Shown: piece after piece, positions 1 through 64,000 of the stretch | Layout: each line of letters starts with the position of its first letter | How positions within the stretch are numbered: position 1 is the stretch's first letter | Assembly (NCBI GenBank): GCA_035084275.1 | Contig: CM068756.1 | Coordinates: forward strand, 9,238,001-9,302,000 | Source of the DNA: Hydrolagus colliei | Lineage: Eukaryota | Length of the DNA stretch: 64,000 nucleotides | Direction of reading: 5' to 3' | The notes under the pieces: model-generated | What the model was told of the DNA's origin: nothing | The model's database searches: none | The model's input: only the letters and a program-made list of their open reading frames with translations | Made by a program: the position numbers and the translations under genes

Positions 1-2703
1 GATCTATGAGCTGTGTTTGTTTCTATCTGAAATAGTGGCATGTCACAGTAAGGGGCTACAACAGTGCAAGTGACATCTTTAGTGTTGAATTAGTTAAAGT
101 TTGTGCTGTTATTTTCTTTGTCTGTTCAAAACTTCACATCTGTGCGACATATTTTTTTTTAAAACAGGCATAGTACCAAGCAGTTGATGTAAAGACCAGC
201 AGTTTATAATGAAAATACAGAATAATTACCCTGAGGCAATATTTATTCATTATGCATACATATTTGTATAATCTGAGTTTACTAATTAATATATTATGTA
301 TACTGTATATCAAGGAGATGAATATTCACCACTATTGTTAATATTAATGGTGATGTAATTTTATTAAAGTATAATATTATTATTGCAGTTGTGATACATA
401 GTCCATTTCAGCATTATAAGATCTGGTCCACATCTTGCAGTCTGGAAGGGTTTAAGAACTGAAACTCATTCCAGTTTGTTAGATTTGAATGAACTTCTAT
501 TTTTATGTGTAACACGGAATTAAATTGTTTAGTGCAGTATTTGAATATTTAACTTGGTGAGCAATTAAATCAATGTAAACCAAATAAAAGCCAAGCCACA
601 TGAAAAGAACATGCTTTACAGGCTTCTTAAAGACACAAACAGGCAGCACAGGATTAATCCATGTTATCGGCCTCTTTCAACCAATGTTTATTACTCCTGT
701 AACACACAGCCATTACATAATATTTAAAATCTCATTAAAATGCAGCTCCTGAGACACAATGAAATGACGGGAGGCAGAAATACAAGGTGCAGTTTTGGAT
801 CGAGGGGCCTCTAGCTCAGTGTGTTTGTTTTCAGTGGAGGTTAATGTGGAAAGCACATGTTATTATGCCACAATACATTTTATAACATAACAATCAAATA
901 GAAATGATAGATAGTCAGCAAAGGACATTTGTGATGTAAATGCGATCCTAGACTAATCCAGCTTTGTACTTTTAAACTGAAAAACCATTTTGTAAAAATC
1001 GTGTGAATGTGTTTCTGATTAGGACACACTCATAATTGTGTGATATTCACTCACCCCCCCCCTCCACACACACACACATATACACATGAACCTCTGTAGA
1101 CATGAGCTCTAAGCAGGGCAGAGGTTATTAGAAGCAGTGTGGGTGTAATATGGATTACGTTTAAAAGTAATAAAAACGAGAGCACTTGGTTACGTGAAAT
1201 ATTTGTCGGTGGATTCCTGAGTGTAGCTTTCTTTCATGTGCAAACTGTATTAAATGAGGCATTTAATTCAACAAATCCAGAGATCTGATCCACCAGAAAT
1301 AGAGACTGGGTTAGTTCAATTTGTAACAAACGATCTCCAGATGATCAAAGTTCTAAGAGATGGTTCCAACATACTGCTTAAATTAGCCTAACACCGCTGC
1401 GCTTGGCAGTGGTACAATATTTGGAATGTCTTACCAGAAGAAAAATTCCTTAGCACACATGGTTCCAATATCTGGGAATACCAGGCTAACTTTTTAATGG
1501 TCTGACAGAGCGCATTGGCGCTAACTTTCTTGACTGCAAGTTCTTGTGCTGTCACCCACAAGCCATGTTGAGATTTTTTTTCTTTTATGAAGGCTGAATA
1601 AGGGGATTGTACGTGAGAACTTCGGTGTCACTCGGCTCCCCTGCCCTAAGTACAAGCAGCTACAATGAAAGCTCTGCTTCTCCTTCTCTGTGACTGAAAT
1701 TGAGCGAAGTGCATGATTGTTTTCAAAAGAATAACTGGGCATTGTATTTTTGAAGATTGTAAAAATCAACTGCAAGTTTAGGGGTTATGGGTTTGTGTAT
1801 CATGATGCAGGTGAGCAATAAATTAGTTACCTGAAAGAGAAGTGATGGACAGTCATGGAATGTAAGCTTCATGATAAACCATATGAGAAAAATTACTTAT
1901 GAGCTGTCTAGATTTACTGAAATATTGTATTTCCTTTCCACAATTTGCAAGGCAGGTGCTCTGTTTGTGTCAAGGAAGTGACGTGGATTCAGAGTGTTTT
2001 TCTTAGTGGCTACTTTTCTTCCGTAAAGGTTCAGGCGATACTTGCTGTGAGATAATGCTGCCCAAAGAGAAATCCTGTGTCAGATATTTTGCATTGCTAA
2101 GCCCCAAGTTGCATCAGACTATTATTATGGATATTGGTGGGCCCAAAGTAGCTTTGACTTCAAGCTACTTCTGTTTCTTTAGGACACAGCTAAAGCTTGT
2201 TCAGTCTTAACTAAAGCACTAGCTGTTATCACTTTCAATGGATGCTTAACCATAGAAGGGTACACTTTCATGTGATAATTCTTCCTCTAAATTTATTGGA
2301 TTTTAAAGGCTTTCTTGCTCTCATTGTTACTGAAGGGTGATTAAACTACTTCAGCATGCTCAAGGCTTATATCTTGAACCTTCATCAGTTAACAGATGGA
2401 GAGATCCTGAAGCAACCAGACTTAAACAACACTTCAGATAAGAAAAGCACTGAAATCCCAACTATTTTCTGTTTATGGAAAAACTTCATTTGGTATTTAT
2501 AGGTATATATCAGAACCACAAAATACACTTGCTAAGTAGCCAGAAGCAAGTTACTTTCAAGCTTTGCAAGGTCAAAGAAAACTCCCCACTCACTAGCTCC
2601 GCACCTCCAGCTCTAATCTTCATTGTGTGCTAGCTTTCTCAATATTTGATTCTCTTTGCTCTCTTAGCATGCGCTCTCTGAAGACCAACTCGTTCTCAAT
2701 ACG

Positions 2704-2765
2704 ACAACAACAAAATTATATTTGTATAGTGCCTTTCAAGTTGGATGTCCCAACGCGCTGGACAC
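2704..2765 (-). mobile_element. L2-type LINE 3' tail fragment
   Basis: acaacaacaaaattatatttgtatagtgcctttca...gtcccaacgcgctggaca, same tail as the L2 copies at 6899 and 47699. Confidence 0.6.
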
Positions 2766-3062
2766 TCAGTGTTTCTGACCCGAGCAATAAATGGGGCCAT
2801 CAACGATAGTTATGCAAGCCAGTGTTGAATAGAGATTTCTCAGAGAGAACCTTATTATAGATTTGTAAACTGTTAATTGGGATTAAGAAAATAAACCCAG
2901 AACAATACTTTCAGATATAATCAACAACAGAAGTCAAGGGTGGGTATTGTTGAAGGATGGGATCAAATTTTTTCCATCCAAACCTCTCTTGTGATCTTGG
3001 GACATGCTTATTCTTTTTTTCTAGGAATTAGTTTCTTTGATTTATACCTGAATAATAGTATT

Positions 3063-3356
3063 GGACTTCTGTAGCTCAGTGGTTAGAGCACTTGCCTTAA
3101 AAGCAAGGGTTCAATTCCTGGCAGGGCAAAACCTTGGGCAAGTTTCCCTACTAAATGCCTAATAATAATCCATCAAAAAAATTGGTCATTTCAATCCATG
3201 ACTGTTTATGGGACACTGCTGTGCGCAATTTGGCTGCTGCATTTCGCCCACATATATGCAGTCAATTCACTTTACAGTATATTCTGTAAAGCACTTTGAG
3301 ATTCCTGGAAGACGTGAAAAACACTATCAAGCGCCAGAATTATTATCATTATTATT
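3063..3356 (+). mobile_element. tRNA-derived SINE, near full length (SacSINE1/DeuSINE-like 3' part, (ATT)n tail)
   Basis: A-box TAGCTCAGTGG, B-box-like GGTTCAATTCC, body tgggacactgctgtgcgcaatttggctgc, (ATT)n tail; many copies in the window. Confidence 0.88.
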
Positions 3357-4085
3357 GTAGTTAGTGCAAGTTAAAGTTGGATTAATTCAGACGTAGGCCT
3401 GTGCATGAGGCATTCAGTGATGCTTAAAACATTTTTTTTTATCAGTACAGTATTTTAATAGAATAACTGACTGGGAGATTGAATCTTACACAGGCCTATT
3501 CAGATGGTTCTGGAGAGCTCAGCATGCAAGCCACAATCCAATCTGTATGTATCTGTGATGCATCCAATGACTAGTAGACATTAGTTTTAGGATTATTGTA
3601 CATTAAACACATTTACATGAAAACTAAAACTACTTGTATGGTTGAGGCCTGCATTTGTGAGGAAGCTATGAGCTGTGATGTACAATGAATATGTGACAAA
3701 ATGCATCAACAAATAACAGGAAAATAATGTGTATATAATGGGTAAAGCAATGCCGACTTTTATGAAATAAGGAAGATCACGCCTATAGTTTTGGGTAGAA
3801 ATAAATGTACAGTAAATATATTGTAGAAGATCCTTGTTGTAAGAAGACTATGCAAGATGATAGACTTCCCTATGTTCTTGATTGCAATAGGAATTCTTCT
3901 CGGATATTTTTGATTTTTCATCTCATTCTTCAGGCCAACAAGCTAACATGGGATAAGAAAAGGTCATTTAGCCTTTTAACCCTTGAGACTATCATTGTCT
4001 GTTTGTCCTACTCTGTACTCGGTCAGTTTCTTGAGGGAATTTACTACAATGATTCTCCTGGATGCACTATTTATCTTTGTGAAAT

Positions 4086-4386
4086 CCTGTAAGAGCACTT
4101 GCCTTACAAGCGTGAGACCTGTGTTCTAATCCAGGCAAGTCAGGGCGAAACTTTGGGCAAGTTTCCTTACTCCACACTCCTAATAATAATCCGTCAAAAA
4201 AAATTAGTCATTTTAATCCATGACTGTTTGTGGGACACTGCTGTGGGCAATTGGCTGTCGCGTTTTGCCCACAAATACACAGTCAATTCACTTTTCAGTA
4301 TATTCTGTGAAGCACTTTAAGACATTTAGAAGATGTGAAAAGTGCTATATCAAATGCAAGGATTATTATTATTTATTTTATTATTA
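4086..4386 (+). mobile_element. Same SINE family, near full length
   Basis: Colinear with the copies at 3063 and 23568; ends caaatgcaaggattattatt. Confidence 0.88.
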
Positions 4387-6686
4387 CCTTCTATGTTAAT
4401 CAGCTCTGATTAATTTCTTTGTTTCTTGGGGTATTTTTCAAATTTCATGTGCATTTTCTACATATCCCTCCCTGTTTTCGCCTAATTCCACTGCCCCAAA
4501 TGTTGTACTGTACAGAGTTTCGTTTTTAGAAGCAATCTAATCCCTGTCAGAGTGGGAGTCACAAATGTGAAGACACATGACTGTCCCTAAAGAGAGAATG
4601 CTCTTTTGGTGTAAATACTGGCTGATGGAATTTCTAAGGGTTAAAAATGATTTTGCTGAAATGAGTCAAAGAATCTGCCAAAGGATGTTAACTTTAAATG
4701 AATACAAAACATTGGAACATTTGCTTTTGATCAAACGCTTTTAATCACCTTTAAAATGCACAGAAGCTTTGACTTTCAAGTCCAAAATGCATTTTTTTTA
4801 AAAAAAGCTTCTTCAAACCTTTGCTCTCCCCTTGATAACAGTTCAGCTGTGATGTGTACATGTCATCTTTAAAGTATGGAACTAATTGATGGAAATGTTG
4901 AGCTCTTACTGAGGTTAACAGGGCGGATAAATAAAAACTCCATATTACATAAATCTACATTGCCAACATCAAAGCAACAGGATCCAACTTAAGTGTATTT
5001 GGATAATGCAGTAATTTATGCAGAAGTGCCCTGCGCTAGGCAGGTTTTCACTGTTCCAACAAAGCGCCTTTGATAAATACCCCTAATTTATTGTCATGTA
5101 CCTTAAATCAAAGTAAAACATTTACAGCCTGTGTGTTGAAGTAATACAGAAGTCCCATCAGTTTAAGTGAATGCAGAGGCTTATCTTCTAAAACCCTCAG
5201 GTTTCAATAATGAAAGGTAAGATTAGAATATTACAACATTTGACTGAGGTTGTATTCTGCATCTCAGATTGGGAAATTCAAAACACCTGAGGTTGAAAAA
5301 GAAAATATTCTTTATAGTGGCACGCCTGTGGAATTTATTCTTTTAAAAAGGAAAATGAGGTTTCAAAACAATTGACATCCTTCTGTTCAAAAGATCTAAA
5401 AAGTATTTTTCTCGTGTTTGAAAACAATTGGAACAAAATAAAACAAAATGAAAACCAGCGGGAGAGGAAGGAGCTGGTAAATTAATCAGAGGTGTTCAAA
5501 CAATTTTTTTGTTAAGAGCTTATAAATGGACTTTGGGGGGTTGATGGAGAATTTTAAAGGTGTGATCTGCATTGGGTGGTACTTTCTTTTACACACATGC
5601 ATGTTTGAACAGTAACCTAAGTAGACCAAGCTCAAACTGCTTTAAACTTGGGAAGACAGATTTCGACAAATTCCCTAATTTCCACTCTTCCATCAAGGGA
5701 GAATATAATTTCAGTCAAGAACTGATAAGATCTGTTCCATTTCTTGCCAAAGAAAAGTTGATCTTAACATGATTTTCTAAGAGGGGAGAATCATTTTTCT
5801 AAGTGGACTGGGAGATCTTAAAAAACATGAGTAGATTGCGTGGGTAGAGCATCATTTCTGTGCTTAAAAGACTATGGTGTATGTGTGCAAGTTAATTGAA
5901 TGATGTTAAATTGTCACAATTGTTTTATTGAATACTAAAATTGGCTAGTTTATCCATTCAAGCAAACAAATGTGTCTTATAATTTTTGGCTGAGCCAAAA
6001 CTTTTTCTTTAACCCTTAAATTGTGTTTTCAATTTTATTTCTGACTGCTAGGCCCCCATGAAATGCCATCTTCCCAATGTAATTTAATTTAACCACACAC
6101 AGCTTTCGTAACTTTAAAACATGCTTGTATTGCGTGCACCTCTGCACTTCTCCTTAAAAGCTCAAATAAAAAGCAGAACATGGTTTAAAGCGCCACATCT
6201 GTTGGACAGTGTATTACAGTATTTAAACTGTGTGAGGAATGTTATGGTTTCCCTCTGTGTGTCATATGGAGCCTAACTATTCCAACCAGCTATACGTTGT
6301 TAATGTTTATACCATGGTGAGGCTTTCTCGACTCAGTTGGATTTCTGTACCTTAATTCAATATTTGGGTGTGTGATTTTTCAAGACAAGTTATATGGCAA
6401 ATCGCTCGGGCACCAAACAGCATGACGCATCCACTCGCTTATGTTTACGTGTTTCCCCCCAACCCATGAATCGATGCCCCATTATAGCTGACAATTCTGT
6501 GTCCTTTCGGTTGGCCACTGACTGTGAGACTAATTGAAATGACTTCATAGCCTCCTTATTAGTCTCTGTGACTTACTCGAGCTCGGACCACAATGCAAAC
6601 TGTAGTCACAATGGCACACCCACCGAGTAATGGTCACCATATTTTCTCAATGCTTTTACCTGTTGTGTATTATAACCTTCATAGTC

Positions 6687-6858
6687 TAATAATAATCCTT
6701 GCATTTGATATAGCTCTTTTCACGTCTTCTAGATGTCTCAAAGTGCTTCACAGAATATACTGTAAACTGAATTGACTGTATAGTTTTGGGGGTAACGCAG
6801 CAGCCAATTGTGCACAGCAGTATCCCACAAACAGTTGTGGATTGAAAATTACCAATTT
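6687..6858 (-). mobile_element. SINE, 5'-truncated
   Basis: aataataatccttgcatttgatatagc...cagccaattgtgcacagcag is the reverse complement of the family 3' half. Confidence 0.85.
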
Positions 6859-6898
6859 ATTTTTGTTTTTATTTGGCCAATAATTTAAATTTAAAGAA

Positions 6899-7310
6899 AA
6901 CAACAACAAAATACATTTGTATAGTGCCTTTCACGTCCCAAGGCACTGGACAGTCAGGGATGTGGACTGGAGCAAGACGTTGGGATCAGGAGGGGTGGAG
7001 TAGAGATGGGGTAGTGGGTGGCCGAAGGCATGGTTGAAAAGGAGCGTCTTGAGAAGTGGCTTGAAGGAGGCAAGGAGGGGAGCCAAGCAATGGGACTGTG
7101 GGATGGAGTTCCAAAGGGCAAGGGAAGCGAATCTGAAGGGCCGACCACCGATGATGCATCGGGCTGGACATCGACCAGGTCAGAGTCTGCTTAGTGGAAG
7201 GAGTGGACAGGTTAATAACCATATTAATAGTCACAGAGGTAGGATAAAACAAGGCTGTGGAGAGCTTTAGAGGGTAGGATGAGGATTTTGAACTTTATCT
7301 TCTGATGAAC
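6899..7310 (-). mobile_element. L2-clade LINE 3' fragment
   Basis: (TTG)n tail plus purine-rich body similar to 47699-48090 and complementary to 15148-15513. Confidence 0.75.
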
Positions 7311-7325
7311 CCATAGAATGTTGTA

Positions 7326-7678
7326 CAGTAAAACCTTCATTATCCGGCACCCTCGGGACCTGCCCGGTTAATTGAATATGCTGGCTATTCGAGCAGCAAG
7401 TTGCTGAAAATCCTACACAAAAAATTAACTTGTTTTAAAACATACCGTATTAATAATAGAATAAATAATAACAGAATATTGTATGGATACTTACCAATAA
7501 AGCATTCCAGCTCACTCTGTAAAATGATCGGTAAAAAAACATTCCAGCGTTCAGTAAGTTTAAAAAGAGCACATACATGCACAATGTGAGCATGCCGCGA
7601 GTGTCCCAATACAATTGGGAGATACCGGTTGGTTGAGTATGCCGCTCAGTTGGGTACCGGATAAACAAGGCTTTTTAG
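7326..7678. mobile_element. Tc1/mariner (Tigger/pogo-like) MITE, copy 1
   Basis: TA|CAGTAAAACCTTCATTATCCGG ... CCGGATAAACAAGGCTTTTTAG|TA: imperfect TIRs, TA flanks; second copy at 30801-31195. Confidence 0.8.
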
Positions 7679-8716
7679 TATTTTAAGCTAAACATTATAT
7701 GTTACCTCGGTCAAAACTGTTTTTGGCTCAACCAATCTTCCTTTCAATGCAACAAAAATACTGTCCTCTGCCAGTCTACTTTTTTTTAGGTAGATGAGAA
7801 GGGATTGATCCATACATTACTTGTATTAAAGAATGAGTGGTAGTAAAATTGGTTTCACTGAGAATCCGAAAGCTAGGATAAAATAGTTCCTGGAAGCCAG
7901 ATCTTCATCATCCAGGCTTAATCTATGTTAGACACTAAAATCCCCTTGAAAAATGTGTTTTAAATAACTTGTGGGATGCGGCTTTATGATCAATTGCTTC
8001 AGCCACAGTGCGGAGATACTGTATTCGATTTGATTTCCCTTTGTTGACAAATTCAAATCCCAGGTTCATGAATGTAAAATATATTTTTCCGCTCATCAAG
8101 TTTCTCCAGCAAACTGCCTCTTTGTTTCTGAATGAATGACTTTAAGTACTAAAGTGCCTATGATTGGGGGCAGTGTTGTGCATACGTAACAACTTATCTT
8201 ATTTATTGATAGCATGAGTTATTTTTAAAATCATGTTAAAACTACTACTCTGCTGTTACGTTTCTGGTTACTTTAATACACAGATCTTAGTGAGGCAGCA
8301 CTGTTGCAATAAAAGCCAAATGGTGCCTTTTTATTAAAAAAAACTAATGGATAAGAGGATCGAGTACTCCCAGAAATTTAAGTGTGTGCATCCAGTTTCT
8401 ATTATTTTTCATTAATCTGAAAAAAGGTTTATAAATACAATATTTGTGTAGGCTTATGATGCTTTCTGTAATGGAAATGGAGTCGATAATTTGATTTTGG
8501 TTCATATCACCAAAATTGTGATCTCAATTTTAAAATACTCCACTTCATTCTGTGTTTGGAACATTACAGGCAACTCTAAAATGAGAGTTGTACCAAATGT
8601 ATTTATTTCCATTTGCAATGACAGTGTTTGCCAATGTTGTGGAAACTTTAGTTCAAATAAACAAGTGGAGGGTAGTAATTATACACAACATGTACAGTAA
8701 TATGCACAGAGCTAAA

Positions 8717-8790
8717 ATTAAAAACCACAAATGCTGGAAATCTGAAATAAAGACAGTAAATGCTGGAAATGATCAATCAGCATCTGGAAA
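8717..8790 (-). mobile_element. Penelope-like repeat remnant
   Basis: aaatgctggaaatctgaaataaagacagtaaatgctggaaat is the reverse complement of the motif at 30150-30200. Confidence 0.5.
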
Positions 8791-10854
8791 TATAAGCCAG
8801 GTTTGCGTTTGCAATATAACCTCACTGTTTTGTGCATTGTATGTAATTGAGTGCAATGCGTGCAGCAGAAGCATTGGGAAAGTGAATAAAAAGTGAATGT
8901 GCAGGGAAGCAAAACTGGGTGAACAATCCATTTTTGCACATGTTTCAATCTTTTAATATTTATTAATGGTGTGTCTTGGCTTGCCGAACGTTTACTGTTT
9001 ACAAGATGTTTAGCGAATCCCCCCGATAGTGGATATTATTGCAATTCTTTCAGCTTCTCTCTGCGTGGTCCTTAGCAGGGAAAACCCAAGCTTTAATTGG
9101 GGCTTAATGATAAGTAAGGTTTTAGCAGTTGGGCCCACTGTATTAATGAAAGTAACCAGGTAATCCAGCTGAACATTTATTTGCCTAATGTTTTTTAAAT
9201 GGAGATATTGCTTGTACAGTAGTAAAAGGAAAGATTATTGAGGCTACCTTGACCCTTCTTTATTATAGCAATAAAATGCTACAAAAGTAAGATAACCAAA
9301 TCTCTGGTGGCTTACGAGAAGCTTATTCTCACTAATTGCTTTATTACACATTTAATCATGAAATTTGTTTTAAAGGCGAGTTGTGTGTTATACATAACAA
9401 ATATATGGTGTGAATTCCACTGACTGCCAAAGTATTGAACAGTAAACTAACATTTTAGTGTGAGGAAATAGAATTGACACTCCCCTTAAACACGCACAAG
9501 CTATCACTTGCATTGCTTTGTGGCTTGTTACAAATTCTTAGGTGTAGATTTGAGTATTTGCCCACTGACATTGGCAACTTTATTGCCGATCAGAGAATTG
9601 TCTGCATTGTTTCCACAGAAGCCTGATAATGAGCAAAATATAGGGGGAAAAGTAGCTCTGAACATTTAAGTACATGTTGCCACATTAAAGCTAGGACCTA
9701 ACTGCATGACCGGTGTTCCTTTATAAAGTAAAGACTGTTTTTTAACAAGGGCTCAGTCTGAACATACTTAAGGAGTAACAGTGATTAAGGATGTACATTC
9801 CTTACCACAAAACCTTTGAGAACCCTGCTTTGGTAGTTCACAAGAATGACAAAGAAGCTTTGGCTGGGTCATTGAAAACATGTGTGCATTTAATTCTTGT
9901 TGCTAAAGTAGAAAATGACATTAGCAGGGTCTGACCTTCTAGCAGAACATGGCTCCTTATTTGTGTAGGCCCAACATTTTTCTCTTTCACTCCCCCCTCC
10001 TCCTCTCCCCTTTCCTCTCTCTGGTACTTATTGATAGCAGCAGCATAAATGCCTACAGTATGCATTATTTTAAATACTTTCTAATTTCTTAATAGTACAA
10101 TCATAGAGATCAAATTTACACCTGAGAAATTGTGGGCTGTTTAATAAACTACAGGAAAATGTATTTTAAAATTGACTGCCCTTAGGCCAGCATAATTGCA
10201 AGCTACATTTGCGATGCTGTAAATTACACTGCTCAGGAAATTCAAAGAAAGATTGCAAGGAAAGGTTGGGCTTAATATTGAGGAGGCGTTCAAGGGTTGG
10301 AGCAGTCACCACTGTGCTCACAGTTTGCCTGAAACCAAAGTTGGCAGAAAACCAACTATATCTGAGAAGCATTCATTTATTTCAAAAGCAAAATATTGGA
10401 ATTTGAGGGGAGTTGGGAAAAACATATTTAGAACACATTTTGTTTGTGTTAAATGATCCTTTTGGATGACATGTAGAGGTAATAGTAACTGGACAGTATC
10501 ATAATTACACACATAATAACTGAACTCCATTTTCTTCTAAATAGCCGTCACTTTTTTAAAACACTCAAAACATTACACATAATTTTATTCGGCATTACCC
10601 TTATAAATTAGTCACTTCTGGGGAAGAGACGTATTTATTTGGCGCATAATAAATGCAGGGATGGATGTCAATGCAGGGAAATGGAACAGATAGGGATTTT
10701 TGCAGCAGGTCTTACAATCAGACATTATAGCTCAACTTGGATGTTGTGTAAAGCTCACTCTGCTGCACCAAACAATGGGTGTAAACTCCACTCTCAGAAG
10801 ATCTCACCCGTTCCTCTCCCACTGGACCAGTGTGGGATTTCCACGCCTCGTTGC

Positions 10855-11200
10855 CTGGGACAATAGAAAAGTGCGGAAATAATTTCCCCAAATTGCTTGG
10901 GAATTTGCAAATTTTGCGGCGAGTTGTTTGGTGTTGTTGAGGTACATTTTGCTACCAATCTACATTTTTCCTTTGAGTTGATTTAAAAACTAAACATGAA
11001 GAAATAACACATTAGATGTGTGAGAATTAGGGTATTCGTGCCAGATCTCTCGCAGGTCCGTCACATTGCAGTGCTTCTAACCACCTCACCCACAGTGACT
11101 TCGGGTAAAACGTACTTTTTTTGTGTGGGTTTATAGCGGCGGACGCTGTTTATAGCGGATTCTGCAGAAAAATTGCAGCCGCACTTTTCTATTGGCCCAG
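10855..11200. mobile_element. hAT-type non-autonomous DNA transposon (MITE)
   Basis: 22-bp TIRs CTGGGACAATAGAAAAGTGCGG / CCGCACTTTTCTATTGGCCCAG (1 mismatch); 8-bp TSD CTCGTTGC (10847-10854) / CTCATTGC (11201-11208). Confidence 0.85.
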
Positions 11201-11542
11201 CTCATTGCCAACCATACTGTAGTCTGTTTGAATAAGATACTAATTTAGTACCAACACGTGTTGAATTGTGAGCAGCTTTATGGTGTGGACTTGAGCCCAA
11301 TAGGAACTTTGAAACAAAAACCTGGCCAAACTATATTTTATAACCTTGCAGCAGACAGACAGAGGCAAAATGACAGTGAGTGCAAACCATAGGCAGTTCA
11401 ACCTCGATTCCAACATTGGTCAGAAATTGAAAGTGCTAATTCACTGTGACATTCAATTCCCCAGCAAATGGATAAGGATGATCGCAACACATTTTTTTTC
11501 TATGTAGCCATGAGTGGAGACATTCTCTTTTGTATATCTTCT

Positions 11543-11652
11543 CCCCCACAAAATACAGTTAATCCATTTTACAATATATTCCGTGAAGCGCTTTGAGACA
11601 TCTCGATAATGTGATCAGGCACTATATCAAATGCAAGGTTTATTATTATTAT
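11543..11652 (+). mobile_element. SINE 3' tail fragment
   Basis: gtgaagcgctttgagacatc...atcaaatgcaaggtttattattatt. Confidence 0.8.
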
Positions 11653-13139
11653 GGGTTAGATGTAAGGGTTCCTCTACATGTAACAAGCATAAATGGAAAA
11701 GAAACTATGTTTCAAAAAAGGTGAAATTAATAAAAATTGGACAAGAGAATGGGAGGTGAAAAAATATTTTAAAATACGTTTCTCTTTCCCCAATGCTGAA
11801 GGAACTTGAAAGCATTGCAGTCAACTCTGACCCTGGCTTCGCTGAATTGCCGATCACAAGATTGGTTTGGATAAAGAAGGCCCTTCAGCCCCTCTGTACT
11901 CATCACTTTCTCTACAATACCACCCCTGTCATCCTCCCATGGCTCCATCAATCTGCTTTTCAAATGAGTCCAATTCCTGACTTCAACTACCATCTTGGCA
12001 ATCAGTAATTATCCTCTGGGTAAAGAAAAACTTTTTTCAATCCCATTTGAAATGTTATACCTTTATAAAGTTGTCCTCTCTCAAAATTAAGAGCCATGGC
12101 GTTTCCAATTGTTGCTCATAGTTTGTTCTTTTTAGACTGTATACTTATAGCCTTGTTGTTTTTATTCAAAGTATCTATGTTTGAAATCTAACATTAAAAT
12201 TGTATTATGGTAGCTTCTGACATTTCAGAGGTTTTATTACTGTTATAGTGTCAGAGTTCAATAAATGAAAATGAGCTAAACCCATTAGCCCATGAAATAG
12301 GATTTCCTTGGACCTGCTAGTCATCCAAGGGTTAATAGTCTGCTCCATGCACAGATTTTTCCTATTAATTTCTGCAGTATTAAATTCCTCTTTGCAGCAA
12401 GCTGTTTCATTTAATAAACACTTTTCTTCCTGCCTGCAGTGCACCCCAGTGATCCAAAGTGAACTTGTACTCTTTTTGCCCCTTAACAGTATTTGTGGCC
12501 CATGTTCATTCAACAAAGGTTTGGAATGCGTCGAAGGCTTATTCTTAATAGCAGAACATGAGTTGGTGGGTCATGTCACTTCAATGCCAGAAAGGCCATG
12601 GGTTATCCCATTCTGGGATTCAATTGTTACCCATTAATTTTGTTTTTATGAATGGACAACTTATGAGCAAATAGTTTCATGTGAACATACCATCAAATGT
12701 TTGAACAAAATAAGATTGACATACATACAATAGTATGGAGATCTTAGAAGAAAAAAAATGGAATGGAAAGGTTATATGTATTGTAAAATTGTACTGACAA
12801 ATGCTAATATTGAAGCATTTAGGTTGGTGAACACTTAAGTATTGGCATTCTAACCTTAAAGGCAGTGTGCTGTCTCCTCTTGTCATTTCAGGCAGATTTA
12901 TAATTTTCAAAATAGTCTGGAACAGCTCGGATTGCTTCCAGAAGTGGCGATCTCAAAACAGCAGGAGCATGCTCTTGCGGGATGCACAGTAGTTTCTATG
13001 ATGATGTCCTGCTCATTGAGGATGTCGTTGGGTCAAACTGTTTACGTTCGAGTCTTGTTTGCAAGCAGGCAAATTGATGACATGACATAAACCTCCTCCT
13101 TGGAGAAATGGGCTGGCTTGAGAATTTATCACAATCTAA

Positions 13140-13460
13140 CTATTATGGGACACGGCACCTGAGTGGGATTTGGGGGTACGACTGATGAGATCAATAAACC
13201 CATCAGCACAAAGTGTGATGTCAGTAAATAAAGCAAATAGCATCTTGAGGTGGCTGATTGATAGACAAATCACTTCAACAGAACTGATGCTGAACTTGTA
13301 CAAAGCCCCGAGCTGTTCCCACCTGGAGTATGGTATACAGTTCTTGTCAATATTGTACAATAATGCCATCTTGACATTGGGGGGAATACAGCAGAGAGCA
13401 ACTAGATAGATAGCTGGAATGAGGCAACTCAGTTATGAGTGAGGCTATGGAACAGTAGAA
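13140..13460 (+). mobile_element. CR1-clade LINE ORF2 C-terminal remnant (degenerate)
   Basis: Translation KANSIL...MLNLYKA...HLEYGIQF...IQQRATR matches the CR1 ORF2 motif KAN..LG/LY..LVRPHLEY.VQFW/VQRRAT. Confidence 0.8.
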
Positions 13461-14062
13461 CACTGATGCTTTTCACAGGTGAACAAATGTGCAGCCAGTT
13501 GCACACAGAAATGTCCCACAGCAGTCATGAAGCAAATGACCAATTTTATCAGTTGGTTGTTATTCAGAACATCACATTGGAAGGATGCACCTCTGCTCTG
13601 TTCAAAGTCCAGGCGTGAAGCTTGAATACATAACCTTTGGACTGAGAGGCAAGAAGGCAGCCTAGTCAATATTTAATTGAACTATTCAAGACCATAAAAC
13701 AAGGTGAGCTAAACACAAATCATATATCAAAAGTGGTTAAAAATCTAACCAACGGGAGAGAAACTCAAAGCTCAAAAGAGAGAAGGTGCCCAGAGAGTTC
13801 AGATTTATTTATTTTACACCTAACAGTGATTATGTGCAAGATAAGTCAGGGCGGGGGATTGTGTCAGCAGATTCAAGAAGGAATTATTTGGTGAATAATT
13901 CAATTGAGGGGTATGAGAGAGATGGTGATATTTAATGTTTATATTGAATTATTGGCCAGATAGACGGCAATGTATTTTCCATTCGTGTACATTCCCAATG
14001 ATTGTTGGAAAATATTACTTGGTATTACATTTTTTTTGCAAAAAATAAGTGAGAAGAAATCA

Positions 14063-14175
14063 ACCACAATTATACAGTCAATTTATTTTACAGTATTCTA
14101 TGAAGCGCTTTGAGACATTGATAAGATGTGAAAAGCGTGATATCAAATGCAAGGATTATTATTATTTTTGTTATT
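14063..14175 (+). mobile_element. SINE 3' fragment
   Basis: Family tail atcaaatgcaaggattattatt. Confidence 0.82.
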
Positions 14176-14224
14176 GCCAATGATCTCTCATTTTCCCTCG
14201 TATATTACATTGATCTTAAAGTTT

Positions 14225-14365
14225 TAATAATAATAATAATCCTTGCATTTGATATAAAGCCATTTATACTTCTTAGTGTTTCACAGAATCTACTGTAAAG
14301 TGAATTGACTGTATATTTTGTGGGGGGAAACACGGCAGCCAATTCTATACAGCCTGTCCCCAACA
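14225..14365 (-). mobile_element. SINE 3' fragment, inverted relative to its neighbour
   Basis: taataataatccttgcatttgatata...cacggcagccaatt. Confidence 0.82.
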
Positions 14366-14809
14366 ACGGCTGTCTGGTATCTTGTCAAAGAATGTACGCT
14401 TTCCAACAGGTAGAGAACAAGAGTAGAAATTCTGTTTAACATTTCCCCTACCTCGCCAGGAGCTCATTTCAGCACCCTAACTGGACTCTAGCTGAGATCA
14501 GTTAACTCAGCACAGACAGAATTAAAACCTAAAACCTACTGTGCATCAAATCCAAGGAGTTTCTTATCAGTGTAATAACAGGTTTTTGTACTTTTACTTG
14601 CTAACCCATTGAAAGCAACTTTGTGCTTGTTTATACTTTTCCTTCAAAAAAAATTGAAAATGTTACTTTGTAACATTTGTAACAATATTTAACAATCAAT
14701 GGTGCATATTTTGGACAATGCTATTTTTTCTGATTTTATTGGGTTGTGATTGCAATTTATCTGGCTGATCTTATTCTCAGATTGTTCAGGGTAGCTGTGT
14801 TTTTTTTTG

Positions 14810-15560
14810 ATAAAGCACCTTACATGTCAGAGGATTTCTCAATGCTTCACAAGATGTACTGTAAAGTATATTTTGTAGGTGACCACAGCAGTCAATTTGC
14901 ACACAGCAATGTCCTGCAAACAGCTATGAAGTGAATGACATTTTATCCGGGGGATCATTGGCCAATATTTCAGGACCAACCCCTTTCTCCTTTGAATCTT
15001 GCCATCCACTGAACAGGAAAACGGGACCTCAGTTTAACGTACATTCAAAAGATAGCAACCTCAACAATGCAGTATTTCCCTCCCATCACTGTATTGGAAT
15101 ATCAGCCTGGATTATATGAGTTCAAATTTGATGTTTCAACTGGCAATATCACACCCCGGCTCGACTACGCCAACGCCCTGCTTGTCGGCCTTCCCAGTTC
15201 CTCCCTCCACAGGTTGCAGATAATCCAGAACTCTGTGCCCCATGTCCTCCACTGCTCTAAGCTTTGTGACCCCCAGCTCTCCCCATCCTCACCCGACTTC
15301 ATTGCCTCGCCACTCAGCCACCCCTCCCTGGTCTCCTTCAAGACCCTCCTTTGACGGTCCCATCGGTCACCCTAAATGCCCCCATTTCCCTCCACCCTCC
15401 CCAGCCCGACGCCAGCTCGGTTTGAAACAATGACTGTCTGGCGCCTTGGGACGTCCTGCTGATGTGAAAGGCAGTATAACAATGTAATTTTTTGTTGTTG
15501 TGGTTGTTGTTGCAACCTTCTAATTCAAATAGTGCTACCAACTGAGCCAGGCTGACACCT
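14810..15560 (-). mobile_element. Older DeuSINE (SacSINE1/AmnSINE1-like), interrupted by an L2 insertion
   Basis: Deu-domain-like gggacctcagtttaacgt...gatagcaacctcaacaatgcagt...cagcctggatt; reversed tRNA head tgctaccaactgagcc resumes after 15513. Confidence 0.65.
15148..15513 (+). mobile_element. L2 LINE 3' fragment
   Basis: Encodes ITPRLDYANALLVGLPSSSLHRLQIIQNS (L2 ORF2 RLDYCN.LL.GLP...LQ.IQN); ends in a (TTG)n tail. Confidence 0.85.
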
Positions 15561-15607
15561 CATTAACTGCATTGACTTTGTGTAGTCATAAAAAGCAACC
15601 GATCCGT

Positions 15608-15690
15608 TCTGATGAGGAATCGGTCTCAAAACATTAATCTATCCTGTTTCATTGATGCTTTGCTCATTTCCAGCATTTTCTGTTTCTATT
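15608..15690 (+). mobile_element. Penelope-like remnant
   Basis: ctgatgaggaatcggtctcaaaacattaa...gatgct...atttccagcattttctgttt, resembling 30080-30205. Confidence 0.5.
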
Positions 15691-18423
15691 TAACATTCCC
15701 AATATGTTTTATAATTTATAGAGCAGTACTCTAATGCAATAATAATCATAGCAATAACCTCAGCAGTTCTCCCTACAGCATCTCAGGATGTGCTCCCATT
15801 TCACAGCGGAATCGAATGTTACAGTAAATTGTCAGATTCCAGGGATTGGTCACGAAGATTTTACAAATGTAAAATTAAAACCTGGTATCGTAGGGATGCT
15901 AGCTATTATATCTGAACCCGCTATTAATGCAGAATATTTTAAAAAGCATCATTTGAGGTATCGATGATTGCTGTAAACAAGAATGTTTTAATGATGATCA
16001 ATTTTCACACTTGATACTGGTAAACAAAGGTGGGTCTGCCGGTTTCAAGAAAATTGTCAAAAAGATGAGAATTTAGACTGAAACATGCATCAGTTAGATG
16101 TGATATTCTGAGTCTAAAGTCTTCAAGGCCTATTTTTCTTTGGTTGTCAATTGCTTCCTAACAAACCTTGGATTGATTTTTTCCCAAAGCTTTTAGTAAA
16201 ATATGCCTCTAAGAGTTTGTAATGTATGCATTGGCAGACAATTTCAAATTAATTGGTTCTTTAGCAGCTAACCCACTGCTGGTGTATTTTTCCTCAGCTG
16301 TTTTATTTTATTTAGAAAGTTGTCTAATCCTATGATCCAACTTATAGACAGTTAGTCTGAGTGTTAGAACTGTATCAAGTATCCATGATTTGATGTGATG
16401 AAGTCCAAAGTGATGTCTTCATTAGCAATAGCTGCAGATTGCTATTTGAATTTTTGTTTTCACATGTTTTCAATGACATTAATGCAATATCATTTCTTCT
16501 ACTGGAATGTGTGGTTTAGCTCCGATATCTAGAACTATGCCTACTTTCTGATATGGAAGGATACTGTGGCAGGCCCTGGTCTTCACGGCTGGAATTATTG
16601 ATTTGTGCAAACTTTGGGGGGTTTTAAAAAATGAAAAATTTGAAAACAAAAAAACTGAGGACAAGGTGGCCAAGCAGTTTCATTACAGTAACCAATGCAT
16701 CAGAAGTAAAATGTAGTTCAGTGGAAGACTGATGAGTTTTGTCCTGACTTTTGGAACCTGAGAATCGCAAATTATCACAATGAAAACATTTCGAGAGCCT
16801 GGATTTGTACTAGAGGGAAAAAGGAACACAGATAGAGGAAGCTGATAGTATCAGCTGCAAAGGGGCTTTGTTTTCGCAAATGATGTATGGTTCCTGAGAC
16901 AGGCTTAGCAAACAAATTACTGCCCCTATCCACTCCAGTAGAGTACTTGGCCACTTCAGAACAAATCACAGTTAGATAAATAACACTATAAGAAGATACC
17001 ACTCCACAAACTGCTAACAATAGCCTATTCAGCATGTATCACAGGAAACACTGCCATAAGTATTAATTATAGCTTAAATGGGTAATTCATCAATTCAAAG
17101 CTCTCTAGAGTAATAAACTTACTGTTCAGATTTAATGCACTGAAATGCTGGTGAAAAGCATCTCTTAGTAGTAAGTCACCAATTAAACCAATGGTTGTCT
17201 TAGAATTAAACCACCGAGTGTTCTTTATTTAGCCAGAAAAAATTCTTCAGGGGTGTTGGCTTTTATTCAGTATTGAAAGAACGGCTGAAATGTCAAAGAG
17301 AAAGAAGTGGTGATGGTTCGTGATCTTGATTTATGTGTTTAGTGCGGACATTCTTCCAAAGCTACATCAATTCCAGGTAGAATGCACTTCCCGGTTCTGC
17401 TCTGTATTGGCCTGATGTATGACCCATTGCAGCTCAGCCAGAGCCATGCATGTGCAATGAATAGACTGCCGGTAGCATTCTGGAGGTGCCATGCATTATC
17501 TGAAAGTACTTAGATACAAGTAACAAATTAAAACTTACGAGACTTTAAAGAAATACAGTACCATTAGTAAAAAAAAATGCAGAGGTAGAAATTCTCTGGA
17601 TCCATTAAAAGGCTCTCACCAATATCAATGTCAAAATGTGCTATGAAAAGATCTCATGATTTCTCTACAAATACAATACTGCATTTCATTTCAAGCACAA
17701 CTCTGTACTTAATAAACATTGCATTGAAATATGTCTTGGGGGGGGTGGGGGGGAGACAAGAAATGATTAAAACATTTCAAACCTATTGATTAAGCTCTTT
17801 AGTAGATTTGATTCAGGATTTATGAATATTTTAAGGAAATGTGTGAAGTGTAACGTCATTTGCTGCCTAATCCACAAACTGACATGCCAAATTCCTCTAG
17901 TGAGGCATTGGGTTGTGTAAATAATAAATAATACTTAAAAAGGAACCACTGAGCGATTTTGCAGTCATCCCTGAGTGCAATATCCCAGCAAGAATCCTGA
18001 GTGAATAATTGAATGCGGCCAAATGTTGCGCCACCTTATTTCTACGGGTCACATCAACATCTTTGTCCAACCTTAATTTTCCCATGGTGGTCACTGCTTT
18101 CCCACAATGTGAAATGTTTTTAGCCTGTTCCCCAGTGGATTATTTGGTTCTTGGGGAAGTGTCTTTGAATCCCTGAACCTTCCTTGACCCTGACTAATCA
18201 AAGCTTGGTTGCTATTGCTAAGACGTGGCTCGTATCTTCTCTGGGCTCCGGCGGACACTTTGCCCACCCATTAAAAAAAACCTTGCAGAAGGTTTCAACA
18301 TTTATCACAGGCTTCTGTACCTTTTTAATTTCCTTTTTAATTTGTGGATCCCTTTCCGCAATCAGTATTAACACTTCTGATTATTAAATATAGTTATCAT
18401 TAACATCAATGTTAAGAGGAAGT

Positions 18424-18530
18424 ATAATATTAATAATCCTTACATTTGATGTAGCGCTTTTCACATCTTCTAGACATCTCAAAGTGCTTCACAGAATATA
18501 CTGTAAGGTGATTTGACTGAAAATATGTGA
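18424..18530 (-). mobile_element. SINE 3' fragment
   Basis: taataatccttacatttgatgtagcgcttttcac...cacagaatatactgtaag. Confidence 0.8.
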
Positions 18531-19660
18531 GCTAAATACAATGAGAAGTGGTCTTTGCCATTTATCTAGACAGGACTAAACCTCTCGTCTGCTCGTGTGA
18601 AAGAACAGCATCATAATGCACTGTATGCAGTGACACCTGATGAATTTTAGGCAGTTTTCTGATTCTCTTTGAGATCTGGCTCTGTCTATATTGTTGTGTT
18701 TTATCAATATAAATCCCAGAGAATCATTTACTCGCACTGTGTGTTTTGGAGAAAGTAACCTTAATTGAGCAGCTCAGCAAAGGTCTGGTTTACAATGAAT
18801 TTTTCAAGAAGGTCCAATTTGTTACAAAATCCTTCCCCCCCAAAGAGCATGTGAACATCAACTCGTAATGAAGTGTGTATTTGCAGTTTAAGCTGCTGCA
18901 GGGCTCTGGCCGCAATTATTGACTTAAGTAATTGAGAGGATGGAGTGGCTGTTACAGTGCATTATGATGCCATTCTTTCACACTAGCAGACAGAGGTTTC
19001 AATCCCGTCTAGTCAAATGGCAAAGACTGCTTTTCACTGTCTGGGTGAGTTCAAAGTCCCAATGTGGGGCTTCAACCCAGCACCTTCTAATTTGCCGGTG
19101 AGAACAAATGAGCCAGGTTGACGTCTAACAGCGCACACTACTGTTGTCGAATTTCCTTTAATGTTGGAATTTTAGAGGATGGCAGACATTTAAGAAGCAG
19201 CTTGATGCTGCAAAGCATTTGCCCTGAAGAATGAGATTAAATGGGCCAAAAGACCTTCTTCATTCCAATCTGTCCAGTGAAATGTAGCAACTTTGGCAAT
19301 GAGTGCTCAGAGGTGATTTTCACATTGAAAGTGGAAAATGTGCTCGTAGCTGCAAGTGTAAACTTTTGCTCTTACTCTTGGGAACTTCAGCATTACCTAA
19401 CCAGAATGATTTGATTTACTTTCTCGTATGGTGGTTGGGTTGAAGTGTTTTGTCCAGACAGATGAGAGGATGCCAATAATGCTACTGTATCAAGTGACTC
19501 AATGTCCGTGGATTCAAATGACAAAAATGAGAGAAATGATCTCAAGTGCAACATTTCTGTATATGTTCAGGTAACACTGAATGTAGTGTATATGTTCATA
19601 TCCACTAAAAGTGCTCCCTTGCTGGGGAATTCTGATGATTGCAGCTTATCGGTATCTTTG

Positions 19661-19767
19661 GCCCATAAACTATAAAGTCAATTGACTTTACAGTATATTC
19701 TGTGAATCGCTTTAAGACATCTCGAAGACGTGATGAGACGCTACATCAAGTGCAAGGAATATTATTA
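19661..19767 (+). mobile_element. SINE 3' fragment
   Basis: tttacagtatattctgtgaatcgcttt...tgcaaggaatattatt. Confidence 0.78.
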
Positions 19768-20644
19768 GTGTTTTTGTATCTGTAAAGTTTGTAAGTGGAG
19801 CCAGAATACCCGTTCAAATCTACGTTACATGTCGGCAAGAGTGGCTGTGGTTCAGCAGGTGTAAGCGAGTAATAGCTCTGGTCCATGGCTTGGGCCTTTG
19901 CCAGTAACAGATGTGTTCAGTCAAATGAATAATTGAAAACCTTAAACAAAATCAGCAGCTTGGCTATTTCTACTGCATAATAAAGCAGCTCTCATAAAGG
20001 TAGTGGGGGAAAAAAAACGCCCAGCTCATCATCACTGCCATTAACAATCATGAGCAAAGATGAAAACAACGCATGGTTTACACTGAAAATGAAGGCTTAT
20101 AACCAGAAAGAGTCCCAGGAGTCCATTACCAATTTTAATAATACATCAAGGAGCCATACCCTGAGCAAACAGTTCCATGCGAAAGCCAAACACAACAAAC
20201 TACTTACAGTTACCGCATGGAGAGGCAACTCCCAGTGCTATGAATTTAGCAAATTTATAAAGGTACATAACATGATAGCTATTAGCTAAATTAAAAGAGA
20301 GCCATTACTGCAGTGGAGAGTTGCACCACTTGCCAGTTTAGGACCACAAGCCGGAAACTTGGAAGATGCATTTTTGTACAGGCGAGTGTGGCGTGAGCAA
20401 CAGTCAAATTATGTGCATGAATAATAAAATTCATCTAATTAAAAAAAACTGTAGTTAAATATGCAAAAAATAATGATAATGAGATTGTGCAATACCTCAG
20501 AGTGTAGCACATTATAAATTACTTAGAAGTGTAAGTTGGCCTGACCCAAACATTGAAGGCTTGAAGCTGCCTTGTACATTGTGTATGCATGCACGTGCCT
20601 GTGTTCCCAACATTGCAGTGCTGTTTGGAATGGTTCGACCATCG

Positions 20645-20832
20645 TCAATTCCTGGTACAAGGAGAGCGGCCCTTTCGTAACAATGCCTTCTCTGCACTGT
20701 GCAGAGCCATCTCTGCGTACGGCAAGATTTCCATCCCCATTCGGCTTTGGCTACGGGAGCGAGTATTTCGCAGAAGGGTCGGGAAACTGTTGTGCTTACG
20801 AGCACGCCTATCCTCACTCGTCGATTTGCCAC
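20645..20832 (-). CDS. sowah: Probable terminal Sowah coding exon: (C)GKSTSEDRRARKHNSFPTLLRNTRSRSQSRMGMEILPYAEMALHSAEKALLRKGRSPCTRN*
   Basis: Strong acceptor tatttttcctttctccag|GT; phase 1 matches the previous exon; open for 61 codons to TGA at 20645-20647; locally GC/CpG-enriched like an exon. Confidence 0.8.
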
Positions 20833-23567
20833 CTGGAGAAAGGAAAAATATTGATTTGGGAGGAGAATAGTCTTTTACGGAGCAGAGAATTGTATTTAAC
20901 TGTTTTCATGCACTCCCGTGTGAAAACAGTTCCTTTGTGCATGTTAACGTTTTACTTTCTGGGAAAAGGAGCATTGTGGTGTTTAGTGAACAACAACGAA
21001 CTGCATTTATGTTGCGTCCTTCATGTTGGGTGGACATCTCGAGGTGCTGAACAATCTACCTTGTGCATTGAACAAACGCTTATGAGCATGAAAAAAAACT
21101 CCCAAACTATATGACACTACTGGGCAAACTTTAGTTTTGTAGGTAATAGTTTGGTAGGTTTGTGGAATCTGTGGGTGGTTGCTTTTAGTTGGAAGTGCAT
21201 TGCACTGAGCTGATCAGTATAGCTTTTGGCTGCTGTTATAAAGGGGCCATACATTCCAACAGGGCTGGTGAGGTCGCCTGAGCATTGACCTCCTGTCTAG
21301 TTATTTTTGCCATTTCGTGCTGTTTTGTTGCACAATATCTTATGAGCAGTATTCATCAAAATGTTCATGCCAACCAGTGTGCAAAGTTTCCAAAGTTCTG
21401 TTTACCAAACACTGAATCCACCTGTATGTGTCACGTCACTTCTATTGTAGGCCAATCTGTGCAAGTACACAATGCAATTAGATTTGTTTTACTTGTGTGT
21501 AAGTATCATAATAATAGTCTTCCAGGTTGGAAGCTAAAACTAGGCTTGAATAACTGTATTCTATATACTTACCCAAAGTGTATAATTATCCACTGTATAA
21601 GTAACAGATCTAGGCTTCTGAAATTTTAGATGTTCAAATGGAATCTACACTTAGACAGAATGTAATTAAAATCATAGCCTGCGAGTAAGGTATTTTGAGC
21701 AACTATTGCATGTAATACCTGATTTAAGAATTTAGAAAGTAGGGAATGAGAAAAGCTTCATCATCTACACACGCCTGCAATTTGTCTCTTCCCATCTTAT
21801 TGAATCTTTGAGGCGATTCTGCAAAGCAATTTTTCTGCCCCAAAAGAGCAATGGAAAGAATATGTACATAACCTTAAAACCATTGACCAGGTGTCATAGG
21901 TGTCGGCTATGCAATAACAATCATATGGCCTCGATAGTAAATTCATTAAAACCTTTTCTTATTCTGTCACTTTTGAGGATGAAATATTTCTAATGAAAAG
22001 AACAGCAAACTTTATAAAATATACACACACACGCTCTAAATAATAGATGCATATTCTTAAAAGAAATGCATTGAGCTAGTGAAATAAATACCAACTTAGT
22101 GACAGGCTGTATCCAGAGCAAGTTAAAATCCACGCTATGAGGCCACCTAAATTTTAATTAGTGACATATTTTATTTAGCAATGTGCTGTTTCCTGATTTT
22201 AAAAGCTTAATTTATTTAGTTATTTATTTCTCAACAGCAGAATTCTGACATGAAAAAGATGCAAATGAGGCTGCCTATAATGTCTTATGTAGGAAATTGA
22301 AGCACTTTTGTAATTAAATGATGGAGTAGCAAATTCTTAAAACACCACCATGTCTGCCTGAAATGAAGCTTAAACCTACGCAGTATTTTCTCTACACATC
22401 AATAAGCATTTGAGCTCATCAATAAAAAAAATTTAATAGTACTGTGGACTATACTGACTCGCGCTTAACTATTCAAAGTATCGGCAATTAAACTGTCAGC
22501 TGATAGCAGTAGCCACTTTCCCTTCGATCCGAAATCAGCCATACACACACTAAGCACAGCCTCCAAACAATGCGCTGTTCTGCAATCCATAGTCTGTGCT
22601 GCAGATATTCATTCCATAACATTTGTCTTTCAATAGTTGTTTGCATTCGCAGTGATACCATTTGCAGAACAGATGTAGTTATAGCTATATATCTAAGTCA
22701 TATTTGTTGCACCTTACAATTGCAACTTTGATTTTTTTAAAATCTTAGAACTGACAAAAGGTTGGAGTTCTTTGCTGCTAGTTATGTAGTGCTCAGTTCT
22801 GGTTTCTCTTTGTTTAATTTTTCCATCTTAGTTTGAAACTAAAATGAGTTCTGCGGAGAGACAGGAAACCATCTCATTTGAGTCATCTCGAACCACACAC
22901 AATGAGATCCTGCAGGGTCAGTGCAGTGTGTGTAGAGATTTTGGTATCGAGTGAAACAACTGATATGGGAGTAGTGAATTTCACCCACCTCTCTATTATT
23001 CTCTTTTTTCTATTTTCCCTCTTTACTAAGGGTGTTGCCTTAGAGTTGCCGTTTGTGAATACACTGAACATTCAATGCAAGTCTGAAACTCGGGCACAAG
23101 ACATGAAGCACTTCAAGACAGGCACCAAGCTCTTTTTCTGGCTACAAGTATAATCCTGTACCAACCTTGATGAGTGCAGCAAAACAAATCATTATGAGAC
23201 TGCTTAGAGCACTTACTGGTGAATCTTGTTCTCCACATACTTTGGATCTTGTTTCTGTGATGGCAGCGACACTTATCTGAATAATTTGCATGTTCACTCA
23301 CAGAATACAATACCTCCCTGGAACCTACTGTCTAAAACAAACCTGACAAGTAGGCTTCAAATCAAATCATTTGGACTGGAGCCCTGCACTGGATTTGAGA
23401 AGATAGAATAATTGATCAATGCAGTTGCCTTCAGCAAAGTGTGAAATGTTCACGTTGTTTGCATCAGGCAAAGTCTGGCATGTTACACTAATCTATTAAA
23501 TGGTTACATGCAAGTCCTGGAACTTGCTGACAACAGGTAATACTTGACTCAGTGCTCAATAAACTTT

Positions 23568-23886
23568 GGATAGGTCTGTAGGTCAGTGGTTAGAGCACTC
23601 GCCTTACAAGTGTGAGACCTGTGTTCGAATCCAGGCAGATCAGGCAGAAACCTTGGGCAAGTTTCCTTGCTCCACACGTCCAATAATAATCCCTCCAAAA
23701 AAAAACACAATTATAAAATTGGTCGTTCAATCCACGACTGTTTGTGGAACACTGCTGTGCGCTATTGGCTGCCGCGTTTTGCCCACAAATATAGTCAATT
23801 CACTTTACAGTATATTTCTGCGAAGTGCTTTAAGATGTTGATAAGATGCGAAAAGTGCTATATCAAATGCAAGGATTATTATTATT
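23568..23886 (+). mobile_element. Full-length tRNA-derived SINE
   Basis: tRNA-like head gtaggtcagtggttagagc...gttcgaatcc, family body and (ATT)n tail. Confidence 0.9.
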
Positions 23887-26836
23887 TGCAGTGCTGCACT
23901 ACAAAGTAATGCAGTCTAATTAAATGTCTCGGGGACTAAATTTTGGATGTTTTACAGACCCATGTCCACTGGAAACCCACTTGGATGGTGATCCCAATTC
24001 AGATGTCTGTGAAATCACTGTGGAGTGGGGTTCCAGAGGGTCAGCTGAGACACATCTGGGACTTGTTAATTTCTAATCCTTTTGTGAATCTCGGACTTCA
24101 GCCCACATTACCTGCTTTCCACAGAGAGGAAGCCTGTGCAGAAGACAAGTCTATTTCCAGGAATTATAATATTCACAAAAGTGCATTCAGTGAAATTTAA
24201 CTGAGCCCTAGTAACTACAGTTCCAATACATTACTCATTTTCTTTGTTTGACAGTCAGATATATTTTCTGTGATTAATTCTTGTAAATCATGTAACTCGG
24301 GGCTCATAATCCTGCTGCCCTATCGTCAAAGAGAAAAGATTGGTTTTTGAAATGAAATAGTCTATAATAGGACTTCACAAACAATGACTTGCCCATAATA
24401 CTGAGTATTGCAAGTCATTGCCACCTGGGTAAGCTAAGTATTCGATAAAATAAACTAACTTGAGAAACATTCAGTAATTAAATGGAGAGAAGCATGAGTA
24501 ATGTGAAATGATTGGTTTCACTCCCTGTTGAAACTAAAAACACCACCACCATACTCCTTTAGAACTTCTATGAAAATTGTCTGGAAGAAATAAAGCGTTG
24601 AATAAATGCTACTTAGTATCAGCTCATTGGATTTGAAGACTCGAGCACTATACATTGCACCAAATTGTATGAGGAAGAAGAAACTTGGTGGTTGAGCATG
24701 AATTTACTGAATAGCTTCTGTGCCATTTTTATAATGCGCTGAATGTGTTTGCTTCCGTTCTAAACATCAGTGAATTGAAATCAGTCCCTAAATCCTCGTA
24801 ATGATTAGCTTTGAGTACCTCTTGTTGACTTGCCTGGCACGTTTAATCCGACAGTCGGAGAATACAACAAATTCTTGGCATTAAGCATTTTTTTGTTTTT
24901 ATGGAAGTTATGAGGTCTATAACTTAATGATAACAGTTATATTAAAATATTTGTTGTTTATTGCACACCAGACTCTTGGGGGCAAGTCCTCCAAGCTTTG
25001 GCCACAAAATTCAGGACTGCAATAATCTATATTACATGCTCATGTAGATGTCTAATTTAATCACGTCAGTCTATTTACAAACTGTGGACTACCACCTATA
25101 TATAAGAAACTGTAATTTTTGGCTGCTGCAGATCTTTTACACAATAATACCCTTGATCTATTTTAAAGAATGTGGCAGATTATGTATAAAGTAAGAATAG
25201 CACTGAGATTATTTTGCTACCAATATGCAGTCATGTATTTTCTCAGTCTGCCAGACAAACCACTATGTTCAGCTTGCTTTAATTTTGGTATGCCTGCAAA
25301 TCTAGTTTACACATGTAGCTCAGTTACACCAAGGCACATTCTATACTTCACTTAAATATTTCCATGCAGCATATCTTTAGGTTTATGTAATGTTGAATTA
25401 TTGTTAATATAATGTTCACGCTGCCTGCTTAAAGTGTTAACTTGAGAATTGGCCTATGCATAAGGAAGCATGTTTATTTTACAATGAGAAAGTCATAATA
25501 TCATTCCTGTGCTTTGTATGCCAAGGCACATGCTTTTATTTTAAGGAAATAAAACTTGTTCTATAATGAGTTCTTTTCCCCACAGAATTCCATAGCACTG
25601 CAATTTCAACAGATGAATAAATCATTGTTGAAAAGTTCTAATTTTTCATTATTTGTTTTTTTGGAAAATTAACTGAAGGATACAGACAAATAATAGTTGA
25701 TCCATAAAGTATTGCCTTGAAATGCATTCCTTCAACAATATGATGAAATCCAAATTTTATTAACCGAACGATTAGTAGAAAACAGCATCAACTGTCCCTA
25801 CAAGGGCCCAAATGCTGTCAACAAGGGGGTGGGGGGGGTGGGCAAAGACATTTAAAAATAAATGAAAACATTTTATTTATGACAAAGAAATAGACATTTA
25901 GAATCTACTATTGCCATATTGTTTGACAAATCACAATACAAAACTTTACATTTTAGATAGGTAACACTGAAACTTCGAGAGCCCCTCCAAAAAAAAATTA
26001 ATTTGAATGGATGATTATTCTAATATTCTTAGAGAATGTATAAAACTAAAAGATTTTCAGGATCTCCAAATCATGTCATTTCATTGTCCAGATAATATGC
26101 TCTACACTGGAGTTCCCTTTCTCCTTTCTCCACCCCCCACAACCACCCCATGATGAAGGCTGTCAAATCAAGAAAGTCATTAACAAATCTTGATAAATTA
26201 CACCATATACAATATTAATGCTGATTAATTTCAAATTACACAAACTTCTTTTGCATAACATTATATTTCTTTGTCAAACTCATATACAAAGAATAGCGCT
26301 CCAGGCATCATTTCACACAGACAAATTTAACAGTTTTTAAAAAAAATTGTTTCAGTTTTGAAAAGAAATAATGATCCTGTCGTCTTTAACCGTATGAGTG
26401 CTGCTAAGTTCTATTCTTTGTGAGAAAACAACATATGTGAAACCCTTCTAAAATAAGTTACTATCAGAAAGTAATTTAGTAGCCTTGAAATATGGATCTG
26501 AAGGAGAGTACAATTTCTGAAAAAGTAATTAACCAAAATGTCTAAAAACTTCAACAGTAAAGTGCTTAATTTTACACTTATACCAAATCCTAGAGCCAAC
26601 AGCCCCTGTCCATCTAAGAGTTAATACTATAGTTAGTTCATGACGGTTTAACCAAAAGTTTTAATAATGAAGTGTGTTCCCTATCAGTAATATGAAGGTC
26701 AATTGTACATTATTTTCACCATCTGGAGCTCTCTTTCCCTTTTTTTAATGATCTGCCGCACTTTTATTTCTGCTTGTCCTTTCCTATGACTGACAACTGG
26801 AAAAGGAAAAAAACCAGTAAGAACGCTGAGACTTAC

Positions 26837-26932
26837 ATGACTGCAATGAAGCTGGCTTGAATAAATCTTCACTCCCTTTCCAGTAGTGCAGTGGCATCTT
26901 CCCATCGTAATCCCTGATGTTTGGTTTGGCAT
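26837..26932 (-). CDS. sowah: Sowah coding exon (96 nt, phase 1-1): (N)AKPNIRDYDGKMPLHYWKGSEDLFKPASLQS
   Basis: tttttttttccag|ATGCCAAACC...CAGTCAT|gtaagt; completes the second ankyrin repeat (NIRDYDGK resembles SOWAH xRDxSGK). Confidence 0.9.
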
Positions 26933-29900
26933 CTGGAAAAAAAAACACTATTATTAGGAGTAAAAGCTACAATTAACAATACACATTGGACATTTTGACT
27001 GATTTTCCACTTCCAGACTAGTCATTTTTCCATTAGATTAATAATCAGATGTTGGGATCATCCCCTTCCAAACAACATAAATCTGAGGCAGCCACTGGAA
27101 TCCTGACATTTCTCTCACACTCTCTTTAGGAGACCACCCAAACGACCACAGCAGGCCGTATACTTGCTGACTTCATTGCTGCTTTTCCCAGTGTTCTATA
27201 GGAACGCCAAATACCTCCATAATGCATTGCAACACGATAGGATTTTAGCACTTAAAATCAGCACAGTAGAGGTTATATTTTGAAAGTACAGTAATAAAGC
27301 AGCTAATACATAAGTTACCAAAGCTTGCTAAGGCTACAGTGTGTGATCCAAAAGGATTTATGGTAGAATAAGAGACTGAAAGCTAATTAAAGCACAACTA
27401 AAGAGCTTAGTGATTTAATTAGCAATCCTGCATAAAACCTGTAGACCATTCACTGATGAAACAGTTTGGTAAAACAATTTACACTTATATAGTGTCTTTC
27501 ACATAGGAGGAATATCTGAAGTGCTTAATAAAGGCAGAGTGTGAGGCAGATAGGGGCTATAGAGAAGGTGACAAGCAGAGTCAAAGAGAAGAATCGTTCT
27601 ATGGGATTTGAAAGTAAACAGGTAGGGGTGAGGCAGATGCATTTCACACAAGCCAGTTCTAGAGGGTGTGGGCAACAGGGCCTGAAAGTTGCCCCCAATT
27701 GATTGTTTTTATTCACAACCAAAGACATTATCTTACAAAGACGATTATCCAGAGTCTGGATTGCTAATTAGGATAATGTCCTTGGTCGTTAAATTTCCCT
27801 ATGTTATTGGTGCACTTTCAGTGGTGCAACTAATGGAGGTAGACAAATAGACATTATAGTAGTCTCCTGCTTCATATCACTCTTGACACCCCCTGAAAAT
27901 GTTTACCAACAACTGAGATTTCTTCATTTGTGCTTTGTTTTGTGCTGGATAGGACTTCCTCCATCTCCATGTGTTCATCTGAGCATCCTGGCTAACAATA
28001 CCCCAAATAAAAATTGGTCTTTCCCCTCCTCGCTGGTTTGGGACATTGCTGTGTGCAAATTGGCTGCTGCATTGTGCAGTAAAATCTAGTTAAGTACTTA
28101 ACTAGAGAGGTTTTGACAATGTAATATGGCACTTTATAAAATGCAGGGTTTATCTGCTCATGTTGTATTGTTGCTACTGTACTTGGGTAATAAAATAGAA
28201 ATATATTTATTATGAGCTTGATCTGTCCCCATGTCAGTTTTGCTAAAATCTATGTTGGGTTTACACCATTGAGGTTTCCTAATACTGTACAGTAAACCTG
28301 TCATGCAGGAAAATGTATTTGCAGATTGTTTTATTTGAGAAGGTTGCTGCTGATATCACTTCCTGTACAAATGCGCACATGTGAAGGAAATTATATCAGC
28401 AGCACTTCCTTTGCCTGCTTGCAACGCATAGGATATACACAGAAATACAACAACCTACATGACGGTTAGGGGTAGGGTTTTGGCCTTTATTTGCTCTCAG
28501 CTCATAACACGTGCTAGGAGAAATGAAACCCAGAATACCACTTTATAACAAGCTTGCCCTGTACTGGTGCTGCAAGATTTGCAAGGCTCGTTATAACAAT
28601 AGCAACTTGATGATGTAACAATACCTTTACGTCGTTGATCGCGTCTTTTTGAGCTGATTCGTTATTTTAAGCTCAACTTGAATACGATCAGAGATAAAAG
28701 CGTAAATGGACAATTGTACCGCAAAGCAATTAGGCAGATCCGGGTACTAAACCTGTACCAATCTCTGCTTTCAGACAATTTACTCTCCTTTAAACTCATT
28801 CTTGGTGTGTCAGGTTTTTTTTGTCTCTAGGCAACAACAGATGATGTCACTACATTGGCATCCATATGTGTGCGCGGCTAGATTTCACAAGTCTGAGGTC
28901 GGCAGCATTGTAAACAGAGCAGGGCCCAGAGAGCACCTATAGTGAGCCTGGCACAAGTCCTCCAGGTACAAGTCTAAACAGGGTCACTGAGAAATGTACA
29001 CCTTGGAGAGCGCTATTAGCATTTAGTCATGAACCTATATAATTGTTTGTTTAAACACTTGTTATTATTCCATCGCTGTCTCTAATCCTCCCGACTTCAC
29101 AGCAGCGGCTCTGATATCGAATAATGAAAGGTTGGGAGTCTCAGCCTAACAAGGCATTACTGACGTTCAACCACTGATGTGCTAAAATCTGTGGTAGCTT
29201 TTTGTTTAAAAAAAAAGTCAAGATCCACAAAGGTAATTTTTACAATCCAAATTTCGCAGTGTAAAATGAGATCTGCTTTGACCTTAGAATATGCCTTCAA
29301 TTCAACAATAATTCCTCTATATTTGTTGCATTTGGCGCATAAGGCTTTAAGCAGTTAATAGCGAGAAGAGTGCACGCAATCTTACTTTGAATATTTTGAG
29401 AAATGTGTCCGAAAAATATTGCCTTGTTTTGCTCAAGCATCTGCAATGCTTCTGCTCAAGGTGTAAGTCAGTGCCAGGCAGTGCTCTGAGGAAGGCTTCA
29501 TTTAAAAGTAGGCTCTAAAGCATGTTTAACTCCTTTGGAGAATAATGTACAAAATGGGACGCTTGTGCAATGGGAAGTGTGGATGTTAAAATAGGATTCA
29601 AATTTACTTCTGTTTATGTGGTAGCTTGAGGTTTAAAATGTGATGCCTGCTTTGACTGAACAGCAATGATTCCAATGTGCATTTCAATCGCAGGCTGTTT
29701 CATGGATAGCTGTTAAATGTAACTGACCACATAGTACAAGAAATAGCAATGCACATGCAAAGCAGGTAAATACCTCCTATGGGTTTTTTTTGCCACTGCT
29801 TTGATCAAGTCCTTAAAGACTGAGGGAAACATAGTTAGAAACTAATTACTGTACCTATCTCGCCTCATTCCAGGTCTTCCCAGGTTAACATGGCTATTGT

Positions 29901-29984
29901 TTGGCTGAAAGGTATCATTGTGACTGACTTGGGGTATATTTCTTCAGTCTTCCAGGAAAATCATCCAGGACATTCTTCATCAAA

Positions 29985-30205
29985 CAAAAATGGCTGGGAA
30001 CATTCAGCAGGTCAAGCAACATCTATGGATAAAGGAAAAGTGGGTCAACGTTTTGCGTCCACAACCCTTCGTCAGAATTAGGGTCATGGACCCGAACCAT
30101 TGACTCACTTTTCCTTTCTCCGTGGATGCTGCCTGACCTGCTGAGTATTCCCAGTGTATTCTGTTTTGTTTCAGATTTCCAGCATCTGCTGTATTTTGCG
30201 TTTTG
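29985..30205. mobile_element. Penelope-like element remnant forming an imperfect inverted repeat
   Basis: ctgggaacattcagcaggtcaagcaacatctatgga...aggaaaagtg pairs with cacttttcct...tggatgctgcctgacctgctgagtattcccag; centre about 30077. Confidence 0.72.
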
Positions 30206-30256
30206 GGCCATTCTTCATGTTTAAACTTCAAGTTGTCAGGCTATTTGACAAAGGAG

Positions 30257-30560
30257 ATTATAATAATAATCCTTGCATTTGATATAGCACTTTTTCACAT
30301 ATTCCAGACATCTCAAAGCACTTCACATAATATGCTGTAAAGTGAATTGACTATAATTGTGGGAGAATCACAGCAACCAATTGCACACAGCAATGTCCCA
30401 AAAAACAGTCTTGGATTTTAGTGAACAATTTTTTTTCTTGAGGGATAATTATCAGAATTGTGGAGTAAAGAAACTTGCCCAAGGTTTTGCCCTATCGGCA
30501 ATCAAACCAAGGTATCTCACTAGCATGGAGAGTGCTCTAATCACTGAGCTACAGGACTCC
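30257..30560 (-). mobile_element. Full-length SINE
   Basis: Reverse complement of the family, from the (AAT)n tail to the head ctctaatcactgagctacaggactcc. Confidence 0.88.
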
Positions 30561-30800
30561 ACAATCATTGCCAAGCCTGAACCTCTCCTCAATTGTGCAG
30601 TTCCCACCAGTTTCTACAATGACAGGTACTTCCATTTTATACAGCACTTTTCATGCCACACAGCAGAATAATGGATTACTGGATACTCATCAAGAGAACA
30701 ACTAGTTCTCCTCTGGAATAACATTCTCCTGGGCCAACAGTTCTCAATGAGCATAAGCTAGTTCTTAGACATAAGCTAAAACTATTTTTGCTTAAACTAT

Positions 30801-31195
30801 CTACCTTTGTTATCCGGCACCCTCGAGACCTGGCCGGTGCCGATTAATCAAATATGCCGGATTTTGAAGCGGCAAGTTGCTGAAAATCCTACCCAGAAAA
30901 TTAACTTATTTTAAAACATACCATATGAATAATAATAGATTAAATAATAACAGAATATTGTATGGATACTTACCAATAAAACATTCCAGCACACTCGGTA
31001 AAATGATTGGTGAAAAAGCATTCCAGCGTTCGGTAAATTTAATAAGTGCACATGCGTGCGCAAAGTAAGCATACCTCAAATGTTCCGGATGGCTGCAGTA
31101 TGAGATCCGGTTGCTGGAATGGTGAATTGTATTGGGAGATACTGGTTGATTGAGCATGCCGGTTGGTTGGGTACCAGATAAACAAGTTTTTACTG
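30801..31195. mobile_element. Tc1/mariner (Tigger/pogo-like) MITE, copy 2
   Basis: High identity to 7326-7678; right end CCAGATAAACAAGTTTTTACTG|TA. Confidence 0.8.
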
Positions 31196-31492
31196 TACTT
31201 TAATCCCAATTTATTTTTCCCCATAATCTTTGCTGTTGTTATTGTTCAACGTTTAGGTTTTCTTATCTATTAGCTATCCTTTTTCGAGTGTTATGATCTC
31301 AGTTAATTGTCACTGGTGGCAAAGTATTTAATATTCTGATAACCCTCTGCTTGAGAAAACAAATTCCACTCTCTGTCTTACCGATCTGTGAGGGGAAGGA
31401 AAAGGCCATAAAATCTACTTTAGATGTTTGCTAGTTTTAATCCCTCTAAAGATTTCCAGTTCTCGATCTTATCGCCAGTTATTCCCCTTAGT

Positions 31493-31496
<4 letters not shown>

Positions 31497-31554
<58 letters not shown>
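31497..31554. repeat. (TC)n microsatellite
   Basis: About 29 uninterrupted TC units. Confidence 0.97.
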
Positions 31555-31556
<2 letters not shown>

Positions 31557-34039
31557 GACTCTCCCTCTCTTTGCATTTACCATTCTCAACTTTCTTTCCA
31601 CACATACCCCTATCTCAACACTGTTCCAGGATATCGATGTGACCTGATTCCTTAATTGGTACGTGCCCACTGTACCACTCTAAAAATGGAACAAAGAAAA
31701 TCCATACATTTATATAAAAAAATACGCACAGAAAATTCACTGAGGTCTCTCCGGGTGCTTGAAATTTTAAGCCTTTCTCACCATCCAGTTCAATGTTAAT
31801 TAGAACATGTCTACAACACAAATTGCCCACCAAATTTGTAACTCACTGTAAAATAACAATAACTGGACGGCTTTGTTTTTTAAAATAATTGTTGTGTGTA
31901 GAATCAACACTTGGATAGAGATTGCCATATAATTATTCATTTAAAAAATGGCAAGCAATATATCTTTGCCCTAAAATAATATTTAACTTTGAACTGTTTT
32001 ACTCCAGTTGTTCATCACAAGTTAAGATACATTTTTTTCAATTTTGAAAACCAAATTCACCGTATTGTTCCTCTTCACTGGATTAAAACTTCTAAACTAC
32101 ATAAGTATTACTGAACACAGCTCCTAAGAACACATTATTTTCAAGGTAAGAACAGATGTTTCTTAATCTACCGGCACCATACATTAGGGTATTCAGATTA
32201 TTCCATGGTATGTTACTGTGAATAACTTACTTGCTCCATCATTATGTGGGTCATTAAAGACATAAGCGAGCTTTTATGCTCTAGTTTCATACAGCTGTCA
32301 GCAGCCTGTGCTGCAATAAGTACATTCTTAGCAAACGCCTAGTACTTCGAAAAATCAAAACAATTCTTATCGCACAACACCCAGAGGATAAGAGTTGTTT
32401 TGTGATGGGGGCTTTACATTTTCCCTTGTTCACAGTTAATTACTGAAATCAAAACATGTAGTGAAACCGCGTAGCTTCTGCTAAGAATAAATCAACAAGG
32501 TAAGTCGAGGGGTCCAAATGGGCAAGGAGGCAGGACAATAAGGGTTATGTTGTTGTGTCCCATGGCTGGGTCACAAATCTGTGATTTAGCGGACGTAACC
32601 TCCACATGTCAGTGTTGCAAAGGTGTATTGGGAGCAGCCTTTCATTCTCATAAACAGGGCAGATTCCAGGCCAGCCTCGACCCACTCATTGTTCACTTCC
32701 TAAAGAAAACAGTCACAGACAGCCGAGGAAAAGAATTATTAGGGGTGTTGGAATAGGAAATGTCCAGAGTTCCTGACATATTATGATTGGCTTCGAGTAG
32801 AGGGAAGTGGCTAAAGAGAGCAGCCCTGATGGGTGCTAGGATTGTTCTGTTCTAACGTACACAATGACATCCTCATACAAGCAGATGGTAAAAAATAACT
32901 TTTGCGGAAACCTGCAATGAACTTGCTTTGCTTTCACTCTGGGGACTATTAAGAAAACTCAACTAACGGGGCAGAATATGGAATCAATCTTTTCCTTTTT
33001 AGTTTGTGCTCTTCAAACCCTCTTTAAATGATTCTGTCATCAACATGAAAAGGGGAAAAGCTACAATTTATACAACAAATTAGGTAATTAGAGGCAGAGT
33101 ACAAATGACAACTCTTCCTTAATACCCGAACAAACATTGTAACTGGACTCACTGGTTTATAAGGAAATAGCCACTTTAGTGAACTACATCCACCGCTGAC
33201 AAGTACTCAAGCAACTATAATGAAAGTAGAAAGAGTTGAGAACTATAAATGTTCCACAGCTTTCAGCATGTGAAACAGCCATATGATACTGCCACAGATT
33301 TCTCATTTATTCTCAGTCTCAGTAGGAATAATGGGCTAAATTTCCAGTGTTATGTTACATTAATTAATACCTCTGTGTCAATTAATACTAATAGCCAATT
33401 TAGTGACCTCATGATATTTAGCACATCAGCTGGTCCAGTGTATTCATTACTGTGAAAAAATGCTGCTGTAATATAATAATTATTCTGGTAATTTGTATGC
33501 TGATGTAGTGCTTTAAAAATTCATATGAACAATGTATATTTAGATGTCAGATTATTACCCTTTGTTTTACTCTTTTGGTAATGCCACAAGACGTTTCTAT
33601 TCAGAAACACGCTTGTTCCTGATCGGGGGCCTGAGAAATTTGTTCAGCACTGGACCCTTAAATTGTTCGGCAGGTAGCCCTTTAACCACAAACGCAGAGA
33701 GAATTTGCGTCAGTTGGAAAAAAAAATTCAAGATTTTTCCAGATGTCCCGGTGAGCCAGTTATAAACCCTGCACCTGTTTCTAAGACAAACTATCTTGTG
33801 TGACTTCCTTATTCATGTGTTCTGCCAGATGTAGAAAAAAGGACAACAAATTACTAAAAACTTGGCACTATTTTCCTACCGAAGAGGTTGCACTTGTGTC
33901 TCCATGTGATTCCAGGAAAATCTAAAATGAAAATGTTCCAATCTACAATCTAGGGTCTTCAAGCTTTGATCTATGCCAACTTGCACTAATAATTTTGGGG
34001 GGAATTAGTTAAGTAATAAGTAGATGCAACCCTCCAGGA

Positions 34040-34369
34040 GAGAGTGTGCATTCGATCCAGAAAAATGGACATTTCTATGCATCGGTGGCATACATACGTG
34101 GATAATATGTGATAATATACAGATAGATAGAGGGGGATGTGAGAGAGACACAGATAGAAAAACACAGAGATGGAGAGAGTGAGAGACACAGAGAGAGAAA
34201 TATATTTACCTCCTGAGGAGATAGGCCCTGAATGCGCGCGCACCCGGAATGCGCGCACTGCGCGCGCATGCGCTGTACTAAAAACCCGGAAATATCGATA
34301 TTTCGGTGCATCTCGATATGAGCCCATCGATATATCTAAATCGGAAAATTTCCATATCGACGGACCCTG
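34040..34369. mobile_element. CpG-rich fragment resembling one end of a hAT-like transposon
   Basis: Minus strand begins CAGGGTCCGTCGATAT with repeated ATCGAT/ATCGA subterminal motifs; no matching second TIR found. Confidence 0.45.
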
Positions 34370-35903
34370 GCTGACAGTAGTAAATTTTGCGGAGTTGTGA
34401 CATTTGTATCCATCGTAGGCCGACATTAACTACTCCCGTCTACACTGCTAGGGACTGTATGGACCTATGCTTGCCAAGTGCACTCTCTTGAGGAAAAGAA
34501 TTAAGCAGGCGATGTGATAATTATCACCTGTAATCATTTTCACATAACACATTTTCTCTTCCATTCCAAAATACTCCAGGAAATAAAATGGAAAATTCCT
34601 GAATGGAAAGCTGAATGGAAAGCGGTCAGTAGTGACAGGGATCAGACAGACCCATCAGCACCTAATTCCTCCCTATTTGTGGATAAAAACAAAAACAAAT
34701 ACTTGATGCCACACTGCTTTCTTCAATAAACTATCAAGCAAACATTTGACAAAATGTAGAAAGTGATGGAACTATTTTTTTTGCAATTAACACCAGATGG
34801 CTCCCACTGGGCATGTTGGCGAGAATATTTATTTCTGGTATGATTTTATGGAATGATCAATAATTATCCGGCATTCTGTATGAGCCAAGGGAAAATACAC
34901 TGGAGATGAGGAGCATTGCAGTGCGAATGTGAGAGACAGATTCTATCCTTTGTACATGGGCCCACATTTCTGTATGTTTAACAAACTTGTGTCCACATGA
35001 GAGTACATTCAGCTACTCAGTGAGTCTTAACTAGTCCATTTGGGGGCCATTTCAAGTATGGAATTCACATAAGGTGAAACAAGCTCATAAGCCAGTGCTA
35101 ACCAGGTGCCTAGGGTACCACTTCAGTGCAGAGTGACAGGCAGCTGTCAGAGTGTGGGGGGAGGGCGCAAACTGAGGTTGCTTGGCACGTTGGGGACAGC
35201 ATTGCTGACCTGTACATTATTATGCTACTGGTTGTGTTCTCGGCATTGTTAACTCATCTATTTACCTGATCCAAATATAAATATGATCTACACAATTAAA
35301 AAAAAATCAGAATCAGAGTCCAAACTCCCATCTTCATTCAAATATCACATGTGTCCCTGACCAGCACAGAAGCGTTCTTGGTAAACTAGTTGTGCGTTTA
35401 TCGGGGTTAACATGTTGCCGCTCACAGTTCAGATTGCTGACAGATCAGGCTGAACGGGTGAGGTGCATTTGAACATAAGTTAGCTGCCTTTTGTTTGTGC
35501 CAATCGCTAATACACTTGAAGTGAAACAATTGTGCAGGGTAATGTGGATATGTGTGATTTTAAAGAAAAGCTAAACGTAACCCTTGATATTTGATTGAAT
35601 CCACCATTTCCACTTACAAGGAATGAATCAACCCTGGCACACAGCTGATTGGACCCGATTAGTAATGATTTCATTTTATCTGTATTTAGTGTCAGGCAGT
35701 TCACATTCACCCACATCCTTCCAGTGGTCTTTAGATTTGTCAGCACTGTAAACAATTGTGTCATCGATTTAGAGAAAGACTTTGGAACAAGTTCAGCATT
35801 TTCCACGTCAATAAAAACAGTTCATTAATGTGAAAGACAAGACATTTTCAGTTAAATTCTACACTCACTATCACCAAAAATAGGTTATTTTTATCTTTAA
35901 AGT

Positions 35904-35992
35904 TATAATAAACCTTGCGGTTGATATATGCTTTTCACATCTTGTAGATGTCTCAATGTGCTTCACAGAATATACTGTAAAGTGAATCGACT
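35904..35992 (-). mobile_element. SINE 3' fragment
   Basis: cttcacagaatatactgtaaagtgaatcgact family motif. Confidence 0.78.
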
Positions 35993-37879
35993 ATAATATC
36001 ATTAATCATAGTATGGCTAAAAAGTAATAAACTTTTTAGTTTTAGTATCCTCTTCACCTCCCCTCCCCTTATAAGCAAAATTTAGTCACATATTTGTCAT
36101 TGTAGATTTCAACAGAAAATAATGAGCGATAGAAGGAATTCTATTTTGTTTGTTGCTGAACAACAGATATGTTGGTTCGTGCTGAAATTGTAGCTTTGTT
36201 GGTGGTAAAATTTGAGCAAAAAATGCATGTGATGTTTGTTTGTTTCTCTTCAGATCAACTGCAGATACTTAATCTGACACAGTATCTGAAAATGAAAGCA
36301 GTTTAAATGTCAGCCCAATCACAACAACTTCTCTTTCGCTTTCAGGTTGTAATTTAATACTCTGCCCCAACCCCCTCCTCCCAAAGATCTTGTTCATTGT
36401 TAGTATCTTAGACACAAATAAATGGCAGAGAATGGTTGCTTTTGCAATATCACATCTCACAGTAGATTCAGCTGGTCTGTGCTATGCAAATGCAATTCAC
36501 AGCAAATAATCAATACTATCTTTGACAATAACTTCTGATGCATTGAGCCAAACTTGGCAGAGAAATGTGAATAAATCAAGGCAAAGTGATTTACTGCAGT
36601 CCCGGGGATAATGCTACCATTCCCATTAAAGATTACTCTGTCCTTTTTTCACAATTAGCACAATTGGGACATCCTCCCGACGTGAAAGGCATTCTATAAA
36701 TGTAATTTTGTTGTTATTGTAGCTATCTTGGATGAAGCACTAATCAGAAAAGCCAAAAACTTTGGTTCTTGTTTGGAAAAATGTATAGATTATGATAGTT
36801 TAATGCTGACAAAAAAAGCATTCTACTTTCATTCATTTTAACAGTGTCGCACTGGCATTGCAAGTCGCAATTGTCTTGTACCCACAAAGTCTCCAGTTTA
36901 AATGACACAATGAATTTTAGAAAGGCTCGCCTTTATATTTTTGTGTGATCAGCCAAAACGCACCACAAACTTTTAGTATACGAATTCAATGACATGCAAA
37001 GGTGTAAGTCAGTGATCTTACATAAGAAATAAACTTTCTGAAGTCACAATGCCTCAAGGTAAAATAGTGCACCAAAAGGCTCACTGGCCAGAATTGTATA
37101 AATACAAGTTTGCCCACAGGGCGAATTTGCGGTGGCAGATGAAACATCTAGGTTATTTTTCCACAAGAAGGGAGGAGAAATCAGAAGGTGACTCAACCCA
37201 GGCTGCTCTCATACACCTCATAATAGGTTTAGATGGGAATAGGTAGGCTCTTGAGTTTGACAGTTTCTAAAGAGGCCTGGTGGGGAGAAGGAAATGCCTG
37301 GAAACAAGAAATGAGTGGTTGGGGAGGTGCGGGTGTGGGGGAGGGCAGAGACGATAGACCCCAATACCTCAAATAATGTTATCATCTAATGTGTAACAAG
37401 ATTCATTTTTAAACAGAAAAGTACAGCAGCATGCAAATGAGATGATTTACATTTTTAAAGATGTGAAATGAGGGAGGGAGCTGTGAATTATGTGCCATTG
37501 TATCAGAAAGGGTGATTGGTGTCATACTGCTGAAAACTGAAATCAATTCCAACAGTAAGTACAATAGTCAGATATTAAATTTTATTTTTCAGGTTTTGAA
37601 TTGCTACTATTTTAATTTTAAACTTTATTATGAACAATATGAAGTATAATTCTTGAATGCTCTCTTTATTAGCAAATTTTGAAGAGCAGAAATGACTGTG
37701 TCTAGGAGATGGTGCACTATAGAGTTGGAACAACTAAGATGAAAATAGCAAAAATAACAACACCATAAAACAGTGTGGAGGACTAACTTCTGCATTAGGT
37801 TAGTTTCTCCTTTTTATAGTACAGTATTACAGTATTGTAAGAGTAATTGATAACCAATCCATCCAAAAAAAACCACAAT

Positions 37880-38062
37880 AATAAAAAAAATTGTCATTTC
37901 AATTCACAACTGTTTGTGGGACTCTGCTGTGCGCAATTGGCTGCCGCATTTCGCTGACAAATATACAGTCAAATTCACTTTACAGTATATTCTGTGAAGT
38001 GCTTTGAAATGTCGATAAGATGTGAAAAGCGCTATATCAAAATGCAAGGATTATTATTATTA
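37880..38062 (+). mobile_element. SINE 3' half
   Basis: tgtgggactctgctgtgcgcaattggctgccgc...tgcaaggattattattatt. Confidence 0.87.
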
Positions 38063-38559
38063 TGAACCAAATAACTCAATAGAAAAGAAAGATTGAGGTG
38101 GCAGCGATCTACACCTCGAAGCACATTGCAGTTTAACATTTATACATAAGGTAGTGGAGGGAAGGTGCAGGTTGACACCTTGCTCTGAGTACAGCTGGAG
38201 AAACAATAAGGAGTCTCACACCTTTTCAGCACTGGGAAATCTTCCATCTGATTGAACTATTTATTTGCATCAAATCAAAATTTGTTTGAAGTACAACCCA
38301 GAAACGGACAAGCCAAACAAGCGCAGGGAAAACCTTGCAACTGAAATGTCCTTGTGACTGATTCATTAACGGGCCAGTTAAACAGCACGGCTTGTGGTGG
38401 ATCGGTGTGAATCTTGCATTAAACTAGCAACAATCTGAAGCACAGTTACTGGCTTAGGATCACAATACTACATTAGACCAGCGGTGTGAAGCTACTCAGG
38501 GTTATCATCTCACAGAACTTTGGTTTTGTGGGAAGTGGAAGGTAAGTCCTGATACTCTA

Positions 38560-38946
38560 TATAAATGCACGTTGGTAAGCCCAACTCAGTCTAGACCTAC
38601 CTTCCACTACAGTGCTGGGGTGTACTGTAATGTCAGAGGTGCTATCCTTCGGATGAAATGTTAAAACAAAGGTCTACCTATTCAGGTTTGAGTTGTAAAT
38701 CCTATGTGACTATTTGAAAAAAGAAGGGAGTTTTTCACAGAATACTGACCAACAGTCCCCCAAATATCGCTCATTCATTTCAGAGCTATTTGCGGGTCGT
38801 TGCTGTGACATTGCTCTAAGACATGATGTTGAGTGGAGGGAGGCTATACATGTACCTGTTGTTGTTGGTGTGACATTGCATTCGCAGATTGACTACCACA
38901 TGCTTTGAGATGTTCGGACGACTATATCAAATGTAAGGCTATTATT
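38560..38946 (+). mobile_element. Old DeuSINE-like element
   Basis: cagtgctggggtgtactg...tgtcagaggtgctatccttcggatgaaatgttaaa (Deu-domain-like) with a tail ctatatcaaatgtaag. Confidence 0.6.
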
Positions 38947-41479
38947 AAATAAATTACATTTAAAAAGGTCTGGGGAGGGCTGCCACATGACCTACTCCTC
39001 AATAACATTTAAAGTTGAGAGCCATTCAAGCTTTAATTACCCTTAGTGATGCAGCATTGACATGTCCGCTGGCTGGCATCTCTCTAACGTAGTCTCAAAC
39101 GTGTGTCGTATGACAGCTACTAAATATGAAGTTAGTTGCATTTTATTTTGTGATAAATTCACCTCCATGTTTGGACACTATACAGTAATTATTTGATAGG
39201 TTCACAACACATAATGCAGTGCTTTCCTAAATAGACCTTTTATTGTGGATACTAACTAGCATAGGTTAAATCAGTGTGTTTATATCTGGATTCCTAAAAC
39301 GTAGTTCGCTACCGCTGGACTTTGTATGTTTAACCCAGAATAGTGAATTGCTGCTCTTAATTGTTTGTAAGAAACCGACCAACTTGCTGGCTGTTCAGAA
39401 GTTCAAAGTCGGTATAAAGCATCTCCATTACAGTTTAAAATAAAACAAAATGGTTCTAATGTAAGCTGCCTGCTTGTGACAAACCTGGGATTGCTTTCTC
39501 TACCGGGGGCATTCCCATCACATTACAGCTAAGAAAGGAGGTGAGGCAGACCAGAGGCTCTATACGGGGGCAAGTGCTGGGGAAAGAAAGGTCAAGGACA
39601 AATAATTCCTGCTACCTCTGTTTGAAATAATAAATAAGCTGACTCACCAGAGGGGAATCATTAAAAATAATTTGCACAAGCTTTCTGTTCAGCGAGCTCT
39701 TTGATACAACATTTCCTTCAGTGATTATCACTATGGACATGTTCCTGCCATATGGATAGGAGCTGGGCTGGGAGGCTTCCCAATACCTGAGTGGTTAATT
39801 AAGAGCTGTTGCTGGGCCGCGAGAAGCAGGTTTTAAATCCCTCTACACTCTCCTACAATGAGTAGCTTTTTGCAGGCTAAGTCACAGGGGACAGCCAGAA
39901 GCACAGGGTAATTATTTGAGATAACATACAGCTGAAATGGGGGGAATGTGCATTTGAAAGGAGGCAGCGGTAGGGAAAAAAAGCACTGTAGTAAAAAGGT
40001 CAACGTTTCCTATTTTTTTTAGCTCACTGTTGACAGTCTGTAATGTCTTTTCGGAATGAAAGACAATGTTACCAGTTTTATGAATATCTCATTTTGAATT
40101 CAACTTTGCAATTCTAAGCGTGTGCCTGCCAAACCAATCTAAATAAGCTATTCTTACCTGTCAGAGGATGCTGTTATGACTTTGATTGCCACTGTTGGGG
40201 GGAAAAAAAACAGGACTTTTTCCAGTAATCAATGGGGGGGGGGAGGGGGGGGGGGATGAGCACGGACAGACACAAACAGTGGAAAAAGCTTGAAATATTG
40301 TGGGCAGATACCTCCTGTCTGTAAAACATTTCATCATTATGTAAGTCAAAAACCTTCAGCACCTTTAGAGGAGAAAAAAATGATCACCCAGGGTGAGGGG
40401 AAATCTATTTTCCTGGCACTCCAGATCCTAATTCAATAATATCAGTTCAATGACAAAAGCAGGGCTGTCAATGCAGAGGAGCTTTGTGGGTTATGGGTTA
40501 TAATAAAGGTGGGCAGATGTCTGATAATGAGACGGAGACATGCAGATGCTAATACCACTGTTCAGCAGAGCAGAGTTGTCTTTGTTAAGCTGACCCAGGT
40601 AGCAGCTGTGGACTGTCAGGTTTTTGGAATGCTGGTTTCTCTTGATTCTCATTTAAGATCAGATTTGTATGCTGTCTGTCAGTGAACTTTTCTCACAGGG
40701 AACTGAACCCCAGGGTTATCAGTTTCATTTGGACATAACTAGATGTCAAAAGAAGTTTAAGTTGTTTGAGGAACTACGACACGCTTCTTCCTGCTGACTG
40801 ATTGTCTTATCCCTCTAAGGCCTCATGCTAATAATCCACCTGTACGCCCCGCAGTATTTTAATAACTGTTTCATTTTGAAGTTCAGACAAAGGGAAAGGC
40901 TCAATTATGTTTAGCAAATGTGTTAATTCCCTACGTTGCCATGGTGTGGTGTTGTCCATTTTGGTGTCAATCTGTAGCATATTGTGCGGTATGGCCTGTT
41001 GTTATTTGCCCATATCATTGCTAGAATGCATTAGATCTATCCCAACAACAACTTGCATTCATAGAGCACCCTTCATGCAGGTAGTGTCTCGAAGCCCTAT
41101 GACCAATGGCAAACTTCAACCTCCATAAGGTAATCCTTAGAAGAATTAATATGTATTCATAGCTTGATTTATTAATTGCATATAGTATTTCCACGTTTTA
41201 GTTTGTTCCTCCTGTATTTGCTTCCTCAATGTTCAGTCAGAGTGACTAAAAGTCCAAGAAGTCTTTGCCAGCACCACTCATGAGCAAATTGCTAGAATGT
41301 GTATTAGAGCTACACTGTTTGACTCTTGCCCTGGCCCTAACGTCCTTGCTTTGGAAAAACATTTTGCTTCCACATGGTTGGTTGTTCCTGGACTAGCCAG
41401 AATTGAACAACGACCACAAAAAACAACTTTGTGGAGTTGCGTTCTGGAGCCCTTGACAGTGGCGGAGCATGACTCCAAA

Positions 41480-41640
41480 CCAGGGGAAAGGGGAGGTGAC
41501 TGTAGGCATGGTTGAATAGGAAGGTCTTCAGGCATGACCTGAAAATGAGGATGGAAGGGTCAATGTGGAGGGATAGAGGAAGAAAGTTCCAGAGTTTGGG
41601 GCGAAGTGGCTGAAAGTGTGGCCAACCAATGTTGGTAAAG
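41480..41640 (-). mobile_element. L2 LINE fragment
   Basis: Minus-strand translation FQPLRPKLWNFLPLSL...FRSCLKTFLF is the L2 ORF2 C-terminus (AP.LWN.LP...FK..LKT.LF). Confidence 0.75.
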
Positions 41641-43289
41641 AGGGTACAGTGCAAAACTCACTGTTCGTAATAATCACTGGTCATTATTATAGATTTAGTT
41701 GCCACTTCACTCAATACATTCATTCTGTTAAAAGCTTATTATCTGGAGGTACATTTGAAAAACAATGAGGCAGGCTTGATGAACTGAGTAGCTTACCCCT
41801 GTTACTAACTCTGAAGCTAAGAAATGTCATACTCTATGAACACAAGGTAGCGAAGGCTCAAAGTGCAGCCCCAGAGGATCTACAAGAAGTGAATCTGCAT
41901 TATTGATTAATCTGATGTTTACTGGTACCACAGGTTTAGATTAAACTAAATTGAGTGTCAAGCCAGCTGGCATAGTCAAGCTGCAATACTTTTGCTTCTG
42001 ATAAATTTTGAATCCTAACTGGTATCACCAATGGCCTGAGTCAGACAGTTTCTCAAGGTGCTGTTAATCACTATGCTAGTTTTGCACCCAGACCAGGATT
42101 CAAAAGCTAATCTTCCATAAATGCTTGTGTTCTATTTGCTTTGAGCACTATGGGAAAAGGGTGTTCACAGAACTTCAAAGACCATATGTGTGTGTGTGTA
42201 TATCTATATATATCTCATGTGTATATATCTTTAGCTCAGTGGTTAGAGCACTTGCTATACAAGCGTACGGTGTGTGGCTGCTCTGTTAATCCCATGCATT
42301 TCCAAGCATTTTAATGAGATATGCCGATGCTTTTGTGCATTTCACCAATATATACATGAGGCAGTGCAGAATATGTTTTACTGTTTCAGGCCATCTGAAT
42401 TCAGTGTGCAATATAATGAAGGTACAAAGCTATATTCGAAGAGTTACATTTGATTTCTACTCTTACTATGTCAATAAATGTATCATTAGATACATGGGTC
42501 AACTATTGCAGAATGTTTAACGGAAACAAGGGATATGCAGTTTATTCTACAAGAAATATCTCATAACACTTATAATAAGGCCACAGGGAAAACTGATGGA
42601 AAGTGTCAAATTTTTAGACCGTAAAATACTAAAATATTGTAAGATTTGATTCAATTGTTAAAAACTGTTGCCACAATAAGTGCAGTTACAGAATGAACCT
42701 ACTAACTTTATTGCACTGGCTGTTTTTTGTTGATTGTTGGAATCAGTTTGGTGATTTATTTTAATAGTGGTTGAGTGAAAACTATTGGCATGTTGTAGCT
42801 TTAATCAGTCTGTGAAAAGAAACCACAGTAACAGTATTTCAAATGGCTGAATGAAAATCTTGGAACACGTTTGCAGACAATACAGCTCACACCCCCTGTG
42901 AAACTGATTTCAATGAAGTGTTGCTCTTTAGTGAATATTTATTTGTCGATTGATTGATTGATTGATTGATTCATCAATTGACAGGCAGCTGTCAGGCCAC
43001 CAGCCATCTTGGGCTATGATTGATCAGTTTTGTTATGATCTTCAAACTGCTCTTGTGTGCTGCCTGTTTGTGTCAGCGAACGCTTACAACAGTTCTCATT
43101 TGCTGAGATGGACTTCCTACAATCTCACGTGCTCTTCCATAAATGAAAATCTTAGATACAGTACATAACTTTCAAAACATTAACTTTAATACCTCAGAAA
43201 TATTTATCCTGAAAATAGTTCAAGATAATTCTGCTTAGAAAGAGGGAGGCATCATGGTATAAAAATAACTATTAGTTGAAAAATTGTCT

Positions 43290-43600
43290 ATTTTCAATGG
43301 CCAGCAGGCAGCAATAAATAAGGCAAACAAGACGCTGGGTTACACTACTAAAGAAGTTGACTTCAGATCCCCAGAAGTCATGCTCAAGTTGTGCAGTGCT
43401 TTGTGGTCAGGCTGCACTTGGATTACTGTGTACATTTCCGGTTGGTGCAACATAAGGCCCAGACTTTAGAGGCAGTGCAGAGGAGAACAATGAAAATGAT
43501 TCCCGTTGCTCGAGGCACGAACAACGTTAGATAACTTGGAACACTTCAACCTTGAAAGTAGCCATCCCCATGATGGGGTACAGAAGTATCTAAGATTTTA
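43290..43600 (+). mobile_element. CR1-clade LINE ORF2 remnant
   Basis: AINKANKTLGY...RSPEVMLKL followed by ttagaggcagtgcagaggaga (LEAVQRR). Confidence 0.78.
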
Positions 43601-44847
43601 ATAAATAATAAAACCCATTTGCTAATAACCGTGCTTCTAAGGTGAGTGCGTGCTTCAACCCATGAGCCAACCTGCCTCCTGTGCACTAAAAGTGAAATGA
43701 TTTCCACACCAACGATATCACTACTTGTGCCCCTGCATCCATGCTGGTGATGTTGGCAGCATTATCCTAAACAGTCACACCAGTCATGATCATTGTAAAG
43801 TTTGTTGTAAATTTTAGGGATCCTGACTACCACCTTATAACAGGGATCTACTGGGTTTTTTTTGCATTCAGTATAGTGCTTTGTCACATCTCAAGGTGCT
43901 CCAGAGGCTTCTGTATTTAAAAAAAAAAAATTTCACTGAAAATAGACCATCTCAAGATTGTAGCACTAAACTTTCCACGGTTCATCCCAAAATAACCTGC
44001 ATCCACTACATGGTATGAAGCAATGCAATGTTGGAGCTCAGATGTTTTGTAGGTAGAGAACATAAACCTTTCTAATATTCCATAGTATAATGTGGCAATG
44101 AATGTGCAATCCACACCATACAAATTTAACATGCAGAACAGTCATTAAAGTCTCCGTTTTTAGATGCTGACATTGTGAAGAGAACTGTTCAAGAAAATAA
44201 CAAATTGAATATATGTCAGGGATGTATTCATGGTGTTAAATGAATATGTAACCTGAAACATGATTAAGTGAAGGTGCAGACATGATAGTTCTTCATTCAT
44301 GCTGTATTCACATACATCACCAGACTTATTGGCAAAGGCCCAGTGGCAGGGTTCATAACAAATGCATTTTCAGTGAGCCTCCCGTAATAGATGTTCATTA
44401 ATAAAATTGTTACACATGTGTCCGTATGTATGCTTGCTTTGTAGACCAGTTTACAATATGATAAGCATTTGGGCAGATGAGCAGAACTACAGTACTTCAA
44501 ACTGACTGATGAGTGAAAAATTTTCACTGAAGTTATTTGATTTTAATATAGTTGAACAAAGAACAATTTGAAGCAATAAAAAAATTCTCTTGTTACTATG
44601 TAAAAATTGAGTCCAAAAAAATCACAGCATACATGTCAGAATTAAGGAATCAAGTCACACTTAGAATAACTGCTGAGCACCGGAAACATCTGGAGAGAAA
44701 GTGGTGAGTGGAAGTCCAGGACCGATGGTAGCATTGTCTGGAAGTGGCAGAATCAACCAGAGCTAAGCTAAGGATGACCCAGCTTGTTTTAATTTAAACC
44801 AGAAGTGAAAGCAATACTCCCACGCCACTAGATGTCACTAGTACTAT

Positions 44848-44930
44848 TATTATAATAATAATCCTTGCATTTGATATAGCACCTTATCAAACGCTTCACA
44901 GCGTATTGTAACAACTGTATTTTATGGGTG
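44848..44930 (-). mobile_element. SINE tail fragment
   Basis: ataataataatccttgcatttgatatagc. Confidence 0.75.
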
Positions 44931-45133
44931 AAACTATGAATACCATGAACATTTGCACCAGTAGATTTGTAATGGATATCATATTTTGGGAACATTGCTA
45001 CCCTTTTTTCCAGTATTGGGTGAACAGAACCACTGCAATTTCTGCAGCTTCTGGCTTTCATTCTTGTGCCATTACATAATATGTAGCAGCAGCAAATTGC
45101 AGAGTCTAGAAGTGTAAAGTTTGAAGGGGGAAA

Positions 45134-45221
45134 TGTTTTGCCCACAAAATATAGAGTCAATTGTGGAGTGCTTTGAGACTTGAAGACGTGATGAGGCGCT
45201 ATATCAAATGCAAGGATTATT
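45134..45221 (+). mobile_element. SINE tail fragment
   Basis: gcccacaaaatatagagtc...gcgctatatcaaatgcaaggattatt. Confidence 0.78.
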
Positions 45222-46822
45222 CCTCTTATTATTAAATGCAGTAAGGCCGAGTTTGGACCTTGGTGAGGATTGGGATGATGAGCTTGCAAAGTTAAGGAAT
45301 TTTCTATTAGAAATGGCAGAGTTTTAGATCCCACTGAATATAGAGCAACTGATTTATATTGTAGAATTTACTCCACCACAGAATATTGCAATGTGGTGGT
45401 GGGTTGCACCATTTTAAAGTATAATAACAATGTATAGTTCCCTTTGCAGCTCATGACCTCAAGTTCAAGGGCTTTGCCCTTTTCGTTACAGGGCATCACA
45501 CAAAAAAAAACAAAGTGCAACTCAAGAGAAATCAAGGTTAGTGTTTTGGATCAGCAACATTTTAATGGTGGATCTTATCTGAAAGGTTGGCTAATCCTTC
45601 TTTTTCAGATGTTCAATGAAAAGCTATACATTTTGACTTTCGAATTTCCTGCATTTGCAGTTTTTTTTCCTTTTTAAAAGAATACGCCCCCAGCTAATGG
45701 AAGGAAACAGTACAGTATAGTAAAACGATAGATCCTTTGATAGTTGGGGGTGGAAGCCAGGAAGTCAATTGATGCCAAGTGTAAGATTGATTATAAAAGC
45801 AGATGACAGGCCCAGTAAGGGAGTCTTGTGTTTTTGTGAGTAAGTGAGCAGCAGGATTGAGGGTGATTTACACAATGGCAGATTAGGCGCATTTGTTTGA
45901 GGCGATCGACTAAATATTTGGATTGTGAAATGAAATGCAAATCAAAGCCCCCAAGTGTTAATTTTCATGTTTGGGGTTGTTCCATATCCAGGCTATAAGC
46001 AGTTAATGTGAGCAATTTTGCATGTACTGCTCAACCATCCTTAGTATGCAGAGGCAACTGCATCTCTATGATAAGGGTAATTTTCTTTCAGTGTTTCGTT
46101 TTCCACTCCATATCCCCCTTCTCACCACTGCAAATGCTAATCTGTTAATTGCTCATCTATCTTCTGGAGTCTAGACAGTGTACATATCCTATTCAGAGCT
46201 CTGTCATCGGCCCTAAACTACACTATCGTAAATGAGAAAACTATAGCATTATTCAAAATAAATTCACTTTAGGTCTACAGCATTCTTGTATAAAAATGGT
46301 GGAAATCCACTTATATAATAGTGCACTGTGAGATAAAATATGATGGGTTCCAAACCGTGTACACGGCTGATATCTGTGGTACATTTGCCTCACTGGTGGT
46401 AACCCGCAAGCGATGTTACTGCCAGCAATAATCTGATTATCCGCCTGTCAGTAGTGGTAAATCCACGATACTGCCAAGCTTGTAATTTCTCCTATTTCCA
46501 CTATGGGACTGTAGCCAGGACTTGGGTGATGGAGGCGTCTTCTAGGAAGAGGAGAAATCGGTGGTGTTGTTGACTATCTATCCCTATTCCTGTGGATCTT
46601 GGATCATTGTTTGTAGAGAAGAGGTCTAGTGGAAAACTCTGATTGACACACTTTGTTCGCTCTGTTCAACAGTTACATTAAGGGGCCTGAAAACTATATA
46701 AGGGAATAAAGGGGGAAATAATATCCACTTTAACCGAAGTGGTCTTTAGTTAGGCTTCAACTCGTGATCAGATCTATGCCCATTTGCCTAAGTGGCCATT
46801 GTTAGTTTAAAATAGTGAATTT

Positions 46823-46965
46823 TAATAATAATAATCCTTGCATTTGTTATAAAGCCTTAATACAGATTCTAGATGTCTCAAAGCACTTCGCAGAATAATC
46901 CTGTAAAATGGATTGAGAGTGATTTCGTTTGTTTTTAACTGGGTAAAACGCAGTAGCCGATTGTA
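46823..46965 (-). mobile_element. SINE 3' fragment
   Basis: taataataataatccttgcatttg...gtctcaaagcacttcgcagaat. Confidence 0.75.
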
Positions 46966-47698
46966 CTCAAGAGTGAGATCCATGGCTAAGTTTTCTCTCT
47001 CCTAACTCGGGCACTAAAATTAATTAGTGTTGCACCTGCTGCCCTGTGATGGGGTGAGTTGGGACATCCTCATGATGTGAAAGGCACTCTATAAATGTAA
47101 TTTTGTTATTTTGTGGTTGTAGCTGATGCTCCATTTGTTTACCAATTACTTTAGAACTGGTTTAAATAGAACTGTTTCTCAAGACAGTGAGCTGAATGCA
47201 GTTGTTTCTTAGCTATGATACACATCTCTTTTCTCCGAGCTTCCCCAGCCTCTGGGCAGGTCCAGAGCTAACTAATGCTAACTAGTGAAATTGGCCTGAA
47301 GGCAAAACCAAAGCTGGTCATCTAACATAGTAGTCGATTTTTAGCTTGTAGAACCTTCCCCAAAAGTGAACCTGGAGGCATTGCTCAAAGCAAGAGCCAA
47401 AACTGGTGCACATATAATCTGTATGGCCCTCTCTTCTGCATTGTTTAGTGGGGCCTTTGCAGCTTGTAGTCAGTTTTTCAAAATACTGATTCATACATCA
47501 CCTTCCTTGCCCTATTACCTGCCCTATGCAATGAGGCAAAGAGAACACCCGCAACCCCTCGAATTGCCTGCCAGCAAATGTAAGAGTTTGTACAGGGAGG
47601 CGATGTTGCATTCTTCACCAGGAATGGCTTTTTGATGCCTAGGCTATATTGTTGCCTATCTTGAAGGAATCTCTCCTCTTTCCTTCCCCCAACCAAAG

Positions 47699-48090
47699 CA
47701 ACAACAGGACGTCCCAAGGCGCTGGACAGTCAATGTTTCAGACTCGAGCTGGGGTCGGGGACAGCGAGGGTGGAGGGAAAGGGAAGGATTTGGGTTAACC
47801 GATGGGACAATCGAAGAGGAGGGTCTTGAGGCAGGACTTGAAGGAGGCTAGGGAGGGGGCGAGGTGGAGGGACTGCGGGATGGAATTCCAGAAGTTGCGG
47901 GCATAGTGGCTGAAAGCTTGCCCGCCAATGGTGGGGCAGGGGAAATGGAGCAGCCTGGAACCTGTTGAGCAGAGGGAGGTGGACAATTTGGTAGGGGGTG
48001 AGGAGGTCGCAGAGGTAGGTTGGGGGTGAGGCCATGGAGGGCTTTGAATCTGAGGACCGGGATCTTAAATTGAATCCTCTGGGTGATGGC
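47699..48090 (-). mobile_element. L2 LINE 3' fragment
   Basis: Minus-strand translation IGGQAFSHYARNFWNSIPQSL...SLASFKSCLKTLLF; tail ggacgtcccaaggcgctggacag. Confidence 0.87.
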
Positions 48091-51000
48091 ACAACAACAA
48101 CAATTTACATTTAGATTCCTCCTTTCCAGGGTACTGTCATACAGTACATTACATGTGCAGAGACGCTGGGATCAATTCACAACAATTAGATTTTATCATC
48201 AGTCACTTAGTTGACATCACTGGAAACCTAACCCTCATAACTGGTTGTTAGGTGAATAAGACTTACTTTATTTTATAAAATTATGCAGTAATACAGGCTT
48301 GTTTACATCATTTGCAGGGCTGATAATTGCGAAAAAATTTGCTGTCATCACACAATATTTAACAAAGTGTACTTGAGGACAACTTAATGTGCCCACACTG
48401 TCAAAAGTGTCAGCATCCCAGTAATGAGTGTCTGACACAAACAGTTAGGGAAATAGCACAATTACTGAAATATCCTGGAGGAATAGTATGCATTTTCATG
48501 AGTGTCTCTGTGTGACAGTGAGTGCTGAAGAAGGCAGCTTCTCGTTGCCAGTCGAGTTGGCAAAAAATATGCTTTCTTCCCTGAAAGACAATTAGAATCA
48601 ATTAAATGAATTAAATGGAGCTCTACATGGTTAAAATATGGGCAGAGGTTCAAATTGTTGGTATTTAGAATTATCACAATCTTGTGGCTGGCAAAATGTG
48701 GCCTGATTGTGCATTTAAGTCAAGTGTGCAACCTAATGAAACAGACATAACTTTTCACCCTAAATGTCTAGTGATTTGTTTTCTTGGGGTGATCAACATT
48801 TACTCTTGGATCTAACCTAAGAAATTTGAAATCTCATGAATACCTGACCAAAAAGAATGTACCACATAGCTCCTGTATAATGGCTGTTGCTGGGCAATTG
48901 ATATTGACGCACAATTTCAATGGGCAATTGAAAACAATTAAACAGCTGATGTATAACTGTTTTGCAGTTTAGTACTATTATTTGATTTTATTAATGATAT
49001 TAAACATCTAAAATGTAAAAAACACACCTTTATTTATCTCTTTGCAAAAATATCAGGTGTCTTAGTGCTTGGGTGAGTGTGTTAAAATGAAGCAAATAAA
49101 CTACGCATTCATTTCTGAAACCATAGCCCACAGTGTGGAAATACTGATCAAACTTTTAATCACAATTATTGTACCATTACTAATCCTTTTGATTCTTACT
49201 GTGCCTCTACATCTTTCAATTACATATCTTACAACCCATAAGATGCTGGGAGCACAAAGAAGAGCAAATACTGCAAGATTGAAAGTCTATTACCGTAAAG
49301 TAAGTTTTGTTCATATTAATGAATTAGAGTACTACTATATAAATGCCTTTGGAGCATTTTTTTTAAAAAGCCACAAAACTTTTTTTAAATAACACAAAAA
49401 GAGAGACTTTACTTAAAATAATTTATATTGTTTTAGATAATGTTTTAAAATGGCTGTTATCAAGCTTATGTTTTGAGCTTGCTCTGCTCTACACCATGCT
49501 GCAAAGTTCCACATTCCTGCCCCTTTAGTGAGCTGATGTATTTCATGTGCCATGAATTTTTCAAAGGCACAGAATCTATCATGAAGCAATTTTCCTCCCC
49601 TCCTCATTTACTTTTAAAGGGTTAAACAGGCTATTTATTTGGCTGTCAAGTTTCCGCATCTCAGCTTTTCAAGACGTCTAGCCTAGTTTTGTTCCGTATC
49701 GACACTTGTCTGCATGGCCCGTTGTTGTTAGCCTCGTGTAATATCCATGACAATCGTGTTGTGGCTTTCAGCGCTCTGTAGTGCTAAATCTGAGAGGCCA
49801 TTTCTAGCCCGTAAAGGGCTTTATTTATGTGTATTTGAAAGAGTCTGGTGAAGGGCCCTCTTCTTAAAATCCTCTTCAGCGGGTCATCGTATTTTCAAAA
49901 GGCTTTAAATGAAGAGGCAGTGATCAGTACTTCCATCACGTTCTAATAGACTGACATGAGCATTTGGATTTGAAAGAGGGGGAAAAAAGTGACGCAGATT
50001 TGCCCTAAATTGGCCTGACGCACAAAGCAATGAGTGCAATTGACTGGCACACTAACCCTGCACACCCCTTCACTTCTAACCACTGCTGCACAATAAGAAA
50101 GCCGTGGGAAGCTGCTTGGGAGCACAGCATATCCATTTTCATGGCCCATATGGAAATTTTGTTTTGTGTACAGAGAAAGTGTCTGATAACAGTGACCTTA
50201 ACTGCCATATGTGTTCAGTGAATAGTAAACAGAGCAAAGCAGTCCAGCTCTCTGACCCTTAGCATATGGGCATCTATTCCGGAGGAGGTTTTTCACAACA
50301 CATCCGCTTTCACTGCCATCTTGCCTGGTGCCCAAGGGATTTCACTAGATTTGTTAATGAATTGCTCTATTGACTCATATCTGAGCTTGCCTCATTAGAG
50401 TTGAAGAACAAAATTTTTATCTGTGTTTCCTTCAAGGAGACCAGAATGCCTCTCTTTGTCAGGAGGTGTTAAATCCTGAGAGCCATCATGTGTGTTGAGC
50501 TGATTTATTTTGTCAGTTGAAGAATGTTCTCTAGTGTTCATTGATGCTGAAGTTCCACTCCTGGCCTCCTCAGATCAACCTTCTTTTTTTTGCCCTCACT
50601 CTCTCTTTCCACAAGTTGGAAAAAAAAAGTTTTTAAAAGCCCTGCCTGGTTTACAAATAGCTAAACATGTTGTCACCCTGGTGACGGCTGGCTTCACTGT
50701 GCCAAGTGCCAGTGTGTACAGCAAGTCTTCTCAGCACATCACCACCTGTCACGACATCCTCTTCAATGTGGTCACAACACAAGTACAACCTTAAACCATT
50801 CATCCTCTTTCTCCCACACCACCACTTCATCCCCCCACCCCCACCCACCAACTCAAATCACACTACATTTTAACGTGTTAATCTTAATAAACAATGTTTG
50901 CAAACAGACTGTGGATGAAAAGACAAATGTCTCTCCTTGTGTGCCAAACATACAGGGATTTGGGATTTTTGGCTCCAGACCATGTAAGTGAATGGCATTT

Positions 51001-51567
51001 TTCAATTTAAATACACATCAACAATGCAAACATCCATTCTTCTACGTTGCTGCCTATGGTATCGTATGACACCTGGGATTGTGCAGTACACCACAAACTA
51101 ATTGAGGGGTTCAGATGATGTCGTAAAACTGTGAAATGGAAACTGAAGTGATTTATATGATCATTTGAAGCTTGCAATTAAGTTCCAACTTTGTAACCTG
51201 CCATCAGGGATCACTTGATTCATATAATATAAATACTGTAATTATAGCCTTCATTTGGGTGTTTAAAAGTTGTGCTCGATTCAGCTGTGTGGGTGTGCTG
51301 AAACAATCCTGTTGCCCAGGATTTTTTGGGAGTTGATTTTCTGTTTCCACCCTTCAATGTTATTTGAAAGAAGCACTGTCAAGTTCAATGATTGCCAATT
51401 TGGTACTATTTATTACGAGAACACTGGTGTTTCCATTATAATGATGTAGGGACAAAAGCATTAAGGTGAACAATGATTTTGAGCTAACCAAAGCACAATT
51501 GGTATTAAGTAGCAGATACTCTGCTGTTACCAAGTAGTTTTGGATTGTGATATAAAACCCTTTAAAA

Positions 51568-51731
51568 ATAATTCTTGATTTTGATATAGCGCTTTTCATT
51601 CATTCTAGACGTCTCAAAGCGCTTCACCTAATATATTGTAAAGTGAATTGACTGTATATTTGTTGGTGAAACATGGCAGTCAATTGCGCACATCAGTGTC
51701 CCAGAAACATTCGTGGATTGAAGTGACCAAT
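51568..51731 (-). mobile_element. SINE 3' half
   Basis: gatatagcgcttttca...caattgcgcacatcagtgtccca. Confidence 0.83.
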
Positions 51732-54700
51732 GTATTATGTTATGCTATGACACACAACCAATTGTACAATAGAGAAAACTGAATGACTTGAAGAACACTC
51801 TTGATTGCCTAACCCAGAGAGCTGTTTTGGAAGGTTATGAATTGAAGCTCACAGTATTCAATGCTTTGCGGTATTTCAATTGATTACCGAAATCTGATGT
51901 TTGTCAGTATTTTAATTTGTTTAGAAAATGAAAGCGGGTGCATTGGCACTGTGATGGCACAGGATACTCAGAAATGTAGCCAGACATTCTGCAGGACTGA
52001 AGGTGCTAAAGCAACGTATGGTATTCAATAGGTTTCTGGCAACATATCCTTAGGCTCTGCCAATCTGCTAGCAGATACAGTATGTAGAGTTTGATGGGCT
52101 GACCTGCCCTCTGAATTTCCCATTCCATCTGTGGGAAGCACTTGCCCTCTCTGCGTGGCATCTCCACCAGACAGATAGCATTATCAGTAGACTTCTTCAT
52201 TATTCTTCTGTTTCCACTTGCTGCTGATCACATCCAATGCATAATGGAAGGAAAATGTGTTTGTTTACTCCCAATTTTGCTGAAACATTTGAGTTGGTGT
52301 CACGCCTGCAGATAGCACTCTGGCAACATGGACAGTAAGGACCAACAGGCAATATAATGTTGGGGACTTTATGGTTTAGTGCAATCCTATTTCTGTACCA
52401 TAGATGTGCAAACGTCACTGGCACCGATCAAAAGTGCAAACTGTATATAATCTTTGAAGGACACTGCCATAAACTTGATATCCCCCCACCCCCCTAATTC
52501 AGTGAATGCAGCACAAAACAGGAATTAAAACTGGGACCTTTCTTACCTGTATGACTCATTACCATCCCACTGACATTACATGAGTCATTGGTGCAAGATA
52601 CATTCCTCCCTGGGGAGGAGGGAAAGTAACTTTGAAGAGGAAAAATAGTTACCAATGGGTTTCAAACCGTAATACAATCTCACCAATGCTGATATTATCT
52701 GAACTGCTCGATTGAATTACTGACATGTAACTCAGTGCCAACCATATAATACACTTTAATTTATGGTTTCCCATTTCACTATTCAAGTTAATTCCTATTA
52801 ATACAGCCAGTAAATTTAGCACTACCACTATATTTTGTCATTCGGACTGGAAATTCCTGCAGCCAACAGATATGCCAATGTACATAAGCAATGTACTTTA
52901 TTCAAAGTGGGAACCTCATTGTATGATTGGAAGAGTGAAGCAATGGGTGCAGATATATTCTGAACTACATACCAAAACATTAATGGGTAGAGCAATCCTA
53001 GTTGAATAAATACCAAACTCTAGGCTTCCTCATCCCATGTAAAGAATGTTATGTTTAGTAACATACATGCTTTAGCTTACAAGCCACTAGTGCAGAGATC
53101 CCACTGGTATAAAGCATTGATAAAACATCCCTTGAATGCATATTTGATCTTATTTACTATATAAAGGTGCTCTCACTCATGTACTTTAAGGTGGCTCTGA
53201 ACTCGTGCTCTTGCTCTACTTGGGTTACTGGTTATAAAAGGTCTGTGGACTTCAAACGGGTACCTGACATGAGTGTGCCAGAGAAAGTCTGTATAGCAGC
53301 GACACAGTAATAGAAACCTTACAAAAACATATGCTGTGGTGCCACAATTCTTTGTCAACTTGTCTTTGATTGGGACGGTTCTAGTTTAGTCTTTCCTTGA
53401 ATTCCTCTTTTAAAAAGTACCGCAACATATGTCTTAGATTTTTATAATAATGGACTCCACAATCGTTATTGTAACTAACAGCAGTAATACAATTTGTGAA
53501 CAGGCTTTGTGATGATCTCTGGGGAAATATGCTGGATGTAAAAGGCGGATAAAGATCACTTTGACGCCCGCATTGTGAAAAAAAATAGATGTGCAAATTT
53601 GTTTCCTGAAATCGTGCCAACATTAGCTGAGTCTCAAAGCTCTGAAAAACTGGGTGATGCTGATTGTACTTTACAGGTTAAAGTTCACTTGCATTTTCTT
53701 TATAAACTGTTGTGGTATTACCATAAGTTTCAGATTTCTGTGCAGTGCGTGTGACGTAAATGAAATACTAACAGCAAAAATGATCTGGGTTGTTTCCCCT
53801 CCCTCAGGGGCTACTGCAGTCTCAATGGGAGGATGCATAAAGGGAAGACTTGCAATCTCCACCCAAAGGCAAACAGACCCTACAAAATTGGTGGAAGCTG
53901 ATGGGAGTTCACACCAAAAACTGTAATTCACAATTTTACTTTTTGACAAGACAACGATTGTTATTTTTTCCCTGTTTATCTCACCGTCTGTGTCCCACCT
54001 CCTGTTTGACCTTGAACCTATGTTTTTCTAGTGGACATTTCATTCATACAACTGCCCTACTGGTGTTTAGTCTGCATGACCTTTTATTCCACCCTCCCCC
54101 CACCCCTCCCACCTTTTGCCTGCTCCCAATTGAGGTTTGAATGCCCTGAAAACTTGGCAGAGAAACTTTGCACTGATGCATGGCAGAGCTGTAAATAACA
54201 ATAGCAAGGTCTGGCTAATTAAGGGAAAATTAGTCCTGCTTACAGGGGAGGCGAGAGCCTTGGAAAAAAAAAGCCGTTATGCTTCAGGAGACTAGGCAAA
54301 TCAACATCTTAATGAAGAGTCAACAACTACTACTGCATTAGCCTATCTCAGCCAATCTGAAGTGCACCAAGGAAGATTTGTGAGACAAATTAGAAAAACA
54401 TTCTATCACAAATATTTAGCTGTAGTATGAGCAATTATCTGATGATACTCCGACTGCCTGCTCTTTCTGTCCCCTGCTTTCCCCTCGGGGTCCCTGTCTT
54501 TGTTAGCTTGCCATGTTGATGTTTCTCAGCTAGTTTTAACTGGTTTGCAATTTATCCCCTGCTTCCCCGTCAAATCCTTGGTTTCGCTCACTTTCATTTT
54601 AAGTATCTCCACTAATAAGGGCAGCAAAGATGTTTTGTTTTTCTGTCAATGCAATTTTGTTGTACTTTACTACTTTCAAGCCTGGACAGTCCCTGTTTAG

Positions 54701-54811
54701 CACTTCAAATATGTGTTAAATTGAGATTATGGAAATGGCAGACCTCACTGGTCTGGGAGGAAAGTGTTTCATAAAGAAACAAGGGTATTAAAAGAGTTGC
54801 CAGTCACTTAC

Positions 54812-54884
54812 TGTATGTGTTGATCAGCAGTAGAATGATGTGTCGGTGACCATGAAGGGCTGCTATATGCAGCGCTGTATAGCC
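54812..54884 (-). CDS. sowah: Sowah coding exon (73 nt, phase 0-1): GYTALHIAALHGHRHIILLLINTY
   Basis: ttgttcttctgttcaaatcctag|GGCTATACAGCGCTGCAT...ACATACA|gtaagt; ankyrin consensus GxT(A/P)LHIAA..GH; phase matches the flanking exons. Confidence 0.94.
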
Positions 54885-57800
54885 CTAGGATTTGAACAGA
54901 AGAACAACAAATTGTAAAGCAGCAAATGCAAATTGCACAATTAGTTGACTAGAGAGGTGGAATTGTAATAGTCAGACAAAAGCATTGAATTAGAAGTCTT
55001 ACATGTGTTTATCGTTTAAGCTGCGGTACAATTAGATTTGTTGATGTTTGAGGTATTTCTTAAAATAAAATGTAAATTTTTACACAAGATAAAGATCTCC
55101 TTTTACTGATTTACCCCCCCACCCCCCACCCAACACACAAACCCTCCCACACCCAGCAACTTGCCTGCGTTTCTGATATTATTGGGTTAGTTGGGAGCAT
55201 TTGTCAAACAGTATGCACCATATCCAAAGTGTGTGCAATAACAATATTACACTTGTAAAGCGCCTTTCACATCAGGAGAACGTCCCAAGGCGCTGGAGTT
55301 TATGCTTCTGGAGGCAGTAAGAGCAAGTTAAAAGTGGAGCCACTTACAATTGGGAGATGTGTTCCCTTCTGTCACTAGGTTGATTTAGCAGCTGTGCCAA
55401 TTCAAGGTGCTGGTGTCTCTGCACGTGCAGGCTCATGTGGGTTTCAGTGCGTAACACACATCATACCCATCAACAGTGCATGGTAACAATATTTTGCTGT
55501 GTGACGGTTGAACCTAACTGGACACGAGTGGACATTCTGTGTGTGAAATATATATACTGTATATTAATATATATGTGTGTGTATATATAATGTATATATT
55601 TATAACAACAGCAGCAAAATTGGTGAATCCAGCTACAGTTTACAATGCCCTAGTAATAAATTGGGAACAATCATTTAACAATAGCACAAATTCTGATACG
55701 GTGCTACGTCTCCCACCCCCACACACAGGAACCACAGACTTGGGACAGTTACCAAGATAGTGCAATACTTAAAATATACATCTGTAACATTTTGGGGTGA
55801 TATTTTTCCATTAATTAACATTAATACTGATTAAGAACTAGAAAATCCTATCTACATTACTTAATATATTTGTGTTGCAAGAAAGACCTTATAAACTCCT
55901 TGTGTCTGCAGCTCTTCTGAATTGAGACTCTTTCATATTTCTGGATGTTCTAATATTTTCCGATTGAAATGCCAAAATAATTTTTGGAAGATTTTGTATT
56001 ACTTGTGAACTTTTATTCTCTTCCCAAAAACTACATCTTCAGGTTATAAGTTACTTGTGAATATTTCCCCTATATGAAATTGGAGAGTTGTCTCATTATC
56101 CCAATAAGAGAAATTTGGATTGTGGTGACAGTCAAAGTCATGTACATTGTGTAATATATAAAGGCCACAGACTCTTCAACCTTTTCTATCTTTTTTTTGC
56201 CATGTGTAAATTTAATGAAGCAAAGAAAGGTCAAAGATTTTAAACAAAGGAAAAGGTGGCATTTAAAGAGGAAGTTCTCTCTAAAACACGATCAATGTTT
56301 GTTAAACAGACCTATTAAAGCAGACTCTGCTGCCACATACTTTTGAGCCGAACCTGACTATGAAGTAAACATCCTTTGATTTATTCTTGGAAAGTGAACT
56401 GACAAGTTACTTCAAGCTGAGCACAGACAGCGAGTAGAATGAATGCAAGACACTAATCAGGGAACAGCCTTCAAAAGATAAATGATGTAATCGCTATAGC
56501 ATTGCTGTAACTTTTGAGTTTCTTGTCATGACAGCTGTAGGCCTTAATGCTGCATGGCAGCTATGCTGAAACTAGCTCCTGCTGTCAGCACAGCTATCAT
56601 CTTTCATGGGTCATCTATTATCTACAGAATCTGTCATTACCGTAGGCTTTTTTCAAATGGTTTCATCCAAAAAAAGAACTGTGGCATTTATTTTATACCG
56701 GAGGCATTTTTGGTGAAGTAGGTATGTCTGAAGCATAGGTGGGGTTCGATGTCTGTGAACGCAACTCCAGAGGATATAGCTGGTACTTTGTTTATTTGGA
56801 CAGATGCGCAGAGGCATCTCTGAACTTCTGCCGGTGATCAAAGGAACTGATGATGTAGAACAGATTCATGGGCTATGTCCTATCAGCCTTCAGTTTACCC
56901 ACCATCCATCACCCAAAGACTGAGCCCCAGCTGAATGATGGTTGCACCCCTAACACTAAAAATTAATTACTGCTCCACTTGAGCCAGGTGTTTTGCCTCC
57001 AGAAATGAAGGCTACCTGCCTAGCTTGCTGAGGAACTCACAGGAATCTTATAAAAGCCACTAAGAGCAGTAAAAACGTGATTCAGGGCACAGACATGTCA
57101 ACTTAATTTGTAGTCTTACAAGACTGTCAAGTGCTAAACACGTCTGTGGGAGTAAAAAATCTCATTAGGTAAATACAAAGTTTAGTTGAGTCAGTAGTTT
57201 GCAGTGCACAGTAAATGCAAACTCTTAAGAATCTCAACCTAGCTCTCCCCACGGTCCGTCTCAAGCGGTAAATTATTTTATTAAAAAACAATAGTTTGAA
57301 GAGGCTTTCTTAAATCTTGTAACCGCATGAAAACAACCACAGGGCACGAATTTCCAGGTGACTCAGAGTTAAATCTTGAGCAGATTTCAATACAGGTCTT
57401 TTTTTTCACAAAAAAGGGATTTCAAAGACCTATCAATTCAGCTTTTTGACAGTAATGATGGTTGACGTGGCAACTGTATTTGTGAACAGGTGAATTGGGT
57501 TGTGTGACAGAGTAGTTGACGGCAACACAAGCCGTGTGTATTGAAGGGCAGAAGTGTAAATGGGCAGAATGTAGCTAGTGTTAGTGACATGAGTTCCACA
57601 ATAGGTTTCCCTTCAGGGTATACTTCCAATGTTTTTACACAAATTAATAAACCGTGGCAGTGTTGGTTATAGCTGGATGTGGGCTACTTGGAGGAAATTA
57701 AAGTGTATCTAAGAGGTTAAATGACTGTTTAAAAGATTATTGAATCACTCCATTGTACATGATACTATGCTTGGCACAGGTTTACAGATTTTAAATTCAG

Positions 57801-58237
57801 TCCTGAATTTGTCTTGTTACAGATCCTGTCTGTGTGGCCTTGGATGAAAATCTGAAAGGGAAAGACCTGTGCAGTTTTATTTTTCCTTAAAATTGGGGTG
57901 TTTACGTCAACCAAAACATATGTAATAATCTATTCCAGCTAGTAAAGGTTATCATTTTGTTCAATTCTTCTTTATGATTTCCATTTGTTAGAGACCAGAC
58001 ACCTTGAAAGGTGCACATTTCAGAGAGAGAGAGAGAGAACAGCTACAATTAAGAGAAGTGAAACCGTTTCCACCTCTTAGAAAATTTAGCAATTTCCGAC
58101 AGCAACATCCTTACGGATACCATACTGAAGGACTGCTCAGCCACTGGAATAACAATTTGACTGCAGTCGCTGGTGGCATTCAGCATATTCATGACAAACA
58201 TAGGCTCATTTCGCAGGTGTATTAAAGTATTACTTAC

Positions 58238-58240
58238 CCC
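58238..58240 (-). CDS. sowah: Candidate 3-nt microexon GGG (Gly) of Sowah
   Basis: Minus strand ...ctatcctgaaag|GGG|gtaagt; about 100-nt AG-free zone upstream with a distal T/C-rich tract; the AAG acceptor is weaker; supplies the Gly that restores the 33-aa ankyrin spacing. Confidence 0.62.
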
Positions 58241-58530
58241 CTTTCAGGATAGACATGTCACCGTTCCAACAGTGAATAGTGATGCATAAAATTGAGGGAG
58301 AAAATATGTAGAAAATAAGCATACATCAGAGACAGGGTCAAGAACCTAATTTCACAGTGACATACAGGTAATTTGGCTTTGAAAATCTTTGTCAATTCTA
58401 AACTCATTTGGAAAAGCATAGCTCAAAAGGCTGGTGTCTGAATATGAGATAGCTAGCCTGAATTCCAATATTTATAGCGCAGTTTGCAAATGCATTACCC
58501 CTGTCACAATGAAATAAGTGACATACTTAC

Positions 58531-58533
58531 ATG
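58531..58533 (-). CDS. sowah: Candidate 3-nt microexon CAT (His) of Sowah
   Basis: Minus strand ...ctttgcaccaactcgctcag|CAT|gtaagt; about 70-nt AG-free pyrimidine-rich zone upstream; TACTAAT branch-point-like motif (+ strand 58593-58599); supplies the His of the S-H-G-G-Y motif. Confidence 0.75.
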
Positions 58534-58892
58534 CTGAGCGAGTTGGTGCAAAGGTGTTGGAACCGGGGGAGGGGTAGATAAGAAGACAAGTAATTAGTAC
58601 ATTAATCTTTTTTATGATATCATTTTTCAGACCTATATGATCGTAATGTAAATTAGAAATAAAGGAGGGTTCATGGAAAATAGAATTAATTTCAAGTAGG
58701 TCAATCGCTCTACAATAACTGCATTTCAAGCAGTGTGTAATTTATGGCAACATTTGTCCATTTTCCTGCACGCTGCTGATTACAATGCTCTTGCTCACTT
58801 CTATCAGTTGAAAGTCAGCTTGCCAGATAACATTCTGCACCATAATGAAATTCATTTGCAGTACAAAAACTTGAGTGAATCAAACAAGCGCA

Positions 58893-59088
58893 NNNNNNNN
58901 NNNNNNNNNNNNNNNNNNNNNNNNNNNNNNNNNNNNNNNNNNNNNNNNNNNNNNNNNNNNNNNNNNNNNNNNNNNNNNNNNNNNNNNNNNNNNNNNNNNN
59001 NNNNNNNNNNNNNNNNNNNNNNNNNNNNNNNNNNNNNNNNNNNNNNNNNNNNNNNNNNNNNNNNNNNNNNNNNNNNNNNNNNNNNNNN
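58893..59088. other. Assembly gap (196 N) inside a Sowah intron
   Basis: Run of N bases. Confidence 0.99.
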
Positions 59089-59850
59089 TCATAACAGCCT
59101 GGATGTGAAGAGAGAGATTAACACAATCAAAGCAGATGTGAAATTTAATTCTCCAGGCCATTGCTGTCTGGGAAACCATTAAGTAATCACAGCATTCTTC
59201 CTCTATTAAATTCACGTCTGCTACTTCACACACAAAAGGTGGAAAAGTGGAAAAAAGGTGCAGTGGCGCATTCCAATTTTATTTGACTTTTACACAAACC
59301 TAGCCTCAGGCACACTGGGGTGGTGGTGGTGAGGGGGAGGAAGCCCTCTTAAATGGGATGCCTCAATTTATTTGAAAATGAAATGGTTGGAGAAAAGAAA
59401 TTAAAGCCTGGATGCAGTAGGAGATAAACCAGAGGATGGTCTTCACCTTGAAGAATAAGTACAGTTAAAGGGAAACAATTACTGGAAAAAATATACGTTT
59501 AGATTTTTTTAAAGAGCTTTTTAGGGTGACAATTGCAGCTTTTCAGAAGTTCAAATGGAACTGCAGTATTAGAAATAGTATTTATTCTGAGGATATTTAT
59601 TAAAGAAGATGCCTCTTAGTGTTATGCACATTTTATTTTTCTCGGAGTTGACAATATCGCTTTCACTAGGCTGTATTGAAAGACTGAATGAACACAGCAG
59701 AAGATTATTCTTTTTACATCCTTGTACACTGAGAAAAATTCTCTTATACTTAGTCAATAAGGTCACAGCCTGACCACCTCCATGTATAGCTTATTACTCA
59801 TTTTGATATAGAATACTGTACAATGATTTTTTTCAAAAAATTATTTTAAC

Positions 59851-59995
59851 ATTAATCTTTGCCTTCGATCTTAGCACCTTATATCATTGAGACGTCTCAA
59901 AGCGCTTCACCGAATATATTGTAAAGTGGATTGACTGTGTTTTGTGGCATATTATTATAATTATTATATAAATACAGCAGCTAATTGTGCACAGC
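59851..59995 (-). mobile_element. SINE 3' fragment
   Basis: gacgtctcaaagcgcttcaccgaatatattgtaaagtggattgactg. Confidence 0.75.
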
Positions 59996-60946
59996 CGGCT
60001 GGTAATTCTCGCAGCATGTACTGACTGCTAGCCTGAGTAGAGTAGTCTGGACATGGTTTGGATGCCCAGCATAACCAAAATGCTTTTTATTTACAAGAGC
60101 AGGATTTTCATGCTTTAATGTCACAAAATGTCAGGGCCTAAGTGTTATAAACTGCAAGGGAAAAAGATGGATTTTTTATATCCAAGAGATTACTAAAAAA
60201 AAAACTTTTTTTGAAACAAACTTTCAATTACCAGGTAATTTTGCAGTATTTTAGTGAAACATTACATTTTGACTCAAAGGCCTGCAATGAAAGTTTCCAC
60301 TCCTGTCCACTCCCCCCCCCCCCCGCCCCCACACCCCCATCTTAGAATGAGATTTGCTTTATCTCTTAAAAAGGAATCAGTGAAAACAAATTGTGACTCC
60401 AGGTTAAACTGAAGACTTTGTTCGCCAGAAAACGTCCTTGAGACAGTGAACCAATTGCTTTTTGCTCTATTCCAGCATAATCTCGATACGGTTTGTTATG
60501 AGATTACCTTGATGTGCGAATTTTCAATGCAGTATTGCGCTTAGCTGTGTCGCACGCTTCCGGATCAGCAATATGCAAAGTAAATGATGATGCAGCAATG
60601 TAAATAAATGGTGGAACTGATTCAGTTTGGGTCGAAACAGAAAGAGCTGAGGAGTGGGAACTTGTGGGGCATTTCAGCCATCCTTCTCACCTTTGGCGTG
60701 GAGAATACCCCATTGCAGAATGCTCTTATCTTAAAACAGGGAGTTTTTTTTCCACTTGGAATTGTCTTTCAGGGCTATAAAGGATTTGTACTGCATTTCA
60801 TCTGATACTAATACCAGCAACTCCATTGTCCAGTTGGAATTTCTACAAAACCCTTCTTAATGCAGTAAAGTTTCTAACCACACATTACAATTTTTAGATC
60901 GTCCAAATCTGAAAGCTTTAAATTGTGCCAAAGAACAATCTGATTA

Positions 60947-61121
60947 TAATAATAATAATTCTTGCAATTGATTTAGTGCTTTTCACATCTTCTAGACGTC
61001 TCAAAGTGCTTCACAGAATATAGTGCAAAGTGAATTGATTGTATATTTGTGGCTAAAACATGGCAGCCAATTGCACGTAGCATTGTCCCACAAACAATCG
61101 TGGATTGAAATGACCAATTTA
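60947..61121 (-). mobile_element. SINE 3' half
   Basis: (AAT)n tail...ggcagccaattgcacgtagcattgtcccacaaac. Confidence 0.85.
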
Positions 61122-61638
61122 TTTTTGTTTGTTTTTCCACTGCAAAAGCACAGGGTGTATTCCATTTCAGTTTCTGGCTGTATTTCCCACCATAAAATCT
61201 CAATGGATTTAGAAAAGTGGCCAAAAAATGAGGTTACACCAAGTTGTGAATATATTAAATTGAGTCCAATGCTGTCAGCCTAAGAAACTGACTGATTTTT
61301 TACAGAAAACACAAGGTAACCACCAGATCTACAGAACGTTCTCCAAAATAACCACATTAGAACTTTCAAAGTATTTTTGGTAAATTTCCTAAAATAATTT
61401 GACAGTTGCTCTGTATGTGCCTTTAATGATATGCTAAGATGGCATATTTGACAGGTTTGAATGGCAGTCTAGCAAGACCATTATAAAAGCAACGCTGTCT
61501 GTTTTATTGAAGAAAGGTGCTTTTTTTTAAGTAGCCCAGCAAGGGGTAAAAGTATAAAGACAGGGATGGAAAAATAAGAAAACACACTCAGGACTTAAAG
61601 GAGCCAATCAAATGTCAGTTAATGTCACAGTCACTTAC

Positions 61639-61725
61639 AGATTTAACATTGACATCAATGCCAGTTTTAGCGATCATCTCTGCCATCTTCTCCTTGCCGT
61701 GCTTGGCTGCCCAGTGGAGTGCTGT
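61639..61725 (-). CDS. sowah: Sowah ankyrin-repeat gene, internal coding exon (87 nt, phase 0-0): TALHWAAKHGKEKMAEMIAKTGIDVNVKS. Upstream exons were not found in the window.
   Basis: Minus strand tttctcag|ACAGCACTCCACTGG...GTTAAATCT|gtaagt; open frame; ankyrin motif TALHWAAKHG typical of the SOWAH family. Confidence 0.93.
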
Positions 61726-62569
61726 CTGAGAAATTCACACTCACGTCAACTGCATGTATTTTGTAGCGTTAAGATCATTTTATTGTCCTCACATTTTAAG
61801 TGAAAAAATACTTACAGTAACTGATAGAATTCAAAAGATTGTGACCTCGTTCCTTCACATGTAAAATGACAGTTCTCAGAGAAAAAAGTCATTATTTTAT
61901 TCCATGCTAACTTGATAACCTAGTGACAACAATAGTACTAATTGGGATTTTAGCAACTTGGGATTAATTAGTATGTATCCATTATGTTTTGCTAATATGC
62001 ATATGAATTTTCTTGATCCATTAGTACACTGCATGTGGAAACCAGCCTACAATAAGTAGACTGAGTTCTCATTTGGAACTGCCATTACAATTACAAAACA
62101 AAATATATTTTTGTAAAAAAAATGTGTACCAAGGTGAAGATAACACTCCTAGGGAATGAGGCTTTGTCTTCTAATTGGTAGAAACAAGCACTGTTGGCTC
62201 ACATGCATTGTTCAGGCATACAGTGGAGAGCTGTCACATTGTCCTTCAACCTCATCTGTAGAAGAGAACCTCCTTCCACACTGACATGACTCTTCCATTT
62301 CCTGGGTCATCCATCTTAATGACCTCTCTAAGTGGGTTTGCCTATCTAATGATTGACTGCTAAATCATGGGCAGTTTGGCACAGTGCTCATGTGCACATT
62401 GGGAATAGGATGCAGAATTCAAAACTCAAGCTATCAGGAGTGTGAAGATATTACGTCTGCCCGGGGCCGATTCGACATAGGGTTCCATAGATACCGGGCT
62501 CCACTGCCTCATTACAGAACCGATCGATTTCTAGATTCTCACACTTGGGTACAAATCACTTCATGCCCT

Positions 62570-62872
62570 GGCACCTCCCTCCCTCCCTCCGACCTGCTTA
62601 CACCCCACTCCACTACCTGCCACCTTCGCTTAGCTGGCTCAGGCCTCCTCGTCCACTCTGTTCCACCATTAGAGACCATTCTTTTAGTTACTATACCTCA
62701 AACCTATAAAATTCTCTTCCTCAATCCTTCCACTTTGCCTCCTCCTTCCCCATCTTCAGATCAAACTGGAAGACCTTCCTCTAAAACAGTGCCTCTAACA
62801 GCTCAGTGGAGTTCCCCTGTTAAACGCTCTGAGACACTTTCCGGGGCAATACCGTATAAATGCAAGTTGTAG
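62570..62872 (+). mobile_element. Degenerate L2 LINE 3' fragment
   Basis: C-rich body (PPSDLLTP...HLRLAGSGLL) and tail aaacgctctgagac...tataaatgcaagttgtag. Confidence 0.62.

Positions 62873-64000: not shown

What the first reader, a model, noticed from the sequence alone, without database searches (positions are those of the whole stretch)
20645..61725. Intact intron-containing 'parental' Sowah gene, the type replaced by retrogenes in tetrapods
Seen in sequence: a spliceable ankyrin ORF without internal stops spread over more than 41 kb, including a 27.9-kb intron (26933-54811). Established: mammalian SOWAHA-D are intronless retrogenes, while the ancestral multi-exon Sowah is linked to Iroquois genes across bilaterians and was lost in tetrapods. 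Inference: this window lies next to an Irx cluster and preserves the ancestral gene. The retrogene HGG sequence would record an mRNA that included both microexons.
Basis: partly seen in the sequence, partly recalled or inferred. Interest (0 to 1): 0.7.

Follow-up and report, generated by a model that had tools for sequence, protein, structure and literature searches.

The report
Intron-rich Sowah gene with one-codon exons
This is the back end of an intact, intron-rich Sowah gene sitting head-to-head with an Iroquois developmental gene in a chimaera-like fish, a known ancestral arrangement; its extras are four conserved exons of a single codon each that likely tune the protein's binding loops, and signs that a sister gene with introns survives in amphibians, reptiles and birds, where it was reported lost.

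Summary
Observation confirmed. The window holds the last six exons (minus strand, 61725-20645; intron 26933-54811 = 27,879 bp) of a 15-exon, 184-kb gene that splices GT-AG into 410 codons without a stop, 364/410 identical to a Callorhinchus milii RefSeq Sowah protein. Its start codon lies 5.8 kb head-to-head from Irx5; its introns carry non-coding elements matched in order in the Sowah-less desert beside Irx2. The genome also holds a second multi-exon Sowah beside an Irx7-like gene and four intronless copies, each beside a septin gene. Both multi-exon genes share one 12-nt and four 3-nt exons (G, F, H, G) that encode the hairpins between ankyrin repeats; the retrogenes keep that spacing. Two corrections: this gene is likely a sister, not the parent, of the retrogenes, and 'lost in tetrapods' is too broad, because the other paralog has intron-type models in caecilian, duck, turtles, lizard and newt. 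The core is the published Irx-Sowah block (Maeso 2012; paper not held, seen only through citing passages).

The parts
61639..61725 (-). Coding exon 10 of 15 (87 nt, phase 0/0), one ankyrin repeat body
58531..58533 (-). 3-nt microexon CAT (His), first residue of the hairpin before the GYT motif
   Evidence: 6/6 donor; same exon in C26 paralog; residue present in C. milii XP_007887669.1 and absent in XP_007887671.1
58238..58240 (-). 3-nt microexon GGG (Gly), second residue of that hairpin
   Evidence: 6/6 donor; GGA at the same place in C26 paralog
54812..54884 (-). Coding exon 13 (73 nt, phase 0/1), ankyrin repeat body
   Evidence: exon-sized contigs at raised depth in two runs of a relative
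26933..54811 (-). 27,879-bp phase-1 intron
26837..26932 (-). Coding exon 14 (96 nt, phase 1/1), end of the ankyrin block
20645..20832 (-). Last coding exon (188 nt to the stop), predicted disordered tail
   Evidence: 80% identical to C. milii over 65 aa; low pLDDT in the ortholog's model
63331..63740 (.). Intronic non-coding element with a paralog in the IrxA desert (core 63374-63513, 86% over 143 bp); likely Irx enhancer
   Evidence: only other match in the genome is C2:55,167,442-55,167,584
58578..58879 (.). Intronic non-coding element with a collinear paralog on C2, ending 45 bp before the His microexon
   Evidence: 73% over 142 bp, E 2e-11
39619..39897 (.). Non-coding element inside the 27.9-kb intron with a collinear paralog on C2
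20391..20532 (.). Non-coding element just past the stop codon (presumed 3' UTR) with a collinear paralog on C2; a second at 20083-20151

Best explanation
The window holds the 3' end of an intact 15-exon Sowah gene in the IrxB cluster of a holocephalan fish, likely kept large because its introns carry Irx enhancers, and likely spliced with five microexons that build the hairpin loops of its ankyrin repeats. Shown: gene model, Irx5 head-to-head linkage, paralogous non-coding elements, microexons shared with the Irx7-linked paralog, four septin-linked intronless copies with the all-included spacing. Inferred: (1) the protein (N-terminal winged-helix domain, acidic linker, about three and a half ankyrin repeats) is a binding adaptor; (2) the exons DFNS+G+F and H+G supply the two inter-repeat hairpins, so inclusion gives canonical ankyrin fingers and skipping shortens them without unfolding the repeats (predicted); all-included is likely the main form and skipping a minor regulated one; (3) an all-included mRNA was retrocopied once beside a septin gene before the two vertebrate genome duplications, which made the multi-exon copies redundant and let exons, but not enhancers, be erased from some Irx clusters, as seen here beside Irx2.
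For: Gene model 1,233 nt, 410 codons, 14 of 14 introns GT-AG, 364/410 identity to C. milii. Sowah ATG C23:9,442,526 (-), Irx5 ATG C23:9,448,286 (+). Of 38 AG-NNN-G[TC] sites in the intron pair around the microexons only 2 have a 6/6 donor (CAT, GGG); of 19 in the paralog only 2 (CAT, GGA), same order. Strict sites: 4 in 26.8 kb of the two target intervals against 2 in 155.8 kb of the other eight introns; paralog 4 in 10.4 kb against 0 in 20.7 kb. Of 20 Logan-only proteins listed, 19 carry all five microexon-coded stretches and 1 (P0007, window type) none. AF2: the microexon residues lie between helices (255-260, 288-291) in P0014, and the all-skipped P0007 keeps pLDDT 90-97 over its ankyrin block. 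Tree: retrogenes 100/99, window type 92/96, Irx7-linked type 95/92. Septin head-to-head in 4 of 4. Of 11 unique non-coding matches with E<1e-4 between the Sowah span and the C2 desert, 10 are on the same strand and in order; tblastn finds no Sowah exon there at E 0.5 (two hits at E 0.22 and 0.36 in the next 200 kb).
Against: No RNA of this species was laid, and no read across a microexon joint was seen: one search covers only the 73-nt exon, in a relative, in runs only guessed to be RNA and from one study. Single-residue RefSeq isoforms may be alignment artefacts around 3-nt exons (RefSeq models mostly give five residues at the first joint where Logan contigs give six), so regulated skipping rests on one Logan contig. 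The Logan tally is biased towards inclusion by the query, and only 2 of the 20 are of the window's type. TGC motifs upstream are found for 4 of 5 microexons here and 3 of 5 in the paralog within 60 nt, about what chance gives. The tree has 122 columns, no invertebrate outgroup and sub-95 bootstrap for the window clade. Enhancer activity and protein partners are untested.
Confidence: 0.88

Rival explanations
1. The microexons are constitutive: relics of ancient intron positions that must all be included, and apparent skipping is annotation error or splicing noise.
For: 19 of 20 Logan-only proteins include all; 10 of 10 microexons have consensus donors; all four retrogenes have the full spacing, which needs inclusion in the germ line; no SRRM-type motif enrichment shown.
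Against: One Logan contig (P0007) skips all five cleanly in frame; all five are multiples of three; RefSeq lists every partial combination in several species.
Confidence: 0.35
2. The gene is a decaying bystander kept only because its introns hold Irx enhancers; the frame is still open because chimaeras evolve slowly.
For: The IrxA copy has been erased while its elements remain; a shark model (P0005) and several salmonid models of this paralog are truncated before the ankyrin block.
Against: 89% protein identity to C. milii with all splice sites intact; orthologs with full ankyrin block in many teleosts; exon-shaped coverage in a relative, the two exon differences shown being synonymous third positions.
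Confidence: 0.07
3. This very gene (the IrxB copy) is the direct donor of SOWAHA-D.
For: Shares the full ankyrin spacing and the N-terminal domain with three of the four retrogenes.
Against: The four retrogenes share a 6-residue insertion absent from both multi-exon genes and sit in a four-fold septin paralogon, which dates them before the duplications that made the IrxB copy.
Confidence: 0.05

Closest known systems
Iroquois-Sowah genomic regulatory block (Maeso et al. 2012, PMC3317147; not held, known from citing passages in PMC5803294, PMC12311624, PMC5585340, PMC3342872 and from recall of its abstract)
   Same: Multi-exon Sowah linked to Irx genes, non-coding elements in its introns, exons erased at another Irx cluster, intronless copies elsewhere. 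By recall, that paper already used elephant shark and teleost data.
   Different: The citing passages say the parental gene is pseudogenised and lost in tetrapods; here the Irx7-linked paralog has intron-type models in caecilian, newt, lizard, turtles and duck. Whether the paper describes the microexons could not be checked.
Callorhinchus milii LOC103176098 (XP_007887669.1 and isoforms, annotated 'SOWAHC-like')
   Same: Ortholog: 364/410 identical, same HG joint in isoform X1.
   Different: None of the RefSeq isoforms seen includes the Phe microexon; the automatic name wrongly suggests the retrogene SOWAHC.
Vertebrate SOWAHA-D retrogenes
   Same: Winged-helix (PF25877) plus ankyrin architecture and the all-included spacing at both joints (111 of 120 and 118 of 120 SOWAHA-search hits, the rest mostly unparsed).
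   Different: Single-exon, beside septin genes, with a 6-residue insertion in the second repeat; cannot vary the hairpins by splicing.
SRRM3/4-regulated neural microexons (bioRxiv 10.1101/2024.09.17.613571, passages read)
   Same: 3-12 nt, frame-preserving, consensus 5' splice sites, some with a TGC close to the acceptor.
   Different: Here they come as tandem pairs of single codons; inclusion looks like the common state; neural or SRRM dependence untested; 'sowah' was not found in the supplements searched of two zebrafish microexon papers.

Membership tests
Sowah (sosondowah) family | N-terminal winged-helix domain (PF25877) | tested here: met
   PF25877 precomputed on the 89%-identical ortholog; exon 1 aligns to retrogene N-termini; AF2 helix/strand domain at residues 11-74, pLDDT >90. 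The exons lie outside the window.
Sowah (sosondowah) family | C-terminal block of about 3.5 ankyrin repeats with the family's lead helix and motifs | tested here: met
   Pfam Ank on two window exons; invariant columns with SOWAHA and fish proteins.
Sowah (sosondowah) family | Best hits and tree placement among Sowah proteins, not another ankyrin family | tested here: met
   own-genome best hits are the paralog and four retrogenes.
Irx-linked multi-exon ('parental') Sowah | Intact multi-exon structure | tested here: met
   15 exons, 410 codons, no stop; intron positions and phases shared with the C26 paralog over the ankyrin block.
Irx-linked multi-exon ('parental') Sowah | Physical linkage to Irx genes | tested here: met
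   Irx homeoboxes at C23:9,449,131 and 9,684,653; names Irx5/Irx6 are from my recall of the sequences plus FTO synteny, not from a named database hit. Irx3 coding sequence was not found.
Irx-linked multi-exon ('parental') Sowah | Conserved non-coding elements in its introns | tested here: met
   Collinear paralogous elements with the IrxA desert.
Irx-linked multi-exon ('parental') Sowah | Those elements act as Irx enhancers | not testable with these tools
   Shown for Drosophila in a citing passage; not for this locus.
zebrafish sowah2 versus sowah1 naming | Orthology to the named zebrafish gene | not tested
   No record named sowah1 or sowah2 was returned; the guess 'sowah2 = IrxB-linked' is recalled.
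SOWAHA-D retrogenes | Intronless coding sequence beside a septin gene | tested here: not met
   The window gene has 14 introns and groups apart from the retro clade.
SRRM3/4-dependent neural microexons | Length 3-27 nt, frame-preserving, strong 5' splice site | tested here: met
   (donor strength was also the filter used to pick the 3-nt candidates).
SRRM3/4-dependent neural microexons | UGC motif between branch point and acceptor | tested here: inconclusive
   7 of 10 within 60 nt, 5 of 10 within 20 nt; conserved in both paralogs for the Phe and His exons only.
SRRM3/4-dependent neural microexons | Neuron-biased, SRRM3/4-dependent inclusion | not testable with these tools
   No tissue-resolved reads across the joints.

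The most novel reading that the evidence does not exclude
The ancestral Sowah gene builds both ankyrin hairpin fingers from tandem single-codon exons (DFxS+G+F and H+G), conserved in two paralogs since the vertebrate genome duplications and spliced combinatorially; the retrogenes froze the all-on form; and, against the published account, one multi-exon paralog with this switch survived in amphibians, reptiles and birds, so only mammals (if any tetrapods) depend on the frozen copies. Neither point turned up in eight literature searches, but the key 2012 paper could not be read.
Probability: 0.4. Interest if true: 0.55.

Novelty: new member of a known kind. Interest (0 to 1): 0.38.

Why it matters
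The locus itself confirms, in one slow-evolving genome, every stage of the published retrogene-replacement model: two surviving multi-exon genes, one erased copy whose non-coding elements remain, and four septin-linked retrogenes. That is tidy but known. Two extras would matter to specialists. Tandem single-codon exons that build ankyrin hairpins are an extreme test case for how the spliceosome defines 3-nt exons and whether splicing can tune a repeat protein's binding surface one residue at a time, testable in zebrafish. And a surviving intron-containing Sowah in non-mammalian tetrapods would correct a much-cited example of gene loss. This stretch is also the fish counterpart of the FTO-IRX3-IRX5 desert, so its paired elements are enhancer candidates.

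Tried and rejected
Maeso et al. 2012 was not held under DOI, PMC id or PubMed id; its text and supplements, which may describe the microexons or tetrapod copies, were not seen. Paper searches: Sowah+microexon 0 papers; microexon/3-nt/ankyrin/retrocop 0; sowah1/sowah2/irx7/Sowah/elephant shark 4 listed; sosondowah 56, 40 listed; Sowah+Irx+intron+tetrapod 4; Irx7+tetrapods+Iroquois+lost 1; by listing none treats these points. 'sowah' was absent from 12 of 12 supplementary files of PMC12626424 and 12 of 13 of PMC12626420; long files may be cut. Sequencing runs: no RNA holder listed on record; single-cell run X9 gave next to no coverage of the exon; no read-level test of the microexon joints was obtained. 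The profile search of representatives was swamped by long multi-ankyrin proteins and gave no invertebrate outgroup in its best 150. Rejected microexon candidates: a 2-nt GG 30 nt after the His exon (intron too short, frame shift), a 5-nt candidate at 61820-61816 and a 6-nt one at 55649-55644 (no counterpart in the paralog; not needed once GGG/TTT were found). The first tree lacked the C26 and C1 rows through a coordinate slip and a strict pattern; redone with 37 rows chosen by hand from about 290 proteins. Irx3 and Irx1 coding sequence was not found; not read as loss. Earlier scan findings: three look-ups, nothing. No complex prediction was run: no partner is known.
Full report
Where it lies. 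The window is G000:C23:9,238,001-9,302,000 of a 1.0-Gb genome. Proteins from it are 84-92% identical to Callorhinchus milii proteins, so the organism is likely another holocephalan (inference).

The observation. On the minus strand the window holds exons at 61725-61639, 54884-54812, 26932-26837 and 20832-20645 (stop), with matching phases, and the intron 54811-26933 is 27,879 bp. Two exons pass the Pfam Ank cut-off. Using retrogene and C. milii proteins against 200 kb upstream I found nine more exons; in window-extended coordinates the start codon is at 204,526. The 15-exon model is 1,233 nt, all 14 introns GT-AG, 410 codons, no internal stop, 364 of 410 residues identical to XP_007887669.1. 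In two runs of a relative, guessed to be RNA and from one study, contigs of 74 and 73 nt match exactly the 73-nt exon at depth 52 and 126, against 3-20 for neighbouring contigs; a genome-sized run gives one flat contig. This fits a spliced, expressed exon but is not proof.

Irx linkage. A Homeobox_KN search gave 24 matches, five of Irx type: two on C23 (9,449,131 and 9,684,653), two on C2, one on C26. From recalled sequence features and an FTO exon at C23:8,966,232 I read these as Irx5 and Irx6, Irx2 and Irx4, and Irx7; the names come from no call. The Irx5 start codon (9,448,286, +) is 5,760 bp from the Sowah start codon (9,442,526, -). Irx3 and Irx1 coding sequence was not found; at both expected places there is a 200-N run in CpG-rich DNA, so nothing can be concluded.

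Family in this genome. A search with the 73-nt exon returned 9 matches: itself, an exon on C26, four long single frames on C21, C6, C19 and C1, and three weaker ankyrin hits. The C26 gene has the same intron positions over the ankyrin block and ends about 14 kb before the Irx7-like homeobox on the same strand. The four frames are 455-704 codons from Met; the C19 one is 92% identical to C. milii SOWAHA over the ankyrin region. Each of the 4 lies head-to-head within 17-40 kb of a septin gene, and all share a 6-residue insertion missing from both multi-exon genes. In a 37-row tree (122 columns, midpoint root) the retrogenes form one clade (100/99), the window gene groups with C. milii and teleost proteins (92/96), and the C26 gene with coelacanth, bichir, teleost and tetrapod proteins (95/92). 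Inference: one retroposition beside a septin gene before the two vertebrate genome duplications; the window gene is a sister of the donor, not the donor.

Microexons. Canonical ankyrin spacing needs two residues between the 87- and 73-nt exons. Of 38 AG-NNN-G[TC] sites there, only two have a full GTRAGT donor: CAT (58533-58531) and GGG (58240-58238); of 19 sites in the paralog only CAT and GGA, in the same order. Upstream of the window the same holds for a 12-nt exon (DFNS here, DFTS on C26) followed by GGG and TTT in both genes. Strict sites number 4 in 26.8 kb of these intervals against 2 in 155.8 kb of the other eight introns. Independent support: C. milii isoform X1 reads KS-HG-GYT and X2 KS-G-GYT; of 20 Logan-only proteins, 19 have all five stretches and one has none (only 2 of the 20 are of the window's type, and the query favours inclusion). 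RefSeq models show every partial combination, which may be real or may reflect mis-aligned 3-nt exons. The retrogenes keep six and two residues at the joints in 4 of 4 here and in 111 and 118 of 120 SOWAHA-search hits, so the retrocopied mRNA included all five; HG itself is found in 27 of 120, YG in 62. AF2 models put these residues in the loops between helical hairpins (P0014); the all-skipped P0007 still folds with pLDDT 90-97 over the repeats. That such loops form the binding surface of ankyrin proteins is established knowledge, recalled. An SRRM3/4-type architecture (passages of bioRxiv 2024.09.17.613571) fits only loosely: TGC within 60 nt in 7 of 10 cases.

Why the introns are long. Comparing the Sowah span with 400 kb left of Irx2 on C2, 10 of 11 unique non-coding matches with E<1e-4 are on the same strand and in the same order, five of them in the window (20083, 20403, 39647, 58578, 63374). 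The 63374-63513 element has exactly one other match in the genome. tblastn finds no Sowah exon in that C2 stretch at E 0.5. This is the state expected if IrxA lost its Sowah exons and kept the regulatory elements; enhancer activity is inferred.

Tetrapods. Among the 120 proteins listed of 159, 13 are of the window's type, none from a tetrapod or other lobe-finned fish. The C26 type includes Rhinatrema (XP_029470390-3), Anas (XP_027328625, XP_038022074-5), Pogona (XP_020662685), Chelonia, Dermochelys and, by cluster, Lissotriton, besides Latimeria and Protopterus. Their genome-derived models differ by single residues exactly at the microexon joints, the turtle models carry a 47-residue insert between the G and F sites, and duck and newt models show donor read-through, which implies introns there. 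I did not see these genomes or their neighbouring genes, and no mammal or frog copy of this type appeared in what was listed.

Comparison with print. Maeso et al. 2012 was not held: nothing of it was seen. Passages citing it state the Irx-Sowah linkage, retention of regulatory modules and loss of the parental gene in tetrapods (PMC5803294; PMC5585340; PMC3342872; PMC12311624; PMC5010895). By recall its abstract already names teleosts and elephant shark as keeping the intron-containing gene. The core finding is therefore a new instance of a known kind, already annotated in C. milii. The microexon set and tetrapod survival were not found in searches (listings only; supplements), but may stand in the unread paper.

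Verdict. Real, correctly identified, mostly known: interest 0.38; the two extras would merit about 0.55 if unreported.

Noticed in passing
G000:C23:9,319,811-9,319,822; 9,316,225-9,316,227; 9,312,755-9,312,757 (minus; L003): Three more microexons just upstream of the window: 12 nt (DFNS), 3 nt (Gly), 3 nt (Phe), mirrored in the C26 paralog.
   Followed up: yes
G000:C26:7,099,600-7,135,050 (+), L065/L055-L058: Second multi-exon Sowah, tail-to-head with an Irx7-like gene; ortholog of the type that persists in coelacanth, lungfish, bichir, gar, teleosts, sharks and non-mammalian tetrapods.
   Followed up: partly
P0094, P0143-P0157, P0125, P0136, P0141, P0431-P0432: Tetrapod Sowah models with single-residue isoform differences or intron read-through at the microexon joints, against the reported loss in tetrapods.
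   Followed up: partly
G000:C21:15.44 Mb, C6:12.23 Mb, C19:11.95 Mb, C1:98.65 Mb: Four intronless Sowah genes, each head-to-head with a septin gene; the C21 copy gave no match to the N-terminal exon.
   Followed up: yes
G000:C23 about 9.12 Mb and C2 about 54.97 Mb: Irx3 and Irx1 coding sequences are not visible; each expected site has a 200-N run inside CpG-rich DNA between paired non-coding anchors. Gap, withheld DNA or loss cannot be told apart.
   Followed up: partly
G000:C23:9,132,518-9,133,671 and C2:54,979,284-54,980,434: A 1.15-kb non-coding element 77% identical between the IrxB and IrxA clusters, beside the expected Irx3/Irx1 sites.
   Followed up: no
window 3122-3359, 4089-4382, 6686-6876, 11535-11653, 14063-14344, 18417-18625, 23576-23887, 30252-30554, 35898-35999, 37856-38066, 51563-51743, 60945-61136: About 15 copies of a short interspersed repeat, likely a tRNA-derived SINE; repeats within the window cover 4,259 bases.
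   Followed up: no
window 34142-34359: A GC-rich 228-bp stretch in the large intron is 88% identical, in reverse, to a stretch in an intron of the C26 paralog; probably a low-copy mobile element.
   Followed up: no
window 17267 and 17229 (minus): First AATAAA signals lie 3.4 kb past the stop codon, suggesting a long 3' UTR that would contain two of the paired non-coding elements.
   Followed up: no
P0005, P0009-P0013: Shark and salmonid models of the window-type gene often stop before or inside the ankyrin block, probably because gene finders fail at the microexons, possibly through decay.
   Followed up: no

What the first reader, a model, noticed from the sequence alone, without database searches (positions are those of the whole stretch)
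58232..58610. Two tandem single-codon (3-nt) microexons, His then Gly, complete the Sowah ankyrin beta-hairpin
Seen in sequence: splicing 61639-61725 directly to 54812-54884 gives a 31-aa TALH-to-TALH spacing, two short of the canonical 33-aa ankyrin repeat. Within that 6.75-kb interval, in the correct order and separated by a 290-nt intron, the minus strand has cag|CAT|gtaagt (58531-58533) and aag|GGG|gtaagt (58238-58240). Both have perfect donors and long AG-exclusion zones (about 70 and 100 nt). From my recollection of the family, intronless SOWAHA reads about DVNARSHGGYTPLH at this position, and including both exons gives DVNVKSHGGYTALH. Inference: two consecutive exons each encode one amino acid. 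This is near the lower limit of exon size and would be missed by standard annotation and aligners. I cannot tell whether it has already been reported for Sowah.
Basis: partly seen in the sequence, partly recalled or inferred. Interest (0 to 1): 0.92.

Follow-up and report, generated by a model that had tools for sequence, protein, structure and literature searches.

The report
Two tandem one-codon exons, probable
Inside one intron of an ankyrin-repeat gene of a cartilaginous fish sit two splice-ready three-letter exons, coding His and Gly, that would restore a normal-length repeat; the sequence signals are far beyond chance, but no RNA evidence could be obtained.

Summary
On the minus strand, exon A (61725-61639) ends in phase 0 and exon B (54884-54812) starts in phase 0. 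Joining them directly gives a 31-aa TALH-to-TALH spacing. Pfam places exon A at Ank profile positions 4-31 of 33 and exon B from position 2, so two profile positions are unencoded.

The intron's only two AG-NNN-GTAAGT sites are cag|CAT|gtaagt and aag|GGG|gtaagt, in that order, 290 nt apart. Their AG-free zones are 73 and 105 nt, against 2-37 nt at the 14 other AG-NNN-GTRAG sites in the window. A Markov model expects 0.08 such sites in the intron. It gives P about 0.003 for two, and about 6e-6 for His-then-Gly.

I read them as genuine single-codon exons (confidence about 0.75).

Not shown:
- Conservation across species.
- The claim that Sowah proteins read SHGG here.

Three-nt microexons are known. 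I found no report of two consecutive ones.

The parts
61639..61725 (-). Exon A, 87 nt, phase 0 to 0. It encodes TALHWAAKHGKEKMAEMIAKTGIDVNVKS; the donor is tct|gtaagt.
   Evidence: sequence; residues 1-28 match Pfam Ank PF00023 profile positions 4-31 of 33 (E 5.2e-06, 26.9 bits, cut-off 21.1).
58534..61638 (-). Proposed intron 1, from exon A to the CAT exon (3105 nt). It contains the 196-N run at 58893-58892+196 (58893-59088).
58536..58608 (-). Upstream control region of the CAT exon. It is a 73-nt AG-free zone holding a branch-point-like ctaAt about 60 nt from the acceptor, a pyrimidine tract at about -57 to -27, and a TGC at -17.
   Evidence: read by eye. AG-free zone 73 nt, the 98.6th percentile of 3947 AGs on this strand; pyrimidine fraction 0.71 in -45..-4, the 98.3rd percentile. 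The architecture matches that described for neural microexons.
58531..58533 (-). Candidate microexon 1: CAT (His). The acceptor cAG is at 58535-58534 and the donor GTAAGT at 58530-58525.
58241..58530 (-). Proposed intron 2, between the two one-codon exons (290 nt).
58238..58240 (-). Candidate microexon 2: GGG (Gly). The acceptor aAG is at 58242-58241 and the donor GTAAGT at 58237-58232.
   Evidence: AG-free zone 105 nt, which crosses the masked stretch..
54885..58237 (-). Proposed intron 3, from the GGG exon to exon B (3353 nt).
54812..54884 (-). Exon B, 73 nt, phase 0 to 1. It encodes GYTALHIAALHGHRHIILLLINTY plus 1 nt; the acceptor is tcctag| and the donor aca|gtaagt.
   Evidence: residues 1-21 match Ank profile positions 2-22 of 33 (E 3.2e-05); the acceptor has a 64-nt AG-free zone.
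26837..26932 (-). Next exon (C), 96 nt, given for context. It encodes AKPNIRDYDGKMPLHYWKGSEDLFKPASLQS; the donor is cat|gtaagt.
   Evidence: No Pfam hit on its own.

Best explanation
The minus strand carries an intron-rich ankyrin-repeat gene.

Between the 87-nt exon ending ...DVNVKS and the 73-nt exon starting GYTALH... lie two genuine exons of three nucleotides each. CAT codes His and GGG codes Gly, and a 290-nt intron separates them. Including both gives ...KS-H-G-GYTALH and restores the canonical 33-residue ankyrin repeat by lengthening the beta-hairpin/loop tip by two residues.

The following mechanism is inferred, not shown. A 3-nt exon is too short for U1 at its donor and U2AF/U2 at its acceptor to sit side by side in the usual way. 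Each site compensates in two ways:
- a full-consensus GTAAGT donor;
- a branch point and pyrimidine tract pushed 60-100 nt upstream, seen as AG-free zones of 73 and 105 nt, so that the branch-point-to-donor unit has the length of a small normal exon.

Splicing would then run in ordered steps, each step fusing a codon to a neighbouring exon. This resembles recursive splicing, except that 3 nt are kept each time. All four inclusion combinations stay in frame, so the exons may be constitutive or alternative. The TGC at -17 of the CAT exon fits SRRM3/4-type control.
For: 1. Deficit. Exon A maps to Ank profile positions 4-31 and exon B starts at position 2 of the next copy, so two positions are unencoded. 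Among 783 TxLH-TxLH spacings in 150 ankyrin proteins, 31 aa occurs 3 times and 33 aa 480 times.
2. No simple fix. Extending exon A runs into a non-GT position. Extending exon B upstream brings an in-frame TAG.
3. Uniqueness. The intron holds exactly two AG-NNN-GTRAG sites, both GTAAGT, in the needed order. The whole window has 4 AG-NNN-GTAAGT on both strands together.
4. Architecture. AG-free zones are 73 and 105 nt, against 2-37 nt at the 14 control AG-NNN-GTRAG sites. The CAT site is at the 98.6th percentile for AG-free zone and the 98.3rd for pyrimidine content.
5. Chance. A Markov model gives 0.081 expected sites, P(>=2) = 0.0031, about 3e-7 with both zones of 73 nt or more, and about 6e-6 for His-then-Gly.
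6. Donors. All three ordinary exons of this gene in the window also use GTAAGT.
7. Literature. Passages of a 2026 preprint describe distal pyrimidine tracts, more distant branch points and UGC motifs upstream of neural microexons. Three-nt microexons are established in cytohesins and Drosophila TnT.
Against: - No RNA evidence. No listed holder of exon A words is on record as RNA.
- No cross-species conservation data.
No tool gave a Sowah sequence.
- Bare AG-CAY-GT and AG-GGN-GT matches are expected about once each by chance.
- The GGG acceptor is a weak aAG with purines just upstream, and only 0.48 pyrimidines in the 27 nt beside the masked stretch.
- Repeats with 31-aa spacing exist, though rarely (3 of 783).
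- The 196-N run could hide another solution.
Confidence: 0.75

Rival explanations
1. The sites are unused look-alikes. The mRNA joins exon A directly to exon B, and this protein has a shortened, 31-residue ankyrin repeat.
For: - The direct join is in frame.
- Short spacings do occur: 23 of 783 are under 33 aa and 3 of 783 are 31 aa.
- No RNA shows inclusion.
- Thirteen of the 18 GTAAGT on this strand are at no exon I could recognise.
Against: Two full-consensus sites, in order, in the one intron that needs two codons, both with extreme AG-free zones, have a joint chance of 3e-7 to 6e-6. None of the 14 control sites looks like them.
Confidence: 0.12
2. The two missing codons are real but are encoded elsewhere in the intron. 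Possibilities are one 6-nt exon (for example aag|ATTCCT|gtgagt at 57048), a 2+4-nt pair (58802 and 57125), or something within the N run.
For: One search lists these in-order candidates with GTRAG donors. The N run is unread.
Against: Their AG-free zones are 13, 18 and 10 nt, which is ordinary (the median of all AGs is 11). The residues they would give, Ile-Pro or Asn-Leu, are by my own judgement poor fits for a hairpin tip. No AG-CAYGGN-GT exists in the readable intron.
Confidence: 0.04
3. The sites are real splice elements, but only one is used or both are rare, tissue-limited variants. The main product would then have 31 or 32 residues in this repeat, with the 33-residue form a minor isoform.
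For: - All combinations are in frame.
- The weak aAG acceptor of GGG and the TGC near the CAT acceptor fit regulated rather than constitutive use.
- Known 3-nt microexons are alternative (cytohesins, PSI 66-76% in two cell lines).
Against: Nothing here speaks against it. It is a variant of the main reading rather than its opposite. A shortened repeat as the main form is unusual.
Confidence: 0.09

Closest known systems
3-nt microexon of cytohesin-1/-2 (diglycine/triglycine PH-domain variants)
   Same: It is a single-codon exon that adds one glycine inside a folded domain and changes a binding loop. It is conserved and alternatively included (passages read in PMC6314551).
   Different: There it is a single 3-nt exon. 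Here two lie in tandem, giving His then Gly, in an ankyrin hairpin, with no RNA evidence yet.
RPS24 microexon cluster (3, 18 and 22 bp between exons 4 and 6)
   Same: A 3-bp exon sits next to other microexons, so consecutive microexons in vertebrates have a precedent. I saw only the search listing and abstract starts of PMC12207440 and PMC11162997.
   Different: Only one of the three is 3 bp, and they lie at the C-terminal/3' end of the coding region, not in a structural repeat.
Neural, SRRM3/4-dependent microexons
   Same: They share a strong donor, a pyrimidine tract shifted away from the AG, a distant branch point and a UGC between tract and AG. These features are described in passages of bioRxiv 10.64898/2026.01.16.699960. 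The CAT site shows all of them.
   Different: Tissue specificity and SRRM dependence are untested here. The branch-point distances implied (about 60 to 100 nt) exceed the reported medians of 45-47 nt.
Plant ultra-short microexons (1-nt APC11/VPS55; adjacent 5-nt + 12-nt in rice)
   Same: These are exons at the lower size limit, with conserved GTRAGT donors, routinely missed by annotation. Intronless copies preserve the spliced-in letters (passages of PMC8831610).
   Different: They belong to another kingdom and another splicing context, and none is a pair of 3-nt exons.
Recursive splice sites (AG|GTAAGT)
   Same: A strong acceptor is followed at once by a strong donor inside an intron, and removal is stepwise.
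   Different: A recursive site leaves nothing behind; here three letters would stay each time. The defining zero-length juxtaposition is not met.

Membership tests
Microexon (3-27/30 nt, here the 3-nt class) | A short internal segment bounded by an AG acceptor and a GT donor, whose length keeps the reading frame | tested here: met
   cag|CAT|gtaagt and aag|GGG|gtaagt. Exon A ends and exon B starts in phase 0.
Microexon (3-27/30 nt, here the 3-nt class) | Splice signals beyond chance (the filter used by dedicated callers) | tested here: met
   GTAAGT donors, AG-free zones of 73 and 105 nt against 2-37 nt in 14 controls, joint chance 3e-7 to 6e-6.
Microexon (3-27/30 nt, here the 3-nt class) | Inclusion seen in RNA | not testable with these tools
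No listed holder is on record as RNA.
Microexon (3-27/30 nt, here the 3-nt class) | Conservation of the exon and its flanks in other species | not testable with these tools
Protein routes gave nothing.
SRRM3/4-type neural microexon | UGC between the pyrimidine tract and the acceptor, a distal tract and a distal branch point | tested here: met
   CAT site: TGC at -17, tract about -57 to -27, ctaAt at about -60.
SRRM3/4-type neural microexon | Neural or retinal inclusion, dependence on SRRM3/4 | not testable with these tools
   No RNA data.
Ankyrin repeat (Pfam PF00023, 33 positions) | Match above the curated cut-off and a full 33-position period | tested here: inconclusive
   Both exons pass the cut-off on their own (26.9 and 24.4 bits against 21.1). 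Without the two codons, the period is two positions short, lacking profile positions 33 and 1.
Sowah (sosondowah) family, Irx-linked intron-bearing copy | Sowah N-terminal domain, linkage to an Irx cluster, family-specific hairpin sequence | not tested
These lie outside the window. Maeso et al. 2012 is not held; I saw only its citation and CNE table entries in PMC5010895.
Recursive splice site | Acceptor AG directly abutting GTRAGT, with no letters retained | tested here: not met
   Three letters lie between AG and GT at both sites.

The most novel reading that the evidence does not exclude
The two one-codon exons are included independently and under tissue control. The CAT exon has SRRM3/4-type architecture and the GGG exon a weak aAG acceptor. 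One gene would then make four hairpin lengths or sequences (none, His, Gly, His-Gly) at the tip of an ankyrin binding loop. This would be combinatorial one-residue tuning, achieved by an obligatorily ordered, recursive-like splicing path across a 290-nt intron. Together with the 12-nt exon that another scan note places at the preceding hairpin, it would mean that this ancient gene encodes its ankyrin hairpin tips on microexons.
Probability: 0.2. Interest if true: 0.85.

Novelty: new variant of a known kind. Interest (0 to 1): 0.62.

Why it matters
Exons of three letters are the practical lower limit of what animal spliceosomes are known to handle. Two in a row, 290 nt apart, would be a natural test case for how splice sites are paired when no exon body exists.

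It would also expose a blind spot. The dedicated microexon callers described look for the inserted letters as one intronic match flanked by AG and GT. The six letters CATGGG have no such match in this intron. I infer from this that a tandem pair would be discarded or reported as an unexplained 6-nt insertion.

For annotation, the gene model without them carries a two-residue deletion in a structural repeat.

If the intronless Sowah copies of other vertebrates do carry the two residues, they would be fossil cDNA evidence that the pair is old. That check could not be run here.

Tried and rejected
1. The search of protein representatives with the exon A stretch. The top 150 were giant multi-repeat ankyrin proteins ranked by summed score, and no Sowah-like protein appeared. 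I reused them only as a sample of repeat spacings.
2. The search for homologous proteins gave nothing on three tries. The exon C stretch found no candidate. The putative last-exon stretch found one candidate, none scoring. The tool's length window shuts out full-length relatives, so these blanks say nothing about whether relatives exist.
3. The protein-atlas search with exon A returned only generic Ank clusters.
4. Maeso et al. 2012 (Irx-Sowah block) is held neither by DOI nor by PMC id.
6. Extension of either flanking exon by 6 nt was rejected: there is no GT at +6 of exon A, and an in-frame TAG lies before exon B.
7. Longer exons from the same acceptors were rejected. CAT runs into a stop after 9 codons. 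The open frame after GGG reaches a gtaagg donor after 124 nt, which shifts the frame.
9. Supplements of the papers were closed. Lists of 3-nt microexons in them (MicroExonator, the plant and Drosophila surveys) might hold tandem cases that I could not see.

Full report
What is there. Searches confirm every coordinate of the finding on the minus strand.
- Exon A (61725-61639, 87 nt) reads TALHWAAKHGKEKMAEMIAKTGIDVNVKS and ends in phase 0 at tct|gtaagt.
- Exon B (54884-54812, 73 nt) follows ...tcctag and reads GYTALHIAALHGHRHIILLLINTY plus one letter.
- The 6754-nt interval between them holds cag|CAT|gtaagt (CAT at 58533-58531) and, 290 nt further on, aag|GGG|gtaagt (GGG at 58240-58238).
- A run of 196 N (58893-59088) lies in the same interval and was left alone.
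- The next exon of the gene is 28 kb downstream (26932-26837, AKPNIRDYDGKMPLHYW...).
- A stop-free stretch ending in a stop at about 20647-20645 may be the last coding exon.

Is something missing between exons A and B?
- Exon A residues 1-28 align to positions 4-31 of the 33-position Ank profile, and exon B residue 1 aligns to position 2. By extension, the last residue of exon A takes position 32. Positions 33 and 1 then have no codon, which is exactly two residues.
- The ankyrin proteins returned give an independent measure of how unusual a 31-residue period is. Among 783 consecutive TxLH-to-TxLH spacings in those 150 proteins, 480 are 33 aa, 150 are 34 aa, 3 are 31 aa and 23 are shorter than 33 aa.
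- Neither flanking exon can be stretched by six letters. Position +6 after exon A is not a GT, and the six letters before exon B contain an in-frame TAG.

Are the two sites more than chance? A bare match is not. AG-CAY-GT and AG-GGN-GT are expected 0.79 and 1.17 times in an intron of this size, and each occurs once. The formula quoted in the MicroExonator paper makes the same point. The extended signals are another matter.
- AG-NNN-GTAAGT occurs 4 times on both strands of the window together. Two of the four are these sites, and they are the only AG-NNN-GTRAG sites in the intron.
- A second-order Markov model of the gene's strand (60 Mb simulated) expects 0.081 AG-NNN-GTAAGT sites per intron and gives P(>=2) = 0.0031. 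For a His site followed by a Gly site it gives about 6e-6.
- The region upstream of each acceptor is free of AG for 73 nt (CAT) and 105 nt (GGG). The median for all 3947 AGs on this strand is 11 nt and the 99th percentile is 77 nt.
- The 14 other AG-NNN-GTRAG sites of the window serve as controls and have AG-free zones of 2-37 nt. In the simulation, 0.9% of AG-NNN-GTAAGT sites have a zone of 73 nt or more, which puts two such sites in one intron at about 3e-7.
- The 105-nt figure crosses a short stretch that I masked.

Anatomy of the CAT site (read by eye). A branch-point-like ctaAt lies about 60 nt upstream of the acceptor. It is followed by a pyrimidine tract from about -57 to -27, then a less pyrimidine-rich spacer with TGC at -17, then cag. 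The pyrimidine fraction in -45..-4 is 0.71, the 98.3rd percentile. The donor matches 8 of the 9 positions of the CAG|GTAAGT consensus, which I give from my own knowledge.

This is the architecture that a 2026 preprint describes for neural microexons. It reports the pyrimidine tract displaced to 15-30 nt from the splice site, predicted branch points further away (medians 45-47 against 34 nt) and UGC motifs for SRRM4. The authors propose that this lengthening provides physical space for the splicing machinery (passages read).

The GGG site has a weaker aAG acceptor with purines just upstream. The 27 letters beside the masked stretch are 0.48 pyrimidine. All three ordinary exons of the gene in this window also end at GTAAGT, so these five account for 5 of the 18 GTAAGT on the strand.

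How it most likely works. What the sequence shows is two in-frame, splice-competent three-letter segments, in the right order, in the one intron where two codons are missing.

Inclusion is inferred. The segments would be spliced into the mRNA and give ...KS-H-G-GYTALH..., a 33-residue repeat with a hairpin tip of normal length.

The mechanism is also inferred. U1 on the donor covers the whole exon, so the acceptor side is recognised through a branch point and tract placed far upstream. Removal of the three introns would be stepwise, each step enlarging a neighbouring exon by one codon. Whether the steps run 5' to 3' as transcription proceeds or in the reverse order cannot be told from sequence. 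Whether the exons are constitutive or alternative is open, since all four combinations are in frame.

Rivals.
- Unused look-alikes and a truly short repeat. This is possible, because short repeats exist and no RNA was seen. It requires a coincidence of the order of 1e-6.
- The missing codons lie elsewhere. One search lists a 6-nt candidate (57048, ATTCCT) and a 2+4-nt pair (58802, 57125), all with ordinary AG-free zones of 10-18 nt. The N run is unread.
- Real sites that are used rarely or singly. This is a variant of the main reading.

What failed.
There is therefore no RNA evidence.
- One search listed one full holder of unknown kind, eight runs holding 2-3 of 15 sampled words, and three single-cell RNA runs, none of them laid.
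- No route gave a Sowah protein. The codon-blind figures (0.0031; 3e-7) do not.
Maeso et al. 2012 is not held; I saw only its citation in PMC5010895. A scan note calls the genome that of a chimaera-like fish, which I did not check.

Comparison with what is known.
- Single 3-nt microexons are established: cytohesin-1/-2, one extra Gly in the PH domain (passages), and Drosophila TnT (passage).
- A 3-bp exon of Drosophila homothorax also appeared, in a listing only.
- RPS24 has consecutive microexons of 3, 18 and 22 bp (listing and abstract starts).
- Plants have 1-nt exons and an adjacent 5+12-nt pair (passages).
- Searches for 'sowah' with 'microexon' gave 0 papers.
- Searches for tandem, consecutive or adjacent microexons and for 3-nt exon wordings showed no pair of consecutive 3-nt exons. 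I examined only listings, abstract starts and the passages named, and supplements were closed.

Verdict. I file it as a new variant of a known kind, a tandem pair of single-codon microexons, with confidence of about 0.75 that both are true exons.

Noticed in passing
window 32227-32236, minus strand: This is the third AG-NNN-GTAAGT on the gene's strand, gag|CAA|gtaagt, inside the 28-kb intron between exons B and C. Its AG-free zone is 37 nt and its pyrimidine fraction 0.50. The B-to-C repeat spacing needs no extra residue, so it is probably chance; I used it as a control.
   Followed up: partly
window 61638, 58530, 58237, 54811, 26836 (donor starts, minus strand): All three ordinary exons and both candidate microexons end at the full consensus GTAAGT. 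Together they account for 5 of the 18 GTAAGT on this strand of the window.
   Followed up: partly
window 58117-58240, minus strand: The frame stays open for 64 codons from just before the GGG acceptor. A cag|TATGGTATCC|gtaagg 10-nt candidate lies at 58126. An exon running from the GGG acceptor to that donor would be 124 nt and would shift the frame, so it could be a non-productive alternative.
   Followed up: no
window 58529-58534, minus strand: GCATG, which by my recollection is the core of the Rbfox motif, spans the acceptor G, the CAT exon and the first donor letter.
   Followed up: no
window 20500-21120: Long open frames lie on both strands here. On the minus strand, an 86-codon stop-free stretch (20905-20648) ends where a scan note puts the end of the gene. 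It found no relatives within the tool's length window.
   Followed up: partly
window 58893-59088: A run of 196 N lies 358 nt upstream of the CAT exon in the same intron.
   Followed up: no
window 61580-61785: Eight runs, labelled as two other organisms, hold 2-3 of the 15 sampled words of this stretch. This suggests that exon A, or part of it, is nearly identical in relatives.
   Followed up: no
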